A stretch of 64,000 bases of DNA from an uncultured delta proteobacterium (lineage in GTDB: Bacteria; Desulfobacterota; Desulfobacteria; Desulfobacterales; B30-G6), in NCBI GenBank assembly GCA_963823335.1, contig CAWGLD010000005.1, positions 192,001 through 256,000 on the forward strand, given 5' to 3'. A model generated the notes under the pieces. It did no database searches and was not told the origin of the DNA. It worked only from the letters and a program-made list of their open reading frames with translations. Below are positions 1 through 64,000 of this stretch, piece by piece (position 1 is the first letter of the stretch; each line of letters starts with the position of its first letter). Made by a program: the position numbers and the translations under genes.

Positions 1-1
1 T

Positions 2-145
2 ACCCGGTGTGAGCTGTGTGTCGACGCGTGTCCGCAAAAGGGGGTGGCTTTCGACAGCCGGTCCGAACGTATTCATATCTGTGATCTTTGCGGCGGTGAA
101 CCGCTATGTATCGAGTGGTGCCCTGAAGAAGTGATTACCCTTTAA
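2..145 (+). CDS. 4Fe-4S dicluster protein, C-terminal part (partial; runs off window start), likely AOR electron-transfer partner
   Basis: Manual translation: TRCELCVDACP...ICDLCGGEPLCIEWCPEEVITL*; ferredoxin Cys motifs; directly upstream of AOR. Confidence 0.85.
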   Translation, partial: TRCELCVDACPQKGVAFDSRSERIHICDLCGGEPLCIEWCPEEVITL

Positions 146-169
146 GTCAAGATTGAAAGGAGCACAAAA

Positions 170-1982
170 ATGAAATTCAAGGGATATAAAGGACAGCTCT
201 TGGTTGTAGATCTGACCTCGGGAACCATTGGCAAGCGGGGTCTCGACGAAGCGATCCTCCAAAAATATATCGGTGGCCGCGGTCTTGCAGCCAGAATTCT
301 CTACGATGAAATCAAAGCCAAAGCCGACCCATATTCAGATGACAACCGTCTTCTCTTTATCACTGGGCCAGCCGCTGGTACGCTCATCCCCACCAGTGGG
401 CGTTACGGTGTGGGTACCAAGTCGCCTTTAACCGGAGGCTTTTCCGTAGGATATGCCGGTGGACACTGGGCCAATAATTTGAAATACGCTGGTCATGACG
501 GCATTCTATTTCAGGGCAGGAGTCCCAGTCCGGTTTACCTGTTTGTGGATGACGACAAGATCGAACTTCGTGATGCCGGAACCCTGTGGGGCAAGACCAC
601 CGAACAAACTGAAGACACCCTGAAAAATGATCTGGGAAAGGGTTTTGAAATAGCCTCCATCGGGTTTGGCGGTGAGAACCAGGTTGGCTACGCAACCATA
701 AGCAATGAGCAGCACGTGGTGGGCCGGGCCGGACAGGGTGCCGTCATGGGCTGGATGAACCTGAAAGCCGTCGCGGTTCGGGGGTCCGGAAGCGTCGATA
801 TGGGTGTTGCAGGCAGGCAAGGTATCCAGGATGTTTTTTTTCTACACAAGACCATCCGCGAGAATGAAGTACGGGGACTCTTTCGCGATGTCGGTACCAC
901 CGGCATGCTCGATCCCATAAACGAAGCAGCGGGCCAGCCCAGTTTTAATTTTCAAAAAACCTCTTTTCCAGATGTTGAAAAAATAAATGCCAACAACATG
1001 CGGCCCTGGTTTCAGAGGTTCGAATCCTGCTCCGGTTGTCCTGTGGCATGCGGCTCGATAACCAAATTCAAGCTGGACGGTGCTGACTTCACCACCGAAC
1101 GAATCGAGCATCAGAGTGTGGGAGCCCTGGCAACGAATTGCGGTATCTCCGATCTGCCGCGGGTCTTCGAAGCGCACGACCTCTGTGATAAATATGGTAT
1201 CGACACAATTTCTGCGGGTCTCTCCATCGCCTGGGCCATGGAGTGTTCTGAAAAGGGTTTGCTGTCCCTCGAAGAAGCGGACGGACTAGAAAATCAAGTT
1301 TGGCAATGCAATGGTCCTCAAGCCTTTGATTGAAAAAATCGCCCGAAAAGAAGGCATTGGTGCCTTGCTGGCCAAGGGGGTCCGGGCGGCTTCCCAGGAA
1401 CTGGGACGCGGATCGGAAAAATACGCCATGCACGTCAAGGGGCTGGAGATGCCCGGGTACGATCCGCGTGGCTTTTTCGGTATGGCTCTCAATCTGGCCA
1501 CAACCGCCCGTGGGGCCGACCATAATAAGGCTTTTACCATCGCGGCCGAGTTTCTGGGTGTTCTGGGCGATTACGACCGGTTTGCCTATGAAGGCAAGGC
1601 CGAGCTGGTCAAACGGATGCAGGATTCGACCGTTATTATCGACTCTATTATCATGTGCATGTTTACGGTGGATCTGGGTATCAGCGTGGATCTGTATGCC
1701 AAGGCCGTCAATCTCGCCACCGGTATGAACATAAGCGCTGACGATGTCTATACCATCGGTGACCGGGTCAACACGCTGGAGCGTCTGTTCAACCTGCGTG
1801 AAGGTGTCGGTTCGGACCAGGATAGACTGCCCGAACGGTTTGCCGAGGAGCCCGGTTCCGACCCGGAAGGACATGTAGTGGACGTATCCAGGATGTTGCC
1901 GGAGTATTATGAGCTCAGAGGATGGGATAAAAACGGTGTTCCGACCCCAGAGCATCTAAAAAAAATAGGCATCGACATTTAA
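170..1982 (+). pseudogene. aor: Aldehyde:ferredoxin oxidoreductase (tungsten AOR family), split by one frameshift at ~1290-1293
   Basis: ORFs 170-1333 and 1311-1982 are N- and C-halves (GGRGL, KSPLTG, CSGCPVAC, DKYGIDTIS, HVKGLEMPGYDPR, YYELRGWD); removing one A from the A4 run restores ...DGLEIKFGNAMVLKPL...; may be a sequencing error. Confidence 0.85.
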
Positions 1983-2013
1983 TACCGAATAAAAACAAGA
2001 AAGGAAAATATTC

Positions 2014-3204
2014 ATGGCAAATCTCAATGTGAATTTTGCAGGATTGGAGCTGAAGAATCCATTTATCGCAGCCTCTTCCGAGTTGACCGATGAGTTCGAC
2101 AAAATCCGATGGGCAGAAGACTTCGGCGCCAGCGCCGTTTGTACCAAACTTGCGTTTCTCCAGGTGCCCTTTTATGCGCGTCCCTACCACGTGTTTGAAA
2201 AGGGAGGCGGATTTTACTCCCCCTCCGGGCATCGCCTGGGTGTGGAAGAGGCGCAGGTACTGATCCGTAAAACCAAGGAACAGACCGAACTGAAGGTGAT
2301 TGCCAACATGATGGGCCCCGGGGAAAATCTCGAAGGCTGGGTCAAGCTGGCTCAGATGCTCGAAGAGGCCGGCGCGGATATGGTGGAACTGAACATGTCC
2401 TGCCCCAACGTCGGTCTGATGGCAAAAAAGATGAACGTCGATGTCACCGATGAACTGGGAGCCCACCTGGGCAAGAACCCCGTACTGGCGCGAGAAGTCT
2501 GCCGGGCAATCTCGAGCAATCTCACCATTCCGGTCATGGCAAAAATGACCCCGGAAGGGCCTTGTGACATCGTGGCCGAGGGGTGTCAGCAGGGTGGTGC
2601 AGCCGCGGTGTCCGGGATCAATTGCCCCATGTCTCTGCCGGGATGTGATATTTACAACGACGGAAAGCCCCTTTACCCCAGCACCCATAATCAGTCCTTT
2701 GCCGGTATTTGCGGACCTTGGATTCGCCCACTGGCCTTCCGGCACATAGCCCAGATGCGTATGAAGTGTCCTGATCTGCCCATCGCCGGTGGCGGCGGTA
2801 TATCAAACTGGCAGCAATCTGTCCAGATGGTCATGTACGGTGCCACCGTCCTGACATACTGTACCCTGTTTTACACCGATGGCTACAAGGCTTTACCCAA
2901 GCTTGAAAAAGGTGTGCGGAAGTGGATGGACGAGATGGGGCACGAAACCCTGGCTGATTTTCAGAATATTGCCCTCAAACACATCGTCACCCCGCAAAAA
3001 GTCGAATACTTTGACGCCTACCCGGTCATCGATGAAGAGAAATGTAACGGCTGCAAGGTGTGTGTAGACCTGGGTCACTGTGAAGTAATGTCCTTTGACG
3101 AGGAAAGTAAAAAGGCCCATGTCCAAAAAAAGGACAAGTGCTACATGTGCGGTGTCTGCTACTGGCTCTGCAAGCGCAAGGCCATTACCATGGAAGCTGT
3201 CTAA
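2014..3204 (+). CDS. Dihydropyrimidine dehydrogenase PreA-like / dihydroorotate dehydrogenase-family flavoprotein with C-terminal 2x[4Fe-4S]
   Basis: LKNPFIAAS, ELNMSCPN, GGGGI motifs; C-terminal CNGCKVC and CYMCGVC. Confidence 0.8.
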   Translation: MANLNVNFAGLELKNPFIAASSELTDEFDKIRWAEDFGASAVCTKLAFLQVPFYARPYHVFEKGGGFYSPSGHRLGVEEAQVLIRKTKEQTELKVIANMMGPGENLEGWVKLAQMLEEAGADMVELNMSCPNVGLMAKKMNVDVTDELGAHLGKNPVLAREVCRAISSNLTIPVMAKMTPEGPCDIVAEGCQQGGAAAVSGINCPMSLPGCDIYNDGKPLYPSTHNQSFAGICGPWIRPLAFRHIAQMRMKCPDLPIAGGGGISNWQQSVQMVMYGATVLTYCTLFYTDGYKALPKLEKGVRKWMDEMGHETLADFQNIALKHIVTPQKVEYFDAYPVIDEEKCNGCKVCVDLGHCEVMSFDEESKKAHVQKKDKCYMCGVCYWLCKRKAITMEAV

Positions 3205-3295
3205 GATTGATCTCAGTCACCAAACAAAAATCGATACGTAATATTTTATCACAACCGATGTGCTACAGAGGTTGGGAAAATGGAGGTTCTTTAAC

Positions 3296-4714
3296 ATGCC
3301 GTATGATAGCTTTCAGCATTATTTAGAGACGCTTGAAAAAAATGACTGTGTCAAGTGGGTCGAGAAAGAAGTAGATAAAGATTGGGAAATTACGAGTGTG
3401 GCTCGTAATTACTTCAGGAAAACCAAGGAAAGTGAAAGATGTGCATTGGGCTTTCGAAACGTGAAAGGGTACGACATTCCCGTGGTTCTCGGAGCCATCG
3501 GGGCATCCCGGAAAATATATGGTCTCGCCATTGAAACAGACCCTGGGTTCAGCAGTATCAAAGAGACCTTGTCCGGTGCTCTGGCAAACCCCATCGACCC
3601 GGTAGTGGTCGATAGTGGCCCGTGCAAGGATGTGATTTTGACCGGTGATGAAGTGGACTTGTACCGCTTTCCCATTCCCACATGGACACCGGAAAAGGAT
3701 CCAGCTCCATTTCTGACAGCCCCTTGTCTGTTCACACGCCACGCTGAAACCGGGGTTGGAAACATCGGAACTTACCGGATGGAAATAAAGGCCAAAAATG
3801 AAACAGGTGTGTTATGGGATCTTCCAAGCCAACATGGCGCCGTTCATTACGCCTCATGGGAAAAACGGAACGAACCCATGCCCATGGCGGTTGTCATCGG
3901 AGCGGATCCGACCATCATCATGTCATCGGTAAGCAAGGTGCCGTTGGGGGTTGACGAAATATCCGTTGCCGGAGGACTGCGTGGCAAACCCGTGGAGGTG
4001 GTCAAATGCGAAACATGCGACATATACGTACCAGCCACCGCCGAAATCGTTCTCGAAGGCGTGGTTTTGCCTGGTGAGAGTGTGGTGGAAGGACCCTTTG
4101 GGGAATACACCGGATACATGGGTGGTCCGTATATGATGCCCAAGTTTTATGTCAAGTGCATCACCCATCGCAAAAAGCCGGTCTATCACGCACTGTTCAG
4201 CCAGATGCCGCCAAGCGAGAGCAGCCTGATGCGGCAGCTGCCCGAAGAGGCCAATGTCTATCAACATCTGAACGGCTATCTGAAAATACCCGGTATAAAG
4301 GACGTTCATCTGCCTGAGGCAGGCGGGAGCTACTCCATCTGCTGGATCAGCATGAAAACCTCCTTTCCCGGACACGTACAGCAAGTCTTGTCCGCTGCCT
4401 GGACCCACCACCCCACATTTGCCAAATGGATCGTGGTCACCGACGATGACGTGGACATTCGCGACCCGTTTATACGGGAATGGATTCTGGCTTTTAGGGT
4501 GGAACCTCAAAAAGACATCACGTTTATGCCAAACACGGCCCCCATACTCCTGGATCCATCCTCGGATCCCCCCGAGGTGCCGCTATGGGATCGGCGCTCT
4601 TCCAAGGTGCTGATCGATGCCACCCAGAACTGGGAATATCCGGAAATTGCCTTGCCGCCCCAGAAGTATTTGGACCAGGCGGCTGACCAGTGGGAAAAAT
4701 ACGAATTAGATTGA
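3296..4714 (+). CDS. UbiD-family (prFMN-dependent) decarboxylase
   Basis: NIGTYRM, VPATAEIVLEG, EGPFGEYTGY, VVTDDDVD, KVLIDAT motifs; ATG at 3296 after GGAGG. Confidence 0.9.
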   Translation: MPYDSFQHYLETLEKNDCVKWVEKEVDKDWEITSVARNYFRKTKESERCALGFRNVKGYDIPVVLGAIGASRKIYGLAIETDPGFSSIKETLSGALANPIDPVVVDSGPCKDVILTGDEVDLYRFPIPTWTPEKDPAPFLTAPCLFTRHAETGVGNIGTYRMEIKAKNETGVLWDLPSQHGAVHYASWEKRNEPMPMAVVIGADPTIIMSSVSKVPLGVDEISVAGGLRGKPVEVVKCETCDIYVPATAEIVLEGVVLPGESVVEGPFGEYTGYMGGPYMMPKFYVKCITHRKKPVYHALFSQMPPSESSLMRQLPEEANVYQHLNGYLKIPGIKDVHLPEAGGSYSICWISMKTSFPGHVQQVLSAAWTHHPTFAKWIVVTDDDVDIRDPFIREWILAFRVEPQKDITFMPNTAPILLDPSSDPPEVPLWDRRSSKVLIDATQNWEYPEIALPPQKYLDQAADQWEKYELD

Positions 4715-4728
4715 TCAAGGAGAATTCT

Positions 4729-5679
4729 ATGAAAACTTTCGATATAAAAAAGGTGGCGGTTATCGGCACCGGAACCATGGGCCCGGGTATCGCCCAGGTG
4801 CTGGCTCAGCACGAGATCGATGTGCAGATATTCGACATCGATCCCGAACAGTTAATAAAAGCTCGGGAAACCCTGGGCGCGAACCTGGGCCTGGTGAAAC
4901 AGGCCGGTATGCTCTCTGACACCGAAGCGGTAGAGATCCAGAACCGGATTCAAAACGCCGCCAGTCTGGCGGATGCTGTCTTGAATGCCGACCTGGTACT
5001 CGAGGTCATTCCCGAAGTGATGGATCTCAAGACACGGCTTTTGCGTGAACTGGACGAAATCTGCGGGCCGGACACCATCCTGGCCAGCAACACCTCGGGG
5101 CTCAGCATTACCAGGATGGCCCAGGCCACCCGGCGTCCGGAAAAAGTGGTTGGTATGCACTGGTGGAACCCACCCATAATCATCCCGGTCATCGAAATCG
5201 TCAAGGGTGAGTCAACGGGTGAGGATGTTCTGCAAACAGTTGATAATCTGATCCGTAAAATAGGTAAGGTACCGGTTCTGGTCAAAAAAGACGTTCCGGG
5301 CTTTTTGGGCAATCGCTTACAGTACGCGCTCATGCGAGAAGCAATTGCGCTATTGAACGAGGGGGTTGCCAGCGCGGAAGACATCGACACCATGATCAAG
5401 GCCGGAATCGGATTCAAGTTTCCCGTTATGGGACCACTTGAAACAATCGACATGGCGGGTCTGGACATTTACTACCGCGTGTCCCAGTACCTGAATAAAG
5501 AGTTGGACAAGTCCGAAGGCGCCGCGCCCATCGTTGCCAAGATGGTCGAGCAGGGCGATCTGGGTCTCAAGAGCGGCAAAGGTTTCTACGATTATTCAAA
5601 CCAGGATGTCAAAGCGTTGATGGGTGGAAGGATTAAAAAACTGCTCCTTCTGCTGAAAGAGCTGGGATACGTGAAATAG
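4729..5679 (+). CDS. 3-hydroxyacyl-CoA dehydrogenase family protein
   Basis: GTGTMG Rossmann motif, ASNTSGL, GMHWWNP, PGFLGNRL, GLKSGKGFYDY. Confidence 0.9.
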   Translation: MKTFDIKKVAVIGTGTMGPGIAQVLAQHEIDVQIFDIDPEQLIKARETLGANLGLVKQAGMLSDTEAVEIQNRIQNAASLADAVLNADLVLEVIPEVMDLKTRLLRELDEICGPDTILASNTSGLSITRMAQATRRPEKVVGMHWWNPPIIIPVIEIVKGESTGEDVLQTVDNLIRKIGKVPVLVKKDVPGFLGNRLQYALMREAIALLNEGVASAEDIDTMIKAGIGFKFPVMGPLETIDMAGLDIYYRVSQYLNKELDKSEGAAPIVAKMVEQGDLGLKSGKGFYDYSNQDVKALMGGRIKKLLLLLKELGYVK

Positions 5680-5720
5680 CTTTTTAATTGCATCTTTATT
5701 TCCAGATGAAGGAGGCACAT

Positions 5721-6722
5721 ATGAAATCAAGCATCACACTGATCAAGGGCGCCAGGTTGATCGTGGAGCATTGCATGACGGTCAAGGCCGACGACAAGGT
5801 CCTGATTATCGCCGACGATGAGCACATGCCGGAAGCACAAAGTATTGCCGGCGTGGCATACTCACTGGGAGCCTATCCCGTGATTGCCAATGTGACCCAT
5901 CATGTCAGCGCCGCATTGGCTTCCATGACGGTGCCCATGGAACCACCGGCGCATCTGGCCCAGGCTATGCTGAACGCCGACGAGATCATCATCACCACCA
6001 ACCTGGAATGGGCAAACCGTTTTGCCCACGTAGACCCGGTCAAAGGCAGCGTCGAACGCGGTGCCAAGATAGCCTCCGTCGAGGAGGGGCTGGGCAGCTG
6101 GGACCTTGAGATCAGCGACATCGACCTGATCACCGAACGGGCGGAGAAGATAATCACGGCCATGCAAGGCGCCAAGTGGGTTCACGTAACCAATCCAGCG
6201 GGCACCGATGTCAATGTCTGTATTGAGAATCGGCCGCCACTGAAGGTCGTTCCGGTAAAAGAACCCGGTATCATGATGGGCCCAATCCCGTTGTGGGGGG
6301 AGGTCGCATATGCCGCCGTTGAGAACAAAACCCACGGCAAGATCGTGGTGGACGGTATCATGCTGGGTGTCGGGATCAGTGGCACCTTGCCGGAACATAT
6401 GACCTGGACCATCGAAAACGGTCGTGCGGTGGATATTTCCGGTGGCGAGGCAGCGCAAAAATTAAAAAAGGTCGTAGCCGATGCTGAGGAGAATGCCAAC
6501 ACCATTGCCGAATTTGCCATCGGTACCAGTCATAAGGAAAAATTCGGTAGCCCTTCTGAAAAAGGCATGCTGGGAACGGTCCACTTTGCCCTGGGGGACA
6601 ATGCCCACTGCTACCCCGGGGGACAGAGCTGGTGCAGTGTTCATCTTGATGGCAGTGTTCGGGATGTGACCATCGAAGTGGATGGCAAGCCGATTATGAA
6701 AGACGGCCAACTCATCATCTAA
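5721..6722 (+). CDS. Peptidase M29 / NicX-like metalloprotein (leucyl aminopeptidase-like fold)
   Basis: PLWGEV, GKIVVDG, AEFAIG, EKGMLGTVHFALGDN, HLDG motifs. Confidence 0.7.
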   Translation: MKSSITLIKGARLIVEHCMTVKADDKVLIIADDEHMPEAQSIAGVAYSLGAYPVIANVTHHVSAALASMTVPMEPPAHLAQAMLNADEIIITTNLEWANRFAHVDPVKGSVERGAKIASVEEGLGSWDLEISDIDLITERAEKIITAMQGAKWVHVTNPAGTDVNVCIENRPPLKVVPVKEPGIMMGPIPLWGEVAYAAVENKTHGKIVVDGIMLGVGISGTLPEHMTWTIENGRAVDISGGEAAQKLKKVVADAEENANTIAEFAIGTSHKEKFGSPSEKGMLGTVHFALGDNAHCYPGGQSWCSVHLDGSVRDVTIEVDGKPIMKDGQLII

Positions 6723-6738
6723 GAAAGAGAGGAAAGCA

Positions 6739-7101
6739 ATGGGTATCAAAATTGTCAAAATATCTGAAATCGAGGCCATTCCGCTACCCAATGACAGCTG
6801 GTCAAAAAAAGTGTTGACCGCTGAAACTGTCGGGGCCGGGAAAATGTGTATGGGTGTATCTAAATTTGCTCCCGGGGTGGTGACGGACTTGTTGGTACAC
6901 GAAGAAGAGGAGCTGGCATACGTGCTCAAGGGTAAGGGCAGCCTGCGTCTAAAGGACGGTTCAGAGGTAACATACGAAGCAGGTGACGGCATCTACATCC
7001 CACCCGGAGTAGCGCACAGCGTGGTCAACGAAGGGAACGAAGACGTCGAAATGGTTTTCGGGTTTTCTTGGCCGGACTATCCTCCCACGCACAAGGAATA
7101 A
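6739..7101 (+). CDS. Cupin domain protein
   Basis: HEEEELAYVLKGKG and GDGIYIPPGVAHSVVN cupin motifs. Confidence 0.85.
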   Translation: MGIKIVKISEIEAIPLPNDSWSKKVLTAETVGAGKMCMGVSKFAPGVVTDLLVHEEEELAYVLKGKGSLRLKDGSEVTYEAGDGIYIPPGVAHSVVNEGNEDVEMVFGFSWPDYPPTHKE

Positions 7102-7174
7102 CCGTCCGTATTGTCCGAAGACGACTGGCCGTCGTTTTCGGGCCGGACACAACCGCATTATCAGGGAGAGTTTT

Positions 7175-8056
7175 ATGAAAGCCTTTGATTATGAGCGGCC
7201 CTCGGGTTTTGAAGATGCCTGTCGGTTACTGAATGGGGCCGGTGGCAGCAAGAAAGTTTTGGCGGGAGGGACGGATCTTCTTGTCAAAACAAGACATGGG
7301 GTGATTGCTCCAGAAGGGATGATCAGTCTCAGGGACATTCCCGGGTTGTCGGACATCTCATTTGATCCTGACAAGGGTCTATCGCTCGGTGCCATGACGC
7401 GACTTACCGATGTCGAAAACGATGGTATCGTGAAAGAACAATACCCGGCACTTGGCGCGGCAGTCGCTACCATAGGATCCACACAGGTCCGAAACAGGGC
7501 CACCATCGGAGGCAACATATGCAATGCGGCACCATCAGCGGATTCACCGCCGATCCTAATCGCCTACGGGGCTTCCGTAGTTATCGGGGATGGAAAAACT
7601 GAACGAGAAGTGCTGTTAGAGGAGTTTTTTACCGGCCCAGGACAGACCGTTCTGCGGGTGGGGGAAATCGTCAAGCAGATTCTTGTCCCGACACCGCCAA
7701 AAAATGTCTTCGCTATCTACATCAAGGCCGCCAGGTCTGCCCTCGATATCGCCCTTGTCGGTGTGGCCCTTGTGGCCATTTACGATCCTGCCGATTTGGT
7801 GGTCAAGGATCTGAAAGTAGCTTTGGCGGCCGTGGCGCCGACACCGGTTCGATCCAGAGAAATGGAACGCATCGTCATTGGAAACAGACTCGACCAGGCA
7901 ATCATCGAGAAAGCCGTTGGAGAATCCTGCACCGATGCCTGTTCCATAACCGATATCCGGACAACCGAAGGCTATCGGGACACATTGGTTGAAACTCACA
8001 CCAGGCAGGCGCTTGAAGCGGCCAGGGCCTGGATCGAAAAGGGAGGTGCGCGGTGA
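7175..8056 (+). CDS. Xanthine dehydrogenase-family FAD-binding subunit (CoxM/XdhB-like)
   Basis: LAGGTDL, QVRNRATIGGNICNAAPSAD. Confidence 0.9.
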   Translation: MKAFDYERPSGFEDACRLLNGAGGSKKVLAGGTDLLVKTRHGVIAPEGMISLRDIPGLSDISFDPDKGLSLGAMTRLTDVENDGIVKEQYPALGAAVATIGSTQVRNRATIGGNICNAAPSADSPPILIAYGASVVIGDGKTEREVLLEEFFTGPGQTVLRVGEIVKQILVPTPPKNVFAIYIKAARSALDIALVGVALVAIYDPADLVVKDLKVALAAVAPTPVRSREMERIVIGNRLDQAIIEKAVGESCTDACSITDIRTTEGYRDTLVETHTRQALEAARAWIEKGGAR

Positions 8057-8523
8057 AACGGGAACTCAACACAACGATCAACGGTCAGCCTTACAACCTC
8101 TTCGTGAGCACTCACCGCACACTTCTTGAGGTCATTCGCGACGACCTCGGTCTGACCGGGACCAAGGTGGGCTGTGAGATGGGAGAGTGCGGCGCCTGTA
8201 CGGTAATCATGGATGGCCGAACGGTTAATTCCTGCCTGGTTCTGGCACATGAGGCAGAAGGTTGTGAGGTGCAAACCATCGAGGATTTGGCAAAAGATGG
8301 CAAGCTGCATCCCATCCAGACATCGTTTATCGAACACGGAGCCATACAGTGCGGTTTCTGTACTTCCGGCATGATCATGTCAACCAAAGGTCTTTTGGAA
8401 AAGAACCCCCATCCCCTAAATGATGAAATCCGTTCAGAAATGCGGGGTAACATCTGCCGTTGTACAGGATACGTCAAGATCGTCGAGGCCATTGAAGCCG
8501 TCAGGGATGGAGGTGACAAATGA
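8053..8523 (+). CDS. Xanthine dehydrogenase-family [2Fe-2S] subunit (CoxS/XdhC-like)
   Basis: GTKVGCEMGECGACTV, QCGFCTSG, GNICRCTGY. Confidence 0.93.
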   Translation: MKRELNTTINGQPYNLFVSTHRTLLEVIRDDLGLTGTKVGCEMGECGACTVIMDGRTVNSCLVLAHEAEGCEVQTIEDLAKDGKLHPIQTSFIEHGAIQCGFCTSGMIMSTKGLLEKNPHPLNDEIRSEMRGNICRCTGYVKIVEAIEAVRDGGDK

Positions 8524-10799
8524 AGGGCAACATCATCGGAAAGAGAATCCCGAGGATCGACTCGGTTCCCAAGGCCACAGGCACAGCCCAGTACACCGTG
8601 GATCTGAAACTCCCGGGGATGATTTACGGCAAGATTCTGCGAAGTCCTGTTCCCCATGCTAGAATCAAGTCCCTGGATGTGTCCAAGGCCAAAGCGGTTC
8701 CGGGTGTCTGCGCCGTGATCACGGCCGACGACGTTCCCATGGGAAAGTTCAGTTTTTTTCAATGGCTGGCGGACAAAACAATTTTCGCCTCCGACAAGGT
8801 GCGTTACGTGGGCGACGAAGTGGCCGCGGTTGCCGCCATCGATGCAGATACTGCCGAAAGGGCCATCGAACTGATCGAGGTCGAGTATGAACCTTTAGCG
8901 ACGGTTTTTGATGCAGAAGAAGCCATGAAAGAGGATGCACCACGGATACATGACGGCGAAAGCAACGTGGGATTCAAGGTCGAGCGACATTTCGGTGATC
9001 CGGACAAGGCCTTTGATTCGTGTGATTTTGTGGCTGAGGGGCGTTACAAAACCGACCGGGTTGCACATTGTTGTCTTGAAGTATCCAATTGTGTGGCTTC
9101 GTGGACGCCGGACGGGCGGTTGACCATTATGACCAATGCTCAAGCACCGCACACCCAAAGACAGGAAGTAGCCCATATACTAGACATACCGTTGCGTGAC
9201 GTACGGATTATTAATTCTCATATGGGTGGCGGATTTGGTTCCAAGCTAGTGATGGACATGAAGTTGCCCATCGCTGCGGTACTGTCGAAAAAAACAGGTT
9301 GCCCGGTCAAGATCCAGAACACAAGGGCCGAAGAGTTTTCTACAGCCAAAACCCGCTATGGATACACCATGTATGTCAAAACCGGCGCCAAAAAAGACGG
9401 CACCCTACAGGCAAGGACCGTCCGGGTTGTTGCAGACAACGGTGCCTATCACGATAAGGGCCCGGCCACTCTCAATTTTTCATCGATGATGTTCGCAACC
9501 TTGTACAATATACCCAATATTCATTACGAGGGTCTGCTGGTCTATACCAACAAACAGATGGGTACCGCGTTTAGGGGTTTTGGCAACCCGCAACTGACCT
9601 TTGCCTGCGAGGTCCAGCTCGACGAACTGGCTGAAAAAATGGGTATGGATCCCATTGAAATCAGACGCATCAATGCAAATTATCCCGGTCAAAAATTACA
9701 GTGCGGCGCAATAGTTCCCACCTGTGGGCTCAAGGAGTGCATCGACGTGGCGGCTGAAAAAATCGCCTGGAAAGAGAAATTCAACCGCAAAGAGAAGCTC
9801 AGGGGTGTTGGTGTTGCCAATATGGTCCACACGGCGGCCGGCGGCCGTTACTATGGTTACAATGCCACGGATTCTTTTTTGAAGATTTCCGATGATGGTA
9901 CGGTTTCCATTGTCACCCCCGGTCTCGAAATGGGCCAGGGAGTTCACACGGTGGTGGCCATGATCGTGGCGGAAGAGCTTGGGTTGGACATGAAATCCGT
10001 CAAGGTGCTCTCCAACGATACCGATCTGACACCCTTTGATCTCGGTTCCTGGGGCAGCAGAGCAACCTTCGTGGTTGGCAATGCCGCCTTGGCAACGGCT
10101 CGCGAAGCCCGGACTGTCATTATCGAGACGGCTGCCAAAATGCTCGATGCAAAACCGGAGTTTGTCGATCTCGAAAACGGCATGGCCCTAGTCCGGTGTC
10201 CGGGGTTGCCGGAGAGATCCGTGAGCATGGGAGAACTCGCCGCTTACGCCATCAATAAACTGAAAGCACCCATTTCGGTCAGGGGTCAATGGGCGGATGA
10301 TATTCCTGAGGATTGGGATATCAAAACGGAGTTTGTTAAAAATGTCAGAAGCTTCGCCTTTGCAACCCAGACCTGCGAGGTTGAAATCGATGCGGGCACC
10401 GGAGAGGTCAAGGTGCTCAAGTTCGTGGCTGCCCATGAAACCGGAACAACGATGAATGAAATGCTCGCCGAAGGGCAGATTGAAGGGGCGGTCATGCAGG
10501 GTATCGGTTTTACGCTTATGGAAGCGATGACCCTCGACAATGGCCGAGTGGTCAACGATGGGTTTCTGGATTACAAACTCCCTACCTTTGGCGAACAACC
10601 TGAAATAGATGTACAGCTCATCGAGACCGGTGATCCCCATGGGCCATATGGAGCAAAAGGAATCGGTGAAGCCGGGCTGGTGCCCACTGCTGCTGCGCTT
10701 GCCAACGCTATCTACGATGCGTCAGGAATACGGGTGACGGAACTGCCCGTCACCCGTGAATTCATACTCAATGCGTTGAGGGAAAAGAAGATGTCCTGA
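8520..10799 (+). CDS. Xanthine dehydrogenase-family molybdopterin-binding subunit
   Basis: GGGFGSK, AFRGFGNPQ, EMGQG, GSWGSR, GQIEG, GAKGIGE motifs. Confidence 0.93.
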   Translation: MKGNIIGKRIPRIDSVPKATGTAQYTVDLKLPGMIYGKILRSPVPHARIKSLDVSKAKAVPGVCAVITADDVPMGKFSFFQWLADKTIFASDKVRYVGDEVAAVAAIDADTAERAIELIEVEYEPLATVFDAEEAMKEDAPRIHDGESNVGFKVERHFGDPDKAFDSCDFVAEGRYKTDRVAHCCLEVSNCVASWTPDGRLTIMTNAQAPHTQRQEVAHILDIPLRDVRIINSHMGGGFGSKLVMDMKLPIAAVLSKKTGCPVKIQNTRAEEFSTAKTRYGYTMYVKTGAKKDGTLQARTVRVVADNGAYHDKGPATLNFSSMMFATLYNIPNIHYEGLLVYTNKQMGTAFRGFGNPQLTFACEVQLDELAEKMGMDPIEIRRINANYPGQKLQCGAIVPTCGLKECIDVAAEKIAWKEKFNRKEKLRGVGVANMVHTAAGGRYYGYNATDSFLKISDDGTVSIVTPGLEMGQGVHTVVAMIVAEELGLDMKSVKVLSNDTDLTPFDLGSWGSRATFVVGNAALATAREARTVIIETAAKMLDAKPEFVDLENGMALVRCPGLPERSVSMGELAAYAINKLKAPISVRGQWADDIPEDWDIKTEFVKNVRSFAFATQTCEVEIDAGTGEVKVLKFVAAHETGTTMNEMLAEGQIEGAVMQGIGFTLMEAMTLDNGRVVNDGFLDYKLPTFGEQPEIDVQLIETGDPHGPYGAKGIGEAGLVPTAAALANAIYDASGIRVTELPVTREFILNALREKKMS

Positions 10800-10806
10800 A
10801 CCGAAA

Positions 10807-10915
10807 AAGCGAGCGCATTCCCCGTAGCTTGCTGCGGGGTTAGCGAGCGAATCTAGATTAGACAGAATTCCTTACGGTCGAAGATTACTCGGAGCTTGCT
10901 GCGAGGTTCTTCAAT
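10807..10915. repeat. REP-like palindromic intergenic repeat, family A copy 1
   Basis: AGCGAGCG..TTCCCCGTAGCTTGCTGCGGGG and GGGTTAGCGAGCGAA..TCCTTACGGTCG shared with copies at 28757, 29679 and 32035. Confidence 0.75.
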
Positions 10916-11160
10916 AGCCCTTTAGGCTTACCCCGGGTAAATTATTGAAAGGGGTCTGGCGATTTTGTACGGTACGGGAACGGCTGGTCGGGTGGTTCAA
11001 TGGATCGATCGGTTGTTTTAATCGGATCAACATACAATTTAAAATGATTTTCGTTCAATAAATTATCCGCCATTGACACCAGATTTTCTCGGTGAACGAA
11101 TTTCGGATAAAGATGTGAACCGATCGATCCGCTATGGTATAGCACCTGAGGTAGACAGAC

Positions 11161-12693
11161 ATGAACGCTCAACCACTCATTAGAACCACCGGTATAACCA
11201 AATCTTTTCCCGGTGTCCTGGCGAATGATCATATCGACTTTGATCTCTTTCCCGGAGAGGTCCACACACTTCTGGGAGAAAACGGCGCCGGAAAAACAAC
11301 TTTGATGAACATCCTTTACGGGCTGTATCAACCCGACCAGGGGCGTATCGAGGTAGGCGGGCAGGAAACCCATATTCGTTCTCCCTACGATTCACTGAAG
11401 CTTGGTATCGGCATGGTGCACCAGCACTTTGCGCTGATTCCGAACATGAGTGTTCTTGAAAATCTCGTATTGGGGTTCGAAGGCGGGTTTGTATTAAACA
11501 TGAAGGCTGCTGAAATAAAGCTGGTACGGATTTCAGAAGAGTATGGGCAGGCCATCGATCCACATGAATTGATCCAGAACCTCTCCGTGGGAGAACGTCA
11601 GAGAACCGAAATCATAAAGACACTTTTTCGCGGTTCCGAGGCCTTGATTCTGGACGAACCCACCTCGGTTCTGACGCCCATCGAAGCGGAGGAGCTTTTT
11701 CAGACCATTATTGCACTGAAAAAGGCCGGCAAGGGAGTGGTCCTGATTACCCACAAGCTGAACGAAGCACTGGCCATATCAGATCGCATCAGCATTTTAA
11801 GTCTGGGCCGCAAGATTGCGGAGCTGGATGGTGATGAGCTTCGTGCCATGGGCGAAAAAGAAGCTACCAAAAAAATTCTGAATATTATGTTCGGGGGTAA
11901 ACCCATACCCGAATGTTCCCTGGTGGAGAAAACAATTTCGGACCAGGTTGTCTTACAACTCGAGGATGTTGAGGTGATGAACAGCCGAGATGTAATCGGT
12001 CTGAAGAAGGTCTCTTTTGAAATTCATGGGGGAGAGATATTTGGGATCGCAGGTGTCGACGGTAACGGGCAGAAGTCGCTATGTGAGGCAATTGGCGGTC
12101 AACGTGAGCTCGTATCCGGGCGAATACGATTCAAAGGAGAGGATATTTCACGCCAGAGCATCTCCAGGCGACACGAGATGGGTATATCCTATATTACGGA
12201 CGACCGTATGAATGAGGGATGTGTCCTCGACTTGAGCCTGTCTGAAAATGCTATTTTAAGGGGGTACCGCCGGCAACCCTACTCCCGGTTTAACATTATC
12301 AATAACAGGGTTGTTGACGGGTTTGCCAACACGTTGATCATGGATTTTGACGTCAAGGCAACCGGTCCGGATGTCAGGGCCGGAACACTCAGCGGCGGCA
12401 ATATCCAGAAATTCATCCTGGCCCGCGGGCTCTCCACCAAGCCGGGATTGATTGTCTGCAGCAAACCCACCTACGGACTGGATGCCAGGACCGTTAGCTA
12501 CATTCAAGAGCTGCTTCTGGAAGAAAGCAAGCAGGGTACCGCCGTTCTGCTCATCACTTCAGATATGGATGAACTGATCAACTGCTCAGACCGGATAGGG
12601 GTCCTGTTCAATGGTAAGATCATGGCTATTTTGGAGACGTGCGACGCCACACCGGAAAAAATCGGCAAGCTTATGCTTGGTATTGAAGAATAG
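11161..12693 (+). CDS. ABC transporter ATP-binding protein, CUT2/nucleoside (NupA/YufO-like), two ATPase domains
   Basis: GENGAGKT, GMVHQHF, LSVGERQR, ILDEPT, LSGGNIQK. Confidence 0.92.
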   Translation: MNAQPLIRTTGITKSFPGVLANDHIDFDLFPGEVHTLLGENGAGKTTLMNILYGLYQPDQGRIEVGGQETHIRSPYDSLKLGIGMVHQHFALIPNMSVLENLVLGFEGGFVLNMKAAEIKLVRISEEYGQAIDPHELIQNLSVGERQRTEIIKTLFRGSEALILDEPTSVLTPIEAEELFQTIIALKKAGKGVVLITHKLNEALAISDRISILSLGRKIAELDGDELRAMGEKEATKKILNIMFGGKPIPECSLVEKTISDQVVLQLEDVEVMNSRDVIGLKKVSFEIHGGEIFGIAGVDGNGQKSLCEAIGGQRELVSGRIRFKGEDISRQSISRRHEMGISYITDDRMNEGCVLDLSLSENAILRGYRRQPYSRFNIINNRVVDGFANTLIMDFDVKATGPDVRAGTLSGGNIQKFILARGLSTKPGLIVCSKPTYGLDARTVSYIQELLLEESKQGTAVLLITSDMDELINCSDRIGVLFNGKIMAILETCDATPEKIGKLMLGIEE

Positions 12694-12702
12694 AGGAACA
12701 AC

Positions 12703-13734
12703 GTGAAAAAAATTGAGTTCAACGACATCGCTCCCGCATTTTATTCTGTGCTTTCCATCGTATTTGCCCTGATCACCGGGGCCGTCATCCTGATCTTTAT
12801 CGGTAAGAATCCATTGCTGTACTTTGGGCAGCTTTTCTTTCAGGGGATGTTCAGTTCCCTGGGTCTTGTGGAATCCATTATCAAAATGGCACCGCTCCTG
12901 ATCATCTCGGCCGGTCTTTTAGCCTGTTTTTCAGCCGGGTTATGGAATATCGGTGTGGAAGGCCAGTTCTTGATCGGAGCGGTTCTGGCCGGGTGGAGCG
13001 CACCCACGTTGGCCAGCCTGCTGCCGTATCCTATCTACTTGCTTTCCGTAGCTTTGCTGGGGGCGCTGGGGGGTATGTTCTGGATCCTTCTTCCTGCCGT
13101 TCTCAAAGCACGCTACGACATGAACGAGATTATCACCACGATGATGATGAACTGGGTGGCCATCAGCCTGGTCACATGGCTGGTCAAGGGGCCCATCAAT
13201 GATCCCACGACCGTTCCGGCCCAGACAGCGCTGATCCCAATGGAGTACCGTCTTTCCATGATTCCGTTTACATCAATCCATATCGGTCTGATTGTAGGGA
13301 TTATCTGCCTTTTTATCATGCACTACGTAATCCGTAGAACGACCCTCGGGTATGAGTTTCGGGTGCTTTTATCCAACAAATGTGCGGCATTTCACTCCGG
13401 CATGAGTGTCGCCCGAATTACCATCTGGGGGCTTTTAATCAGCGGTGGCTTTGCCGGTCTGGCCGGGGTTAGTGATGTCATTGCCATCAAGGGGCTATTC
13501 CAAGGAGACTGGAATCCGGCATATGGAATGACGGCCATTCCTCTTGTATTTCTGGCAAGATTTAATGGGTGGGCGGTTGTTCCTCTGGCATTTTTCTTCT
13601 CATTTTTAATTGTAGGGGGAGAGTTCGTAGCCCGGGATCAGGGGGTGCCGATCTTTTTTGTTCACATTCTGGAAGGATTGACCCTCCTGTTTTTCGCAGC
13701 CTCTGAATATATAGAAAAAAGGAGGGCAATCTAA
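12703..13734 (+). CDS. Nucleoside-type ABC transporter permease
   Basis: WNIGVEGQF, NEIITTMMMN, SGGFAGLAG; hydrophobic. Confidence 0.9.
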   Translation: MKKIEFNDIAPAFYSVLSIVFALITGAVILIFIGKNPLLYFGQLFFQGMFSSLGLVESIIKMAPLLIISAGLLACFSAGLWNIGVEGQFLIGAVLAGWSAPTLASLLPYPIYLLSVALLGALGGMFWILLPAVLKARYDMNEIITTMMMNWVAISLVTWLVKGPINDPTTVPAQTALIPMEYRLSMIPFTSIHIGLIVGIICLFIMHYVIRRTTLGYEFRVLLSNKCAAFHSGMSVARITIWGLLISGGFAGLAGVSDVIAIKGLFQGDWNPAYGMTAIPLVFLARFNGWAVVPLAFFFSFLIVGGEFVARDQGVPIFFVHILEGLTLLFFAASEYIEKRRAI

Positions 13735-14672
13735 TGAGTTCCCTAATGGATATGGCTTTGATCGGTGCGGTTATGGCATCTACCCTCAGGGGAACTACAC
13801 CCATTCTTCTGGGGGCCCTGGGCGAGACCTTTGTGGAGCGCTCAGGTCTGATGAACCTGGGTCTCGAAGGGATGATGGTGGCGGGCGCCTTCGCATCCTT
13901 TTTGGTTGGATTCAAACTGGACAGTCTATTGCTCGGTTTTGCTGCGGCCGCCGCTGTCGGGTTGGTTCTGGGTCTTCTTTTTGGATTTATGGCCATCACC
14001 CTCAGGGTGAACCAGATCGTGGTCGGACTCGGTATAACCATTTTTGCACATTCCAGTTGCAGTTTTCTGCACCGTGTTATTTTCGGGAATCAATTCCCTA
14101 TTATGTTCACTGCGGGTCAGACAAATGAAATACCATTTCTGTCCAAAATACCCTTGATTGGTCAACCTTTATTCAACCAGCACTGGTTGCTGTACCTGAC
14201 CTTTTTGAGCGTACCTGTGCTCTATTTTATCATGTACAAAACCAGTCTGGGTCTGAGAATCCAAGCCGTGGGGGAAACACCTTGGGCAGCGGATTCGTCC
14301 GGTGTAAACGTTCTTAAAACCCGCTATATAACGATCCTGTTCGGAGGCGCTATGGGAGGACTGGCCGGTGCATTCATGTCTCTCGGGGACCTGGCTTTTT
14401 TTGTACCCAACATGATCATGGGTCGGGGATACATCGCCATCGTCGTGGTCATGCTTGGGAAATGGGATCCGTTTAAAGTGTTTCTTGGAACGCTTTTGTT
14501 TGGATTTTCCATGTCCCTGACCAGTGCGCTGCAGGTGGCCGGGGTAAATATCAGCCCCGATTTTATCCTCATGACGCCCTATCTTGTCGTCATCGCTACC
14601 CTGCTGATCTTCGCGCGATCGACAAACCTGCCGGCAGCACTGTGTATCCCGTATGAGCGGGGTCAAAAATAG
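13734..14672 (+). CDS. Nucleoside-type ABC transporter permease
   Basis: ERSGLMNLGLEGMM, GRGYIA, PAALCIPY. Confidence 0.9.
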   Translation: MSSLMDMALIGAVMASTLRGTTPILLGALGETFVERSGLMNLGLEGMMVAGAFASFLVGFKLDSLLLGFAAAAAVGLVLGLLFGFMAITLRVNQIVVGLGITIFAHSSCSFLHRVIFGNQFPIMFTAGQTNEIPFLSKIPLIGQPLFNQHWLLYLTFLSVPVLYFIMYKTSLGLRIQAVGETPWAADSSGVNVLKTRYITILFGGAMGGLAGAFMSLGDLAFFVPNMIMGRGYIAIVVVMLGKWDPFKVFLGTLLFGFSMSLTSALQVAGVNISPDFILMTPYLVVIATLLIFARSTNLPAALCIPYERGQK

Positions 14673-14804
14673 ACTGCATCGTAATCATATCGTTAATCAA
14701 GCATTGAAAGGGGGTGATGGCAAGCCAACACGAAACTTGAATGAAACAATCTTAACTGAAAATGCTTCAACAATTTCTCAATCCACAAAATAAGGAGCGA
14801 CAAC

Positions 14805-15842
14805 ATGAGAAGAATTCTAGCGACAGCGACAACCCTGGCGATTATGATCTGCCTTTCAACCAGTCTTGTCCTGGCAGCCGATCTGCCGAAACTGGTGGGG
14901 CTGACCATTCCAGAAGCGGGCACGGATAAAGGGTGGAACGAACAAGGTAAGGTGGGGCTTGAAATGATTGCCGCAAAATACGGTTTTAAAATGGAGCTGG
15001 GCGAGGCCCTAGGTTATGGTGATATCAAACCAACCCTTCGTGACATGGTCAAAAAAGGGAGTGATTTGATTATCTGTCACGCTTCCGGGTATCAAACAGT
15101 TGCTCCTGAAATCGCACGAGAAACCGGCGTACGGGTTGTCACCACTGAAAATCACAAAGACGTTACCCCGGGACTGATTAGCGACATCGACACCCAACCC
15201 CAGGGCGGCTGCTATATGGCTGGTTATCTGGCCGGCAAGATGACGCGTTCGAACATTGTCGGTATCGTTACTTCCGGGGAGCCACCCACATGGAACCGGA
15301 TGTCGGCAGGGTTTGCACAGGGACTCAAGGCGTCCAACCCCGGTGCCAAACTTCTGTACAGCATCATCGGAGAGGCGGCTTACGCAGATGCGGCCGGTGC
15401 CAAACGGAACACAGAGGATCAGATCGCCGTGGGTGCGGATGTTATTTTCGGAATGGGTGACGGTGCTTCCTTTGGCATGCTCCAGGCCTGCTCTAGCAAG
15501 AAAGCCAAAGACGGCGGCAAGGTCTGGTTTATCGATGTCATCGGCGACAAGCGTTCCATTGACAGGGCCGACGTTCTGTTGAGTTCGGTGCTGTGGGACA
15601 TGTCGGTGGTCTACGACGAGATCATCCAGAGCTGGAAGGACGGTTCATTTGGCAAGCAGCATTGGGTTGCCATGGATAACGGGGCCATCCGTCTCTTGGA
15701 ACCGAACAAGGCTGTTTCGAGCGAATTACGTAAAGAGATCGAGGGCCTGGAAGCAAAACTGAAATCCAAGGCCATCGCTGTGGTGGACATGCCGGTAGCC
15801 GCAGATCTTCATAAGTACCTGGACGAGCAATTCCCGAAATAA
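14805..15842 (+). CDS. BMP-family ABC substrate-binding protein (purine/pyrimidine nucleoside type)
   Basis: Signal peptide; DKGWNE, YMAGYLAGKMT, GADVIF motifs. Confidence 0.85.
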   Translation: MRRILATATTLAIMICLSTSLVLAADLPKLVGLTIPEAGTDKGWNEQGKVGLEMIAAKYGFKMELGEALGYGDIKPTLRDMVKKGSDLIICHASGYQTVAPEIARETGVRVVTTENHKDVTPGLISDIDTQPQGGCYMAGYLAGKMTRSNIVGIVTSGEPPTWNRMSAGFAQGLKASNPGAKLLYSIIGEAAYADAAGAKRNTEDQIAVGADVIFGMGDGASFGMLQACSSKKAKDGGKVWFIDVIGDKRSIDRADVLLSSVLWDMSVVYDEIIQSWKDGSFGKQHWVAMDNGAIRLLEPNKAVSSELRKEIEGLEAKLKSKAIAVVDMPVAADLHKYLDEQFPK

Positions 15843-15858
15843 ACCTTCAACTGCAAAT

Positions 15859-15887
15859 TCCGGGGGACGATTTATTTGTCCCCCGGA
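15859..15887. terminator. Hairpin between convergent genes (likely terminator)
   Basis: TCCGGGGGAC-N9-GTCCCCCGGA perfect 10-bp stem. Confidence 0.6.
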
Positions 15888-15927
15888 GTAAACCCATGGT
15901 GCCGGTGTTTGTTCGGTTTCGGACCCT

Positions 15928-17274
15928 TTACCTGGGCTCGCCGTACATCTCCACTTTGGACCAGCTATCAAGCATTGCCATGTATGCCTCCCGGGTGAAA
16001 GCCGTTTGGTGGTTCCTTAGAATACTTCGTGCTGCTTCGGCATCACCCCACAACAAGTCAACTGCGGTCATCGCCATCAGTTTGGCCACTTTTGTGTAGA
16101 CAGCCGATCGGTCAACGAGCTGCCAGCTTTTACCATGTGGGGATCCGACGGCGCCGGCCAGATACGGATGGAGTGCCGGCATAATTTGTGAAAGATCGCC
16201 CATGTCCGTGGACCCGCTGCGATGCGGAACTAGGCCGAATGCATCGTCGCCCAACAACGCGCGACTGTTGGTACCGAACACATCCGTCATTTCCGGGTTG
16301 TTCGTCATGGGCAGATAGCCAGGAATCGTTTTGATTTCGACACCGGCACCCAGGGCCATGGCGCCTGCGCGGAGGGATCGGTCCACCTTTTCGGATGCAT
16401 CCCGTATGGCTTCCTCCGTCCGTGCCCGTACAAACATCTCCAGCCAGACTTCCGAAGGCACCGTGTTGACGGAATCACCACCCCGGGTGATGATGGGGTG
16501 AACCCGTACGGAATCCGAATCTTGAAACGTCTCTCTCTGAGCATGAATGGCCGCTATCGCAAGGTGGGCAGCGTTTAAGGCATTGATGCCTTGGTGAGGC
16601 GCTAGGCCGGCATGGGCCGATCTTCCTAGAAAACGGACTTTCTTTACCACAAAACCGTTGGATGACTCGGCTACGGCCACGGTGGGAAAGTCGGCACTGC
16701 TGTGAATGTGTATCATCAGCGAAAGATTCACGTTATCAAAAAAGCCCAGCTTGATGAGTTCCTGCTTTCCGCCCAAATAGGAGATCAGCCCTTCCTTCTG
16801 CAAACCCTCCCGGAACTCGATATCAACGTATTCTTCGGCCGGTACACAAAAGAAAATGATTGTTCCGGCAATATATGGCGCTACCCCCGCTGCCGTCAGA
16901 CCGAGAACGGCCCCTAAGAGCCCGGCAACCTGTGCGTCGTGACCACAGTTGTGCGACACCCCGGTCTCCGGATCAGCCCAGGGATGGTCCGGTGCAGGCA
17001 GGGCGTCCATTTCACCAATGAGGGCTATGGCAGGGCCGTGGCGTTTCCCCGCGAGTCGACCCTTGACGCCGGTTATGGCCAGTCCGGACTCAACAGAAAG
17101 ACCTGCTTTTTCCATGATGCGGACTGAGAGGTCGGCGGTTTGAAATTCCTTATAGCCGAGTTCGGGTTTTTTGCGTATTGCGTCGCCTATCGCTGTGATA
17201 TCTTTTGTCTGCCCATCGATAATGTCGCAGATCTTTGTTTTGAGTGCTTTCTTGCTGTTTACGGTCATTCCCAA
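15928..17274 (-). CDS. M20 family amidohydrolase
   Basis: PELGYKE, GEMDAL, HNCGH, PAEE, GRSAHAG, GSTDMG motifs. Confidence 0.88.
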   Translation of the reverse strand: MGMTVNSKKALKTKICDIIDGQTKDITAIGDAIRKKPELGYKEFQTADLSVRIMEKAGLSVESGLAITGVKGRLAGKRHGPAIALIGEMDALPAPDHPWADPETGVSHNCGHDAQVAGLLGAVLGLTAAGVAPYIAGTIIFFCVPAEEYVDIEFREGLQKEGLISYLGGKQELIKLGFFDNVNLSLMIHIHSSADFPTVAVAESSNGFVVKKVRFLGRSAHAGLAPHQGINALNAAHLAIAAIHAQRETFQDSDSVRVHPIITRGGDSVNTVPSEVWLEMFVRARTEEAIRDASEKVDRSLRAGAMALGAGVEIKTIPGYLPMTNNPEMTDVFGTNSRALLGDDAFGLVPHRSGSTDMGDLSQIMPALHPYLAGAVGSPHGKSWQLVDRSAVYTKVAKLMAMTAVDLLWGDAEAARSILRNHQTAFTREAYMAMLDSWSKVEMYGEPR

Positions 17275-17327
17275 TTACCCCCTGTCACATTTTTACAGCA
17301 GCTCTGTTTCGGCACCGGTTGACTGGA

Positions 17328-18128
17328 TCAAAGTGTCATTTCAATTTGAATAGCGCAGAATTCGAGCGTAAACATAGGCATGATACGGTTTGTTATTTTG
17401 GATGAAAAAAAGTGATCGAGATTGGCATAAATGGTTTCGACACCACCCATACGGCTTGTCAATTCGCCATTGGGATGAAGCACCATATTTTTTATTTCAT
17501 CCAGCTGAAGTTTGCCGTCCGCCAGGGTCGTGCCCGTCAAGTGGATGATATTCCCTGAAGAATCGGCCTCTTTAAAGCGAAAAGATCCGACAAGCTTCCC
17601 CATGTGAAACAAAACCTGCATTTCAAGGGAGCGGCCGCTTCCGTTTCCGTAGCCCCGATTGACCAAGACGGTCAAAGGTCCGTGCAGGCGATTATTCTTG
17701 AAAGAAATCCGGGCGACAACCCCCACTTTTTCTCCCGTGCGGATCCACTCACCCGCTCGTTTGCCTTGGTCAAAGTGGATTTTGAGACGCGATTTGCCAT
17801 TTTCATACCAGGCCAGACATGCGCCGTCCAGACGATCATCGATAAAACTGCTGATCAATTTCCGGTTTCCGTTTTCGTACCACAACAGGTGCCGGCCGTT
17901 TCTTTTCCCGTGGGCGAATACGGTTTCTTCGGCCAGGGCACCGTTTGGGAACCACCGACGATACACATCATCGGCACCCGCGCTAAGGTCAAGCGGATCA
18001 ACGACTTTCTGTTCTGCGTTCTGCCCGGTTTCGTGGGTACGGTCAGGGTTCACAACAGCCGCACAAGAGACGGCGAGAAAACCCAGACATAGAATAAACA
18101 GCCGCCGCCATCGTTTTTTATGGATCAT
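17328..18128 (-). CDS. MORN-variant repeat (YwqK-like) putative lipoprotein
   Basis: Repeats WFPNG/WYENG..G; lipobox-like FLAVSC after basic N-terminus. Confidence 0.6.
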   Translation of the reverse strand: MIHKKRWRRLFILCLGFLAVSCAAVVNPDRTHETGQNAEQKVVDPLDLSAGADDVYRRWFPNGALAEETVFAHGKRNGRHLLWYENGNRKLISSFIDDRLDGACLAWYENGKSRLKIHFDQGKRAGEWIRTGEKVGVVARISFKNNRLHGPLTVLVNRGYGNGSGRSLEMQVLFHMGKLVGSFRFKEADSSGNIIHLTGTTLADGKLQLDEIKNMVLHPNGELTSRMGGVETIYANLDHFFSSKITNRIMPMFTLEFCAIQIEMTL

Positions 18129-18343
18129 GATCACCTCGATATCTGCACAAATAGAAGTCGATTCTGGGCTTGTTTTCTCCTGCCGGTTTTGATAGTTTTG
18201 TGATGCATGAGAAAAGTTCGACAGGGTATTTTTAAGGTTAATATCCTTTGGATATATAGAGATTTTCCCGTGCTTAAGCAACTGATTATTTATGCTTATT
18301 GTGCATGCTGTTTTGTTATCCTCTCTATATTGGAGTCAACGAA

Positions 18344-19144
18344 ATGATCATCAGCATCAAGGGCGCCGGAGAGATCGCCAGCGCAATCGCCTGGCGGCTA
18401 TATATGGCGAACATTCGAAAAATATTTATGATGGAATGTTCCAGGCCGCTGGCGGTGAGACGCAATGTCTCCTTCTGTGAAGCTGTTTACGATGGAACCA
18501 GCGAAGTGGAGAACGTCAGGGCCGTTCTCTGCCATGATGTCAGTGAGATCGAAAGGTGCTGGCAAAACGAAACTATCGCCGTTACCGTGGACCCCACAGG
18601 GCAACTGCTGACACAACTACCTGTCAATGTTGTGGTGGACGCTGTACTGGCCAAGCAGAATCTTGGGACGACGATGGGTGACGCGCAGCTCGTTATCGGT
18701 TTGGGACCGGGGTTCATTGCCGGGCGTGATGTGCATGTGGTTGTTGAAACCAACAGGGGGCATGATTTGGGAAGAATTCTGCTCTCGGGTTCTGCAGAGC
18801 CCAATACCGGTATCCCGGGAAGCATCGATGGTTATACCGAGCAGAGGGTTTTAAGGGCACCGGCAGCGGGCCGATTCATATCGAACAAAAAAATTGGTGA
18901 CTGTGTGGAGAAAGACGATATTCTCGGCAGGGTTGACAACATGGCGGTTTCGGCTCAAATCAATGGAATTCTGCGCGGTCTTATCAGACCGGACAGTGAG
19001 GTTAGGAAAGGATTGAAAATAGGTGATATCGATCCAAGGAGGCAAAAGGATTACTGCCATACGATTTCCGATAAAGCGCGCGCGATCAGCGGTTCCGTAC
19101 TGGAAGCTGTCTTGAGAGTATTCCCACCAGGCCAAAACTTATGA
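18344..19144 (+). CDS. yqeB: Selenium-dependent molybdenum cofactor biosynthesis protein YqeB
   Basis: IKGAGEIAS, AVRRNVSF, VDAVLAKQN, IGLGPGF, ETNRGH, KIGDIDPR, ISDKAR. Confidence 0.9.
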   Translation: MIISIKGAGEIASAIAWRLYMANIRKIFMMECSRPLAVRRNVSFCEAVYDGTSEVENVRAVLCHDVSEIERCWQNETIAVTVDPTGQLLTQLPVNVVVDAVLAKQNLGTTMGDAQLVIGLGPGFIAGRDVHVVVETNRGHDLGRILLSGSAEPNTGIPGSIDGYTEQRVLRAPAAGRFISNKKIGDCVEKDDILGRVDNMAVSAQINGILRGLIRPDSEVRKGLKIGDIDPRRQKDYCHTISDKARAISGSVLEAVLRVFPPGQNL

Positions 19145-19158
19145 AATCAGCATGATTT

Positions 19159-19962
19159 TTACGATAAGGGCTGATGAAAAGCATGCCATTCGAGTACCGG
19201 TGGTTCATGTGCGATACTGCCAAGTATCACACGTGAAATATCCGGGGGGTTTGTCTCGGCAAGAGATTGAATGATGGATTGCCCGGCATGTTTGTTTTGG
19301 GGGCTGTCTGCCTGGTTGAGAAACGCAATTTTCCTGGCCCCTGTGGGTGTTCCTTGAAAAACTCCTTGCCGGTGGCGTAACAGGTCGCATATGGTTTTAG
19401 CCACAATGTTCTTGCCTTCTGGCAAACCGGTAATTTTCGAAACAAGCTCGGGTCTGAATACGGTGTGTTTATCAAGAGGTCGTCCCAGGGCGCTGAGACC
19501 GATGATACCGATGACCCAGTCGCTACATTCCGGAACGACGGGCTCGTGTGCTGCAGGCGCCTTCAGGGGCAGCCTGGCCGCTCCATCCGCCTCGACAATT
19601 ATCCAGCGAAAAAGGTTTGATCTCAGGAACAGTTCAATCGTTTCAGGTAACAATCCGGTGAGTTTTCCAGTTTCTGGCATATAATGAGCGGCGGCGGTAA
19701 TATGGGGGGTGTGCTTTAGCATCTGCCTGGCCCTGTTTAATATTTTGTCTGGGGAAGGAGAAACAAGCAGGTGGGCTGACTGGTCTGTCGTTGGATATAA
19801 AATCTTTGTGGTGGTGGTTGTCAACACGGAGGCCCCTGTTGATGAAAGCTCGCGGGCTAACCTGAACATCAAGCTCGTTTTGCCGCCCGCCCCAACAAGG
19901 CTGATCACACCCTTGTTTTTCAGCCCAAGCCCTTGGTATAAAGAGGTCATTAATTTATCCAT
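19159..19962 (-). CDS. yqeC: Selenium cofactor biosynthesis protein YqeC
   Basis: VGAGGKTS, TTTTKI, VEADGAARLPLKAPAAHEP. Confidence 0.9.
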   Translation of the reverse strand: MDKLMTSLYQGLGLKNKGVISLVGAGGKTSLMFRLARELSSTGASVLTTTTTKILYPTTDQSAHLLVSPSPDKILNRARQMLKHTPHITAAAHYMPETGKLTGLLPETIELFLRSNLFRWIIVEADGAARLPLKAPAAHEPVVPECSDWVIGIIGLSALGRPLDKHTVFRPELVSKITGLPEGKNIVAKTICDLLRHRQGVFQGTPTGARKIAFLNQADSPQNKHAGQSIIQSLAETNPPDISRVILGSIAHEPPVLEWHAFHQPLS

Positions 19963-20020
19963 TTAAGAGGTCAGCTATTTTTATAACAGAAAACAGATCA
20001 GACCGTCAAAAAGAGTTCCC

Positions 20021-20647
20021 ATGGTGAAGAAAAAACCGACAGCAGGAATTGTTTTGGCGGCCGGCATGTCTTCAAGATTCGGGAGACCCAAGCAATTGCT
20101 GGAGCTTGGAGGAAAGCCTGTTATCGAATGGACCTTGAAAGCCTGTCTGGATTCACAACTTGAAAGTATTTATTTAATTCTTGGTTATAAACACCGGCAA
20201 ATATTGAAAAAAATATCAAAGGAAATTAGATGTTCCCTCCGAAATGTCATTGTAAATAATAACTATAAAAGCGGTCAAAGCACGTCACTTCAGGCCGGTA
20301 TACGGGCCATTGGAGATGCCTATCCATCTGCCATGTTTATTTTAGGTGATCAGCCTTTCATTGATTCGCCGACAATAAATCATCTGTTGGAACGTTTCTG
20401 GGTTTCAGGAAAAAATATCTGTGTCCCCTTTTATCAGAAGAAAAGAGGCAATCCGGTAATTTTCAGCACCCTGTTTTATGATAAAATAAACAGCATAAAA
20501 GGGGATATCGGCGCCAGGGGAATCATAGAAGATCATCCGGGCCATATCCTTAGCGTTCCAGTGAAACGGCTATCCTTTTTTCACGACATTGACACTCAGA
20601 GAGATTTCGAAAAGGCCCAGGCATTCATCGCGTCTCAGGACCGTTGA
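20021..20647 (+). CDS. mocA: Molybdenum cofactor cytidylyltransferase (MocA-like)
   Basis: LAAGMSSRFGRPKQLL, LGDQP, GNPVIF, GDIGAR, DIDT. Confidence 0.8.
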   Translation: MVKKKPTAGIVLAAGMSSRFGRPKQLLELGGKPVIEWTLKACLDSQLESIYLILGYKHRQILKKISKEIRCSLRNVIVNNNYKSGQSTSLQAGIRAIGDAYPSAMFILGDQPFIDSPTINHLLERFWVSGKNICVPFYQKKRGNPVIFSTLFYDKINSIKGDIGARGIIEDHPGHILSVPVKRLSFFHDIDTQRDFEKAQAFIASQDR

Positions 20648-20652
20648 GTCGA

Positions 20653-21672
20653 TTATTTGCCGAAGGGGCAGATAGGGAAACGGCAGGTGTCGCAATTGGA
20701 ACAGAAACCACCGTGCCCCATGGCAACGATATCGTCTCTGGTTACGGATTCACCAGCCAGGAGTCTTGGCACCACCAGATCGAAAATCGACGTCTGGTGA
20801 TACATGACACATCCGGGGAGTCCTATGACCGGGATATTCTGAACATAGGCCAGCATGAACATTGCCCCCGGCAGAACCGGGGCACCATAGACAATGACTT
20901 CTCCGCCGGCAGCGCGAATACTGGCGGGTGTCTGGTCATCCGGATCCACCGACATACCGCCGGTGAGGGCGATCATATCGGCTCCTTTTTGGATGAAATC
21001 GTGGATGGCTTTCACCGTCATTCCAACATCATCTGACACTTTAACATTGCCCATTACACGACTGCCGAGGCTAACGAACTTTTTTTCAACCACCGGTCCA
21101 AATCCATCTTCGATACGGCCTTCAAAGACTTCACTACCTGTTACGATCAGGCCTACCCGGTATGGCACAAAGGGCTTTACCTGCAGTATGGGGAAATGAT
21201 TTCGGCAGATAGCCTCCACGCGCCGGATACGCGCTTCGTCGGTTACCAGTGGTATGATGCGTGTCCCTCCCACCGGCTGGTTGTCGCTAACCGGCTGGTT
21301 GCTGTGAAGTGTCGCAAACATGATATCTTCGATCTGGTTGATCAGGGACAGCGCCGGTGCATCGACCTTAAACAGACCTTTTTCGGCAGCTGTAAGGGTT
21401 ACTTTTCCTTCGGAGGGGTCGGACAATAAAAGCCCAAGACCTGCGGCAGCCTTGGCGATCCGTTTGGCGGCTTCATTTTCGTGCACCTGGTCTTTTGTCA
21501 ATTCAAAGACATAAATGAATCGCTTGCCGAGGTCGAGCAATTTCTCGATATCGGAATTTTGGATGACATGACCTTTGCGAAAGGAAGGTCCTTTGAATTT
21601 CCCCGGGACGATTTCCGTGACATCATGACATAGCACCATCCCGGCTGCGTTTTTTACGTGGATACTTTTCAT
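20653..21672 (-). CDS. Molybdopterin-binding (MoeA-like) protein
   Basis: LCHDVTEI, HENEAA, TGGMSVDPDDQTP, PVLPGAM, GLPGC; C-terminal CSNCDTC..CPFGK. Confidence 0.8.
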   Translation of the reverse strand: MKSIHVKNAAGMVLCHDVTEIVPGKFKGPSFRKGHVIQNSDIEKLLDLGKRFIYVFELTKDQVHENEAAKRIAKAAAGLGLLLSDPSEGKVTLTAAEKGLFKVDAPALSLINQIEDIMFATLHSNQPVSDNQPVGGTRIIPLVTDEARIRRVEAICRNHFPILQVKPFVPYRVGLIVTGSEVFEGRIEDGFGPVVEKKFVSLGSRVMGNVKVSDDVGMTVKAIHDFIQKGADMIALTGGMSVDPDDQTPASIRAAGGEVIVYGAPVLPGAMFMLAYVQNIPVIGLPGCVMYHQTSIFDLVVPRLLAGESVTRDDIVAMGHGGFCSNCDTCRFPICPFGK

Positions 21673-21955
21673 GGTTTTCCCTGATAACGTCGCGTAAGGA
21701 TATTATCTGATACGACAGTCTCGCTTATCCATCGAGCAAAAAGCTGACATTTCCAGACATACTGGAGCTCTGTTTAAAAGCACATTGACATGAGAATATC
21801 AACCCAACAAAAATGATTATCCCTTTTTTTATTCTGTATCGAAAACCTGGCCCTTTGGACCTGGGTATTTGCCAAGCAACACCAAAGGTGTCCGTTATCG
21901 TGTTGTTGGATAATTCCCCTGTTGACACGCCACACGGCCATGGTATCTTCCCTGC

Positions 21956-23071
21956 ATGATTGCCGTCAATGCCGCTGCCATTATTCTCGCTGCAGGAGTA
22001 TCCTCACGCATGGGTAAATTCAAGCCCCTCCTGCCACTGGGCAATAAAACCGTGATCGAGCGAATTGTGGCGATGTTTTTACATGCCGGTGTTCGTGATG
22101 TACGGGTCGTCTTAGGATACAAGGCCCGCGATGTGATCGCCGTGCTGAAGAATCTGGGGGTGTCCTGGTGCATCAACGATGATTACCCGTCGGAAATGTT
22201 CACCTCCGTAAAAGTGGGGTTAGGTGGTCTGAAACAGGATGCCGAGGCTTTTTTTGTATTACCGGTTGATATTCCCCTGGTTAAAGCACAGACACTCCAA
22301 TGGCTCATGGGGGGTTCTGCTAAAGACACACACCAAATCATGTACCCCACATTTCTTGGTGAAAGGGGGCACCCACCCCTGATTTCGCGCCACTATGCGC
22401 GGGAACTCATGACTTGGGCAGGCAAGGGTGGTCTGAAGGGGTTCTTAGAACAGTATGACCATAATTCCCGCGATGTGCCGGTGTTCGACGAGGGAATCCT
22501 GATGGACATGGATACGCCCAGCCAATATCGGGAGATTGTCACTCGGTATGAAAAAAGACAGGTTCCAACCAAGGCAGAAATCACAGCCATGATGACAACC
22601 CGTTTTTCCGCAGATCATCGTGTTGTAAAGCACAGCAAGGTTGTCGCACGGGTTGCACGGGTTGTCGGGGAAAAGCTGTTGAATGCCGGGCACAAGATAG
22701 ATGTCAGCCTGGTGGACGCCTGCGGGTATCTGCATGACATAGGGAAAGGTGAAAAACAACATGCAAAATTCGGTGCTCGACTTCTGAAAAGCATGGGATA
22801 TCCACAGGTTGCCGATATCATCGTGTCCCACATGGATTTATCTTTTGCTGAAGAAGGCAACATTACGGAAAAAGAGGTTGTTTATCTGGCCGACAAACTG
22901 ACGTATGGTGAAAAAATATTGCCTCTCGACAAACGATTGAAATCGAAATTGAACCAGCTCACCGATCAAACAAAGGGAAAAGTGGCTGCTGAAAAGCGGA
23001 TTAGAACCGCCATGCAGATTGAGCATGCGATTGAAAAAATTGTCGGGGAAAAACTGTCGGTGTTTTTATAA
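21956..23071 (+). CDS. MocA-like nucleotidyltransferase fused to HD domain
   Basis: ILAAGVSSRMG, LPVDIP, GHPPLI, DMDTP; C-terminal H..HDIGK..H..ADK. Confidence 0.8.
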   Translation: MIAVNAAAIILAAGVSSRMGKFKPLLPLGNKTVIERIVAMFLHAGVRDVRVVLGYKARDVIAVLKNLGVSWCINDDYPSEMFTSVKVGLGGLKQDAEAFFVLPVDIPLVKAQTLQWLMGGSAKDTHQIMYPTFLGERGHPPLISRHYARELMTWAGKGGLKGFLEQYDHNSRDVPVFDEGILMDMDTPSQYREIVTRYEKRQVPTKAEITAMMTTRFSADHRVVKHSKVVARVARVVGEKLLNAGHKIDVSLVDACGYLHDIGKGEKQHAKFGARLLKSMGYPQVADIIVSHMDLSFAEEGNITEKEVVYLADKLTYGEKILPLDKRLKSKLNQLTDQTKGKVAAEKRIRTAMQIEHAIEKIVGEKLSVFL

Positions 23072-23086
23072 GCGTGAGAATATCAT

Positions 23087-23395
23087 CTCAATATCAAGGA
23101 TAAGGGCCTGGTGGTCATTTCCGGCTGTGCCCATGCAGGTATCGTGAATACAATCAAATATGCACAGCATATTACGGGCGTAAGGGATGTATGGGCGGTC
23201 ATGGGCGGCTTTCATTTGTCAGGGGCGGATTTTGCCGGTGTCATATCGCCTACCACGGCAGGGTTAAAAGAGATCAATCCTCATTACATCATACCAGCGC
23301 ATTGTACCGGTCGGGATGCTGTCATGCACATTGAAAGGGAGATGCCTGATGCGTTTTTGTTGAATATGGCAGGCACAAAAATGACATTTGCTTAG
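23087..23395 (+). pseudogene. C-terminal remnant of an MBL-fold metallo-hydrolase
   Basis: LNIKDKGLVVISGCAHAG, GGFHL, PAHCTG; N-terminal HxHxDH half absent. Confidence 0.7.
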
Positions 23396-23401
23396 GAGCC
23401 C

Positions 23402-23463
23402 TAAGCTGTAAGCCATAAGCGATAAGCTGCTTACTGCTTAAAGCTTATCGTCGCTTATCGCTT
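23402..23463. repeat. Heptamer tandem/inverted repeat (TAAGCNN)n...(NNGCTTA)n, family B copy 1
   Basis: TAAGCTG TAAGCCA TAAGCGA TAAGCTG followed by GCTTA units. Confidence 0.75.
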
Positions 23464-23529
23464 GACAGACCCGGTTATCGTGCCTATTTACTGCTTCTGA
23501 AAAATGAACCGCAACAGGAGAATTAAAAC

Positions 23530-23910
23530 ATGAAAATCGCTTTTCCAACGCAGGAAAATAAAGGCTTAGAGAGTACAGTGCACAACCATTTTGGGTCTGC
23601 ACCGTTTTTTGTTGTTGTGACTTCGGAGAATGGTGAATTGGAAATTCTGGACAATCAAGATCTGGGACATGAACATGGGAACTGCCAGCCGTTGGCCGCG
23701 CTTGGCGGGGCACCTGTCGATGCGGTGGTGGTGGGCGGTATCGGCGGTGGTGCGTTAAAAAAACTGGCGGATGCCGGCATCCAGGCCTACCGGGCAGTGG
23801 AAGGAACGGTATCTGATAATCTTTCACTCATAAAAGAGGGCAGGTTGCCCGTGTTTACCATCGACCAGACCTGCCGCGGGCATCAGGGGATCGGCAATTG
23901 CGTTCACTAG
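23530..23910 (+). CDS. NifB/NifX-family (dinitrogenase FeMo-cofactor domain) protein
   Basis: MKIAFP, HFGSAPFF, GGIGGGA. Confidence 0.85.
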   Translation: MKIAFPTQENKGLESTVHNHFGSAPFFVVVTSENGELEILDNQDLGHEHGNCQPLAALGGAPVDAVVVGGIGGGALKKLADAGIQAYRAVEGTVSDNLSLIKEGRLPVFTIDQTCRGHQGIGNCVH

Positions 23911-24078
23911 AAGCATCTCAAAAATGTCTTTAGGCCCAAATCCTGTGTTGGGTCCTCGTTTCAAGTCCTCAACATACTTGAGTATGCCTGCGGGTTGAAA
24001 CTTGGATCCGTCTTGGCTTTGACGAAGATCCCGCTCTTTTTGCGGGGAACCAGAATCCTGTTTTTGAGATGGCTTCTA
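23908..24078. mobile_element. Putative MITE (~170 bp), copy 1
   Basis: Terminal inverted repeats TAGAAGCATCTCAAAAA / TTTTTGAGATGGCTTCTA; interior matches 33234-33405 in reverse orientation; no ORF. Confidence 0.75.
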
Positions 24079-24092
24079 ATAAGGAATTGAAG

Positions 24093-24248
24093 ATGTCTGC
24101 TAAAAAATTTGAAACGACCGGCGCTTCTGATGGTGATATCTTCCGCGTTCTGCAGGACATTCCAGCCAAAAAGCATCACTGTATCCAGTTGGCGGTCAAA
24201 GCGCTTCACAAAACAATTGATGCTTATCAACAGCGCAACCCGCTATAA
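24093..24248 (+). pseudogene. IscU/NifU_N scaffold C-terminal remnant (51 aa)
   Basis: Manual translation ...IFRVLQDIPAKKHHCIQLAVKALHKTIDAY... resembles the IscU LPxxKxHCxxLAxxAL motif. Confidence 0.55.
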
Positions 24249-24299
24249 CATCTGGTTTATATCTTCAACTCCTGGCGAGAAACCTGCCTGGTTAGCATG

Positions 24300-25217
24300 C
24301 TAACCGGGCGTACCGGAGTTGCGATAGTGTACAACGGAGTCGGCAGAATAGACAGCAAGGGCTGCCCAGATCAGGAAAAAGCTGATAAGCTGTTCTATCT
24401 TAAATGGCTCCAGATAAACAAAGACAGCCATCACAAACATACAACTGGGCGCGATGTATTGCAGGAAGCCCAGTGTTGTCAGTCTGACTCTACGGGCACT
24501 CATGGCAAATAAAAGCAGGGGCAGGGCGGTGACAATTGACGTTCCCATAAGAAGCAGATCGATCTGAAGCGATAGCTTTAAAAAAACGGCGGAGCCGTTC
24601 ATGCCCAGATAGATCAAGTATCCCAAGGCGGGTGCGGTCAACAAAAAAGTTTCGATGGCCAGGCCCACCAGAGAACCCACCGCGATAATTTTGCGGATCA
24701 ATCCATATAAACCGAACGTAAGTGCAAGGATGCATGCGATCCAGGGAAACTGGCCATAAAAGATGGTGAGAAAGAATACTCCCCCTCCGGCAAGCAGCAC
24801 CGCAAGTACCTGGAAAGTCCTTAGGCGCTCTTTCAAAAACAGGGTGCCCAGCAGGACATTCACGAGGGGGTTGATATAGTAGCCGAGACTGGCCTGCAGC
24901 AGAAACTCATTGTTGATCGCCCAGATGTAGACGAGCCAGTTGCAGGAGACAAACAGGGAGGTTACCGCCAGGGTACAAATTGAGCGCCAGCTTGTCAAAG
25001 CCAGCAGGAATTCTTTCCAGCGTCTCCTGAACAAAATCAAGGGCATGAGGAGCAGAAAGGACCAGACCACCCTGTGGGCAACGATTTCGAGTGCCGGTAC
25101 TGCCGTCAATGTTTTCCAGTAAAGTGGGCTGATACCCCAGATGAGAAAAGCGGCTGCACCGAAAACAACACCGGAAATCGGTGTGGGGGTGGTTTTGTCT
25201 GAAGATGGTGGGCTCAT
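24300..25217 (-). CDS. rarD: EamA-family transporter RarD
   Basis: EIVAHRVVWS, ASLGYYINPL, LGFLQYIAP. Confidence 0.9.
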   Translation of the reverse strand: MSPPSSDKTTPTPISGVVFGAAAFLIWGISPLYWKTLTAVPALEIVAHRVVWSFLLLMPLILFRRRWKEFLLALTSWRSICTLAVTSLFVSCNWLVYIWAINNEFLLQASLGYYINPLVNVLLGTLFLKERLRTFQVLAVLLAGGGVFFLTIFYGQFPWIACILALTFGLYGLIRKIIAVGSLVGLAIETFLLTAPALGYLIYLGMNGSAVFLKLSLQIDLLLMGTSIVTALPLLLFAMSARRVRLTTLGFLQYIAPSCMFVMAVFVYLEPFKIEQLISFFLIWAALAVYSADSVVHYRNSGTPG

Positions 25218-25664
25218 GAGAGGTTGTCGGGCGTTTTCGGCGTATGGTGACGCGGTTATTTCAAACGTTTGACCCTTCTGCTGATGATGGATACCGATTT
25301 CTCAAGCGCGAGAACTTTTTTTTCGACATTTCCAAGGGTGTAATCTGATCCACTCATAACGCAGGTTGCTTCTGACTGATTCCATCCTTTTCCTCAAAAT
25401 AAATTTGTTTTACGAATTTATACCGCTTGTCATAATAATGTTCCGAAAATAGGATGGCGGCATAAGGGGTTGTAGCAGATAAAAGGTCCTCAATCGGAAC
25501 GGTTTTCTGGCAACCCCTATATAAAACGCGACGATGTCGCTTTTTTGTGAGAGAACAACGAGAACTATATTCCAAATTGGTCATGAATAACAAGCATTTT
25601 GTATTCTATAACTTTAATTTATTACCAAGCGACACAACAATGCAGTGATAGGGAGAGGTAGACG

Positions 25665-26129
25665 ATGGGGACTGAAATCGAAAGAAAATTTCTGCTGAAG
25701 AACGATGCATGGCGATCTCTGGCCAGGGGGACGAGATACAGGCAAGGGTATTTGAACAGTACCAAGGAGCGTACCGTACGGGTACGCACCATCGAGAACA
25801 GCGGCTATTTGACCATTAAAGGGCCTAACGAAAGAGCTACCCGGGTCGAATATGAATATGGCATTCCTGAAAGCGATGCAACGGCCATGTTGGATGATCT
25901 CTGCGAGAAACCCATCATCGAAAAAGATCGGTATAAAATTGAATTGGGCGGGCTGGTCTGGGAAGTCGATGAGTTTTTCGGTGAAAATACAGGATTGATT
26001 GTGGTAGAGGTAGAATTGGAAAGCGAGGACCAGGATTTTGAAAAACCGGAGTGGATCGGCGATGAAGTGACGGGTGAACCTAAATATTATAATGCCAGCC
26101 TTGTGATTCATCCATACACGAAATGGTGA
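25665..26129 (+). CDS. CYTH domain protein
   Basis: EIERKFL, QGYL, VRVR, LTIKG, WEVDEF, EVEL. Confidence 0.92.
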   Translation: MGTEIERKFLLKNDAWRSLARGTRYRQGYLNSTKERTVRVRTIENSGYLTIKGPNERATRVEYEYGIPESDATAMLDDLCEKPIIEKDRYKIELGGLVWEVDEFFGENTGLIVVEVELESEDQDFEKPEWIGDEVTGEPKYYNASLVIHPYTKW

Positions 26130-26211
26130 GGATTTTAACCCGTTGCTTTCCTGTCATTTTTCTGATAATAGCGATCATATCTTCAATCTTACCGGAAAAC
26201 AGAGCTCTCCC

Positions 26212-26553
26212 ATGAATGAACAGGATCATCAAAATAGCGATCAGGACCGGCGTTCTGAGCAGAGGATGGCGCCTGACAAGTATTACAGTGTTCAATTTTC
26301 CGTTAAAGACCTGGCCTACATTTATCAGTTCAAAATACGCGATGTCTCAGCCGAGGGGCTTTGTATCCTGGTGGATGAGAATTCAGAAGTGTTGAAACAT
26401 CTCAAAGCAGGTGATGTCATCGACATGAAGTATTACCTGTCCGAATCCATGGGTACAACGGAAGCCCTCAAGACAGAAATCCGCCATGTCACCAAGGATG
26501 CGGATATGCGTTTCAAGGGACATTGCCAGGTCGGTCTGCTTATTCTTGAATAG
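26212..26553 (+). CDS. PilZ domain protein
   Basis: DRRSEQR (RxxxR) and DVSAEG (DxSxxG). Confidence 0.75.
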   Translation: MNEQDHQNSDQDRRSEQRMAPDKYYSVQFSVKDLAYIYQFKIRDVSAEGLCILVDENSEVLKHLKAGDVIDMKYYLSESMGTTEALKTEIRHVTKDADMRFKGHCQVGLLILE

Positions 26554-26610
26554 CTATAAGCAATAAGCTCTAAGGGTTAAGCTACAAGCGGATAGCCAGC
26601 TTATGCTTAC
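26551..26610. repeat. Heptamer repeat family B copy 2
   Basis: TAAGCAA TAAGCTC ... TAAGCTA ... GCTTA TGCTTA. Confidence 0.6.
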
Positions 26611-26773
26611 TAGTAAAAATTACCCCCCCAAACATAGAAGAATCTCAAATATGCCGACAACTGCATCACAGCAGGCACTGACTGGATTGCGAGATCTTTC
26701 CATGCTCGAATGGTACGTGATCCCTTACCGCGTAAGGTTTATCTCCTTGGATCCAGGACCTCTTGGACCCTTT

Positions 26774-28708
26774 TTATGGTTTCCTCACAAGTATCGTAAC
26801 CGAACCGGGGATGTCATCGATAGTAATGACACCCGTGTGGGGATCCATGTGAACCTGGGAAACGTCGTCTGGAATGCTGAAGTGGCGATAGGGCCGGTCT
26901 TTAAGCACCTCCGACATGAATGCCACCCAAATGGGAAGGGCTGCTCTTGCTCCGGTTTCCCCTTTTCCCAGAGACTCGGATCCATCCTGGCCGACCCATA
27001 TGCCTACCGTAATTTCCGGTGAAAAACCGATAAAAAGTGCATCCCTGAAATCATCTGTGGTACCTGTTTTCCCGGCTACTGGTCTCTGAAGAATTTTTGC
27101 TTTCCGACCGGTTCCTTCCTGGACAGCCGCCACCAGCATGTCTGTAACAATGGCTGCACCGCTTTCAGACATGACGACACGTTTCTCAGGAGTGGGATGC
27201 CAAATTGTCCGGCCCCTTGAATCATCAACCGCCATGATACTGAACGGTTTTACAGCCCTGCCTTTGTTCGGAAATACGGCGTATGTGCTGGTGAGATCCA
27301 GAAGGGATATTTCCGATGTGCCCAGGGCCAGGGACAATTCCGGCGGCAACAACGAGGAAATCCCCATGGTGTGTGCAAACTGAACTACCGCTGATGGGCC
27401 CAGCATCTGAATAAGTCGTACAGCCGGAATGTTTTTTGATGTGGCCAGGGCTTTGCGAAAGGTTATCTCTCCGGAATAGGTATTGGAAAAATTTTGGGGC
27501 TGCCAGACTTCCTGAGAGGGGCTGTTTCTAAAAGCGACCGGCGCATCGAGCACCATCTGGTTTTGGGAAAATCCGTTTTCTACAGCGAGGGCATAGACGA
27601 TCGGTTTGAAGGCGGATCCCGGCTGTCGTTTTGCCATGGTGGCCCGGTTGTATGAATTCTCATAGTAGTCTTTGCCCCCGACCATGGCCAGAATCGCACC
27701 AGAATCCACCTGAAGGGCGATCAAAGCGGCCTGAAGTGATATTACAGGCACGTTTTGGCGTTTCATACGGGATTCCAGGTCAGCCAGGCCTTTTTGGACG
27801 GCGTCTTCAGCTGCTGACTGCATTTCATTTGAGAGTGTCGTATAAACGTTTAATCCGCCTTTATAGAGCTGGGAGGGACCCAGTTTTTTTTCGAGTTCTT
27901 TTTTGGCATGTTCGACAAAATAGGGCGACGTGGAGGCTGTATTCCTGTTGCCGGCCGTTGCTACGGGTGTATTCAATGCAGACTGATAGTCTTTTTCCTG
28001 GATAATACCGGTGGCGAGCATCTGCTTCAAAACAATATTTCTTCGTTGTTCTGCCAGTTCCCGATTCACCAGGGGGGAGAAACGGGAGGGGGCTTTCGGC
28101 ATGGCCGCGATCAGAGCACATTCCGGCAGGTCAAGCTGTTTTACCGATTTTCCAAAAAAAATGTCAGCTGCCGACTCAACCCCATAGGCGCCGCTGCCGA
28201 GGTATATTTGATTGAGATAAAGCTCCAATATTTCGGCTTTTGTGTATCTGCGTTCAATCTGGAATGCCAGTATCGCTTCCTTGATTTTTCTGGGGAGTGT
28301 TTTGCTGGAGGCCAGAAAAAGGGTTTTGGCGAGTTGCTGCGTAATGGTGCTGGCACCTTCGACAAATTTACGTGCTTTAATGTCCCTGACAAGCGCCCGC
28401 AGGATGCCTTTGAGGTCGATCCCGCTGTGCTGGTAGAAGTTTCTATCTTCCGTCGCAACGAGACCGGCTTTCAAGAAATAGGGAATATCTTCCAGGGACA
28501 CCGGTCTTCTTTTTTCCATGAATAGTTCGGACAGGATTACGCCATCAGCGGAATGTATACGCGTAACGGCAGAGGGAACATAGGATTTTAATGCCAGAAT
28601 TTGGGGGAGGTCGTGGGTCAACCCAAAAAAGGCACCGGCCAGCACGCCGCAGCTGGTGCCGAAAACCATCAACAGCAACAGGGTGATATATTTTCTATTG
28701 GCTTTCAT
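26774..28708 (-). CDS. Penicillin-binding protein 1A family (bifunctional transglycosylase/transpeptidase)
   Basis: EDRNF, GASTITQQ, RKIKE, SAFK, SKN, KTGT motifs. Confidence 0.93.
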   Translation of the reverse strand: MKANRKYITLLLLMVFGTSCGVLAGAFFGLTHDLPQILALKSYVPSAVTRIHSADGVILSELFMEKRRPVSLEDIPYFLKAGLVATEDRNFYQHSGIDLKGILRALVRDIKARKFVEGASTITQQLAKTLFLASSKTLPRKIKEAILAFQIERRYTKAEILELYLNQIYLGSGAYGVESAADIFFGKSVKQLDLPECALIAAMPKAPSRFSPLVNRELAEQRRNIVLKQMLATGIIQEKDYQSALNTPVATAGNRNTASTSPYFVEHAKKELEKKLGPSQLYKGGLNVYTTLSNEMQSAAEDAVQKGLADLESRMKRQNVPVISLQAALIALQVDSGAILAMVGGKDYYENSYNRATMAKRQPGSAFKPIVYALAVENGFSQNQMVLDAPVAFRNSPSQEVWQPQNFSNTYSGEITFRKALATSKNIPAVRLIQMLGPSAVVQFAHTMGISSLLPPELSLALGTSEISLLDLTSTYAVFPNKGRAVKPFSIMAVDDSRGRTIWHPTPEKRVVMSESGAAIVTDMLVAAVQEGTGRKAKILQRPVAGKTGTTDDFRDALFIGFSPEITVGIWVGQDGSESLGKGETGARAALPIWVAFMSEVLKDRPYRHFSIPDDVSQVHMDPHTGVITIDDIPGSVTILVRKP

Positions 28709-28756
28709 TGAAGGTCGCTTGACTTATGGTTCCCGTGATATTAAATTTGGACCGCG

Positions 28757-28870
28757 ACAGCGGGCGCGGACCCCGTGGATTCTGCTTGCGGCGGTGCTTC
28801 GCATGCCGCAGGGTTAGCGAGCGAAACAAAATTAGATAGAAATCCTTACGGTCGCTGCGAAGCACTGCAT
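28757..28870. repeat. REP-like repeat family A copy 2
   Basis: Shares GGGTTAGCGAGCGAA..ATTAGA.AGAA.TCCTTACGGTCG with 10807 and TGCGGC.GTGCTTCGCATGC with 29679. Confidence 0.7.
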
Positions 28871-28904
28871 GAAATAATTGTCAATCCGAAGAAAAGGAAA
28901 TGCC

Positions 28905-29156
28905 ATGACACACCACCATGACCATCATCACGATGTGACAAGTGATTTAACATTTGAGGAGAAATTGATCAAGCTGCTCGAGCATTGGCTGAAACATAAC
29001 CATGATCATGCCCATACTTACCGGGAATGGGCGGAACGGGCCAAGGCAAATGATCTTACGCAAGTTGCTGTTCTGATAGATGAAATCGGTGAGATTACCC
29101 GGCTCATCGATGAAAAGATCAAGGAAGCTCTCAAAACAGTATCAATTAAGCCATAA
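28905..29156 (+). CDS. Small His-rich putative metal-binding protein
   Basis: MTHHHDHHHD..KLLEHWLKHNHDHAHTY; upstream of feoAB. Confidence 0.7.
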   Translation: MTHHHDHHHDVTSDLTFEEKLIKLLEHWLKHNHDHAHTYREWAERAKANDLTQVAVLIDEIGEITRLIDEKIKEALKTVSIKP

Positions 29157-29198
29157 GCTGTAAGCAATAAGCGTTTAGCAGCTTACAGCTTATAGCTT
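29147..29198. repeat. Heptamer repeat family B copy 3
   Basis: TAAGCCA TAAGCTG TAAGCAA TAAGCGT ... GCTTACA GCTTATA GCTT. Confidence 0.75.
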
Positions 29199-29426
29199 CA
29201 TTCGTTATATGCATCAGGGTTTCAACCCGTCCAGTGGATTCGTACCATCGATGCCCACAGGCTGTTGTATTCCCAGTTTTATTTGGCAGGTTGTGAGCCC
29301 TGATTGTTGACATCGATCCACCGGGGCATTAGTTTTGTTACGTCGTCTCTGGGAAATGGCTTATATATTGTTTAACCGAAAGCACAATACAGACATCGTT
29401 GCGATGTCGTTGAAAGAGAACTGTCA

Positions 29427-29654
29427 ATGATGCTCAGTGAGATGAAAGAAGGGGAAACCGGAACGATCCTCCGGATCGGGGGAGAAGGCGCTCTTCGCCG
29501 AAGAATTCTTGAAATGGGTCTTATCAAGAACACCGAGGTATATGTGGAAAAATACGCCCCCTTGAAAGACCCTCTGGAGTTGATCGTGAAAGGATATCAT
29601 TTATCCCTGAGGGTCAATGAAGCTTCCCAGATTACGGTGGAAAAAGTGGTCTAG
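29427..29654 (+). CDS. feoA: Ferrous iron transport protein A
   Basis: RRILEMGL, APLKDP, LSLRVNEA; upstream of feoB. Confidence 0.92.
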   Translation: MMLSEMKEGETGTILRIGGEGALRRRILEMGLIKNTEVYVEKYAPLKDPLELIVKGYHLSLRVNEASQITVEKVV

Positions 29655-29678
29655 AAAGGGCTGCCCAAAATTAAAACT

Positions 29679-29745
29679 CGACAGCGAGTTCATTGCCCGT
29701 GGTTCTGCCTGCGGCAGTGCTTCGCATGCTGCAAGATTCCCCAAT
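29679..29745. repeat. REP-like repeat family A copy 3 (partial)
   Basis: CGACAGCGAG..CCCGTGGTTCTGCCTGCGGCAGTGCTTCGCATGC matches the 28757 copy. Confidence 0.65.
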
Positions 29746-29825
29746 CGGTCAATAAAAACACAGAACTGCTAACCTGTTATTTTATTTTACGCGTGGGTTA
29801 TAGAAATTCTGAGACGTAAACGAAG

Positions 29826-32018
29826 ATGCCAGCCATGCCCCAAAAATCACTCACCATTGCCCTTTCCGGAAACCCCAACGCCGGAAAAACCTCCATTTTC
29901 AATCATCTTACGGGAACCCGTCAGAAAGTCGGAAACTGGCCGGGCGTGACGGTGGAGAAAAAGGAAGGCACCATCCATAGGCATGGGTATGAACTCAGAA
30001 TCATCGATCTTCCCGGTACCTACAGCCTCACACCGTTTTCCATTGAAGAGATTATCGCCAGGGACTTCATTCTAGAAGAATCACCGGATGTCGTTGTGGT
30101 CATTATCGATGCTTCGAATCTGGAAAGGAGCCTTTATCTTGCAACCCAGATTCGAGAATTGGATTGCAAGGTGGTATTTTGCCTCAACATGGCGGATGTT
30201 GCAAAATCGCGAGGCATCAAAATCGATGCTGCGAAATTGTCGGAACTTCTGGATGTGCCGGTTCTTTTTACGGTGGGCAATAAAAACGATGGTATCGATG
30301 AACTGCTAAAGACCGCTATCGGCCTGGCCGAGACAGATAGTTCCACCACCCAGAAAAGAAGGGTCCGGTATCGGGCAGACATTGAAAAAGCCATCCAGGA
30401 GCTAGGATCGGTCCTGACGGCGGAGCTTGGATCGACACTTCCCTACAACACCAGATGGGTGTCAATTAAATTAATCGAAAACGATACCATCGTCAAAGAA
30501 AGGATTCAGCAGTTAGCAGGCAGCAAGGGCGAAAGGGTATTTGAAGCGGTTCAAACACAGCGGGATACCCTCATGGGCCTCTTTGATGAAGAACCGGAAA
30601 TACTGACCACGGACGAACGTTACGGTTTTATTGCCGGCATTATCAAGGAGGTACATACCACAGCGGTACAGCAGCGAGTTGACATTTCCCGGAACATTGA
30701 CCTGGTTCTGACAAACAGGTTTGTGGGGTTCCCCATCTTCATTCTGTTTATCTGGATCATGTTCCAATCGACCTTCACTTTTGGTGAATATCCCATGGAG
30801 TGGATAAAGACCGTTATCAATGGTTTTTCCATGTTTGTGGGTAGCGTTGTGCCTGATTCTCTGATAAAGGAGCTACTCCTGGAAGGGGTGATAGCCGGTG
30901 TCGGCAGTGTCATTGTATTCTTACCCAATATCCTGATACTTTTCTTCTGCATCGCTATTTTTGAAGATACAGGATACATGTCCCGGGCTGCTTTTCTGAT
31001 GGACAAGATCATGCATCTGATCGGTCTGCACGGAAAATCCTTTATTCCCATGTTGATGGGATTTGGCTGCAACGTTCCGGCGATCATGGCTGCCAGAACC
31101 CTGGAAAGTGAAAAAGACCGCATCCTGACCATTCTGATTACACCCTTTATGTCTTGCTCCGCAAAACTGCCCGTCTACATCGTCCTGGCGGGTGCGTTTT
31201 TCGGGCCGCGTGCGGGGACTGTTATCTTTCTCATATACCTTCTGGGGATTGTTCTCTCCATTGTCACCGGCAGACTGTTTCGTTCCGTGTTACTCAAAGG
31301 TGCTGACGCACCTTTTGTCATGGAACTTCCACCATACCGGGTGCCGATGCTCAAGAGCCTCGTGATTCATATGTGGGATCGCAGCAGGATATTTTTAAAA
31401 AAAATGGGAGGGATTATCCTGGTGGGATCGGTGGTGGTCTGGTGCCTGACGGCATTCCCGCGGCAGGTGTCCTACACCATGGATTATGATGCAGAGATCT
31501 CAAGAATCGAACAGACATATCAGGCATTTCAACCGGCTCCGGAAATGGAGTTGCTGGCAAAGGTTCAGGCAAAAAAAGACCAGGAGATCCAGCAGTTGAA
31601 AATGGCTCGGGCTGCTGAAAGGGCAGAAAATTCTTTTATGGGCCGTATCGGTACCACCATCGCGCCATTTTTTCATCCCCTCGGTATTGACTGGAAAGGG
31701 GGCGTGGCGCTTCTGACGGGTTTTGTTGCCAAAGAAATCGTGGTCAGTACCCTTGGGGTCCTGTATGCCGCTGACGATGCCTCGGAACACGATGCGCTCA
31801 AAAAAGCGCTTTTGGCATCCAACGTTACACCTCTGTCGGCTTTTTCGATGATGATCTTTGTGCTGCTCTATCTCCCGTGTCTTGCCACAGTTGCCGCAAT
31901 TCGACGAGAGACCCGCTCCCTGCGGTGGATGCTCTTCAGTATCGGCTACACGACATCGGTAGCCTGGGTCATGTCTTTTCTGGTGTATCAGGGCGGGAAG
32001 CTGCTCGGTCTTTCTTAA
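29826..32018 (+). CDS. feoB: Ferrous iron transport protein B
   Basis: GNPNAGKT, VGNWPGVTVE, DLPG, EDTGYMSR, GFGCNVP, AKEIVV. Confidence 0.95.
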   Translation: MPAMPQKSLTIALSGNPNAGKTSIFNHLTGTRQKVGNWPGVTVEKKEGTIHRHGYELRIIDLPGTYSLTPFSIEEIIARDFILEESPDVVVVIIDASNLERSLYLATQIRELDCKVVFCLNMADVAKSRGIKIDAAKLSELLDVPVLFTVGNKNDGIDELLKTAIGLAETDSSTTQKRRVRYRADIEKAIQELGSVLTAELGSTLPYNTRWVSIKLIENDTIVKERIQQLAGSKGERVFEAVQTQRDTLMGLFDEEPEILTTDERYGFIAGIIKEVHTTAVQQRVDISRNIDLVLTNRFVGFPIFILFIWIMFQSTFTFGEYPMEWIKTVINGFSMFVGSVVPDSLIKELLLEGVIAGVGSVIVFLPNILILFFCIAIFEDTGYMSRAAFLMDKIMHLIGLHGKSFIPMLMGFGCNVPAIMAARTLESEKDRILTILITPFMSCSAKLPVYIVLAGAFFGPRAGTVIFLIYLLGIVLSIVTGRLFRSVLLKGADAPFVMELPPYRVPMLKSLVIHMWDRSRIFLKKMGGIILVGSVVVWCLTAFPRQVSYTMDYDAEISRIEQTYQAFQPAPEMELLAKVQAKKDQEIQQLKMARAAERAENSFMGRIGTTIAPFFHPLGIDWKGGVALLTGFVAKEIVVSTLGVLYAADDASEHDALKKALLASNVTPLSAFSMMIFVLLYLPCLATVAAIRRETRSLRWMLFSIGYTTSVAWVMSFLVYQGGKLLGLS

Positions 32019-32034
32019 TAGCGAAACCTTCTGG

Positions 32035-32110
32035 ATTGAAGAAACTCGCAGCAAGCTACGAGGAATGTTCTGCCGTGCGGCAGAACCTACGGGGAATACG
32101 CTCGCTGTTA
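32035..32110. repeat. REP-like repeat family A copy 4 (reverse orientation)
   Basis: Reverse complement reads ACAGCGAGCGTATTCCCCGTAG...CTCGTAGCTTGCTGCGAGTTTCTTCAAT, matching both ends of 10807-10915. Confidence 0.75.
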
Positions 32111-32345
32111 CAAGGAGCCCTAATTGGCTCAAACAGCGCAAATCGCCATCGAATCACCCATTTCGCTCTATCTATGGTGAAAACCGAAAGTTGAGTTAAT
32201 AAAAATAGCGACAACGTCGCGTTTGATAAATTTATGAAATAAATTTATTTTGACATCCAGTGGTCTCTTTGTTAGAATTTACATATCCATAATGAAAACA
32301 CTCACATTTTCTAAACCTGACGGCAGCGCAATTAAGGGGGTCGAT

Positions 32346-33101
32346 ATGTTTAAAAATTGGATGCTATTGGGTGTGACCTTGTGCTTTGTGTTTGCAGCAA
32401 TGCCCTCAGTCGCCGTTGATCTGGGTATCCGAGGATACTACTGGATGCCGGGTCTGGATGGGGAGATCAACTACGATTCCGGGACAAATCTCGATCTGGA
32501 AGATGATCTAGGGATGGATACGGAATCATACCCTTTGGTTGACATCTTCGCCGGTTTTGGCGACCATCATCTGCTGTTTACCTATTACAAAGCCGACTAC
32601 AGTGGCAGTGAAAAGCTGAAGGATCAAATCGAGTTTGGTGGCAGCACCTACCCGGTTGGTGCCGATGTGAACAGCGAACTCAAATACACGGTCATGGACT
32701 TTGCCTACCAGTGGGATGCCATCGATCTTGACAATTTTTTGGCCGGCGCTTCTCTGGGACTCGTGGGGAAGGTGAAGTATCTCGATATCACCTCCGCCAA
32801 GGTGGAAGAGAAGGGCGGTGAGAGCGAAGAGGTTGATGTTGCAGGCCCGATCCCCATGGTTGGCGCCAATTTACACGTCGGCATTCTGGCAGACCTCATT
32901 GAGGCACGATTCCAGGTGACCGGTATGGGTTACAGCGGCAACAGCGTGGTGGAATTTTTTGGGGACGTCTCCTACACCCCGTTTCCATTTGTGGGCATCC
33001 ATGCCGGATACCGCAGCTTTGCCCTTAATGTGGATGTGGATGACCTGGACGCCAACTTCACCACGGCCGGACCCTACGGAGCAATCACGATAGGTTTTTA
33101 A
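32346..33101 (+). CDS. Outer-membrane beta-barrel protein (TIGR04219-like)
   Basis: Signal peptide, alternating beta-strand pattern, PIPM, GPY, terminal Phe. Confidence 0.7.
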   Translation: MFKNWMLLGVTLCFVFAAMPSVAVDLGIRGYYWMPGLDGEINYDSGTNLDLEDDLGMDTESYPLVDIFAGFGDHHLLFTYYKADYSGSEKLKDQIEFGGSTYPVGADVNSELKYTVMDFAYQWDAIDLDNFLAGASLGLVGKVKYLDITSAKVEEKGGESEEVDVAGPIPMVGANLHVGILADLIEARFQVTGMGYSGNSVVEFFGDVSYTPFPFVGIHAGYRSFALNVDVDDLDANFTTAGPYGAITIGF

Positions 33102-33233
33102 AAACAGTTTCAACACTTTCCTGGGACACAATGACTCAGTTTGGGTGAAACATTCAATCCTCGTGCACTTGTATGGATATTTATCCAACTGACCCATCAG
33201 ATTTTTCCAAAATTCAAGATCTCCTTGACATTT

Positions 33234-33405
33234 TAGAAGCCATCTCAAAAAAAGGGTTTTGGCTCAAGTTCAAGGCGGGCCCGAACTTCAACCCGCAGGT
33301 GCCCGCAGGAAATGCCCTTGGGGTGCATACTCAAGTATTCCGAGGAGTTGAAGCAAGGGACCAACACAGAAATTGGGCTAAAAAACTTTTTTGAGATAGC
33401 TTCTA
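33234..33405. mobile_element. Putative MITE, copy 2 (inverted relative to 23908)
   Basis: TIRs TAGAAGCCATCTCAAAAA / TTTTTGAGATAGCTTCTA; interior GCATACTCAAGTAT..GAGG..TTGAA..CCAACACAG matches copy 1. Confidence 0.75.
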
Positions 33406-33584
33406 GTCGTTTTGCACCGTAACAGCAATCTCGTTTCCTGCGAAGAACCGTGGGAAATGTGTGCGTTATCGCGGTTCAATACGGCCGGAAACCATTTTTA
33501 AAATTATAGAACTGTCTTGGAAAGAAGGAAACGAGAGATTCGCAACCGATGCGGTATCGTTCAAGCCGGCAGCGTACATATGAT

Positions 33585-34373
33585 ATGAAAAAGCAGGATA
33601 ATGGCAAAAATTCAAGCCGGCTGATTTCCCTGGCCGCTTCCATAACTGAAACCCTTTTCGCTTTGGGCTTAGACGACCGAGTGGTTGGCGTAACGGATAC
33701 CTGCGATTACCCTCCCAAAGTTTCGGATCTGCCGAACATCGGCTGCTGGTTCGAACCAAACTTGGAGACGCTTTACAGCCTAAAGCCGGACCTGGTCATT
33801 GGTTTGGAGACCGCCCATAGCGAATTGGCTGTACCGCTGAAACAAGCCGGTATCGGATTGAAGCTGATCAACCCGACAACCGTAGACCAGGCGATTGGAG
33901 TAATCGCCGAACTTGGAAGTTTTCTGGGGGCTGGCGAGGCAGAAATAATAGTGGATAGATTGAACACAAGGCTTAAGGCTTTGGACAACTCTGTTGCCAA
34001 AATACGTCGCTGTGACAGATTAACAACCTGCCGGATTCTTGAATTTGACGCAGGAGAGGTTTACGTGGCCGGCCCTTTGTCTTTCCAATACGACATTATC
34101 AGGCGGGCGGGTGGGATCAATGTCACCTCGGCACTGGTTGAGGCCTACCCGCGTATACTCCTGGAACAGCTTGTCGAACTTGACCCGAGTTTTATTTTTT
34201 ACTGCGGGTACAACCTGGATTACTTGGATAAAATGATGGGGAATCCGACCTGGCGTTCGATGCGTGCTGTTGAAACAGGTCGGGTTTATCGCTTTCCCTG
34301 CGAGTTGACCTGCCGTTTTGGACCCCGTATTGTGGATATGACCGAATTGCTTTATCAAAGATTGTATATCTGA
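33585..34373 (+). CDS. BtuF-like cobalamin/helical-backbone metal-binding protein (no obvious signal peptide)
   Basis: RLISLAASITETLFALG, VVGVTDTCDYP, LKPDLV, RFGPRI. Confidence 0.8.
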   Translation: MKKQDNGKNSSRLISLAASITETLFALGLDDRVVGVTDTCDYPPKVSDLPNIGCWFEPNLETLYSLKPDLVIGLETAHSELAVPLKQAGIGLKLINPTTVDQAIGVIAELGSFLGAGEAEIIVDRLNTRLKALDNSVAKIRRCDRLTTCRILEFDAGEVYVAGPLSFQYDIIRRAGGINVTSALVEAYPRILLEQLVELDPSFIFYCGYNLDYLDKMMGNPTWRSMRAVETGRVYRFPCELTCRFGPRIVDMTELLYQRLYI

Positions 34374-34476
34374 AACTGAACCTATTTGGTGTTACCCGAC
34401 AACCCGGATAGTCGTTTATACTTTGATCTGCCAGGCTAAAAAGGGAATATTAGGAAATATACACAAGGAGGGTATT

Positions 34477-34842
34477 ATGACAAAACTCACTGACGAAGCT
34501 AAAAAGGCTATTGGCGAAATTCGCCCATCGTTGGTTGCTACGGCAAGCAGGACAGGAAAACCAAATGTCTCCGCTAAAGGGTCGTTTCGTGTTCTGGATG
34601 ATGAAAACGTTATATTTGCAGACATAGCGTCTCCCCGAACTGTCGCCAACATCAGGGAGAATCCCCAGGTGGCCATTATCTGCTTGGACGCTGCGACGCG
34701 AAAGAGCTGCCGGATTTGGGGGAAGGGCAGTATCCTCACCTCAGGCGAACTCTTCCAACAATTAGCCGCTGAATATGCCAAGAAGAACATGGAAGTGAAA
34801 AATGTGGTAAAAGTGGCTGTGGAGGAGGTTGAGACCTTTTAA
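34477..34842 (+). CDS. Pyridoxamine 5'-phosphate oxidase-family FMN-binding protein
   Basis: VATASRTGKPNVSAKGS, TVANIRENP. Confidence 0.85.
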   Translation: MTKLTDEAKKAIGEIRPSLVATASRTGKPNVSAKGSFRVLDDENVIFADIASPRTVANIRENPQVAIICLDAATRKSCRIWGKGSILTSGELFQQLAAEYAKKNMEVKNVVKVAVEEVETF

Positions 34843-35649
34843 ATGGCCAGACTGGGGATAATTGCCTGCCAAATCCTTGAGCTTGAGTTAGCCCATCTGC
34901 TTGTCAATGACATCGAGGTATTCGGTATTACCGTACTTGATAACGGTTTTGGCGATGGATTTTTTCGAGCGCTGAAACAGAAAGGGGAGAAAGCACTCAG
35001 GCTCACCGGAGACACGGGGAAGTATCTATCGCTCGAACCAGATCAGCTTGAGGTTGTTGTTCAGATCATGGAGTTAGGCCTGCACACGGTAATCAGAGCC
35101 CTCCGAACAACTGTGATCGATGCAGTGTCGGAGATGAGCACGCACGTGGATGCAATAGTGCTCGGGTATGGTCTGTGTGGGAATGCGCTCGACAATCACC
35201 AAGAGATCATCAGGGATATCGATATCCCCCTATTCATGCCCATGGATGAGGATCATACTGTGGACGACTGTGTCGGGCTTATCATTGGCGGACGCAAGGC
35301 TTATTATGAAGAGCAGTGCAAAATTGCCGGCACTTTTTTTATGAATGCCGGTTTTTCCCGTCATTGGAAGGACCTTTTACAGAAAGCGAATGCGGTTAAG
35401 TTTGATGAGGCGATGTCCAAGCGTATCATGGCGGGATATGAGAGAAGTCTTTTGCTGATCACGCCGGTTCTTTCCGAAGAGGAGATGGCTGCCAACATAG
35501 AAGATTTCAATCAAACATATGGACTGCGGACCGAGGTTCGTAAGGGAACGCTGGAGATTCTCGAGAGAACGTTGGTCAGGGGAAAGAATTTCGTATTGAA
35601 AAAAGGCGATAACCAGCATACTGATCGCGAAAAAAGAGCGAAAACTTAG
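34843..35649 (+). CDS. DUF1638 domain protein
   Basis: IIACQIL, LGLH, LGYGLCGN, DDCVGLIIGG. Confidence 0.8.
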   Translation: MARLGIIACQILELELAHLLVNDIEVFGITVLDNGFGDGFFRALKQKGEKALRLTGDTGKYLSLEPDQLEVVVQIMELGLHTVIRALRTTVIDAVSEMSTHVDAIVLGYGLCGNALDNHQEIIRDIDIPLFMPMDEDHTVDDCVGLIIGGRKAYYEEQCKIAGTFFMNAGFSRHWKDLLQKANAVKFDEAMSKRIMAGYERSLLLITPVLSEEEMAANIEDFNQTYGLRTEVRKGTLEILERTLVRGKNFVLKKGDNQHTDREKRAKT

Positions 35650-35829
35650 ATTGATCCGCAACAGCGAGCGCTTTTGCGCTGATTGTTCTACAAACCGGGT
35701 GCTGAGCACGCGTTTCTTCAATTTGCTTATTGCCCTCGCGAATAAGCGACAACGTCACAGCCTATAAAATCGATTCTATAATTTTATCCGCCCTCGCAGA
35801 ACCCCACGGGCTTGCCCGTGAGGTCCCAT

Positions 35830-36180
35830 TTAAAAATTAAAAACCTTTCCCTCAGCAATCAAATCGATTAGGTGAGGTGCGCCGTCCAGCAGCATATTGG
35901 AAAAAAACTTGGCCTCGTCCACCTGACGAGCGTTTGCGCACGGCGGTCAGACACCTATGGGAACTTCATTTTCGACCAAATAGGGTAAGTAATCATCGGG
36001 GCAGTCACCGGTAACGCTCTTTTCTTTGAAGTCGCGGGTGTTATCGGCCCACTTGACGCCATCCTCGATCAGGAAGATATTTACATTGTGCCCCTTTTCA
36101 TGGGTAAATTTTGCGAATTGAAAACATCTTGTGGCCAGATTGACATCATTCTTGCTGAGCGTGTATACAAAATTTGCCAT
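35830..36180 (-). CDS. DsrE-family selenoprotein (116 aa, UxxC: V-U-P-P-C)
   Basis: IFLIEDGV DsrE motif; in-frame TGA at 35949-35947 followed by PPCANARQV...GKVFNF*, completing the fold; SECIS-like hairpin. Confidence 0.9.
35914..35930 (-). promoter_or_regulatory. Bacterial SECIS-like hairpin for the DsrE UGA
   Basis: mRNA CUCGUC-AGGUG-GACGAG; loop starts 23 nt after UGA. Confidence 0.75.
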
Positions 36181-36265
36181 TCCACACCTCCTCTAATGAG
36201 ATATATTCGGTTCCATCGTTTTGGCCCTTTATCCTGTTTCCGGGAGCTAACATCCCTAGCAAGGT

Positions 36266-36778
36266 TCAAAGTTTCTGTTGACGGATCCCTGAGTAAACAG
36301 CTTTGCAGATTTCCGAAATACCTCCCTTTAGACCATCAGGGTTTTTGAATCCCTCGGTTCTTTTCAGGCTTTCAATATAGCCCTCTGCGGTTAAAAAAGA
36401 TTTGAGTCCATGCTCATCCGGCTCATCCGGTTTGATTTGGAACACCCAGCCCTCACCATATGGATCCCGTGATATGAGGGGCACATTCAGTTTTGAACTG
36501 TGGTTGAAATGGATGTGTCCGGAAAGAGGGGCATCAATATATTGGATTTTTCCGGTGATGCAAAAAATGACTGTTTGGCCCCTGGGGACGTGTTGCCCAT
36601 CCGATACAAGCCAGTCCAGATCGTTGATGCCCCCGGCCAGAACCAGGGAGGGTTCCGTGAGCCCGAAGACGATGAATTCTTGATTCGATTTGGCCCATAA
36701 TCCCTGCTTCCCAAAATAGCCTCGATCGCCCGGGACGCTTACACGTTTTCCCAAAAATTTTTCAATGACAGCCATCAA
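36266..36778 (-). CDS. Glycine cleavage H-like protein (divergent)
   Basis: FGLT, APLSGHI, DPYGEGWVFQIK, LTAEGY; C-terminal extension with Cys. Confidence 0.7.
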   Translation of the reverse strand: MMAVIEKFLGKRVSVPGDRGYFGKQGLWAKSNQEFIVFGLTEPSLVLAGGINDLDWLVSDGQHVPRGQTVIFCITGKIQYIDAPLSGHIHFNHSSKLNVPLISRDPYGEGWVFQIKPDEPDEHGLKSFLTAEGYIESLKRTEGFKNPDGLKGGISEICKAVYSGIRQQKL

Positions 36779-37010
36779 ATCCTCCTAAACCCATGACACT
36801 AAAATCTTTCATGGTGCTAGTTGATCATTAATGTCCTGTGTTGTTATCAGAAGATTATGTGTTGTAGAAAATCGTTTTACAAGCATTATTTTATAGTAAG
36901 AAGGAAGAAACCTCGAAACTGAAAATGCCACGAAAAGAGTATTGATATCTTGAAAAGACCATTGTAACAATACGCATCTTATTTTCATTGTGGCTGAAGG
37001 TGTTTTCAGG

Positions 37011-37961
37011 ATGAGTAAAATCCGGCGATATATTTATCAAACCCAGGGTGTCTGTCCCCCGGAAATTCATTTCCAGGTAAAGGACGCCATTCTTGAAAGT
37101 GTTCGTTTTGTTGGTGGAGGTTGCCCAGGGAATGCCCAACTTGTAGCGCGTCTGCTGGAGAGGAGGCCTATTGCCGAGGTGTTGCCGATCCTAAACGGGA
37201 TCGAGTGCAGCAAAGGAACATCATGCCCGGACCAGTTGTCAGAGGCAATAAGAAGGATGCAGCGCGGAGATCTCCGGCCGACTTCTTCCTTTCGTGTGGA
37301 GCAAGACTTGTCCTCAGAAAAAATGATCGGTCTCATCGGTGACCTAAACGGTGATCACCGGGTACTGCAACAGTTGATCGGATCAATGGCGGCATGTGGC
37401 GTTGAAGCGATTTTTTGCGCCGGTAACCTGACCGGTCCGGAAAAGGCAGATCGAAAGCTGATCAAGGAGATCGACGAAAAGGGTCTTCGGGCCATTACGG
37501 GAGACAGGGACTGGACGTATGCATGTGAAATGGAAGCGGCGAAGTTTCCGTTCATAGACAATAAAACTAGGGATTTTCTCGTCCGCCTACCTCAGGTGAT
37601 CAGCTTTCGCATAGGGGACAGAAATGGCGTGTTGTTTTTCGGCGATTATCTCCAAAGCATGTCGGGATATTCTGATTTTGAACCGTACGCACTGGAAATC
37701 AATATGGTTTGCGGCTTAACGGATTTCATGCGGGACGAAAGCGTATTCCCGGCACTGGAGGCCATGACCCCGCAGTTTCGAGCGGATATCATCGTATTCA
37801 GCCAAACCGGAAGATGGGGACATTGGCACGTGGCTGGCAAAGATTTTATCGGTCTGGGGCCCGCTGTCGGTATGGACGGCATGGCATGGGCGAGCCTGGA
37901 AATCAAATCCGGGGAGTTGAAATTTTCTAAAATAGTCACCAGTAACGCAGGCGGAGTCTAA
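37011..37961 (+). CDS. TSCPD-domain (TIGR03905-like) protein fused to a degenerate calcineurin-like phosphoesterase
   Basis: GVCPPEI, GGCPGN, TSCPDQL; then IGDLNG / AGNL / TGDRD resembling metallophosphoesterase motifs. Confidence 0.75.
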   Translation: MSKIRRYIYQTQGVCPPEIHFQVKDAILESVRFVGGGCPGNAQLVARLLERRPIAEVLPILNGIECSKGTSCPDQLSEAIRRMQRGDLRPTSSFRVEQDLSSEKMIGLIGDLNGDHRVLQQLIGSMAACGVEAIFCAGNLTGPEKADRKLIKEIDEKGLRAITGDRDWTYACEMEAAKFPFIDNKTRDFLVRLPQVISFRIGDRNGVLFFGDYLQSMSGYSDFEPYALEINMVCGLTDFMRDESVFPALEAMTPQFRADIIVFSQTGRWGHWHVAGKDFIGLGPAVGMDGMAWASLEIKSGELKFSKIVTSNAGGV

Positions 37962-37962
37962 T

Positions 37963-38271
37963 ATGGTAGAACTTGTTCTTGTTGATGTGCTGCTAACCGA
38001 TTTCAATCAATGAATCGCCTGTGTCTATATGGCAGAATCGGTAAAGGTTTTACCGGAAGATATCAAGGCGATTATCGACGTTTATGAGTGGGATATGCGT
38101 ACACGTGAGGGTGTACAGCGCTTTAAAGAACTGAAAGCCAAATCCTTGCCGAGTGTCGCCCTGGACGGGAAACTGGTCTGGGAGTCCATTATTCCCATGC
38201 AGGAAGAAATCATTGCCAAAATTCAGGATCTTTACCGCCAAAAGAGTCAAGGAGTTTTAGATGCATCTTGA
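37963..38271 (+). CDS. Thioredoxin-fold selenoprotein (U-I-A-C-V-Y-M)
   Basis: ATG 37963 MVELVLVDVLLTDFNQ-TGA(38011)-IACVYM runs in frame into ORF 38029; aligns with paralog 53079 (DVLTLDSVQCAACGYM). Confidence 0.88.
38039..38055 (+). promoter_or_regulatory. SECIS-like hairpin
   Basis: CGGUAAA-GGU-UUUACCG; loop 32 nt after UGA. Confidence 0.7.
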
Positions 38272-39241
38272 AGATGTGAATATAGAGGGGTTTAAATCAT
38301 TTTCCGAAGAAACCAACATGAGCTTCCAGCCGGGAATTGGTGTGATTATCGGCAATAACGGTGTGGGGAAGTCAAACATTCTGGACGCGATCGTGTGGGC
38401 GATGGGGGACAATGATCTGAATCGTATTCGCTGTTATGAGCAGGATGAGCTGTTTTTTGCAGGGAGTAAAGATTATCCGCCGGCATCAAGTATACGTGTA
38501 GAACTGAACCTGAAAGAGAGTCAGGAAAAGGACGCTGTTGGAATCAGGTTGGCGCGCGAAATGAACAAAGAGGGCCGTAATCGGTATTATATACAGGAAA
38601 AATCGTGTGATTGGGGCCTGTACAAACAGAATATTGATCGATACCATCTGGCTCATGCACTGAAAACAATTATTCGTCAGGAACACATCAACGACCTGCT
38701 TCGGCTAGATCCCCTGGAACGGGTTCAGTCGATTGGTGAACTGTTAGACAAGAAAGAGGACAATGAGGTGATTGTCCATTTACAGCAGAAAGTCGATCCC
38801 ATTTTCAAACGGTATATGTCCTATCTCATGCCCTCGGCCCATGTGGCCCTTCTCACACCGGAGTTTGACGGGAAGTTTGGAATGGATGTTGAAGTGATGC
38901 TGTCCGGCAACCGCGTGCGTCGTGTGCACCAGCTTTCAGGTGGTGAAAAAGCCGTAACCAGCCTGGCAATTAAGCTGGCCCTGTTTCGCGGGCTTGAAAG
39001 CCCCTTTTATCTGCTCGATGAAGTGGAACCCTCCCTTGACTACACCAACCACAAGTCCATGCAGGCTTTTTTAAAGGACGTTGCTTCCGAGAAACAACTG
39101 ATTATGATTACCCACCTACGCAGCACCATGGAGTTGGCCAACACACTTCACGGGGTACGCACCCGCTGGGACGGATCTTCATTCATGAAGTTCTATTTTG
39201 TTATGGAAGAAAGACTTTTAAGACTCTACAAGTGTTGCTAG
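38261..39241 (+). CDS. Short SMC-family ABC ATPase (head domains only), C-terminal CC
   Basis: GFKSF, GNNGVGKSN, LSGGEK, LLDEVE, ITH; only 326 aa, no long coiled coil or hinge. Confidence 0.8.
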   Translation: MHLEDVNIEGFKSFSEETNMSFQPGIGVIIGNNGVGKSNILDAIVWAMGDNDLNRIRCYEQDELFFAGSKDYPPASSIRVELNLKESQEKDAVGIRLAREMNKEGRNRYYIQEKSCDWGLYKQNIDRYHLAHALKTIIRQEHINDLLRLDPLERVQSIGELLDKKEDNEVIVHLQQKVDPIFKRYMSYLMPSAHVALLTPEFDGKFGMDVEVMLSGNRVRRVHQLSGGEKAVTSLAIKLALFRGLESPFYLLDEVEPSLDYTNHKSMQAFLKDVASEKQLIMITHLRSTMELANTLHGVRTRWDGSSFMKFYFVMEERLLRLYKCC

Positions 39242-39361
39242 CCCGGAAACACCACGAACCTGATTGGCCCTGGTGCTAGGTATTTCAGCTAAAGGCAACC
39301 AAAGCATTCCTCGTCAAGTTTTACAAAATAGTCGGGCTAAGCCTGTTTAAAGGGGCACGCT

Positions 39362-40300
39362 ATGCTAACGGAAAAAATCCTCAAGGGGGATATAAAAGCT
39401 GCTGCGCGGTTGATGCGGGATATTGAAGACGACATTCCGGAAACGCACCATGAGCTCAAGCGCTTGTTAGCACATACCGGAGGCGCCCACATCATCGGTC
39501 TGACCGGTGCACCTGGCACAGGCAAATCCACGTTGATAGACAGCATGATCCACCTTCTGCGGAAGGAGGGAAAAAGCGTCGGTATTTTGGCCATCGATCC
39601 CACAAGCCCTTTGTCCGGCGGGGCCATCCTGGGCGATCGTGTGCGCATGCAAAGACATGCCGAGGATAAAAGCGTGTTCATCAAGAGTATTGCCACCCGG
39701 GGTCAATTAGGTGGCCTCGCGCGATCTGCCTTTGGTATCGTTTCGGTCCTGGATGCCATGGGCAAGGATGTAATCCTTGTCGAAACCGTTGGTGTCGGCC
39801 AGGATGAAGTGGATGTCATGCGCCTGGCCCACACCACAATCGTGGTTGTCACGTCGGAAATGGGTGACGGTATTCAGGCTATAAAATCCGGCATATTGGA
39901 GATTGGCGATATCTTTGTTCTCAACAAGGCCGACCAGATGGGCTCGGATACAACACCGAATAAAATCAAGATGATGCTCAACATGCGACAACTCCGGAAA
40001 GGTGCCTGGAATCCTCCGGTTGTGCAGACCATTGCTATTCGTGGTCAAGGTGTCGATGAGCTGCTGCGGCAGGCGCAAAAGCATCTTGTTTTATTAAAGA
40101 CCCAAGGACTGGATCAATTCCGAAAACAAAAGGCGCTTGCCGAACTCACGACCCACTTAAAAACTATTCTGGTTGAGCGTGCCTTATCGACCTTGGAACT
40201 CAAAAATGAGTGGCAAACGATAATTGACGGTATCGTCAAGGGTGAAATCGATCCCTGCAGTGCCGCAGAAGAACTTGTATCTGAACTATTGAAAAAATAA
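39362..40300 (+). CDS. meaB: MeaB/ArgK-family GTPase metallochaperone
   Basis: GAPGTGKST, DPTSPLSGGAILGDRVRM, ETVGVGQ, NKAD. Confidence 0.9.
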   Translation: MLTEKILKGDIKAAARLMRDIEDDIPETHHELKRLLAHTGGAHIIGLTGAPGTGKSTLIDSMIHLLRKEGKSVGILAIDPTSPLSGGAILGDRVRMQRHAEDKSVFIKSIATRGQLGGLARSAFGIVSVLDAMGKDVILVETVGVGQDEVDVMRLAHTTIVVVTSEMGDGIQAIKSGILEIGDIFVLNKADQMGSDTTPNKIKMMLNMRQLRKGAWNPPVVQTIAIRGQGVDELLRQAQKHLVLLKTQGLDQFRKQKALAELTTHLKTILVERALSTLELKNEWQTIIDGIVKGEIDPCSAAEELVSELLKK

Positions 40301-40317
40301 GGGACGATTTACGGAGA

Positions 40318-41364
40318 TCAGGTCTGGGCACGGTCTTTTAGATTTGATTTAAGGCAGGTTCTTAGCTGTTGCAGTATTTCTTCAGCCTGGATATTCCATC
40401 CGATAAATGCCAGTAGCGTTCCTGCTGGTTCCTTCCAATGGGACCATTCAGCTTTGCCTCCAACGAAGTTGACAAAAGCGGCGCGGTCCTGAAACTGAAC
40501 CGGTCCTTTTATACGAAAAAGTTCCCAGGGCAGCCCATGGATAAAAGCGTTGAAACAATCCTCGTCCAGCGCTTCGACGGACTGAAAGGAAAATGTCACG
40601 AACCCGGAAGCATCAATGCCTTTCACGTTTCCACATCCTCCCTCATCAGGTTTTATTTCTCGACTGTCCGAATCCTTTTTCGAGATAGCCGAATCCGGCG
40701 AATAATGCTTGAAGAAGCTGATCGGTTTCAAGTCAACCACATTAGAGGTGTGTTTTTCAAGAAGGGCTGCAGGATCGATATTACACTGGATGGTCGGTAT
40801 CACACGGGTTGTGGGGAAGAGCTCGTGGATTTCTTTCAGGTACGATGATATACGCTGCTTTTGGAGCAGGTCGATTTTGTTCAGTAAAATCAAGTCGGCT
40901 ATTTCAAGCTGATGATAAAACAGAGCCCCGAATATTTCGCGGCCTTCCCACAAATCAGCATCCAGCACGGTAATGGTTTTTGTTAGCGCGAGTTTTCCAA
41001 ACAGGTCTTTTTCCTGGAGTATGGCTCTGATGGATATCGGGTCGGCCACGCCGGAAGGCTCTATCAGAATCCGTGACGGGCTGAAACGTTCCATGATGCT
41101 TTGGAGAGCCTGCCTGAGATCCGCGACGAGCGTGCAGCAGATACATCCGCTGGTCAGTTCGACAACATCCGACCCGCTGTCTTTCAAAAGCGAACCGTCA
41201 ATACCCACATTTCCGAATTCATTCACCAGGACAACCGTACCTGACAGGTCGTCGTCCCATGTCAGAATACGTTTCAATAGCGTTGTTTTCCCTGAACCCA
41301 GAAATCCCGATACTAAAATGACATCTGTGCTGATTTTTTGTGATAATTGAGAAGTATTTTTCAT
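40318..41364 (-). CDS. CobW/COG0523 GTPase metallochaperone
   Basis: GFLGSGKTT, NEFG, GCICC, EPSG, NKID. Confidence 0.9.
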   Translation of the reverse strand: MKNTSQLSQKISTDVILVSGFLGSGKTTLLKRILTWDDDLSGTVVLVNEFGNVGIDGSLLKDSGSDVVELTSGCICCTLVADLRQALQSIMERFSPSRILIEPSGVADPISIRAILQEKDLFGKLALTKTITVLDADLWEGREIFGALFYHQLEIADLILLNKIDLLQKQRISSYLKEIHELFPTTRVIPTIQCNIDPAALLEKHTSNVVDLKPISFFKHYSPDSAISKKDSDSREIKPDEGGCGNVKGIDASGFVTFSFQSVEALDEDCFNAFIHGLPWELFRIKGPVQFQDRAAFVNFVGGKAEWSHWKEPAGTLLAFIGWNIQAEEILQQLRTCLKSNLKDRAQT

Positions 41365-41478
41365 ATTGATTTCACCTTCCCGATAGTTACACTGCTTTTA
41401 AAATGGTGTCAATTTTGTTATGGTATCACTGTTTGATTTACCGCAGCGGTATGTAAGATATGATTGGAGGTCGGGCGA

Positions 41479-41997
41479 ATGTTAAAATTGAACTGGCAGG
41501 ATGAGTTTGTGCGGGAGGGGCACCGGGTGTTTTTCGCCGGTCAACCCTTTGCCATGCATTGCCATCATTACAATATTAATCTGCAGAAAACACTCGAAGA
41601 CACGCTTGGGGATGAAGGTATACAACTGATAATCCGGTCTGCGGAAGAATCCGGTTATTGTAACTTCCGGAACCTGGTAGATCAGTTCAGTTATCTCAAA
41701 ACCGTAAAATCAAAGCTTGAAATGGCTGCCGCAATGTACCAGAATTACGGCCTTGGGGTCATTCACCTGCAGGAAATCGATACCGGCGGCGGTCGCATCA
41801 TAAGCCCTTCCAGTCACCATGTTACCGGGTGGTTGGCCAAGCATGGAAGGCGAAAGTCGCCTGGTTGCCATTTTACCTGTGGTTGGGTTGCGGGGGTGCT
41901 GGCGGCTATTTTTGACAAGCCCAAGGGGTACTATCACATGGACGAGGTGCACTGTAAAATGGTGGGGGACCCGGATTGTGTTTTCATGGTTTCATAA
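41479..41997 (+). CDS. V4R domain protein
   Basis: GLGV, CHFTCGWVAG, EVHCKMVGDPDCVF; N-terminal MHCHHY. Confidence 0.8.
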   Translation: MLKLNWQDEFVREGHRVFFAGQPFAMHCHHYNINLQKTLEDTLGDEGIQLIIRSAEESGYCNFRNLVDQFSYLKTVKSKLEMAAAMYQNYGLGVIHLQEIDTGGGRIISPSSHHVTGWLAKHGRRKSPGCHFTCGWVAGVLAAIFDKPKGYYHMDEVHCKMVGDPDCVFMVS

Positions 41998-42030
41998 AAT
42001 TTAGATTAAGATCCTTACAGGGAACAGCCC

Positions 42031-42633
42031 ATGGCAATAGACGGAAATAAGATCATCCATGCGGTCATGGAAGGCAGCCGAATACGAGAGGCAAAAGGGA
42101 TTATCCCTCTTTTCGGTGTTTACCTCTCCATTTTATCGGTGGGATACTATAATAAGCTCAGTTTTGACTTCGAGCGTAGGATGGGTGATACAAACGCTGT
42201 CGAGGCCCGATCATTATTGACCAGGGCGGCCCAGGAGTGTGGTTACGCTACATTTCAGGGTATACGAAATTCGTGGGAATGGGATGAAATCATTAAACCC
42301 ATGATTGAATCCGAGAAAGACCAGGTCGAAGGATTTATTTCCGTAGCGGTCGCATTCGGGTGGGGGGATCTTGAAGTCAGGGAACTCATACCCAATGAGA
42401 AGCTCATCATTCGTGCGACTGAGTCTTATGAAGCCGGCGGCTATCTCAATGATTATGGTACAGCCGTCTCCAGCAAATGCTATATGCTTCGTGGTGTAGC
42501 GGGAGCTTTTATGGACCTTCTTTATGGGGACGCATATCCTGACGGCTGTTTTACATTTATGGCAGAGGAGCGGTTCTGCCGCGCAAAGGGAGATTCATAC
42601 TGTGAATTCATTGTTCGCAGATCATCTCATTAA
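42031..42633 (+). CDS. V4R domain protein
   Basis: FGWG, SYEA, CYMLRG, ERFCRAKGDSYCEF. Confidence 0.8.
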   Translation: MAIDGNKIIHAVMEGSRIREAKGIIPLFGVYLSILSVGYYNKLSFDFERRMGDTNAVEARSLLTRAAQECGYATFQGIRNSWEWDEIIKPMIESEKDQVEGFISVAVAFGWGDLEVRELIPNEKLIIRATESYEAGGYLNDYGTAVSSKCYMLRGVAGAFMDLLYGDAYPDGCFTFMAEERFCRAKGDSYCEFIVRRSSH

Positions 42634-42640
42634 TATCACC

Positions 42641-44857
42641 TTGAGACAGATCGAGCCCGCAGAGAAGCTATCGTGCTGGGAGATGTTTTCGTGCGACAAA
42701 GTTCTCTGCCCGGCTCACCGCCAACATCAGAAAGAGTGCTGGCTTATTCCAAAAACCCACTGTACGACCATCAAGGATGGTGACTTTATTAATAAATTTT
42801 CCTCCTGTCTGAGCTGTTCATATTTTCGTGCCAGAGGTGGGGATCCAAACTTTCGCGGTTGGAATCACTTCATTGCCAGACAACTTAACAATTACAACAT
42901 CCGCGCTCTTGAAAGGATTTATCAGAAGGAAGAGAGCTTTATCGAAATATTAAACCGCATCCCGGACGGGTTGTTTACCACCGACAGAGAGTGGCGCATC
43001 ACCTATTTCAACCCCAGTGCTGAAAAAATCACCGGCTTTTCAGCTCATGATGCAGTCGGAATGTACTGCAAAGATGTATTTAAAAATCCCATCTGTGAAT
43101 CTGATTGCGCGCTGAAGCGTGCGGTCGCAGAGCACCGGAATATTCACAATCGGGAGTACAACATAACCAATATTGACGGGAAAGAAGTTCCCATCATCTG
43201 TTCGACATCCGCTTTTTATGAAAGCTCAGGACGTATTTCGGGCGGATTGGAAATTTTCAAGGACATATCTGAAATTAAGCAGCTGCGGGGAGAAGTTGTT
43301 CGGCGTGAACGTAAATACCGTAGAATTTTCGAGGGAAGTCACGACATGATTTATACGACCAATTTGCTGGGAGATATTCTTGATATAAACCCAGCTGGTG
43401 TCGAGTTGATGGGTTATGAAGATAAGAACGACTTGCTGGAGGACAAAAACGCTTCACACCTGTACCTGCACCCAAAAGGTCGCGAAAAATTTATCAAGGA
43501 GATCAACCGCAAAGGTTATGTTAAAGATTTCGAGACCGATTTTGTGACGAGAAGCGGTAAGCCGCTGCATGTATTGATCTCGAGCCGGAGGTATGAAAAT
43601 CCAACGACAAATGACATCGAGTATGAAGGTATCATCAAAGACATTACCCATCGAAAGCAAACCGAAGAGGTTATCAAGGAGCGAAACCGCGAATTGTCCA
43701 TTCTGAACAGCGTTGCCGTTGCCCTGAATAACACCATGGACATGAACCACATTCTGAAAGTGACGCTGAAAGATGTTCTCAGAGCTCTGCGACTGGAGAA
43801 GGGTGCTCTTTTTCTAATCGATCATGAGAAAGAAAAGGCAAGACTCCAGATCAGGTCTGGTTTTCCCAGACCCCGGGACAACGGAAACATTGTTTTCGGG
43901 GACAAGATGTTGGAAAAGTATCTTCTAAAGAAGGCGCTGCCCCTAAAATCGGAGCCGACCTTCCCTTCATTTAAGGTGCGATATGAATCAAACAGCGGTC
44001 AGATAGTACCCTGGTTGTCGTGCTTCCTTATCACTTTCAAAGGCAAGGGGGTGGGGTTTTTCGGATTTGATCTTGCACTTGATCGAGAATTCAATCCCAA
44101 CGAACTGCATCTTCTCGGGTCAATCGGTAACTTCCTCGGTGGATCCATCGAGAACGCTCAATTGATGAAAATGATCCGGCTGCACCGGCAGGACCTGAGA
44201 CGACTCACGGAAAAACTGTTTCAGAGCCAGGAGGAAGAGCGCCGGCGTATTGCACGGGAACTGCATGACGAGGCCGGTCAATCCCTCACGGCCGTTAAAC
44301 TTGGGCTCGATCATCTGGAGGCTTCCTATGCCGATGAAAATAAAGCCCTCGGGAATGAAATATCCGAAATCCGTATAATGATTCAACGGACCGCGTCTGA
44401 AATCAGACGACTCTCATATCGTCTGCACCCGACGCTGCTGATCGATCTGGGCTTGCAGCCCGCGCTCAAACTCTATTTTAGGGAAATTGAAAATCACTCC
44501 GACCTGGATATCGACTTCAACATGGTGGGATTCGACCATCGGCTGAATGTCGATATCGAGACAGTATTATATCGATTCAGTCAGGAAGCACTTACTAACA
44601 CCCTGAAACATTCCGGTGCCGAAAATTTTCGTATTTCAATAATCAAGGGCTATCCGCGGATTATATTTTTAGCGGAAGATGATGGTATTGGTTTTGATTC
44701 TCAGATTGCCGGCAGGGATCGACGGAGTCTGGGACTGCTGGGAATGAGAGAGAGAACATCTCTTCTGGGTGGAACCTTCCAGCTTCGCAGCAAACCAGGC
44801 CAGGGGACTCGAATCCGGATTGAAATCCCGCTGCCCGAGGATCAAAGTTATGAATAA
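42641..44857 (+). CDS. PAS-PAS-GAF-like sensor histidine kinase (HisKA_3/NarX-type) with Cys-rich N-terminal CW domain; start uncertain
   Basis: CWE..C..CPA..CW..C motif, two PAS domains, ERRRIARELHDE, QEALTN, DDGIGF, GLLGMRER. Confidence 0.88.
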   Translation: MRQIEPAEKLSCWEMFSCDKVLCPAHRQHQKECWLIPKTHCTTIKDGDFINKFSSCLSCSYFRARGGDPNFRGWNHFIARQLNNYNIRALERIYQKEESFIEILNRIPDGLFTTDREWRITYFNPSAEKITGFSAHDAVGMYCKDVFKNPICESDCALKRAVAEHRNIHNREYNITNIDGKEVPIICSTSAFYESSGRISGGLEIFKDISEIKQLRGEVVRRERKYRRIFEGSHDMIYTTNLLGDILDINPAGVELMGYEDKNDLLEDKNASHLYLHPKGREKFIKEINRKGYVKDFETDFVTRSGKPLHVLISSRRYENPTTNDIEYEGIIKDITHRKQTEEVIKERNRELSILNSVAVALNNTMDMNHILKVTLKDVLRALRLEKGALFLIDHEKEKARLQIRSGFPRPRDNGNIVFGDKMLEKYLLKKALPLKSEPTFPSFKVRYESNSGQIVPWLSCFLITFKGKGVGFFGFDLALDREFNPNELHLLGSIGNFLGGSIENAQLMKMIRLHRQDLRRLTEKLFQSQEEERRRIARELHDEAGQSLTAVKLGLDHLEASYADENKALGNEISEIRIMIQRTASEIRRLSYRLHPTLLIDLGLQPALKLYFREIENHSDLDIDFNMVGFDHRLNVDIETVLYRFSQEALTNTLKHSGAENFRISIIKGYPRIIFLAEDDGIGFDSQIAGRDRRSLGLLGMRERTSLLGGTFQLRSKPGQGTRIRIEIPLPEDQSYE

Positions 44858-45512
44858 AAGCATACGAATCCTGATTGCCGACGACCATACCATTGTGCGG
44901 CAGGGGCTTGCCAGGCTGCTTGAGGAACAGGCGGATCTGAAAGTCATCGGTGAGGCAATAAACGGCCAGGATGCCGTGGAAAAAGCACTGGAACTCAAAC
45001 CCGACATCGCCATACTGGATATCGCAATGCCGCGTATGACCGGAATAGAAGCGGCCAAGAGAATTCGAAAGCGTCTGCCGGAAATCAAAATTATTATACT
45101 TTCCATGTACTCCCATGAACATTACATCGACGAACTAATTGAAACAGGTGTGTCGGGATATCTTCTGAAAGATTCGAGCGGCAGGGACATTATCAAAGCG
45201 ATCCGTGCTGCATTGAAAGACGAAACTTTTTTAAGTCCCTATATTTCCAAAAAACTGATAGAGAGCTATCTAACTCCAAAAAAAAATTCACTCAGGACAG
45301 ACAGGTATAAACAACTCACCAACCGGGAACGGGAAATATTTCAGTTAATTGCCGAAGGTCTTACAACCCGCAAGATTGCCGAAATGCTTTTTATCAGTAT
45401 CAGCACCGTTAAATCCCACCGAAACAAGATTATGGAAAAGCTCGAAATCGATTCGTCTGTGAAACTGGTTCACTTTGCCATTAAGCTTGGGCTGGTGGAT
45501 CCAGAGTTGTAA
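44850..45512 (+). CDS. NarL/LuxR-family response regulator
   Basis: IADDH, LDIAMP, GYLLK, LTNREREI, STVKSHR. Confidence 0.93.
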   Translation: MNKSIRILIADDHTIVRQGLARLLEEQADLKVIGEAINGQDAVEKALELKPDIAILDIAMPRMTGIEAAKRIRKRLPEIKIIILSMYSHEHYIDELIETGVSGYLLKDSSGRDIIKAIRAALKDETFLSPYISKKLIESYLTPKKNSLRTDRYKQLTNREREIFQLIAEGLTTRKIAEMLFISISTVKSHRNKIMEKLEIDSSVKLVHFAIKLGLVDPEL

Positions 45513-45619
45513 GTTAGAGGGTGCAACGGCGCGTAAAAAGAGCCTTCCCACCAATTTTAGCTCTCCAACACGCACATTAAGGGTGTCAAGATATAAAATC
45601 AGCCTGTATTAATAAAAAA

Positions 45620-45636
45620 ATCATCCTTTAGACGAT
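45620..45636. promoter_or_regulatory. Candidate response-regulator operator upstream of the methyltransferase operon
   Basis: Imperfect palindrome ATCATC-N5-GACGAT about 120 bp before the MtrH-like ATG. Confidence 0.35.
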
Positions 45637-45753
45637 AGCTTCCCATCGTATTCTCCGCTAAAGAACATCTTGCGCCCTGTCAATCAAACCCATTTTTTAT
45701 AAAATACAAAGGAACGATAACCACGAACAGAAATATCGGGAGAGGAGGTCGTA

Positions 45754-46710
45754 ATGTTTCAGCTCAGTAAGGAGCAAAAGGTTTGTGAAGTCGGTGGAGT
45801 GAAATTCGGTGGCCAGCCGGGTGAATACCCTTGTGTGTGTGTGAGTTCTATTTTTCAAAAAGGAGATAGGATTTTTGACGGAAAACGGAAGGAAGGCTTT
45901 AACGAGAAGAGGGCTGAGGAACTTTTAAAAGAACAAGAACGTCTGACCGTGGAAACCGGGGTTCCGGGAATGGCGGACATCGTCGCGAATACAGGAGAAG
46001 AGTTTAAAACCTATATCGATTTTGTTTCATCGGTCAGCAACATGCCGTTTTGCATCGACGCCTGGGTAATGAAACCGAAACTGGCCGGAGCGGCATATTG
46101 TGCCGAGAAAGGGTTGATGGATCGCATGTTCTACAACAGTCTCACCGTGTGGGAAAAGGATCTGGAGACTGAAATCCGCGAAATTTATCAACTGGGAGTT
46201 AAACACGTGCTCTTGGTCGCCTTTGACCAGGAAGACCAGATGCCCAGCGGAAGAATTACAGGTACCCAGAGACTGCTGGATGCGATTGATAAGGCGGGGG
46301 CGGAATTTGAAAGCATTTTCGTGGACACATCGGTAATGAACGGTCCGGCCACTGCCTTTTGTAGTATTGCCAATAGAATGATCAAAGAAAAGTGGGGTTT
46401 TCCCACCGGCAGCGCACCCAGCAACGGCTCCTATATGGATCTGACTAGATTCAAGGAAAACCTGGGTTTCAAAGGTTGGTCAGCCACGGATGCGGCTCTT
46501 GAATCTCTAGCTGCTTTTTTTTATCATGACATAATTTTTTCCGGACCAATGGCGGGAGCCGGCCGAATATTTCCTGCGGTTGCAGAAGCGGAGGCGTTTC
46601 TGGCTACCGCTGTTTTTGCCGAAACTAAAAAACTGCCAAAAGAACCGAGTCATCCATTGTACAAACTGTTCCCAGATTTTGTGGAGCAATTAAACGTTTT
46701 AGCCGGATAG
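45754..46710 (+). CDS. MtrH-family methyltransferase (likely methylcorrinoid:tetrahydrofolate methyltransferase)
   Basis: EQKVCEVGGVKFGGQPGEYP, SIF, PFCID, YNSL, GSAPSN, HPLYKLF. Confidence 0.88.
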   Translation: MFQLSKEQKVCEVGGVKFGGQPGEYPCVCVSSIFQKGDRIFDGKRKEGFNEKRAEELLKEQERLTVETGVPGMADIVANTGEEFKTYIDFVSSVSNMPFCIDAWVMKPKLAGAAYCAEKGLMDRMFYNSLTVWEKDLETEIREIYQLGVKHVLLVAFDQEDQMPSGRITGTQRLLDAIDKAGAEFESIFVDTSVMNGPATAFCSIANRMIKEKWGFPTGSAPSNGSYMDLTRFKENLGFKGWSATDAALESLAAFFYHDIIFSGPMAGAGRIFPAVAEAEAFLATAVFAETKKLPKEPSHPLYKLFPDFVEQLNVLAG

Positions 46711-46755
46711 ACATAAACTATTATCTACCCAAACATTTTTGAAGGGAGTTGAATC

Positions 46756-47808
46756 ATGGCAGAGCTTACACCAAAAGAACGCGTCATGCGATTATTGCGA
46801 AAAGAACCCATTGACACCATGCCGTTTTTCAGCGGGATGGGTATGGTCGTGATGCCGGGTATCGACAAAGCGGGTGTCAATTTCGCAAGCATTCATACCG
46901 ATGCAGAGCGGATGGCCCGTTCAGCGCTGTGGTCTTCGAGATTAATGGGATTTGACTGTGCAGTCATACCCTATGATATGACCATGGAATCGGAAGCGAT
47001 GGGCAATACGATCAGTCTTTATAAGGACAGTGAAGACATCCTCTATCCAACCATCCCGCAAAAAATATGGAGCACCATAGATGAGGTGAAGATTCCCGAC
47101 AATATCGTCGAACTGGGACGTCTGCCACTGATCCCCAAAGCCATCGAGGTTATCAAGAAGGAAGCTCCCGAGCTTCCCATCGGATGCTGGCAACTGGGGC
47201 CGTTTACACAGGCAGGCCAGATTCTGGAATTGGATTTGATTCTCAAGGGCGTGTTCAAGCAGAAAGCCAAGGTCGAGGAACTGCTGGATAAATTGACTGA
47301 CATGATCATCAAGATCGGTCAGTGGATGCAGGCCTCCGGGTGTGACTATATGACACTTCGTGAGCCAGGTGTTGCCGCCGATCTACTAAGCCCGCGGACC
47401 TTTCGCGATATCATCAAACCCAGGTTGACACGTATTCTGGAAGCGTGGGGCTCACCTAAATTACTGCACATATGTGGACAGACCGATCCGTTGATAGAAA
47501 TGATGAACGAGTGTGGTGCTGATGGTCTGACCGTTGATATAAAATGCAATCTTGCCGAAGCTAGGAAAAAACTGGGTAACGATGTGCTCCTGATGGGAAA
47601 TCTGGACACCTACACCATGACCTGTGATGAGAAAACACCTGTAGATAAGACTGTCGCGCACGTGAAAGAGATCATCGACAGCGGTGTCGACGCCGTTATG
47701 CCGGGATGTGATTTGTGGCCAGCAATCATTGAAGAAAATATGAAAGCTGTTTCGGATACGACCCACACGTACGGGAAAAAACCCAGCCCCGCCGTTGGAA
47801 GACTTTAG
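46756..47808 (+). CDS. MtaA/CmuA (UroD-fold) corrinoid methyltransferase
   Basis: ESEAMG, GRLP, GPFT, Zn motif LHICG ... MPGCDL intact. Confidence 0.88.
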   Translation: MAELTPKERVMRLLRKEPIDTMPFFSGMGMVVMPGIDKAGVNFASIHTDAERMARSALWSSRLMGFDCAVIPYDMTMESEAMGNTISLYKDSEDILYPTIPQKIWSTIDEVKIPDNIVELGRLPLIPKAIEVIKKEAPELPIGCWQLGPFTQAGQILELDLILKGVFKQKAKVEELLDKLTDMIIKIGQWMQASGCDYMTLREPGVAADLLSPRTFRDIIKPRLTRILEAWGSPKLLHICGQTDPLIEMMNECGADGLTVDIKCNLAEARKKLGNDVLLMGNLDTYTMTCDEKTPVDKTVAHVKEIIDSGVDAVMPGCDLWPAIIEENMKAVSDTTHTYGKKPSPAVGRL

Positions 47809-47880
47809 ACGCTCGTAATGTGACACCCTTGCAGGAACGGTTGAAATAAATGAAATCTGAAAAATAAGGAGAGAATACCT

Positions 47881-48540
47881 ATGGCAACAAAAGAAGAGTT
47901 ACTCGAAAAAATGAAAACAGCGGTTATCGAATGGCAGGAAGACGATATCGGCGGATATGCCCAACAGTTTCTGGATGATGGGCACGTGGCCCTGGAAGGG
48001 ATTATGGATGGATTGGCGGCCGGGATGGAAGTTGTCGGTGACTTGTATGATCGTAACGAATACTTCGTTCCCGAGGTGTTGATGTGTGCAGATGCGTTAT
48101 ATGCGGGTCTGGCTGTCCTGAGGCCCCATGTCCCAAAGTCGGAAAGTGGACCCAAAGCCCAGGTCGTTATCGGAAGCATTCAGGGAGATGTACACGATAT
48201 CGGCAAAAATCTGGTCAAGATGATGTTTGACGTGGCCGGATGGGAAGTTCACGACCTGGGTCGCGATGTGCCGCTGGAAAATTTTGTTTCAGAGCAGCTG
48301 CGGACCGATTCGGAAGTTGTGGCCATGTCGGCCATGATGACCACGACCATGATGGGTATGAAGAAGGTCATAAAAATGATCAAAGACAAGAATCCTGACG
48401 TGGCCATCATGCTGGGCGGGGCGCCGGTAACCAAGGATGTGGCCAATCTCTTTGGAGCGGACGGCTATGCCGAATCAGCTGGAAATGCCGTATCGGAAGG
48501 GATTAAAATGATCGGCCGCCTGCGGGAAATGCACAAATAA
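47881..48540 (+). CDS. Corrinoid (cobalamin-binding) methyl-carrier protein (MtaC/MttC-like)
   Basis: GMEVVG, EYFVPE, GDVHDIGKN (DxHxxG), SAMMTTT, GGAP. Confidence 0.95.
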   Translation: MATKEELLEKMKTAVIEWQEDDIGGYAQQFLDDGHVALEGIMDGLAAGMEVVGDLYDRNEYFVPEVLMCADALYAGLAVLRPHVPKSESGPKAQVVIGSIQGDVHDIGKNLVKMMFDVAGWEVHDLGRDVPLENFVSEQLRTDSEVVAMSAMMTTTMMGMKKVIKMIKDKNPDVAIMLGGAPVTKDVANLFGADGYAESAGNAVSEGIKMIGRLREMHK

Positions 48541-48559
48541 AAACAGCCCTGATGGACGA

Positions 48560-48600
48560 TACCCCGAACCATGAGTATCCCGTGAGAAGTGGTTCGGGGT
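48560..48600 (+). terminator. Stem-loop after the corrinoid gene
   Basis: ACCCCGAACCA ... TGGTTCGGGGT followed by TTGTT. Confidence 0.5.
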
Positions 48601-48673
48601 TTGTTGTGCGCTGAACATAAGTCATCCGCGTACGGTAGGCAATGCTAATTCAATTTGAGGAGGAATCTGGCGA

Positions 48674-50734
48674 ATGAGCGACGATAAAGCAATGGTAATC
48701 TTTCAGCCTTCTGGCCGAAGAGGGGAGATTGCTAAAGGGACCAATATAATTGAGGCATCTCGGTTGCTCGGGGTGGATATCGAAGCCCTTTGCGGGGAGA
48801 AGAAAGTCTGCGGGAAATGTGTTGTACGTATTGAAGAGGGGACTTTCGAAAAATACGGTATTACATCGAGTATAGAGAATGTGAGTTCATGGCAGGAGGA
48901 AGAGGAAAAATTCATCAATGCGGAGCGAAAACAGAAGGGATTTCGCTTGGGGTGTATGGCGAAGATCAACGATGATGTCCTCATTTTCGTTCCCGAGGAG
49001 TCACGTGCAGGGAAACAGGTGGTGAGCAAGGCTGCCCGAGATATTCACATCGAGCACGACCCGGCCGTGAAGGTTTACCATGTGCAGGTGGCGCCGCCAA
49101 CCTTTGAGGAACCCCTGGGTGATTTTGAGCGGGTTTGCCGGGGACTTCAACGGGAACACGGTCTAGGCGATCTGGGCATCGATGTTTTTGCACTCAGACA
49201 GCTGCCGGTTGCTCTGCGAGATGGGGACTGGGCCGTGACCGTGAGTGTGTGGAACGACAAAGAGGTCATCCGTGTTCGGCCCGGCAAGGAAGAGAAGTCA
49301 TACGGCTTGGCTATCGACGTTGGGACGACGACCGTTGCCGCTTATTTTTGCGACCTGACGACCATGGAAGTTATTGACACGGTTTCCATGATGAACCCTC
49401 AGTGTAAATACGGTGAAGACGTGATGGCACGCATCACGTACCATATGACCACACCGGATGGTCTTAAGCGGATGAGCGACGACATCATCGAAGGCGTAAA
49501 CGAGATGATCGACAAGGCGATTGATAACACCTTCCCGCCCAAGAAAAAGAAGAAGAAAAGAAAAGGGGAGGAGGGACCGGTAGAATATGTGGAAGCCCCT
49601 GAAGAAGGAAAGACCTACCTGAGGCTAACACATGAGGACATCGAGGATATCACCATCGGATTTAACACGGCCATGCACCATATATTTCTCGGGTTGGATC
49701 CGGAGTTTGTCGGACTTGCACCATTTCCGCCGGTCATTCACCATAGTATGGACATCAAAGCCAGAGACCTGGGTATCGGCATCAATCCTTCGTCCTACCT
49801 GTTCGTGCTTCCCATTGAAGCCGGATTTGTAGGTGCGGACAATGTGGGGGTACTGCTTGCCGAAGAACCCTATAAGCATGAAGAGAATCAACTGATCATC
49901 GATATCGGTACCAATGGTGAGTTGGTGCTGGGTAACCGGCACAAGTTGATTTCATCGTCATGTGCAACGGGCCCGGCCCTCGAAGGTGCTCAGATCGCAT
50001 TTGGTATGCGGGCGGCACCGGGAGCCATCGAACGGATATTGATCGACCCGGTAACCAAGGAGACAGACTACAAGGTCATCGGGCGTGATGCCTGGCGAAA
50101 GTTTTCCAAACCCAAGGATATGAAAGCCAAGGGCATCTGCGGTTCGGGTATTCTTGACCTTCTGGCCGAGTTGTACACATCGGGTGTGATCTTAAAAAGC
50201 GGTGTGTTTAACAAGAAGGCCCTGAAGGATCACCCCCGTTTCAGAATCAACCCGGATACCAAACAACCCGAGTTTGTTCTGGCCTGGGCTGAAGAGTCGA
50301 GTATCGACAAAGATATCGTCGTGACACAAAAGGATATCCGGCAGATTCAACTGGCCAAGGGGGCCTTGTATGCCGGCTGTAAACTGATGGTCAAACGGAT
50401 GGGACTTGAGAAGGTCGACCGGGTTAAAATAGCGGGTGCATTCGGCACACATGTGGATCGAACCAAGGCTCTGGTCATGGGTTTGTTCCCTGATTGTGAT
50501 ATCGACAAGATCGAAGGTGTCGGCAATGCCGCGGGTGACGGCTGTAGAACCGCCCTGTTGAACAGGAAGAAGCGTGCGGAAGCCAACTGGTGTTCTCAAA
50601 ATGTTGAATATATCGAACTTACCGTCGAAGAGACATTTCAGCAGGAATTTATGGAAGCCATGCAACTGCCGCATATGACGGATAAATTCCCACACCTCAA
50701 GGGTATCGTTCCGGATGACATTCTAAACCAATAA
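48674..50734 (+). CDS. ASKHA-type reductive activator of corrinoid proteins (RACo/DUF4445) with N-terminal [2Fe-2S]
   Basis: CGEKKVCGKC..RLGC, DVGTTT, GEDVMAR, GFVGAD, DIGTNGE, GPALEG, GICGSG, QLAKGA. Confidence 0.93.
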   Translation: MSDDKAMVIFQPSGRRGEIAKGTNIIEASRLLGVDIEALCGEKKVCGKCVVRIEEGTFEKYGITSSIENVSSWQEEEEKFINAERKQKGFRLGCMAKINDDVLIFVPEESRAGKQVVSKAARDIHIEHDPAVKVYHVQVAPPTFEEPLGDFERVCRGLQREHGLGDLGIDVFALRQLPVALRDGDWAVTVSVWNDKEVIRVRPGKEEKSYGLAIDVGTTTVAAYFCDLTTMEVIDTVSMMNPQCKYGEDVMARITYHMTTPDGLKRMSDDIIEGVNEMIDKAIDNTFPPKKKKKKRKGEEGPVEYVEAPEEGKTYLRLTHEDIEDITIGFNTAMHHIFLGLDPEFVGLAPFPPVIHHSMDIKARDLGIGINPSSYLFVLPIEAGFVGADNVGVLLAEEPYKHEENQLIIDIGTNGELVLGNRHKLISSSCATGPALEGAQIAFGMRAAPGAIERILIDPVTKETDYKVIGRDAWRKFSKPKDMKAKGICGSGILDLLAELYTSGVILKSGVFNKKALKDHPRFRINPDTKQPEFVLAWAEESSIDKDIVVTQKDIRQIQLAKGALYAGCKLMVKRMGLEKVDRVKIAGAFGTHVDRTKALVMGLFPDCDIDKIEGVGNAAGDGCRTALLNRKKRAEANWCSQNVEYIELTVEETFQQEFMEAMQLPHMTDKFPHLKGIVPDDILNQ

Positions 50735-50757
50735 ATAGTATTGAGATCGAAACACAC

Positions 50758-51156
50758 ATGCAGAAAAAACAACATGAGAGCGAATCTGCACGAAATGTAT
50801 CCGTAACATCACATGCGGTCTGTATTCATGTGATGCCCGGTATCTGCGGATTTACCGCTGTTATCAGCGCATGCAAACTGGAAAATAAGAAAATACGTTT
50901 CCAGATTTCAGATTCAGAGTGTGGGCAGATCAAGATGCTTGCGGCAACTTTGCAAGAAATGGATTGGAAAGACCTGTTTGTGCCCCTGACACGCAACCCG
51001 GTGTATGTAAATGCCGAGAAATCAGGATGCCACCCGTCATGTGTCATACCTGCGGCGATGCTCAAAGCCGCAGAGGTAGCGATGGGAATGGCGATTCCAA
51101 AAGATGTTTATTTCCGATTTCAACCGTGTGACGGGGAGCCGATCCATGAAGACTAA
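50758..51156 (+). CDS. Conserved Cys-containing hypothetical protein (DUF6951-like)
   Basis: PGICGF, SECG, CHPSCVIP, KAAEVAMGMAIPKDV. Confidence 0.6.
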   Translation: MQKKQHESESARNVSVTSHAVCIHVMPGICGFTAVISACKLENKKIRFQISDSECGQIKMLAATLQEMDWKDLFVPLTRNPVYVNAEKSGCHPSCVIPAAMLKAAEVAMGMAIPKDVYFRFQPCDGEPIHED

Positions 51157-51742
51157 AACGGTGGTACCGTTTCGATCCAATGCAGGCATATCTTACGCGT
51201 TGATGAACCGGCTTTTGAGCAGCGGAAAAAAATACGGGCTGAACGCAATATTCCCATTCAGCCCGGAAAAAATTGTCGTTGCCGAATGGGTACTTTTAAA
51301 GTGCCAGTACGGCTGCAGTTGCTACAATACCAACTGGACATGTCCCCCAACGACACCGGATCCTGAAAGGGCACGCGCGATTCTAAACGAATACTCGTTG
51401 GCGTTGTTTCTCGTCGGCAGCAGGAACTGCTCAGATTTTTACCTGGACAACTCGCGTAAACGCGCCAGTCAGGTAAAATGTTGGAAAGGCACCATATCAC
51501 TGGAAAGGATGCTTTTTCTTGAAGGTTACTATAAAGCGTTCAGTCTTGTGGGTGAATGCTGCGCTCTGTGCAAGAGCTGTGCATATCCGGAAGTTTGCCG
51601 GTTTCCACAGGAAAAAAGGCCCGCAGTGGAGTCTTTTTCGATCGATGTGATCAGCACCTTGCACAATCTTGAGACGAACTCGACCGTGGCAACAAAACTG
51701 GACGACAATTTCAACTATTTCTCGATCATTCTTCTTGAATAG
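51146..51742 (+). CDS. DUF2284 predicted metal-binding protein
   Basis: KCQYGC, WTCPP, CCALCKSC, CRFP..RP..E...IDV. Confidence 0.8.
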   Translation: MKTKTVVPFRSNAGISYALMNRLLSSGKKYGLNAIFPFSPEKIVVAEWVLLKCQYGCSCYNTNWTCPPTTPDPERARAILNEYSLALFLVGSRNCSDFYLDNSRKRASQVKCWKGTISLERMLFLEGYYKAFSLVGECCALCKSCAYPEVCRFPQEKRPAVESFSIDVISTLHNLETNSTVATKLDDNFNYFSIILLE

Positions 51743-52016
51743 ACAAAGGCAGACGATCTTTTAACAATCGCTACATTTTAGTTTTTTAACTTGACTATAA
51801 TGGCAGAAATCTTCATCCTAAAAGAGCCAGATTTCTGCACATTGATGGTAAAAAAGCGGCAGACCGGTCTGAACAACGAATCGCAAAAATATTAGATGAC
51901 GGAAAATGCCGGTCCAGTTGCTGTAACCCGCACAATTCTGAAAGGGGGTGATACGCAGGAAGCTCAATTTCAACCCACCTAAAACAATTACCTATTATCA
52001 GGAAAGGAGAGAAGCA

Positions 52017-53051
52017 ATGGCCAAACAAATGCTCATAGATGCTTATCGGGGAAAGATGACGCCCAAAGCACCGTGGGTACCGTATGCTGGTGTGCATTGT
52101 GCATTCTTGATCGAAGAAGAAGCCGATACAATGCTAAAAGATCCGGAACTTCTTGCAAAGGGTGTTGTGGAGGCAGCAAAACGGTACAAAGCAGACGGTA
52201 TCCCCCTTCTATTCGATCTCTCGGTGGAAGCCAACTCCATTGGTTGTGACTTGAAATGGTGGCCGGACAATGTTCCTTCTGTCCAGAATCATCCCTGTTC
52301 AGACAAAACCCCTCAGGACGCAGGACTTAAGCTCCCCACCAAGGATTCCGGCAGGTGGCCCGTTATTTTTGAGGCTGCAAGAATCGCCAAACCTCAACTG
52401 CAAGAGCTTGACTGCGCTCTTATGGGTCTTTTTTGTGGCCCGTTGACACTGGCGTCCCATCTGGCTGGTGTGCGTATCTTTACCGATGTATACAAAAACA
52501 GGGAATTTGCCCACGAAGTCGTGAAATTTGCAGGTGCGGTGGGTGCATTATCTGCACAATTCTATGCGGAAATGGGTTGTGAGATCATTGCCTGTGTGGA
52601 CCCGGTTGCCTCACAGATTAAGTCCGAAACCTTCAAGGAGTTCGTTACGCCTAATTGTCAAGAGGCGATTAAGGTTATTCACGACGCCGGATTGACCTCA
52701 TCCTTTTTTATTTGTGGCGACTGTACCAGGGTCATGGAAGATGTTTGCCAGATCGGTACGCATGGGTTTGCCATCGATGAACAGCTGAACTTGAATTTTG
52801 TACGCGACCTTGCGCGCAAACACGGTGTCGGGTTTGGTGGCAACTTGAAGCTGACCCTTGCTTTGAGCCTGGGTTTGATCTCCTCCAGAGAAGATGCCAT
52901 CGTGAGCCTTGCCGCCGGAGGGCAACACGGCTACACGTTTGCACCCGGCTGAGATATGCCATACGATGTTCCGGTGGAACATATGGACCAAGCGCTCGAA
53001 GTCAGGGATTGGTATGAACAATTCTATGCCAAGTATCCGGAATCTTGGTAA
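52017..53051 (+). CDS. MtaA/UroD-fold methyltransferase selenoprotein (APG-U-DMP)
   Basis: In-frame TGA 52950-52952 aligns with the PGCD Cys of paralog 46756; 32 further codons to TAA 53049-53051; SECIS-like hairpin. Confidence 0.9.
52959..52986 (+). promoter_or_regulatory. SECIS-like hairpin
   Basis: CCAU-ACG-AUGUUCC-GGU-GGAACAU-AUGG; loop 20 nt after UGA. Confidence 0.8.
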
Positions 53052-53078
53052 ACCATTTATGAAAGGAGACTTCGGATT

Positions 53079-53468
53079 ATGGCAGATAAAATACACATAG
53101 ATGTTCTGACCCTGGACAGTGTTCAATGCGCTGCCTGCGGGTACATGATGGAGTCGATTGCCGCGCTCCCAGGTGATATACAGGCGGTGATCGAATACAA
53201 GGAACACTCGATTAAAAACAAAGAAGGTGTCGGTAAATTTCTCGAGCTCAAAGGCAAGGTGCTCCCAACGATTTGCATTGAGAACGATCTGGTGTTTGAG
53301 AGTATCATCCCGCAATACGAGGAACTCATCGACGCTATGGCTCAAAGAGCACCCAACGATGAATTACGGGAAAAGATTAAAGCCCTTCGCGAGCACGGTT
53401 TCGAGTTTGACAAAATACAGGAAAACCTGGCCAAGGCGGGCTCCGGTCAAAAAACGCGCGCGAACTGA
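53079..53468 (+). CDS. Thioredoxin-fold protein (C-A-A-C-G-Y-M)
   Basis: DVLTLDSVQCAACGYM, LPTICIENDLVFESIIP. Confidence 0.85.
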   Translation: MADKIHIDVLTLDSVQCAACGYMMESIAALPGDIQAVIEYKEHSIKNKEGVGKFLELKGKVLPTICIENDLVFESIIPQYEELIDAMAQRAPNDELREKIKALREHGFEFDKIQENLAKAGSGQKTRAN

Positions 53469-53511
53469 GAATAAGCGTTTAAAAGAACGAACATCAACTA
53501 TTTGCAATGAT

Positions 53512-53543
53512 GCGATTGGGGGCCCCTCGGGGCCCTCAATCGC
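53512..53543 (+). terminator. Probable rho-independent terminator
   Basis: GCGATTGGGGGCCCC-TC-GGGGCCCTCAATCGC followed by CTTCTT. Confidence 0.65.
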
Positions 53544-53602
53544 CTTCTTGGGAATGACAACTTTTTCGAAAACGGATAGTTCCCGATTATAGGGTCCCCA
53601 CT

Positions 53603-53905
53603 ATGTCCATAAATCATCTTGAGGGGGTACTGGCGTTAAAGCAGCTTGTAATTAGGCATGGACTGCCGAGAGACGATTATGCGTTCTTTGGTGTCAAATG
53701 TCCTTATTGCGGGAAAATGGATCGCATCTGCCGTTTGGATCCTCCCGGGAGACTGAAGCAGGCTATGGGTCCCGAGGACACACTGTCATATGCAGAGCGT
53801 TGGAATACGGTTTCCCTTCCTGATCATTTGTTGGGTGTGTGTAAATTTTGCCACAACCTCCTGAAGCTGGACGAGACGATGAAGGCCGCCCCCCTGGCCG
53901 AGTAA
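53603..53905 (+). CDS. Hypothetical Zn-ribbon-like protein
   Basis: CPYC ... CKFC pairs. Confidence 0.6.
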   Translation: MSINHLEGVLALKQLVIRHGLPRDDYAFFGVKCPYCGKMDRICRLDPPGRLKQAMGPEDTLSYAERWNTVSLPDHLLGVCKFCHNLLKLDETMKAAPLAE

Positions 53906-54040
53906 CACCCTATTGTAGTAATTTAATTCACTGCCGAACCCGCTGCCCGATGAAGGCGAATCCACATGTTTCTTTATAACTATTTTGGAAGATCAAGCCA
54001 ATGAGAACCCCCCATGCAAACCTGATACTGGAGGAAGATA

Positions 54041-54286
54041 ATGAAAGTTGAAGTTTTGGGACCGGGATGCAAACGATGTGAAAAACTTTACACCAACACG
54101 ACCGAGGCTGCATCGGCTTTCAGTGCCTCAAACACGATTGAGGTTGTAAAGGTGAAAGACATAAAATATTTTGCAAAAATGGGGGTATTCATGACGCCCG
54201 GGCTAGTTATCGACGGTGAGCTTATTTCAACCGGAAAAGTGTTATCCCCCGAAGAAATCAAAAAGAAAATTGAGGAGAAAATGTGA
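54041..54286 (+). CDS. MTH895/TM0996-like small redox-active disulfide protein
   Basis: VLGPGCKRC, GVFMTPGLVIDG. Confidence 0.88.
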   Translation: MKVEVLGPGCKRCEKLYTNTTEAASAFSASNTIEVVKVKDIKYFAKMGVFMTPGLVIDGELISTGKVLSPEEIKKKIEEKM

Positions 54287-54289
54287 TCC

Positions 54290-55324
54290 ATGTTTGACAC
54301 GACGCGGGTATATTTAATTACGGGTTTTCTCGGAAGCGGCAAAACCACATTGTTGAATCGGATTATCGACGGCTTCCCCAAGGACAAAAAACTGACCCTC
54401 CTGGTAAACGAATTCGGCGAGGTAGGTGTGGACGGCACCTTGGTGGAGGGTGACGACATCGATATGATGGAAATCAGCAAAGGGTCGATTTTCTGTGTCT
54501 GTGTCAAAACCGATTTTATCAAAGGCCTGTATGAACTCAACACGAAAGTCAAACCCGATGTCCTTTTGATCGAATCCACCGGGGTGGCAAACCCCACTGA
54601 CCTGAAAAGAGATCTCAAACTTCCTATATTCAACGATCGGTTTCATTTTCAGGAGCAGTTCTGCGTCATCGATGCCGTCCATTTTATGGATGCTTTCGAA
54701 GTCTATGCTTCCCTCGAAAAACAGATTGCCTCGTCCAGTGTCTTTATTATTAATAAAACGGATATCGCAACGCCTGAAGGTATCGAAGCGATCAAAAAGG
54801 TGGTCCGGCAATTTCATCCGGACCCCTTGTTTTATGAGACCACCTATGCTGATTTACCACTGAATCGATTTTTTGACTTCAATGGGGGGCACAACCCGGA
54901 TACGCAGAGAACAAAAGCTTTGGTTGAGCATACCCATGTGCTATCCGAACAGGAGTTGGAGAGATTTCTCGATGATATGCTCGACAATCCTGACCTGGAA
55001 ATCACCCCACCGGATGCCCTTGTTTCCGTGGCCTATCAATGGGAAGGCAACAACCTTGAGCAGATTAAAAACATGGCCAGGGCATTGCCTGCCGATATCG
55101 TGCGTGCGAAAGGTTTTGTTGTCGCAGAGGGCAGCTTATTTATTTTCAACTATGTCATGGGAACCTGGAGTATAGAACCATCGAGGAAGCCGATGGAGCG
55201 CGTCGTTCATAAAAACATCATTGTCTTCATCGGTCCTCAGGAAACGATGGCAGGAATTGAATCTGTGATAAGCGGTGAAAACTGGAAAAGCAGGGGGATT
55301 TTTCAGCCCTATTCCGAGGGATAG
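54290..55324 (+). CDS. CobW/COG0523 GTPase (variant GSIFCVC motif)
   Basis: GFLGSGKTT, NEFG, GSIFCVC, ESTG, NKTD. Confidence 0.88.
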   Translation: MFDTTRVYLITGFLGSGKTTLLNRIIDGFPKDKKLTLLVNEFGEVGVDGTLVEGDDIDMMEISKGSIFCVCVKTDFIKGLYELNTKVKPDVLLIESTGVANPTDLKRDLKLPIFNDRFHFQEQFCVIDAVHFMDAFEVYASLEKQIASSSVFIINKTDIATPEGIEAIKKVVRQFHPDPLFYETTYADLPLNRFFDFNGGHNPDTQRTKALVEHTHVLSEQELERFLDDMLDNPDLEITPPDALVSVAYQWEGNNLEQIKNMARALPADIVRAKGFVVAEGSLFIFNYVMGTWSIEPSRKPMERVVHKNIIVFIGPQETMAGIESVISGENWKSRGIFQPYSEG

Positions 55325-55367
55325 CGTTGCGATTCAAACATCATTTGCAGACGATTGAGTTGAAAAG

Positions 55368-56291
55368 GTGACGATGGATATGTATGATTTGATGATTGTT
55401 GGTGCGGGACCTGCAGGCATGACCGCTGCATTGTATGCGCAGAGGATGGGGCTGGATGTGCTTGTTTTTGGCGATATTGCCGGGGGCAGCACGTATATGA
55501 TCGAACAACTGAACAATTTTCCCGGGTTTATGAACGGGATTCCTGGAACCCAGTTCGGTCTTCAAACGTTTCAGCAGGCACAGCAAGAAGGCGCTTTCTT
55601 TACCATGACCCGGTTGGACGGCCTTTCTTTTGCAAACGGGCGGTTTATCGGAACCGATGCGGCCGGGAAATCGATCGTCGCAACGTGTGCCATTGTCGCT
55701 ACCGGAAGAACCCCCCAAAGATTGGACATTCCAAACGCAAATCTGAAAGGCATTCATTTCTGCTCGATATGCGATGGCCCTCTTTACAGGAACAAGCATG
55801 CGCATCTATCGGTCATCGGAAGCGATAACGCTGCCGGGCAGCATGCCATAGCCCTATCACGGGTGGCGGACAAAGTGCTCTTGGTTTGTCGGAGCGAGCA
55901 GCTGCTGATGGATGCTGTGCACCGGAAACAGATCGCATCCAAACAGAATCTCGATGTGCTTTGCGGAGTCGAAGTCTTGGGCTACGAGGGTCTCGACATG
56001 ATCGAGGGCATGAGGGTCAGGACAATGGAAGGTACTGAAAAACTATTGCCGGTGGATGGTGTCTTTCTGGCCATTGGCTGGCAACCGAATACAGGAATGC
56101 TGGATCTTGCCGCCGATACCACAGCGGAGGGCTATTTGAAGACCGATGAAAAATTAATGACCTCATTTCCAGGACTTTTTGCCGCCGGAGATGTCCGTAA
56201 TACAGATATGTGGCAGGTGTTGACGGCGTGTGCCGACGGCGCAAGGGCTGCCAAGCATGTTGCTGGGTTTTTATCGATCAGCCGACAATAA
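55368..56291 (+). CDS. Thioredoxin reductase-family FAD/NAD(P) oxidoreductase
   Basis: GAGPAG, ATG, CSICDG, FAAGDV; NADPH-binding GGG motif altered to IGSDNAA. Confidence 0.85.
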   Translation: MTMDMYDLMIVGAGPAGMTAALYAQRMGLDVLVFGDIAGGSTYMIEQLNNFPGFMNGIPGTQFGLQTFQQAQQEGAFFTMTRLDGLSFANGRFIGTDAAGKSIVATCAIVATGRTPQRLDIPNANLKGIHFCSICDGPLYRNKHAHLSVIGSDNAAGQHAIALSRVADKVLLVCRSEQLLMDAVHRKQIASKQNLDVLCGVEVLGYEGLDMIEGMRVRTMEGTEKLLPVDGVFLAIGWQPNTGMLDLAADTTAEGYLKTDEKLMTSFPGLFAAGDVRNTDMWQVLTACADGARAAKHVAGFLSISRQ

Positions 56292-56316
56292 AATAGTCAT
56301 AAGAGGAGGCAGCCGA

Positions 56317-57462
56317 GTGAAAGCACCGAAACCATTGACGCCAAACTCACCGGTCAAACTGATATTTACCGGTGGATTTCTAGGAACGGGCAAAACCACA
56401 GCCCTTGCAGTATTGGCAAGAGAACTCATCGGTCAGGGTAAACGGGTCGGAATTATAACCAACGACCAAAGCGAAAACCTGGCGGATACGATCATTGTCA
56501 AGCAGTTACTCGGCGAGTTGGGTGTGCCGGTAGAGGAGGTTGTTGAGGGTTGTTTCTGCTGCAAATTCGATGAGCTTATCGATCAGATGGAGAAAATTCT
56601 CGTACACAAACCGGATGTCCTGATGGGTGAACCTGTGGGGAGTTGTACCGATTTTGTCGCGGCGGTTGCCAACCCCATAAAGATTCATTACAGGGATGCT
56701 TTCAGATTCGCACCATTTTCAACCATGGTAGACCCTGTTCGGGTTGGGGAATTTCTGATGGAGGACACCCAGACGACTTTTCCAGAGGAAGTGTCCTATC
56801 TTTTTCGCAAGCAGCTGGAGGAAGCGGACCTGATTGTGCTGAACAAGATCGACCAGTTATCCGATCCGGAAAGAGAGCGGCTTGTGGACGTTCTCAAGAA
56901 AAACTATCCTAAAAAGGAAGTGATGCCTGTGTCGGCAAAATACGGAAACGGTATGTCCGAATGGCTCGATGTCTTGCTTTCCGGAAGCCCCGGTGCGGAC
57001 ACGGTTTTGCATGAAATCGACTACGATCGTTATGCCAGAGCCGAGGCAGTGCTGGGATGGCTCAATGCTGCCGTAAAAATTACCGCCGACCGGTCGTTCG
57101 ATTCCGCAGTATGTTTGCGGGATCTGGCAGTAAAGTTAAGAGATGCCTTCCGGGAGATAAATGCCGGTATCGGCCATATAAAAATTGTCATGACCAGTGC
57201 CGGAAAATCCATGTGGGTCAATCTTACCCACCTGGCCGCCGAACCGATGCTCAGCGATAAACAGCTGGGAGATATCCCCGGGGGCAGTCTCATTGTCAAC
57301 GCCAGGGTTCAGATCGTTCCCGAGGTACTGGAAACCATCGTGCGCAGCGCCATTGAAGAGACATCCGTTTCACAAGGCTTTCGATGGGAAATCATCGACC
57401 TGCAATGCTTCAGCCCGGCATATCCTAACCCGCCTTACCTGGTTCGTGAAGAAAGCGTCTAA
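56317..57462 (+). CDS. CobW/COG0523-like GTPase
   Basis: GGFLGTGKTT, NDQ, GCFCC, EPVGSCTD, NKID; GTG start after GAGGAGG. Confidence 0.85.
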   Translation: MKAPKPLTPNSPVKLIFTGGFLGTGKTTALAVLARELIGQGKRVGIITNDQSENLADTIIVKQLLGELGVPVEEVVEGCFCCKFDELIDQMEKILVHKPDVLMGEPVGSCTDFVAAVANPIKIHYRDAFRFAPFSTMVDPVRVGEFLMEDTQTTFPEEVSYLFRKQLEEADLIVLNKIDQLSDPERERLVDVLKKNYPKKEVMPVSAKYGNGMSEWLDVLLSGSPGADTVLHEIDYDRYARAEAVLGWLNAAVKITADRSFDSAVCLRDLAVKLRDAFREINAGIGHIKIVMTSAGKSMWVNLTHLAAEPMLSDKQLGDIPGGSLIVNARVQIVPEVLETIVRSAIEETSVSQGFRWEIIDLQCFSPAYPNPPYLVREESV

Positions 57463-57496
57463 CCACGATTTTTGTCGAATGATAAAGGAAAACCCC

Positions 57497-57790
57497 ATGA
57501 AAGAGATAGAAAAAATCCATCTCGAAGTACTGCACGAAGGTGCGCATTGAATCCCCTGCGAATACATGACCAGGGTGGTCGAATCTGTGGCGCCGGATTT
57601 TGGTGAGCGTTTGCAATGGGAAAAAGTCGTGACCAAAGAAATGAAAGGTGCCTTGAGGTACGGAGAATTATCAAAAAGCATCGGGCGCCCGGCGCCTGTT
57701 CCCTCTATCTTTATCAATGGAAAACTGGTTTTTGAACAGACGCCGAGCACTGAGGATCTTGCGGGGTTCCTGGAAAAACTGGTTGTTTGA
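57497..57790 (+). CDS. Thioredoxin-fold selenoprotein (U-I-P-C-E-Y-M), 97 aa
   Basis: MKEIEKIHLEVLHEGAH-TGA(57548)-IPCEYM in frame with ORF 57566-57790 (APVPSIFINGKLVF); aligns with paralog 60170 (YCLPCFYM). Confidence 0.9.
57568..57580 (+). promoter_or_regulatory. SECIS-like hairpin
   Basis: GACCA-GGG-UGGUC; loop 22 nt after UGA. Confidence 0.6.
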
Positions 57791-57810
57791 TGCCAAAAGG
57801 AGATATTTGT

Positions 57811-58056
57811 GTGATCCGGATTGAAGTTATCGGTTTAGACCCCCCTTGCAGGAAATGCAACGAGCTGTTCGCCAACGTAAAACAGGCACTGGAGGAAATG
57901 GGGTTCGAAGCCGAAGTCTCAAAAAAATGGACCCTGTCCCAAGAAATTCGAACTGCATACGGCCTGCTGCTCAGCCCGGCACTGGCAATTGAAGGCGTGG
58001 TGGTTTTCCAGGGTAAGGTGTTCAAACCGGAACGTATTAAGGACCTTTTACGCTGA
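57811..58056 (+). CDS. MTH895-like small redox-active disulfide protein
   Basis: IEVIGLDPPCRKC, YGLLLSPALAIEG; GTG start after AGGAG. Confidence 0.8.
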   Translation: MIRIEVIGLDPPCRKCNELFANVKQALEEMGFEAEVSKKWTLSQEIRTAYGLLLSPALAIEGVVVFQGKVFKPERIKDLLR

Positions 58057-58062
58057 ATCGTT

Positions 58063-58365
58063 ATGAAAACAAGGAATAAGAAATCCGACGCCAATGCCCG
58101 TGAATTGTATAAAAAGGGATGCGAGCTGAAGCGTGCCGGCAACCTCAGGGCGGCTGTCGCCAGTTTTTCAAAAGCGATCGATTGCGACACTCAATTTGCG
58201 GAAGCCTATTTTTCGAGAGGTGCGAGTTATTATCTGCTGGGCCAATATCAACTTGCCGGGATGGATATGGATGCGGCTGTGCTGCTTGGATGCCAGGATG
58301 CCCAGTTGTGGAGCAGATTCGACATGCATTATATGACGGAATCAGACGAGGACAGGGATACCTAA
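58063..58365 (+). CDS. TPR repeat protein
   Basis: AVASFSKAI..AEAYFSRG..Y..LG TPR pattern. Confidence 0.75.
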   Translation: MKTRNKKSDANARELYKKGCELKRAGNLRAAVASFSKAIDCDTQFAEAYFSRGASYYLLGQYQLAGMDMDAAVLLGCQDAQLWSRFDMHYMTESDEDRDT

Positions 58366-58467
58366 CGCCACAGGGAGGGCGCGCTTTTTAGCTTCCGGGT
58401 CCGCTTTTCGCCATAACAGGTGTGATGACCGTTGTATGACATGTTCAGAAATGGCGATACATGGTGA

Positions 58468-59967
58468 TCATGAATCCAAATCGAGGAGTTCGAGTGCAGC
58501 GTCGGTTGGAGACATTCGACCCTCTTTTACGGCGCCGGTCAGTTTCAGAACCTTGGTTTTAGATCGTTTGTAAAACCGCTCTTTTAAACCTTCTTCCACA
58601 AGCGACCACATCCAATTTACGGATTGCCGGCGTCTTTTCTGTGAAAACTCACCCGATGCTTCCATTCTGGATCGGTAGTCCGAAATGGCCTGCCATATGT
58701 CGATGATGCCGTCCATGTTTTTTGAACTGCAGGTGAGAACCGGTACTTTCCATGCCGGGGACTCCTGTTTGACGATGCTCAGTGCGGATTCATAAATTTT
58801 TTTTGCTTCCCTGGCTTTTTCAATGTTGTCCCCATCGGCCTTGTTGATGACGATGGCATCCGCCAGTTCCAATATGCCTTTCTTGATCCCTTGAAGTTCG
58901 TCTCCTGCACCGGTGATCATCAACATCAGAAAAAAATCGACCATTGATGCCACATGTGATTCCGACTGACCGATACCCACGGTTTCCACCAGCAAGATTT
59001 CATATCCTGCAGCCTCGCAGATGACCATACTTTCTTTGGTTTTTTTTGCGATGCCGCCTAAAGTGCCGCCGGAGGCAGAGGGGCGGATAAATGCGTTCGG
59101 ATGGCCCGAGAGCCGTTTCATTCGGGTTTTGTCTCCTAGAACACTACCTCCGGTTTTCGAACTGCTGGGATCTACCGCTAGAACCGCCACACGATGCCCC
59201 ATATCGGCGAGCATTGTCCCGAAACTTTCTATAAATGTACTTTTACCTGCACCTGGAACGCCTGATATGCCGATGCGTAAAGCTTTACCCGATAAAAGCA
59301 GCAGTTGTTCGATAAGTTGGTCGGCTACCTGGCGATGTCCGGCCCGAGTGTCTTCAATGAGGGTTATGACCTTGGCGATAACCGCCCTGTCCCCGGCAAC
59401 GACGCCATCGATACATTGTCTCAGCTCAGGACGGGTTTGTTTTCTTTCCTCTAAATGGTAGAGTAATCGAGATAACCCCGATACTATATCATGACCAATA
59501 TCCAGGACTTCGTCGAAGCCGAATTCCTGATGTTTGTTTTCGACTTCCTCAAAGGCCTGCTTCCAGGCGACATTTAAAATTTTGCCACCCGATGCAACAG
59601 AAACAGCTTCCACCAGTCGGGTGACGGATGATTCCGATAGTTTGTAATCGAACGGAAACAGGACAGCATGGACATCGTTCTCAACGGCAGCTCGGGCTGT
59701 TTGTCCATGGGGAAGCCCTCCGGGATGGATATCCACGTCAAACCCCCACTGGGAAAAGGCGGTGGGAACGAGATTGTCAATACGGTTCGCGCTATTTGAT
59801 ACAATGCCACAAAGAAGAATTCTTGGCCGGCGCCCCATCCTTTGTTCGAAAAGGTCCGTTCTCCGGTTGAGAGTATGAGAGATGGTGTTGTCCAGAAGAA
59901 TGCTTTTAAAGCGTGCGAACAGGTTTCGGTTCCCAGGTCGCGTTTTATTTGCTTGGATTTGGCGCAT
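58468..59967 (-). CDS. Fusion of a degenerate methylmalonyl-CoA-mutase-type B12-binding domain with a MeaB GTPase
   Basis: N-term GRRPRILL..GFDVDI..AAVENDVH (lacks DxHxxG); C-term GVPGAGKST, DPSS..GGSVLGDKTRM, ETVGIGQ, NKAD. Confidence 0.8.
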   Translation of the reverse strand: MRQIQANKTRPGNRNLFARFKSILLDNTISHTLNRRTDLFEQRMGRRPRILLCGIVSNSANRIDNLVPTAFSQWGFDVDIHPGGLPHGQTARAAVENDVHAVLFPFDYKLSESSVTRLVEAVSVASGGKILNVAWKQAFEEVENKHQEFGFDEVLDIGHDIVSGLSRLLYHLEERKQTRPELRQCIDGVVAGDRAVIAKVITLIEDTRAGHRQVADQLIEQLLLLSGKALRIGISGVPGAGKSTFIESFGTMLADMGHRVAVLAVDPSSSKTGGSVLGDKTRMKRLSGHPNAFIRPSASGGTLGGIAKKTKESMVICEAAGYEILLVETVGIGQSESHVASMVDFFLMLMITGAGDELQGIKKGILELADAIVINKADGDNIEKAREAKKIYESALSIVKQESPAWKVPVLTCSSKNMDGIIDIWQAISDYRSRMEASGEFSQKRRRQSVNWMWSLVEEGLKERFYKRSKTKVLKLTGAVKEGRMSPTDAALELLDLDS

Positions 59968-60169
59968 ATGATATGGCAGTATAAAAACTTAGGTGTTGCG
60001 ATGCATGCGTGTCACATCTCATGGTCCGATTTTACCGCCGAAACATATTTGAAAAACCGGCCCATGTCAACAGAATGACTCATGTACAGTGGTCGAATCG
60101 TTTTGCAACACTTCTTCCCGAAATATGGGCGAAAAATTCTGATCAATACATGAAAGGTCAACTTACAAT

Positions 60170-60508
60170 ATGGGAAACGGAAATAAAATTCTACTGGAAG
60201 TGATGTACAAGGCAAGTTATTGCCTGCCCTGTTTCTATATGGATGAAACCGTACTCGAAATTCTCCCGCAATATGCAGATCAGGTGGAGTATCGTCGGGT
60301 GGAATTCATGAAGGGAAGTGGAAAGAAACGCTTTTTCGAGTTGTCTTACGCACTTTTCGGAAAGGAAAACGTCCACAAATATGCCCGTGTGGCACCTGTC
60401 CCCTCACTGTTTATCGATGGTGAACTGGTTTTCGATGCCATTCCGCCCATGTTCGAACTGGAAGAGGCGATTCTTGAGGCATTGGAAAAAAGGGGAATTG
60501 ATACTTGA
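60170..60508 (+). CDS. Thioredoxin-fold protein (C-L-P-C-F-Y-M)
   Basis: LLEVMYKASYCLPCFYM, APVPSLFIDGELVFDAIP. Confidence 0.82.
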   Translation: MGNGNKILLEVMYKASYCLPCFYMDETVLEILPQYADQVEYRRVEFMKGSGKKRFFELSYALFGKENVHKYARVAPVPSLFIDGELVFDAIPPMFELEEAILEALEKRGIDT

Positions 60509-60512
60509 AATT

Positions 60513-61031
60513 TTATTTTTCGATGCCGACGCGTGCCTTTACACCGCTCTGATAATAGTGCTTACGGGCTTTCATCTGGGTCACCGTATCTGCATTTTCG
60601 ATTACGCGAGGTGACGCATAGCGCCCGGTGATGATCAATTCCAGAGAATGGGGTTTGTTGATAATTAATCCCAGGAGATCGTTTGCGGCAATTAATCCGA
60701 GTCTGACGGCCACGGTGATTTCATCCAAGACCATCATGTTATATTTGTTTTCAGCCATGATGGTCCTAACCCGTTTTAACCCGATCTGGGCCGCGAGAAT
60801 ATCTTCGGGTTTGGGGTTCCTGTCGGTAAACGTTCCGAGACCGTATTGCTCTACCGTTATTTGGTCGCTGAGTCTTCTGAACGCTTTGATTTCACTATAC
60901 TCCCCTTTTTTTACAAACTGTGCGAAAAATATCTTGAAGCCTGAGCCTGCAGCCCTTATGGTCAGACCTATGGCTGCTGTTGTTTTCCCCTTGCCATCAC
61001 CTGTGAGAACATGTACATAGCCCTTAGACAT
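60513..61031 (-). CDS. cobO: ATP:cob(I)alamin adenosyltransferase (CobO/BtuR type)
   Basis: TGDGKGKTTAA, QFVK, LDE, ITGR, KHYY..G..AR.GIE. Confidence 0.9.
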   Translation of the reverse strand: MSKGYVHVLTGDGKGKTTAAIGLTIRAAGSGFKIFFAQFVKKGEYSEIKAFRRLSDQITVEQYGLGTFTDRNPKPEDILAAQIGLKRVRTIMAENKYNMMVLDEITVAVRLGLIAANDLLGLIINKPHSLELIITGRYASPRVIENADTVTQMKARKHYYQSGVKARVGIEK

Positions 61032-61182
61032 GATTTTCCCATTTCTGAAATGTTTGATTTAATACAGGATATTGCCTGTATTTATTAACAGTCGGCATTT
61101 TGACTGTCAATTCATTTTTATATGGCTGCATGCCGTGGCACCTCTTTTGTTGTCACACCGTTGTTGTAAGGGATAACCTGGA

Positions 61183-62487
61183 ATGTCCATTCTGTTTGAA
61201 AAAACGCGCCTCAACAATCTGACGCTGAACAACCGTTTTATTCGGTCTGCCACATGGGCCGGCATGGCAGGCGAAGACGGTATCGTGACACCGAAACTCC
61301 TAAAGCTGATGGGCGATCTTGCCGACGGGGGCGTGGGTCTGATTATCACCGGTCATGCCTATGTGCACCCGAATGGAATCCATTCTGCCGGACAACTTGG
61401 CATCGACCGGGATCTGCTTATACCGGGATTGGAGCAGATGACACGTTTGGTGCATGAGAAAAGCGCAAGAATTTTCGCCCAGCTTGGATACGGGGGCTCC
61501 TATCTGTCCCAATCCAGGGTGGCCAATATGTCGACCATGGATATAGGGGCTGTCAGTGACGCCTTCGCTTTGGCAGCGGACAGGGCCAGACGTGCCGGGT
61601 TTGACGGGGTTCAGATTTTAGCGGCCCACGGGTTTTTGCTGAGCCAGTTTCTCTGCCCGAGATACAACCCGCGTCGGGACGGATACGGGGGATCACTTGA
61701 AAACCGTGCCAGAATGCTACTGGAAGTTCTGAATGCCATAAGGAAAACAGTCGGTTCCGAATTTCCGGTGCTCGTAAAATTAAATGCCAGCGACGGGGTC
61801 GAAAACGGCATGACCCTGCAGGAATCCCTAAAAGTTGCCGATAGGCTTCAGGAAGAGGGGGTCGATGGTATAGAACTCAGTGGAGGCTTGTTGAACGTCG
61901 CCAATCTTATGGAGGCTAGCGGCGGCGATGAAGAGAACAACGTTTACTTCGAAGACGCAGCCGGTATCTATAAAAAATCCATTCATGTCCCTCTAATACT
62001 GGTGGGTGGTATTCGATCTTTTGCAAAGGCTGAAAGTCTGGTTTCATCCGGCACGGCTGATTATATCGGCATGTGCAGGCCCCTGATTTGTGAGCCGGAT
62101 CTGGTTTCCCGCTGGAAATCTGGAAACACGGAAAAGGCGTCATGCATTTCGTGCAATAATTGTGTTCAGGAAGCCATAAGAGGATCGGGGATAGCATGTG
62201 CGCCACCACAGGAAAAAAAAGTGGAACAGACCTTTTTTCCCCATAAGGAGATCCGGCTGCCTGCCGGACTTCCTTTTCCGCCGGGTACAAGTTATATTGT
62301 ATCCATCGGTCTTGAGCAATGGGGCGCCACCTACCTGCCGGTGACCAAGATTCAGATGCTTGTTAATGGGAAGACTCTGGGACACGGGCTCTCCATCCCC
62401 CAAGACAGTCGAGACAGACAGAAAATATTCCGGGTGGTAGAAACGCTCATGTCCGGGGATGTTGAGAAGGAAAACACCAACAAATGA
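61183..62487 (+). CDS. NADH:flavin oxidoreductase (old yellow enzyme family) with C-terminal extension
   Basis: NRFIRSAT, AGFDGVQ, AHGFLLSQFL, YGGSLENR, CISCNNC. Confidence 0.85.
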   Translation: MSILFEKTRLNNLTLNNRFIRSATWAGMAGEDGIVTPKLLKLMGDLADGGVGLIITGHAYVHPNGIHSAGQLGIDRDLLIPGLEQMTRLVHEKSARIFAQLGYGGSYLSQSRVANMSTMDIGAVSDAFALAADRARRAGFDGVQILAAHGFLLSQFLCPRYNPRRDGYGGSLENRARMLLEVLNAIRKTVGSEFPVLVKLNASDGVENGMTLQESLKVADRLQEEGVDGIELSGGLLNVANLMEASGGDEENNVYFEDAAGIYKKSIHVPLILVGGIRSFAKAESLVSSGTADYIGMCRPLICEPDLVSRWKSGNTEKASCISCNNCVQEAIRGSGIACAPPQEKKVEQTFFPHKEIRLPAGLPFPPGTSYIVSIGLEQWGATYLPVTKIQMLVNGKTLGHGLSIPQDSRDRQKIFRVVETLMSGDVEKENTNK

Positions 62488-63128
62488 TCAAAAATGTTTG
62501 GGTGCTGGGTGCGGGAAAATTTGGTCTTAAAGCGGTTGAGCGGGTCAAACAGATGCACCCGGAGGTGGATTTAACCGTTATTGATATAATAGAGCATCCC
62601 GGGTCGATGCTTTCAGCCCATGGCGTGGTGTATGTTCGCAGAGACGGGATCGAATTTCTCGATAAGAAGCTGTTAGAAACCGGAGGACCGGATTGGATTA
62701 TTCCGGCCATTCCGGTTCATGTAGCCTGTGAGTGGATAAAACGCAGGCTGTCCTCGATCCGTGCTGTTCAGAACATGAATCTGCCCGAACGGTTAGCAGA
62801 CCTGCTCCCCAACACCTTGCAGGGAACACACGGGGAATTGTACAGCAGCATGGCCGATTTTTTATGTCCGGACGACTGTATCGAACCCTATGGCATTTGT
62901 ACAATTACAAATGAGAAAAGGGCTTATCGGCTATACGATTTGCTGTCATCGATTCAGCTCGAGCCCTACAAAACAGTGGTTGTCAAAAGTCGGCAGATAT
63001 GTGCCGGTGTCGGGGGGTATCGGCCGGCTGACTTAATCGGCACCCTGGAAGATATCCGGCGGTATGACGCACCCATATTGTTGAGCACATCCTGTAAATG
63101 CCATGCGGTAGTAAGTGCTTTTCAGTAG
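62484..63128 (+). CDS. Hypothetical Rossmann-fold protein with Cys-rich C-terminus
   Basis: LGAGKFG, IIPAIPVH, CPDDCIEP..C, GVGGY, TSCKCH. Confidence 0.65.
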   Translation: MIKNVWVLGAGKFGLKAVERVKQMHPEVDLTVIDIIEHPGSMLSAHGVVYVRRDGIEFLDKKLLETGGPDWIIPAIPVHVACEWIKRRLSSIRAVQNMNLPERLADLLPNTLQGTHGELYSSMADFLCPDDCIEPYGICTITNEKRAYRLYDLLSSIQLEPYKTVVVKSRQICAGVGGYRPADLIGTLEDIRRYDAPILLSTSCKCHAVVSAFQ

Positions 63129-63261
63129 ACCCCATAGTTGCATAAACAACATGGCAAAGTATAGATAATAAGCTGTTATTATATACAATACCGTTGCGAT
63201 AGCGCCATTCTTTTGCAACACTGGGGTAGATTGTCCGGTCCAGGACATCTGACCTGGATAT

Positions 63262-63777
63262 CTATTTTTCGATACCCTTCCTTGCCGGAACACCTTTCTG
63301 GTAATAGTGCTTTATCTCTATCATCTCGGTAACAAGATCGGCTGCCTCCATGACGACAGGTGCCGCCCCCCTTCCCGTGATCACCAGCTCAATTTCATTG
63401 GGTTTGGCGGCAATAAGATCGAGAAGACGCTGGACGTCGAAAAGCCCGCAGGCGGTTGCCACGTTGCCCTCCTCGATGATGATTAGGTCGTATTTGCGGG
63501 AGAGAAGGACACGTTCTATACGCTCTAGACCGGCCTGCGCAGCATCGACCTCATCCTGGGGTGGTTTGTCCTTGATAAAATGACCAAGACCATACTGTTC
63601 GACACTAATGAGATCGGAAAATTTGGCAAGCGTTTTTATCTCGCTGTAATCACCCTTTTTCAGAAACTGGGCGATGAATACTTTCAGGTCAGCCCCGGCG
63701 GCGCGTATGGCTAAACCTATCGCTGCTGTGGTTTTCCCTTTACCGTTTCCCGTGTATATCTGTACAAATCCCTTCAT
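63262..63777 (-). CDS. cobO: ATP:cob(I)alamin adenosyltransferase (second paralog)
   Basis: YTGNGKGKTTAA, QFLK, ITGRGA, KHYYQKGVPARKGIEK. Confidence 0.9.
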   Translation of the reverse strand: MKGFVQIYTGNGKGKTTAAIGLAIRAAGADLKVFIAQFLKKGDYSEIKTLAKFSDLISVEQYGLGHFIKDKPPQDEVDAAQAGLERIERVLLSRKYDLIIIEEGNVATACGLFDVQRLLDLIAAKPNEIELVITGRGAAPVVMEAADLVTEMIEIKHYYQKGVPARKGIEK

Positions 63778-63998
63778 GGCTGTATCTTTCTTATCAGATC
63801 GTTTGGGATACATTTGTTTTCGAGTTCAATGATGACCGAGCTGCCAGGCTGGGCAAATGGGACCGGTTGATTATTTAGATCCTTTATCTCAATGATCTTG
63901 TCAATTGTATTGGGGCCCTTTTTCGTGATTATTTCAATTTTATCATGGCTATAAATTTTGTTCCTGACGTCTACCCGGGCATGTCGAGCATCGATTTC
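63774..63998 (-). CDS. Probable U32-family peptidase-like protein, C-terminal part (partial; runs off window end)
   Basis: Manual translation ...VDVRNKIYSHDKIEII...AQPGSSVII...NDLIRKIQP*; stop overlaps the cobO ATG (ATGA). Confidence 0.5.
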   Translation of the reverse strand, partial: EIDARHARVDVRNKIYSHDKIEIITKKGPNTIDKIIEIKDLNNQPVPFAQPGSSVIIELENKCIPNDLIRKIQP

Positions 63999-64000
63999 CT

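Follow-up and report, generated by a model that had tools for sequence, protein, structure and literature searches.

The window, a 64,000-nucleotide stretch of DNA from an uncultured delta proteobacterium, carries between positions 36990 and 61031 a gene block that constitutes one conserved and probably inducible system of marine sulfate reducers. We read it as a corrinoid methyl-transfer system of Desulfobacterota, in which a UroD/MtaA-family selenoprotein (Sec-UroD) acts as an MT2-type enzyme reduced by its own thioredoxin, and we put the probability of this reading at roughly 0.45. The block unites an MtrH-type enzyme, an MtaA-type enzyme with a His-Cys-Cys site, a corrinoid protein, RACo and a divergent MtaA-family enzyme with a Phe-Cys-Sec site. 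Accompanying this last enzyme are its dedicated CxxCxYM thioredoxin and a GTPase of COG0523 that bears the motif GSIFCVC.

In the proposed mechanism, the Sec enzyme would be an MT2-type methyl-cobamide:sulfur/selenium methyltransferase, the bacterial counterpart of methanogen MtbA/MtaA. The thioredoxin CxxC, docked on the Cys/Sec site, would reduce either the site or a bound sulfur/selenium substrate, at every turnover or after oxidation, and would be fed by the TrxR-like flavoprotein; the GSIFCVC GTPase would load the metal. MtrH, via the shared corrinoid protein, would link this chemistry to methyl-H4folate and the Wood-Ljungdahl pathway, with the most likely net flow running from small methyl-sulfur or methyl-selenium compounds to H4folate. 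Acetyl-CoA synthase, a marker of the pathway to which a first-pass annotation of the region had already tied the genes, was found in the genome.

Gene content and conservation of the region

Every family named in the first-pass annotation was recovered in its place between 33.5 and 63.8 kb using Pfam and NCBIfam: MtrH, two MtaA/UroD proteins, a corrinoid protein, RACo, DUF1638, DUF2284 and a V4R/PAS two-component system, with an accessory set of a TrxR-like flavoprotein, three CobW, two MeaB, two CobO, BtuF, DsrE and a GcvH-related protein. Six thioredoxin folds are present, four of the [C/U]xxCxYM type (37963-38271, 53079-53468, 57497-57790 and 60170-60508) and two of the MTH895/ArsE type (54041-54286 and 57787-58056). 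The core, 41464-58365, lies wholly on the + strand.

33549..34373, +, BtuF-like periplasmic binding protein, edge gene (Pfam Peripla_BP_2; weak BtuF match)
34843..35649, +, DUF1638 protein (Pfam DUF1638, 1.1e-34)
35830..36180, -, DsrE-like selenoprotein, U-P-P-C motif (Pfam DsrE for the part before the UGA at 35947-35949)
36266..36778, -, GcvH-related protein (NCBIfam NF045810, 248.7 bits; cut-off 150)
36990..37961, +, TSCPD-domain protein, first gene of the conserved block (Pfam TSCPD; NCBIfam TIGR03905)
37963..38271, +, thioredoxin-like selenoprotein, UIACVYM motif (translation; weak NF047660 match; UGA 38011-38013)
38261..39241, +, SMC_N/ABC-type ATPase (Pfam SMC_N, 1.3e-43)
39362..40300, +, MeaB-type GTPase, MeaB1 (TIGR00750, 315.9 bits)
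40318..41364, -, CobW/COG0523 GTPase 1, GCICC motif (Pfam cobW and CobW_C; motif)
41464-41997, +, first V4R-type small-ligand-binding protein (Pfam V4R)
42031-42633, +, second V4R-type small-ligand-binding protein (C-terminal Cys motif common to both)
42524-44857, +, PAS histidine kinase (Pfam)
44769-45512, +, LuxR-type response regulator (Pfam)
45754..46710, +, MtrH-family methyl-corrinoid:pterin methyltransferase (Pfam MtrH, 1.6e-50; PDB 6SJ8, 8.9e-36)
46756..47808, +, MtaA1, MtaA-type UroD-family methyltransferase (PDB 4AY7, 2.5e-48; NF004889, 233.7 bits)
47881..48540, +, corrinoid protein (Pfam B12-binding, B12-binding_2)
48674..50734, +, RACo-type reductive activase of corrinoid proteins (Pfam RACo_C_ter, 6.9e-93)
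50758-51156, +, DUF6951 protein (Pfam)
51104-51742, +, Cys-rich DUF2284 protein (Pfam)
52017..53051, +, Sec-UroD, UroD/MtaA-family selenoprotein, motifs F-x-C and APGUDMP (UGA 52950-52952; SECIS hairpin 52966-52982)
53079..53468, +, CxxCxYM thioredoxin (CAACGYM), partner of Sec-UroD (adjacency, homology to fused domain, complex model)
53603..53905, +, small probable zinc-ribbon protein, two Cys pairs (sequence)
54041..54286, +, MTH895/ArsE-family thioredoxin-like protein (TIGR00412, 79.9 bits against a cut-off of 62)
54290..55324, +, CobW/COG0523 GTPase 2, atypical GSIFCVC motif, the GSIFCVC CobW of the first-pass annotation (Pfam; motif)
55368..56291, +, low-Mr thioredoxin-reductase-like flavoprotein, CSIC redox motif (TIGR01292, 233 bits, under the cut-off of 343)
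56230..57462, +, CobW-like GTPase 3, GCFCC motif (Pfam cobW; motif)
57497..57790, +, thioredoxin-like selenoprotein bearing the HUIPC motif (NF047660, 151.8 bits against a cut-off of 105; UGA 57548-57550)
57787-58056, +, second MTH895/ArsE-type thioredoxin (Pfam/NCBIfam)
58063-58365, +, TPR protein (Pfam/NCBIfam)
58468..59967, -, MeaB GTPase with N-terminal B12-binding-domain-like region (NF006958, 461 bits; NF006944 over residues 25-176)
60170..60508, +, CxxCxYM thioredoxin, CLPCFYM (NF047660, 73.4 bits, under the cut-off)
60513..61031, -, ATP:corrinoid adenosyltransferase CobO, end of the conserved block (Pfam, 8.4e-58)
61183-62487, +, OYE flavoprotein (Pfam)
62484-63128, +, protein with no assigned family (ORF beside the OYE gene)
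63262-63813, -, second CobO, CobO2 (Pfam)

The MtrH gene is the sole copy in the genome, and the matching PDB entry 6SJ8 is a methylcorrinoid:tetrahydrofolate methyltransferase. MtaA1 has the canonical zinc motif H-x-C ... C (HICG and PGCD). Because the cluster has MtrH together with two UroD enzymes and no MT1 of the MttB, MtmB or MtaB type, sequence does not reveal whether either UroD enzyme serves as MT1 or as MT2. The DUF1638 protein is likely a helper of corrinoid reactivation; the mec preprint ties MecG/MecH to that process. In four estuary RNA libraries, contigs at least 95% alike cover 22-29 of the 30 bins of 41400-60600, which indicates presence in RNA libraries only.

The block is syntenic across several Desulfobacterota orders, but the left and right edges are not. 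Its synteny is kept in 10 genomes from 9 families (40-kb regions), and named loci with the block belong to Desulfobacterales, Desulfatiglandales, Desulfobaccales, Syntrophobacteraceae, Desulfarculaceae and Desulforhopalus. The 10 regions contain the SMC_N/ABC-type ATPase, CobW 1, the PAS kinase and the LuxR regulator 8 times each, each V4R-type protein 7 times, the TSCPD gene 6 times, and the MeaB of 58468-59967 and a CobO homologue 4 times each. Across 39 loci, DUF6951 and the GSIFCVC CobW each occur in 36, the thioredoxin at 54041-54286 in 34, the TrxR-like flavoprotein in 33, DUF2284 in 30, the small two-Cys-pair protein in 27, CobW 3 in 17, the second MTH895/ArsE thioredoxin in 16 and the TPR protein in 10. 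Thioredoxin, TrxR and CobW genes are thus syntenic with the methyltransferases in many relatives.

The first-pass annotation had treated the whole region as one functional set. This holds for the core, whose order is conserved, but not for the DsrE, GcvH-related, BtuF, MeaB1 and CobO2 genes. Of the 39 loci, 4 have a BtuF homologue no more than 10 kb from the core, 5 a GcvH-related gene near it and 1 a syntenic DsrE; OYE, the 62484-63128 protein and CobO2 are sporadically syntenic (3, 3 and 4 of 39), and MeaB1 had no orthologue in the fetched regions of relatives. Since DsrE, GcvH-related, BtuF, PNPOx, MeaB1, OYE and CobO2 are seldom or never beside the core in relatives, they should carry no argument. 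DUF1638 homologues (42-48% identity) are found in two of the ten 40-kb regions, and a DUF1638 gene is also part of a cluster of the UroD-thioredoxin fused type (L154).

These outer genes are what would be expected if a methyltransferase operon merely lay beside unrelated redox and B12-handling operons. For the core, such a chance neighborhood is already contradicted, and we give it almost no credence: the TSCPD-to-CobO order is repeated over families and orders, so that the arrangement is beyond chance, and a UroD-thioredoxin fusion and a docking model (below) also speak against it. The system is patchy, since in the order sample two genomes of the window's own genus (G159 and G198) hold only a second clade of the Sec enzyme and a third (G263) has none.

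Selenocysteine and the Sec-UroD enzyme

The four in-frame UGA codons claimed earlier were confirmed, in the genes for DsrE (U78), the thioredoxin at 37963 (U17, 38011), UroD (U335, 52950) and the HUIPC thioredoxin (U18, 57548), and the genome encodes the complete Sec machinery (tRNA-Sec or selC, SelA, SelB and SelD) that the claim calls for. A fifth UGA reading, at 53555, was unconvincing, since 53603 is the likelier start of the small two-Cys-pair gene. Read-through of the DsrE-like gene yields 116 aa, and its single orthologue among the fetched loci likewise has TGA; this UxxC selenoprotein family is already listed in PMC13188914. The UIACVYM thioredoxin has TGA in 28 of 28 orthologous matches (some genomes counted twice) and a downstream hairpin (z -3.4). 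Matches to the HUIPC thioredoxin divide into 17 TGA and 1 TGC, and the CLPCFYM thioredoxin has a Cys codon in 27/27.

By the pattern of its codons, the second UroD-family protein of the cluster is a selenoprotein not listed before. The TGA is in frame in all 79 named loci whose alignment spans the site, and in every full-length orthologue of the order sample, where 49 of 301 genomes (30 of 155 genera) gave a match. No variation occurs at third codon positions +17 to +29 in 76/76 distinct sequences, exactly across the SECIS hairpin (stem AUGUUCC/GGAACAU, three-base loop, mostly GGU), and flanking third positions vary freely. Database entries are cut off after 311 aa, where the TGA lies. In four longer ones, of 341-344 aa, Cys takes the Sec position (APGCDMP), and full-length Cys-form homologues are rarer than TGA forms.

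The alignment of Sec-UroD with MtaA spans the whole protein (4AY7, E 7.7e-21) and sets FFICG opposite LHICG, so that in its Phe-Cys-Sec set Phe replaces the His zinc ligand and Sec the C-terminal Cys ligand. A second clade, 66-71% identical, occurs in the window's own genome and seven others, in the order GntR-CP-MtmB-like-UroD(Sec)-Trx-CobW(-MttB). In the nearest relatives outside (36-38% identity), UroD proteins of 458-539 aa, a CxxCxYM domain forms the C-terminus; these thioredoxin-fused relatives have the F-x-C form, and distant ones H-x-C.

An obligate thioredoxin partner

The first-pass annotation had the Sec-thioredoxins and DsrE carry or reduce a released thiol or selenol. Rather than a loose carrier, the CxxCxYM thioredoxin is an obligate partner of the Sec enzyme, on the basis of adjacency, fusion and a docking model. 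The CAACGYM thioredoxin adjoins Sec-UroD in 39/39 loci of 15 kb or more. In other phyla it is fused to UroD; one fused-type protein cluster bears both names, 'uroporphyrinogen decarboxylase family' and 'thioredoxin family', and residues 373-450 of one such protein (P0130) are 40% identical to the window's thioredoxin (BLASTP, E 5e-13). The complex was modelled with P0026, a Cys-form orthologue sharing 80% identity with the window's enzyme, standing in as chain 1, and it scored 0.84, the best of three controls reaching 0.00. The mark for this score is reached by 116/157 solved complexes and 2/215 mismatched pairs, counts that are only rough because own alignments were used. Runs share at least 97% of contacts, with a partner pLDDT of at least 87. 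On the enzyme side the modelled interface takes in the Cys ligand (233-235) and Cys/Sec site (312-313), and on the thioredoxin side residues 12-19, including Cys17, and 22-23 (YM). We infer that the thioredoxin CxxC docks on the Cys/Sec site, although the model does not distinguish among per-turnover reductant, repair factor, substrate and metal ligand.

The thioredoxin could itself be the methyl substrate or carrier, with a CxxC Cys, its persulfide or perselenide, or a thiol completing the metal site accepting or donating the methyl group. The small thioredoxins would then be protein-borne coenzyme M analogues or sulfane-sulfur handlers, and the TrxR-like enzyme would free methanethiol or methylselenol from the methyl-(per)sulfide. 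In the model Cys17 faces the enzyme Cys and Cys/Sec residues at the barrel mouth, the binding place of the thiol substrate in MtaA; a partner needed stoichiometrically at every turnover is suggested by the fusion, and loss of the His ligand tracks thioredoxin presence. We nonetheless consider this reading rather unlikely. No precedent of a methylated thioredoxin is known to us, a Cys thioether is not resolvable by a second Cys, and the chemistry is beyond the reach of the complex model. The DsrE-like selenoprotein and GcvH-related protein nearby would suit it, but they are seldom syntenic.

Methyl flow and comparison with known systems

As stated in the first-pass annotation, the substrate cannot be read from the sequence, and the same applies to the direction of methyl flow. 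The demethylating role proposed there fits as one role, not the sole one. The UroD(Sec)-Trx-CobW triad also accompanies MtmB/MttB-type enzymes in clusters and genomes lacking MtrH, and therefore looks like an MT2-type methyl-corrinoid:S/Se methyltransferase. Together with its thioredoxin, the Sec enzyme may supply the second step so far missing from the breakdown of methyl compounds in bacteria. The neighbours of fused UroD-Trx forms are MttB, MtmB, a corrinoid protein, RACo, CobW and a BCCT transporter, and a homologue of the GSIFCVC CobW is found in second-clade and fused-type clusters. No Pterin_bind or MtrH family occurred among the 55 ORFs of four MtmB/MttB-type loci, and MtrH matched in none of five genomes (95-99% complete) where the order sample showed only the second clade. 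In these clusters Sec-UroD would thus act on the methyl-corrinoid side, in an MT2-type role, although the clusters could still use a pterin methyltransferase encoded elsewhere, e.g. the Wood-Ljungdahl one.

Alternatively, the Sec-UroD/thioredoxin enzyme could represent a methyl-corrinoid:H4folate methyltransferase of a new type, as it is the sole MT2 candidate in MtmB/MttB-type clusters and H4folate is the usual methyl acceptor in bacterial systems. In the trimethylamine system of deltaproteobacteria, the second methyltransferase is described as uncharacterised by Kivenson et al. (PMC8318568). A new H4folate enzyme is very unlikely, however: a true MtrH stands beside Sec-UroD in the window, the conserved Cys/Sec and docked CxxC point to thiol chemistry, and characterised UroD-family methyltransferases use a zinc-thiolate site and heteroatom substrates, according to PMC10418091.

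The flow could also be reversed, from methyl-H4folate through MtrH and the corrinoid protein to sulfide, selenide or a metalloid such as arsenic, in a B12-dependent methylation or volatilisation whose oxidatively methylated product the thioredoxin system would reduce. MtrH reactions are reversible, and the Sec enzyme of MtrH-less clusters must pass methyl groups onward. The cluster has two MTH895/ArsE-family thioredoxins, NCBIfam NF041536 describes DUF2284 fused to arsenite methyltransferase selenoproteins, and in vitro the related ClMlp2 transfers methyl groups from methylcobalamin to selenide and sulfide (PMC10418091). Yet neither resistance nor transport genes for arsenic, mercury or selenium turn up in the block by Pfam and NCBIfam, the window's matches to the NCBIfam ArsM/DUF2284 and MbdU models are far under cut-offs, and a two-component system with V4R sensors suits a catabolic substrate equally, so we regard reverse flow as fairly improbable.

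No characterised system matching this gene content came to light, in agreement with the first-pass annotation, and no description of the cluster in the accessible literature. The type 1 mlp clusters, tied to methyl-selenium use (PMC10418091), suggest selenium salvage from dimethylselenide or methylselenol for the host's large selenoproteome. UroD-family MtaA homologues, a corrinoid protein and a RACo-type activase in the cluster, and Sec machinery and many selenoproteins in the genome, are consistent with this. In that source, however, type 1 clusters are said to have no H4folate methyltransferase, their sites are His-Cys-Cys except in several Mlp1, and Desulfo- taxa, CobW and MtrH go unmentioned, 'thioredoxin' appearing only in a reference title. 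By these descriptions the window, with MtrH and Phe-Cys-Sec, does not fit the type 1 clusters, and salvage is unlikely.

The mec cassette resembles the window in gene content (several UroD-superfamily proteins, an MtrH-type MTII, corrinoid protein, RACo, partner protein with no assigned function and two-component system), and mec-like cassettes exist in marine settings. A relative acting on dichloromethane or another halomethane is highly improbable, though. By Pfam, the window's kinase has PAS domains without PocR and the block has no MecJ-type antiporter; thioredoxin, CobW and Sec features are absent from mec descriptions, on which this comparison is based. According to the mec authors, moreover, homologues above 35% identity are confined, among public genomes, to dichloromethane/chloroform degraders, whereas the window's cluster is common in Desulfobacterota.

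The selenocysteine-containing MtaA relative

The genome comprises 4.37 Mb in 11 contigs, and the window is G000:C5:192001-256000 in our coordinates. When the ORFs from 29.8 to 63.8 kb were scanned with Pfam and NCBIfam, all the families named in the first-pass annotation were found, at the places where it had put them. Its observations were thus confirmed. Its interpretation, a single pathway demethylating a small methyl donor with the aid of selenocysteine (Sec) thioredoxins, was only partly supported and has been sharpened. Judged from sequence comparison, the heart of the region is probably a Sec-containing, thioredoxin-dependent enzyme of the MtaA family, which recurs as a module in different corrinoid methyl-transfer clusters. 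The genes to which we refer most often are as follows.

Main genes of the region
37963-38271, [C/U]xxCxYM thioredoxin fold, motif UIACVYM (Sec)
39362-40300, MeaB1
40318-41364, CobW1
45754-46710, MtrH
46756-47808, MtaA1, the first UroD protein
52017-53051, Sec enzyme, the second UroD protein (UGA at 52950-52952)
53079-53468, TrxC2, [C/U]xxCxYM thioredoxin fold, motif CAACGYM
54041-54286 and 57787-58056, MTH895/ArsE-type thioredoxin folds (NCBIfam)
54290-55324, CobW2, COG0523 GTPase
55368-56291, thioredoxin reductase (TrxR)-like flavoprotein
56230-57462, CobW3
57497-57790, [C/U]xxCxYM thioredoxin fold, motif UIPCEYM (Sec)
58468-59967, minus strand, MeaB2
60170-60508, [C/U]xxCxYM thioredoxin fold, motif CLPCFYM

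The region thus holds six small thioredoxin-fold proteins, four with the [C/U]xxCxYM motif and two of the MTH895/ArsE type. The TrxR-like flavoprotein scores 233 bits against the TIGR01292 cut-off of 343 and has a CSIC redox motif, and the GcvH-like gene scores above the NF045810 cut-off.

The Sec enzyme can be aligned from end to end with MtaA, a methylcobalamin:coenzyme M methyltransferase of known structure (4AY7, E 7.7e-21); MtaA1, likewise aligned over its full length, is nearer to it (E 2.5e-48). Both UroD proteins exceed the Pfam URO-D cut-off, and both fall below the 235.4 cut-off of the MtaA/CmuA model TIGR01463, at 205 for MtaA1 and 116.7 for the Sec enzyme, which is matched only by general models in NCBIfam release 20. 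According to the accessible text of PMC10418091, the zinc ligands of UroD-family methyltransferases are a His and two Cys residues. MtaA1 has the canonical motifs HICG and PGCD; where MtaA has LHICG and APGCG, the Sec enzyme has FFICG and APGUD, so that its predicted ligand set has Phe for His and Sec for the last Cys.

The four genes in the region said to require UGA as Sec were borne out by translation, and the machinery for Sec insertion is present, since tRNA-Sec, SelA, SelB and SelD were all found in the genome. SelD (G000:C5:144246-145172) is a selenoprotein as well, its gene having a single in-frame TGA; that gene is on the window's contig, about 47 kb upstream of where the window starts. 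Of the 120 close homologues of the Sec enzyme listed from the protein database, nearly all stop at 311 aa, exactly at the TGA, so that, among the matches listed, the active-site end of the enzyme is hidden by the annotation; four of the entries (P0026, P0079, P0111 and P0119), 341-344 aa long, have APGCDMP opposite the window's APGUDMP. The TGA is present in 79/79 named loci whose alignment covers the site. Among 301 sampled genomes of the window's order, every full-length orthologue has one in-frame TGA, and the only full-length matches without it are relatives of 36-38% identity.

Downstream of this UGA, at +16 to +32 nt, lies a hairpin with a 7-bp stem and a loop of three bases, mostly GGU. 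Across 76/76 distinct sequences its third codon positions do not vary, with the third positions on either side freely variable, and such frozen synonymous sites over a hairpin constitute a bacterial SECIS signature. When single sequences were folded downstream of the four UGAs, only the one at 38011 scored significantly (z -3.4; the others, z -0.5 to +0.4), and that of the Sec enzyme gene was not significant on its own. The SECIS case for the UroD gene comes from the synonymous-site comparison, which was made for this gene only among the four. UGA opposite Cys, a conserved hairpin and the insertion machinery were each found, and the Sec enzyme gene is a selenoprotein gene.

For the two thioredoxin-like selenoproteins, in counts that include some genomes twice, orthologous hits keep TGA in 28/28 cases for UIACVYM and 17/18 for HUIPC (the eighteenth has TGC), and the Cys-codon paralogues keep Cys in 85/85 (TrxC2) and 27/27 (CLPCFYM). 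The gene at 57497-57790, with the motif AHUIPCEYM, scores 151.8 against the cut-off of 105 of the HUIPC model NF047660, and its three [C/U]xxCxYM paralogues score 33-73 bits, under the cut-off. For the DsrE-like gene with a U-x-x-C motif only one orthologue was found; U-x-x-C DsrE-like proteins are a selenoprotein family in the review PMC13188914. Reading a further UGA as Sec, at 53555, would lengthen the small Cys-pair protein in the upstream direction; this was dropped because the resulting N-terminus is implausible. Two thioredoxin genes end in TGA (53466-53468 and 38269-38271), each with TAA or TAG within a few codons, and there we read TGA as a putative stop.

Extent and distribution of the cluster

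For synteny, the window's proteins were mapped on 40 kb around the Sec enzyme orthologue in 10 genomes of 9 families. A long gene order recurs: TSCPD, Trx(Sec), SMC_N-type ATPase, CobW1, V4R, V4R-like, kinase and regulator; then MtrH, MtaA1, corrinoid protein, RACo, DUF6951, DUF2284, UroD(Sec) and TrxC2; then the small Cys-pair protein, MTH895-type Trx, CobW2 and TrxR-like. It continues less regularly with CobW3, the second MTH895-type Trx, TPR, MeaB2, TrxC4, HUIPC Trx and CobO.

Neighbours of the Sec enzyme up to 10 kb away, counted in 39 loci each 15 kb or longer (some low counts reflect the 10-kb limit)
TrxC2: 39/39
DUF6951: 36/39
CobW2: 36/39
MtaA1: 35/39
MTH895-type Trx: 34/39
TrxR-like: 33/39
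corrinoid protein: 32/39
RACo: 30/39
DUF2284: 30/39
MtrH: 24/39
GcvH-related: 5/39
BtuF: 4/39
OYE: 3/39
DsrE: 1/39
PNPOx: 0/39
MeaB1: 0/39

Gene order and neighbour counts together delimit a conserved unit of about 36990-61031. The first-pass annotation had treated a longer region as one system; this stands for the conserved unit, and the edges at 33549-36778 (left) and 61183-63813 (right) are part of this genome's neighbourhood and lie outside the system. The same data bear on the notion that the cluster is about B12 trafficking only. Genes for MeaB, CobO, BtuF and CobW are present, as that notion would have it, but they are the least syntenic, and we have rejected it as the main reading. Upstream of 29 kb lie unrelated genes, for an aldehyde oxidoreductase, UbiD, an enzyme of the xanthine-dehydrogenase type accompanied by YqeC and MobA-like genes, and transporters. 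Operon structure was judged by strand and short gaps only, as a promoter and terminator scan of 44000-63900 was uninformative (23 and 23 sites against 24.2 and 22.0 expected).

Several genes in and around the unit deserve a brief description. The V4R proteins, kinase and regulator upstream of the core suggest induction by a small molecule. One ORF there, 42031-42633, has no Pfam match; it is 62-75% conserved in relatives, its 3' end and the start of the kinase ORF share 110 nt, and it shares a C-terminal Cys-x-Gly-Asp-x-x-Cys-x-Phe motif with the adjoining V4R protein. The shared motif and the conservation make it a likely second V4R-type sensor. A trio at 36990-39241 travels together in relatives, in some of them on the opposite side of the core: a TSCPD protein that weakly matches a metallophosphoesterase, the UIACVYM Sec thioredoxin and an ATPase of the SMC_N/ABC type. 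The N-terminal ~150 residues of MeaB2 match the B12-binding C-terminal part of methylmalonyl-CoA mutase, and no catalytic subunit of the mutase was found within the window. Outside the unit, at 7175-23071, lie the genes of a molybdenum hydroxylase of the xanthine-dehydrogenase type (FAD subunit 7175-8056, large subunit 8520-10799), with YqeC (19159-19962) and two MobA-like genes nearby. We take YqeC to be a marker of the selenium-dependent molybdenum hydroxylase trait; if that is right, this would be a second selenium-linked feature of the window.

The cluster is widespread. Matches to the Sec enzyme at E 1e-60 or better were found in 49 of the 301 sampled genomes of the order (30 of 155 genera), and 221 stretches with a gene for a relative turned up among species-representative genomes. 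The best 80 of these 221 were analysed; they come from metagenome-assembled genomes of Desulfobacterales, Desulfatiglandales, Desulfobaccales, Syntrophobacteraceae, Desulfarculaceae and Desulforhopalus, and from Desulfatitalea alkaliphila M08but, Desulfospira joergensenii DSM 10085 and the Olavius Delta 1 symbiont. At least one cultured carrier, D. alkaliphila M08but, has the whole core (locus L076). In a phylum-wide sample, 11 of 401 genomes matched at E 1e-40 or better, the window's own included. Estuary metatranscriptome contigs from four runs, at least 95% alike, cover 22-29 of the 30 bins of 41400-60600, which demonstrates only the presence of near-identical sequence in RNA libraries; some bins are uncovered (e.g., 51656-52296 in three of the four runs), which is no evidence of absence.

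The thioredoxin partner and a proposed methyl-transfer role

An exhaustive search of 1.84 billion representative proteins showed the Sec enzyme family to be isolated: beyond a Cys form of 60% identity, the figure drops to 36-38% for the next full-length relatives. Several of the latter are 458-539 aa long and have a C-terminal domain with a CxxCxYM motif, the motif being found in seven of the 75 representatives of at least 300 aa. Among these 75, near relatives have F-x-C-G and distant ones the canonical H-x-C-G. TrxC2 aligns with residues 373-450 of one fused relative, P0130 (40% identity, E 5e-13), and one fused cluster, from Thermotogota, is named both "uroporphyrinogen decarboxylase family protein" and "thioredoxin family protein". 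The fusions come from the exhaustive search; a word-based search for longer thioredoxin-holding proteins returned one protein of 261 aa and no fusions. Natural UroD-CxxCxYM thioredoxin fusions are found in loci L153-L157 (genomes G282 and G256) and in the database proteins P0130, P0132, P0134 and P0135. Such fusion argues for a close, stoichiometric role of the thioredoxin.

A complex was also modelled from residues 1-95 of TrxC2 and P0026, a Cys-form stand-in 80% identical to the window's enzyme. The model scored 0.84, against 0.00 for the best of three controls; in calibration, 116 of 157 solved complexes but 2 of 215 mismatched pairs attain this mark, figures that apply only roughly here because we supplied our own alignments. 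Contact agreement between runs was at least 97%, and the pLDDT of the partner at least 87. On the enzyme side, the modelled interface includes residues 233-235, with a Cys ligand, and 312-313, with the Cys to which the window's Sec corresponds; on the thioredoxin side, it includes residues 12-19 (with the first CxxC Cys), 22-23 (YM) and 61-63. Since the only solved sequence relative is MtaA alone, the result is unlikely to be recall of a solved complex. As a prediction rather than a measurement, the model supports binding of TrxC2 to the Sec enzyme.

The triad of Sec enzyme, thioredoxin and CobW also occurs in clusters without MtrH. The window's genome has a single MtrH and a second copy of the Sec enzyme, 69% identical and also with TGA, on contig 7 (G000:C7:360000-394999, loci L143 and L144). 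Its neighbours are a GntR/UTRA regulator, a corrinoid protein, MtmB- and MttB-family proteins (both non-Pyl), a GltD-like flavoprotein, a B12-radical-SAM protein and a protein with a methionine-synthase activation-domain match, with a RACo gene 11 kb away. Seven other genomes with this second clade (Sec enzymes 66-71% identical to the window's) have the order GntR, corrinoid protein, MtmB-like, UroD(Sec), CxxCxYM thioredoxin and CobW2-like, often with MttB. In relatives this cluster adjoins the histidine-utilisation genes for urocanase and histidine ammonia-lyase, which hints at demethylation of an N-methylated histidine derivative. Fused UroD-thioredoxin genes occur in two further genomes of the order, in one cluster with MttB, MtmB, corrinoid protein, RACo, CobW and a BCCT transporter (of the quaternary-amine type), in another with a further UroD gene, corrinoid protein, RACo, CobW, DUF1638 and a TRAP binding protein.

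By Pfam, neither a pterin-binding family nor MtrH was found in the 55 ORFs of four loci of the second-clade and fused types, and the MtrH family was found in none of the five genomes, 95-99% complete, whose order-sample search gave the second clade only. In the methanogen scheme, the corrinoid protein takes its load from an MT1 (MtmB or MttB) and is relieved of it by an MT2 of the UroD family. This scheme leaves the Sec enzyme as the sole MT2 candidate in the second-clade and fused clusters. For marine Deltaproteobacteria, the accessible text of PMC8318568 describes the second methyltransferase of the trimethylamine system as uncharacterised, with MtbA not found; we suggest that a UGA-truncated gene could have been overlooked in that way.

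We propose methyl transfer by the Sec enzyme, with the corrinoid protein on one side and a sulfur or selenium atom on the other. This chemistry is suggested by the modelled reach of the thioredoxin CxxC to the Cys/Sec pair and, in the accessible text of PMC10418091, by the action of characterised UroD-family enzymes on heteroatom substrates at a zinc-thiolate and by the soft ligand set that accompanies S or Se substrates. TrxC2 and the TrxR-like flavoprotein would reduce the Cys/Sec pair after oxidation, or take part in every turnover. CobW2 belongs to COG0523, which we take to be metallochaperone GTPases, and would be the metal-loading factor of the Sec enzyme. A shared corrinoid protein would join MtaA1 and the Sec enzyme to MtrH, which resembles the solved methylcorrinoid:tetrahydrofolate methyltransferase 6SJ8 (E 8.9e-36), and the genome encodes an acetyl-CoA synthase. 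Our preferred reading is a net flow from methyl-S/Se compounds to H4folate; the reverse direction is also possible. Loci L123, L125, L133 and L140 have the Sec enzyme, thioredoxins, CobW2 and usually TrxR, with no corrinoid protein, RACo or MtrH nearby.

To a bolder reading we give roughly one chance in five: that F-x-C UroD proteins with their CxxCxYM thioredoxins are the missing MT2 of many bacterial corrinoid systems, operate by a new mechanism and provide a methyl-S/Se route. Sec forms in Desulfobacterota and Cys or fused forms elsewhere would then share one role. A docked thioredoxin Cys, or its persulfide or perselenide, and the Cys/Sec pair would replace the zinc/coenzyme M chemistry of the methanogens' His-Cys-Cys site, methyl being given to or taken from S/Se in a cycle driven by thioredoxin reductase.

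Significance and comparison with known systems

Consumption of methanethiol and dimethylsulfide in anoxic sediments is commonly attributed to sulfate reducers, and our literature search found no paper naming the enzymes for it. The cluster offers concrete candidates for two gaps, these enzymes and the second methyltransferase of deltaproteobacterial methylamine use. If the bolder reading is true, it would give sulfate reducers a route from methanethiol and dimethylsulfide, or their Se analogues, to the Wood-Ljungdahl pathway. The enzyme would add a selenoprotein family, of the UroD/MtaA type with Sec at a predicted metal-ligand position, and its pairing with a thioredoxin, drawn from fusion, adjacency and the docking model, is a directly testable biochemical hypothesis. 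Entries for PF01208, uroporphyrinogen or methylcobamide are absent from the table of the 2026 selenoproteome review (PMC13188914), and the main text of the BSepDB paper does not mention such a selenoprotein. In the accessible text of the Olavius symbiont selenoproteome paper, "uroporphyrinogen decarboxylase" has 0 occurrences, and such a selenoprotein is named in none of the 12 methyltransferase-related passages covered, out of 13. Full-text searches of accessible papers found no description of the cluster. The selenoprotein family, absent from the lists searched, and the enzyme-thioredoxin pairing, of which no description was found, both appear new.

The HUIPC-motif family NF047660 is credited in PMC13188914 to Haft and Tolstoy 2025, a paper that may bear on the neighbourhood of the HUIPC gene. 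The product of 57497-57790 belongs above its cut-off, and the three paralogues match it weakly and share the [C/U]xxCxYM motif. The family is catalogued as a selenoprotein only, and a link to UroD by fusion or docking is absent from the accessible texts, that source paper aside.

The first-pass annotation had likened the core to the mec cassette (bioRxiv 10.1101/2021.08.30.458270; PMC9768040). The list of families is indeed similar in the accessible text of these sources: an MtrH-type MTII, several UroD-superfamily proteins, a corrinoid protein, a two-component system, and RACo with a partner of uncharacterised function. The likeness fails elsewhere, as mec is described there with the PocR kinase MecA and the MecJ antiporter, and without Sec or genes for thioredoxin, TrxR or CobW, whereas Pfam found only PAS, HisKA_3 and HATPase_c, and no PocR, in the window's kinase and no cation antiporter family in the 40 ORFs scanned. 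The mec hosts named there are Dehalobacterium formicoaceticum, 'Ca. Dichloromethanomonas elyunquensis', 'Ca. Formimonas warabiya' and Dehalobacter strains.

Type 1 mlp clusters (Kountz and Balskus, PMC10418091) encode at least Mlp2 and Mlp3, according to the accessible text, which also cites the Sdm dimethylselenide system of Methanococcus voltae. Both resemble the window's cluster, as there described, in having several MtaA-like UroD proteins, a corrinoid protein, an activase, Sec-using anaerobic hosts and a proposed S/Se methyl chemistry. A corrinoid protein as well as a Ram/RACE activase is found here too, and MtaA1 has the His-Cys-Cys site, which the Sec enzyme lacks. In contrast, type 1 mlp is described there without an H4folate methyltransferase and with His-Cys-Cys sites, while the window has MtrH at 45754-46710 and a predicted Phe-Cys-Sec site. 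That accessible text has no Desulfo- taxa, CobW or MtrH, uses "thioredoxin" in a reference title only, and describes no Sec in the enzyme and no thioredoxin partner. Judged by their published descriptions, both mlp and mec differ from the window's cluster.

Bacterial three-component methyltransferase systems, such as that for glycine betaine in Desulfitobacterium hafniense (MtgB, MtgC and MtgA), share an MtrH-like MT2 (6SJ8), a corrinoid protein and RACo with the window, but the block here lacks an MttB-type MT1 and contains two UroD enzymes, of which one has Sec, besides a large set of proteins for thiol redox and metal delivery. The methanogen enzymes MtaA, MtbA and MtsA are alike in their full-length matches and in a context of corrinoid protein and activase, and their MT1-corrinoid protein-MT2 scheme is mirrored by the MtmB/MttB, corrinoid protein and UroD enzyme of the paralogous clusters. 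Here, in contrast, the host is bacterial, the predicted metal site has Phe for His and Sec for the last Cys, and the Sec enzyme is paired or fused with a thioredoxin and accompanied by a COG0523 GTPase.

Follow-up and report, generated by a model that had tools for sequence, protein, structure and literature searches.

Can a TGA codon in the gene for a methyltransferase of the UroD/MtaA fold specify selenocysteine (Sec), and if so, what might Sec do at a position where this fold commonly has a metal-binding Cys? These questions are raised by a gene of an uncultured delta proteobacterium of the lineage B30-G6 (Desulfobacterales), found in a 64,000-nt stretch of DNA that is called the window below (assembly GCA_963823335.1, contig CAWGLD010000005.1, positions 192,001-256,000, forward strand). 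From its ATG at 52017, the gene runs to a TGA at codon 312, directly after the residues YTFAPG. A first-pass annotation, made from the sequence alone, had proposed that the frame continues past this codon with Sec in place of a metal-ligand Cys. The frame is indeed open, reading U-D-M-P-Y-D-V-P-V-E-H and onward for 32 codons to a TAA at 53049-53051, with 27 nt left before the next ATG at 53079. As had also been noted, the upstream paralog starting at 46756 has MPGCDL at the aligned place; the same paralog features HIC where the Sec protein features FIC (SSFFICGD). The features of the locus are collected in Table 1.

Table 1. Features of the Sec gene and its surroundings in the window, with their occurrence among 80 homologous loci where counted.
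Feature	Position	Strand	Details
PAS histidine kinase and LuxR-type response regulator, cluster head	42524..45512	+	10/80 and 17/80 loci
MtrH-like protein	45754-46710	+	21/80 loci; corrinoid methyl-transfer core 45754..50734
Canonical HxC...C MtaA-like paralog	46756-47808	+	44/80 loci
Corrinoid protein	47881-48540	+	45/80 loci
RACo activase	48674-50734	+	53/80 loci
Cys-rich DUF6951 protein	50758-51156	+	55/80 loci
Cys-rich DUF2284 protein	51104-51742	+	42/80 loci
Sec-containing UroD/MtaA-fold protein	52017..53051	+	344 aa, U = residue 312; PF01208 E 6e-45
UGA read as Sec, codon 312	52950..52952	+	TGA in 80/80 loci; Cys in 5 natural homologs
Candidate bacterial SECIS hairpin	52959..52986	+	core stem 52966-52972/52976-52982, loop 52973-52975, outer stem 52959-52962/52983-52986
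Thioredoxin-like partner	53079..53468	+	129 aa; CAAC motif (C17, C20), cis-Pro loop VLP 61-63; 77/80 loci
100-aa protein, two CxxC pairs (CPYC...CKFC)	53603..53905	+	no family match; homolog in 35/80 loci
Small thioredoxin-fold protein (Thioredoxin_3, GCKRC)	54041..54286	+	PF13192 E 1.3e-21; 48/80 loci; true TGA stop
CobW/COG0523 GTPase (metallochaperone family)	54290..55324	+	PF02492 E 5e-39; 69/80 loci
Thioredoxin-reductase-like flavoprotein (CSIC motif)	55368..56291	+	TIGR01292 233 bits, below cut-off 343; 39/80 loci
Second CobW-like GTPase, start codon uncertain	56230..57462	+	PF02492 E 1.4e-23; 26/80 loci

Conservation and Decoding of the In-Frame UGA

The gene was compared with homologs at 80 loci, one per species, that are 68-88% identical. 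All 80 have TGA at codon 312 followed by an open and conserved frame. Gene catalogs present these proteins differently, with 116 of the 120 best database homologs called as proteins of 307 or 311 aa, i.e., ending at codon 312, while the remaining four (P0025, P0078, P0110, and P0118) are full length and all have Cys at this position. A fifth natural Cys-312 homolog, P0123, is 60% identical, and every more distant relative has Cys at the position aligned to UGA. Carriers of the Sec gene include Desulfotomaculum copahuensis and Desulfococcaceae bacterium HSG9. In a tree of 90 rows, built with the genome's second Sec paralog left out, the five Cys forms are scattered, one being basal and four nested inside the Sec clade; their distribution needs at least five changes between Sec and Cys, four of them forced by well-supported branches. 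Thus, both the alternation between Cys and TGA and the conservation past the codon that the first-pass annotation had suggested looking for are present, and homologs neither end nor lose conservation at this site, nor do the close relatives all have TGC or TGT. As judged from the alignments, a TGA that is kept with an open and conserved frame behind it lies far beyond chance, and the family occurs in 80 species or more, all of them sulfate reducers or their relatives.

Bacterial SECIS elements are stem-loops that lie shortly past the UGA and have a G in the apical loop (the criteria of bSECISearch), and a candidate that fits this description is found here. Its core stem of 6-7 bp begins 14 nt past UGA and pairs AUGUUCC with GGAACAU around the loop GGU, flanked by an outer CCAU/AUGG stem. 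Of 239 codons, only four show no synonymous change among 75 sequences, and these (317, 318, 319, and 321) form the stem. The stem is unchanged in 49 of 49 distinct sequences, and the loop follows the pattern G-G/U-N in all 81 sequences compared. A register shift with covariation was also observed, as nucleotides 15 and 34 pair in 9 of the 10 sequences with C at nt 33 vs. 14 of the 71 others (Fisher p = 2.6e-5, uncorrected for relatedness). The folding energy of the hairpin is not unusual in single-sequence folding (z = -0.37; 66 of 200 shuffles fold as well or better), and nothing in the window matched an Rfam family at gathering thresholds, so the case for the hairpin rests on conservation as opposed to stability. 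The strong hairpin with an outer stem that had been described is therefore present in that form and has a conserved stem, but it is no more stable than shuffled sequences. UGA-312 would be decoded as Sec with the help of this hairpin.

The genome encodes the machinery that such decoding calls for. Its tRNA-Sec scores 75.4 bits (cut-off 47) and is called by ARAGORN as SeC with the anticodon tca, and SelA (524 bits), SelB (373 bits, cut-off 242), and SelD (372 bits, with a TGA of its own) exceed their curated cut-offs as well. A second paralog of the Sec protein in the genome is 69% identical and has the same TGA and the same hairpin core. In the cluster of this paralog, the Sec protein is the sole UroD-type enzyme; its neighbors are methyltransferases of the MtmB-like and MttB-like kinds, a corrinoid protein, and an activation domain of the MetH type.

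If TGA were a real stop, whether through nonsense mutation, sequencing error, or programmed truncation, the product would have 311 residues, which is where gene callers and NCBI/JGI annotation do terminate the protein; the ordinary stability of the hairpin and the empty Rfam scan would agree with this. Such a stop is extremely improbable, given that 80 of 80 species keep the TGA together with the downstream frame and conserved sequence, that natural homologs have Cys precisely at codon 312, that frozen synonymous sites are confined to the hairpin, and that a complete Sec machinery is encoded. General reassignment of TGA is ruled out, because TGA is the ordinary stop of the genes at 53079-53468 and 54041-54286. 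Taken together, the comparative evidence confirms the Sec assignment of the first-pass annotation, with UGA-312 as a genuine Sec codon. Metatranscriptome contigs overlap parts of the gene and run across both the TGA and the boundary with the downstream gene, although contigs of this kind cannot show transcription, strand, or read-through. In run X14, the summed metatranscriptome depth is very high over 52906-53039, a value that is not interpretable.

The Fold and the Cys/Sec Site

The Sec protein matches PF01208 with 154 bits (cut-off 23.9). Its AF2 model (pLDDT 95, pTM 0.93) is closest in the PDB to MtaA (4AY8, TM 0.88, rmsd 2.1 Å), which is also the sole PDB sequence match (E 1.4e-20, 23% identity), and the fold that had been named for this gene is therefore borne out by sequence and model alike. 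Scores against the MtaA/CmuA family model TIGR01463 (116.8 vs. a cut-off of 235.4), NF004889 (108.6 vs. 244), and the MtaA/MtbA equivalog models (MtaA equivalog, 97 vs. 400) remain far below the curated cut-offs. Sec312 aligns with the second Cys of MtaA, that of the PGC motif, and Cys233 aligns with the Cys of HxC. Asp254 and Glu255 are invariant and align with the carboxylate adjoining the MtaA site. Sec312 and Cys233 would thus be neighbors at the barrel mouth, in the place at which zinc is bound by His-Cys-Cys in MtaA.

The S-methyltransferases of this superfamily feature a His-Cys-Cys zinc sphere (PMC10418091), and this sphere, as known from the MtaA/CmuA family, is not present in the Sec protein. 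The first-pass annotation was correct that the His ligand is missing, with Phe231-x-Cys233...Sec312 found in place of the HxC motif and its distal Cys. Since the zinc-binding His is absent, zinc binding is not to be assumed. In a set of 40 sequences that reaches down to 29% identity, at least 90% have F231, and the residue is likewise present in P0134 and throughout the 80 loci of the fused relatives. Beyond what had been noted before, Phe-x-Cys is, across these sequences, a mark of the whole subfamily and not peculiar to one gene.

The Thioredoxin-Like Partner and the Gene Neighborhood

The gene for a thioredoxin-like protein lies mostly 14-45 nt downstream of the Sec gene in the loci that have it. 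Its CAAC and VLP motifs are invariant in 25 sequences, and its family matches are weak only (NF047660, 33 bits vs. a cut-off of 105). Natural fusions of the barrel with a thioredoxin domain also exist (P0129, P0131, P0133, and P0134), and Lutibacter oricola encodes one of this kind; in the fused family, the Phe, both Cys, and the CxxC are kept in P0134 and in 80 of the 80 loci found with it. In P0158, another relative, both barrel Cys and the CxxC are lost together. Among the rows listed for the 80 loci, the partner, orf81, and the reductase have only Cys motifs, with no Sec forms.

A complex of barrel and partner was predicted with the natural Cys-form homolog P0025 (80% identical) standing in for the Sec protein and with a custom alignment. 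The median score of three runs was 0.91 vs. 0.39 for the best control; for comparison, 116 of 157 solved complexes attained that mark, as did 2 of 215 mismatched pairs. The three runs have at least 88% of contacts in common, and the partner has a pLDDT of at least 85. The predicted interface includes residues 233-235, 312-313, and 315 of the barrel and residues 15-19, 61-63, and 75-81 of the partner, so that in this prediction the CxxC of the partner is docked against Cys233 and Sec312. The CxxC, the cis-Pro loop, and the 75-81 loop form the usual target-binding face of a thioredoxin. In the predicted complex, the partner spreads over the entire barrel mouth and, while docked, would therefore keep the corrinoid protein out.

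The wider neighborhood combines corrinoid, redox, and metal-related genes (Table 1), with counts for the corrinoid methyl-transfer core that are limited by contig ends. As in the MtaA/CmuA family, the Sec gene is encoded with a corrinoid protein and a reductive activase, and the same is seen in the cluster of the second paralog. In the fused relative P0131, the small thioredoxin-fold protein forms a third domain. A Sec-containing fusion of its ORF to CobW across the TGA at 54284 was considered and rejected, as the ORF is a complete Thioredoxin_3 protein with a true stop. Two families, DUF2284 and the MTH895/ArsE-type thioredoxin, are mentioned by NCBIfam in arsenic-linked selenoproteins. Of the 80 loci of fused relatives, 46 also have a CobW gene. 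Zinc-dependent corrinoid methyltransferases are known to be accompanied by COG0523 proteins (PMC2770081). Here, however, the CobW genes may serve cobalt/B12 handling and not zinc, because a third CobW gene lies in the window as well, along with two genes each for MeaB and for corrinoid adenosyltransferase.

Proposed Function, Alternatives, and Significance

We propose, with a probability of roughly 60%, that the Sec protein is a corrinoid-dependent "MT2"-type methyltransferase whose metal-holding Cys/Sec site is kept reduced by a dedicated thioredoxin chain. The corrinoid protein, the RACo activase, and the MtrH-like protein encoded upstream support the MT2 role at the level of gene content, as does the cluster of the second paralog. 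We infer the following as to how a metal is bound, how the pair cycles, what the substrate is, and which way the methyl group moves. Together with the corrinoid protein encoded nearby, the enzyme would serve as a methyl-corrinoid methyltransferase. A soft metal, most likely zinc loaded by the CobW GTPases, would be held by the Cys/Sec pair, probably along with Asp254/Glu255, and this metal would bind a soft substrate atom (of a thiol, selenol, or metalloid) while the methyl group moves to or from cobalt. The pair may oxidize readily to a selenenylsulfide, upon which the thioredoxin-like partner would dock its CxxC and re-reduce it with electrons from the thioredoxin-reductase-like flavoprotein.

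An alternative possibility, which we hold only tentatively, is that the pair works without metal. Cys233 and Sec312 would then cycle between selenol/thiol and selenenylsulfide with each turnover and couple corrinoid methyl chemistry to a two-electron reduction, with electrons passing from the reductase-like flavoprotein through thioredoxin-fold proteins to the enzyme. The compound reduced could be, for example, a methylated sulfoxide or a methyl-metalloid intermediate in the pentavalent state, of the kind known from arsenite methylation. Loss of the His ligand across the subfamily would fit such a pair, as would the typical placement of Sec in redox sites, a thioredoxin-like partner that is almost obligatory (77 of 80 loci, plus the fusions), and its predicted docking through the CxxC, the cis-Pro loop, and the 75-81 loop. 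The thioredoxin-reductase-like gene and the two families with arsenic-linked selenoproteins point the same way, but the reductase is encoded in only about half of the loci, a count limited by contig ends. Asp254/Glu255 moreover remain invariant, CobW metallochaperone genes are conserved near both the Sec and the fused families, and such a mechanism is known for no UroD-fold enzyme. It is doubtful, and somewhat more so, that the site has ceased to be a zinc site altogether and become a catalytic selenenylsulfide switch, reduced by thioredoxin on every turnover, through which the UroD barrel couples cobalt-methyl chemistry to two-electron reduction.

A covalent role for Sec, one of the options raised in the first-pass annotation, is improbable. 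Here, a Se-methyl-selenocysteine would form as an intermediate between substrate and cobalt, or Sec would serve as a sacrificial methyl acceptor. A selenolate is strongly nucleophilic, but a selenoether is a poor methyl donor, which makes a catalytic relay chemically unattractive, and the relay leaves Cys233, the thioredoxin-like partner, and the CobW genes without explanation. A precedent may be seen in the Sec form of methylated-DNA-protein-cysteine methyltransferase, the Cys of which accepts a methyl group, among the predicted selenoproteins of a 2026 review (PMC13188914). The review also lists Sec forms of arsenite methyltransferase and of the corrinoid protein HgcA; as in the Sec protein described here, Sec stands in for a Cys to which a soft atom or a methyl group binds, and the redox setting is non-classical, while the folds differ and none of these entries belongs to the UroD superfamily. 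The "unusual non-oxidoreductase use of Sec" of the first-pass annotation consequently needs tempering, both because Sec forms of methyl-transfer proteins are already listed there and because the gene is tied to redox proteins. Given its ties to the thioredoxin-like partner, a second thioredoxin-fold protein, and the thioredoxin-reductase-like protein, thiol/selenol redox chemistry may be part of its function.

The proposed methyltransferase can be compared with several known systems. It has the (beta/alpha)8 UroD fold and the accompanying corrinoid protein and activase genes in common with MtaA, the methylcobamide:coenzyme M methyltransferase of Methanosarcina mazei (4AY7/4AY8), while differing by Phe for His, Sec for the second Cys, and a thioredoxin-like partner of its own. 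Coenzyme M is not expected in a sulfate-reducing host. The zinc/homocysteine barrel of MetE, the metal ligands of which are His, Cys, Glu, and Cys, is structurally related (Foldseek matches). Upon zinc loss, its two ligand Cys form a disulfide (PMC539065), which is the chemistry proposed here for Cys233/Sec312, but MetE has no corrinoid partner, Sec, or dedicated thioredoxin. The Mlp proteins of type 1 mlp clusters, one of which (ClMlp2) is a methylcobalamin:selenide methyltransferase, are likewise bacterial, MtaA-like, encoded with a corrinoid protein and an activase, and linked to selenium biology and Sec-using genomes (Kountz & Balskus, PMC10418091). They almost invariably feature His-Cys-Cys as opposed to Phe-Cys-Sec and, in the portion of that paper considered, are not reported as selenoproteins. 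By description, type 1 mlp clusters are further set apart in lacking a tetrahydrofolate methyltransferase, while the Sec cluster has an MtrH-like gene (PMC10418091). The mec cassette of anaerobic dichloromethane catabolism (10.1101/2021.08.30.458270), likened to the Sec cluster by description, has a similar set of sensor kinase/regulator, corrinoid protein, MtaA/CmuA-type and MtrH-type proteins, and RACo, along with a DUF protein and additional methyltransferases of the UroD-like type whose role is unknown. Thioredoxin, CobW, and Sec are not mentioned in the portion of the preprint considered, according to which close homologs (>35% identity) of mec were not found outside dechlorinating Firmicutes.

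No UroD/MtaA-family selenoprotein was found in the published texts consulted. As to the curated selenoprotein lists with which a comparison had been suggested, the main text of the 2026 review (PMC13188914), its table included, has no UroD-type entry (searched as PF01208, UroD, and URO-D), and the main texts of PMC1976440, PMC12013277, and PMC1242214 gave none either. Because nearly all of the best database entries end at the Sec codon, an active-site residue and 32 conserved residues are missing from current annotations.

The finding places selenium at the catalytic center of a B12-linked methyltransferase fold. To our knowledge, the metals for which Sec has been documented as a ligand are Ni, Mo, and W, and zinc is not among them. 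In either case, the site would be new for the superfamily, as a Zn-Se site or as a zinc site turned into a redox switch. If the selenenylsulfide switch is true, it would represent a new reaction class for the UroD fold, e.g., one in which a metalloid or an oxidized methyl-sulfur compound is methylated or demethylated with the help of a corrinoid and at the expense of thioredoxin. Its counterpart with cysteine would be the proteins in which barrel and thioredoxin are fused, known here from Bacteroidota, Clostridia, and the Planctomycetes-Verrucomicrobia group. A much wider, unstudied unit is also uncovered. It combines a Phe-x-Cys...Cys barrel, a CobW GTPase, and a thioredoxin-like domain, and it is present in many anaerobes as well as in marine bacteria that degrade polysaccharides. 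Ultimately, the likely substrates of the Sec enzyme, namely methylated sulfur, selenium, and metalloid compounds, bear on sulfur and trace-element cycling in sediments.

Selenocysteine codon and candidate SECIS hairpin

The gene for the selenocysteine (Sec) protein begins with an ATG at 52017, preceded by a GGAGAG ribosome-binding site, and its codon 312, directly after ...YTFAPG, is TGA (52950-52952). The frame continues for 32 further codons (DMPYDVPVEHMDQALEVRDWYEQFYAKYPESW) to TAA at 53049-53051, 27 nt before the ATG (53079) of a thioredoxin-like (Trx-like) gene; the interrupted frame, extension and gap described in the first-pass annotation are thus all present in the window sequence. One genome per species was scanned for homologous loci, giving 162 stretches that encode relatives, of which the best 80 (68-88% identity) were used. 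Most of these belong to Desulfobacterales or other Thermodesulfobacteriota; Desulfotomaculum copahuensis, one Bacillota MAG and one Spirochaetia MAG are also represented. TGA stands at the aligned codon in 80/80 of these best loci, with a strongly conserved tail in open frame behind it. Among the 120 best protein-database matches, 116 are 311 or 307 residues long, i.e., they end at the Sec codon; matches are named 'uroporphyrinogen decarboxylase family protein' (NCBI) or 'MtaA/CmuA family methyltransferase' (JGI). Four full-length matches among the same 120 (74-80% identity) have Cys at position 312, as does the database homolog P0123 (60% identical). The proposed Sec codon and its alternation with Cys are therefore borne out by natural homologs, and this comparative evidence establishes that TGA-312 encodes selenocysteine. 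General reassignment of TGA was considered and rejected, TGA being an ordinary stop in nearby genes.

A maximum-likelihood tree was built quickly from 81 Sec, 5 Cys and 4 outgroup sequences (90 rows, without the second paralog of the genome). It places P0123 at the base and the remaining four Cys forms, all long-branched, at four separate places inside the Sec clade. No fewer than five Sec/Cys changes are required, four of them forced by well-supported branches. Such scatter, as read from the tree, is typical of an old Sec family in which Sec has occasionally been replaced by Cys. The host genome (4.37 Mb, 11 contigs) encodes the Sec machinery searched for, namely tRNA-Sec (75.4 bits, cut-off 47; called SeC, anticodon tca, by ARAGORN), SelA (524 bits), SelB (373 bits, cut-off 242) and SelD (372 bits). 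One in-frame TGA in selD indicates that SelD is itself a selenoprotein in this host.

The hairpin with an outer stem reported downstream of the TGA is present as described. In a gap-free alignment of 75 coding sequences, 239 codons specify a conserved, degenerate amino acid, and only four of these (317 GAT, 318 GTT, 319 CCG and 321 GAA) lack any synonymous variation; they coincide exactly with both hairpin arms, and the median relative synonymous entropy outside them is 0.85. All 49 distinct sequences share the same six inner pairs, and the loop among 81 sequences is GGU (59), GGC (13), GUC (4), GUU (3) or GGA (2). Ten sequences have C at nt 33 and thereby lack the closing A-U; in 9/10 of them the stem can shift register by forming a 15-34 Watson-Crick pair, vs 14/71 of the others (Fisher p = 2.6e-5, uncorrected for relatedness). 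Folding stability of the hairpin does not exceed that of shuffled sequence (z = -0.37), and Rfam gives no match.

Marine-sediment metatranscriptome contigs (runs X7 and X18) cover parts of the Sec gene with 0-1 differences. Among relatives' contigs, X13 record 1 spans the TGA (52062-52987), and X13 records 4, 6 and 7 and X14 record 16 cross the junction to the Trx-like gene. Being RNA-library contigs, which are unable to show transcription or read-through, these are a weak hint of Sec-gene expression. Summed contig depth in run X14 is about 600-780 over the TGA-hairpin stretch (52906-53039) vs 15-80 elsewhere in the gene, a peak that may reflect many related organisms stacking on the invariant hairpin.

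Fold and metal-site residues

The MtaA/UroD fold claimed for the Sec protein is upheld by its match to Pfam URO-D (E 6e-45) and by an AlphaFold model (40 aligned sequences; pLDDT 95, pTM 0.93) whose top structural match is MtaA (TM 0.88, rmsd 2.1 Å), followed by uroporphyrinogen decarboxylases and the MetE zinc barrel. It scores far below the cut-offs of the curated MtaA/CmuA, MtaA and MtbA models, and NCBIfam release 20 has no model dedicated to the family. By sequence, Methanosarcina mazei MtaA (4AY7; E 1.4e-20), with zinc ligands His240, Cys242 and Cys319, is the only relative that has been solved. Aligned to 4AY7, FIC falls on HIC, PG-U-D on PGCG and Asp254 on an MtaA Glu. S-methyltransferases of the UroD/MtaA superfamily hold zinc by His-Cys-Cys, and O-demethylases replace these Cys residues (Kountz and Balskus, PMC10418091). 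This zinc sphere and the alignment place Sec312 at the second zinc-ligand Cys position, with Cys233 kept. Thus, whereas MtaA has the zinc-site motifs HIC and PGC, the Sec protein has Phe for His and Sec for the second Cys. The paralog at 46756 likewise has HIC and, as originally read, MPGCDL, where the aligned Sec protein has FIC and APG-U-DM.

The loss of the His ligand noted in the first-pass annotation is seen subfamily-wide, with Phe231 on the His of MtaA HIC. Among 1455 relatives found by an exhaustive profile-free search, the Sec family forms a single 50%-identity cluster, the nearest others being 30-38% identical. An alignment of 40 sequences, the most distant at 29% identity, has Cys233 throughout, and Phe231, Cys312, His27, His92, His148, Asp254 and Glu255 are at least 90% kept. 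His27, His92, Cys133, His148, Cys233, Asp254, Glu255, Sec312, Asp313 and His322 are invariant in 75 Sec sequences, and Cys236 is Ala in 32/75. The Phe-x-Cys site is, on these alignments, a subfamily trait common beyond the window's gene.

Thioredoxin-like partner and fused relatives

The Trx-like protein, which has weak family matches only, is encoded directly after the Sec gene in 77 of the best 80 of 162 loci, at a distance of 14-45 nt in the 75 loci with both genes delimited (single exception, 184 nt). In the 30-38% relatives P0129, P0133 and P0134 (about 460 aa), this Trx-like domain is fused to the barrel C-terminus, and the fusion P0131 (539 aa) has an additional MTH895/ArsE-type thioredoxin domain, the counterpart of the window's Thioredoxin_3 gene. 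Hosts in a sample of 80 fused-family loci (L090-L169) include Synergistota, Clostridia (Christensenella tenuis), Bacteroidota (Lutibacter oricola), Kiritimatiellota (Pontiella sulfatireligans), Planctomycetota, Verrucomicrobiota and others. The Phe and the Cys pair of the barrel, as well as the CxxC, are kept in 80/80 of these loci and in P0134, and none of them has TGA at the Sec-aligned codon. In a single case, the fused relative P0158 (455 aa), barrel Cys 233 and 312 and the CxxC are lost together.

Complex prediction paired the window's Trx-like protein with P0025, a naturally occurring Cys-form homolog that stood in for the Sec protein (80% identity, colinear, with Cys233 and Cys312), and used a custom alignment. 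The score was 0.91 (median of three runs) vs 0.39 for the best control, a mark reached by 116/157 solved complexes and 2/215 mismatched pairs; at least 88% of contacts were common between runs, and partner pLDDT was at least 85. On the enzyme side, the confident interface spans the mouth of the barrel and takes in residues 233-235, 312-313 and 315; on the partner side it is formed by the CxxC region (residues 15-19) and by residues 61-63 and 75-81. The Trx-like protein is thus predicted to bind the barrel with its CxxC docking onto the Cys/Sec pair. We know of no complex of like kind.

The fused family is widespread and apparently unstudied, and usually adjoins a CobW GTPase (46/80 loci), often a corrinoid protein (20/80). 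In marine polysaccharide degraders, its genes are found in loci that resemble those for sugar utilisation (GH2, AraC, rhamnose mutarotase, P450); the order in Lutibacter oricola is glycoside hydrolase, AraC regulator, UroD-like enzyme, corrinoid protein, barrel-thioredoxin fusion, CobW, MetH-type activation domain, P450.

Gene set and proposed function

Features and their occurrence in Sec-family loci (best 80 of 162, limited by contig ends)
Feature	Position	Strand	Loci	Remark
Sec gene	52017-53051	+		344 aa
Candidate SECIS hairpin	52966-52982	+		AUGUUCC-GGU-GGAACAU; outer stem CCAU/AUGG
Trx-like gene	53079-53468	+		129 aa; invariant DSVQCAACGYMMES motif, VLP loop
Four-Cys protein	53603-53905		35/80	100 aa
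Thioredoxin_3 protein	54041-54286		48/80	
DUF2284	51104-51742		42/80	
CobW-type GTPase			69/80	
DUF6951			55/80	
RACo activase			53/80	
Corrinoid protein			45/80	
Canonical MtaA-like enzyme			44/80	
Thioredoxin-reductase-like flavoprotein			39/80	
Second CobW			26/80	
MtrH-like enzyme			21/80	
Third CobW	40318-41364	-		
Two MeaB GTPases	39362-40300; 58468-59967 (-)			
Two ATP:corrinoid adenosyltransferases	60513-61031; 63262-63813 (-)			
FeoB	29826-32018			
Peripla_BP_2 periplasmic binding protein; DUF1638				within corrinoid/metallochaperone island
selD	G000 contig C5:144246-145172	-		in-frame TGA
Second Sec paralog	C7:372465-373493; locus L170 7966-8994	-		
Fusion, Lutibacter oricola	L116:6989-8362			
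Fusion, Pontiella sulfatireligans	L147:6974-8380			

The window is a corrinoid and metallochaperone island, including regions 33549-41364 and 58468-63813. Between the two thioredoxin-fold genes lies the gene for the four-Cys protein, a possible zinc ribbon that has two CxxC pairs (CPYCG...CKFCH) and matches no family. The DUF2284 protein is similar to the C-terminal half of the double selenoproteins that NCBIfam lists as MbdU and ArsM/DUF2284 (scores of 68 and 64 bits, both far under the cut-offs) and has Cys only (GECCALC); its gene overlaps the DUF6951 gene end by about 50 nt, so the true start is probably a later ATG. One COG0523 subfamily adjoins zinc-dependent corrinoid methyltransferases, according to Haas et al. 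(PMC2770081).

The second Sec paralog (69% identical) shares the TGA and the hairpin core GUUCC-GGC-GGAAC. Its cluster encodes MttB-like and MtmB-like methyltransferases (no in-frame stops), a corrinoid protein, a MetH-type activation-domain protein, an HdrA-like flavoprotein, a GntR regulator, urocanase and histidine ammonia-lyase; no Trx-like or CobW gene adjoins it. As the sole UroD-type enzyme among these methyltransferases and the corrinoid protein, it fits the slot of MT2, the type acting on methyl-corrinoid.

Beyond the Sec codon and its signal, the fold, the Sec position, the Phe-x-Cys hallmark, the gene set and the fusions, which are established, we think that the Sec protein is a methyl-corrinoid methyltransferase. 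A soft metal, loaded by CobW, would be held by Cys233 and Sec312 together with Asp254/Glu255 and would bind the substrate through a soft atom. The Cys/Sec pair would oxidise readily to a selenenylsulfide with loss of the metal, much as the two zinc-ligand Cys of MetE oxidise with metal loss (PMC539065), and the Trx-like protein would restore it with electrons from the reductase-like flavoprotein. The main rival is that Cys233/Sec312 forms a catalytic redox switch without metal, for which the loss of the zinc-ligand His, an almost obligatory thioredoxin partner and the use of Sec at this site all speak; the conserved carboxylates and the presence of CobW genes argue against it.

Full-text literature searches and the main texts of selenoproteome papers, as far as accessible, yielded no UroD/MtaA-family selenoprotein, and the available text of a May 2026 review with Pfam/NCBIfam-listed selenoprotein families (PMC13188914) contains no PF01208, UroD or URO-D. 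Sec forms of other methyl-transfer proteins are already known from that text, and the Sec family is therefore not categorically new. The main new result of the analysis is the thioredoxin link. As the docked Trx-like protein would, on the prediction, cover the entire mouth of the barrel, binding should alternate between it and the corrinoid protein.
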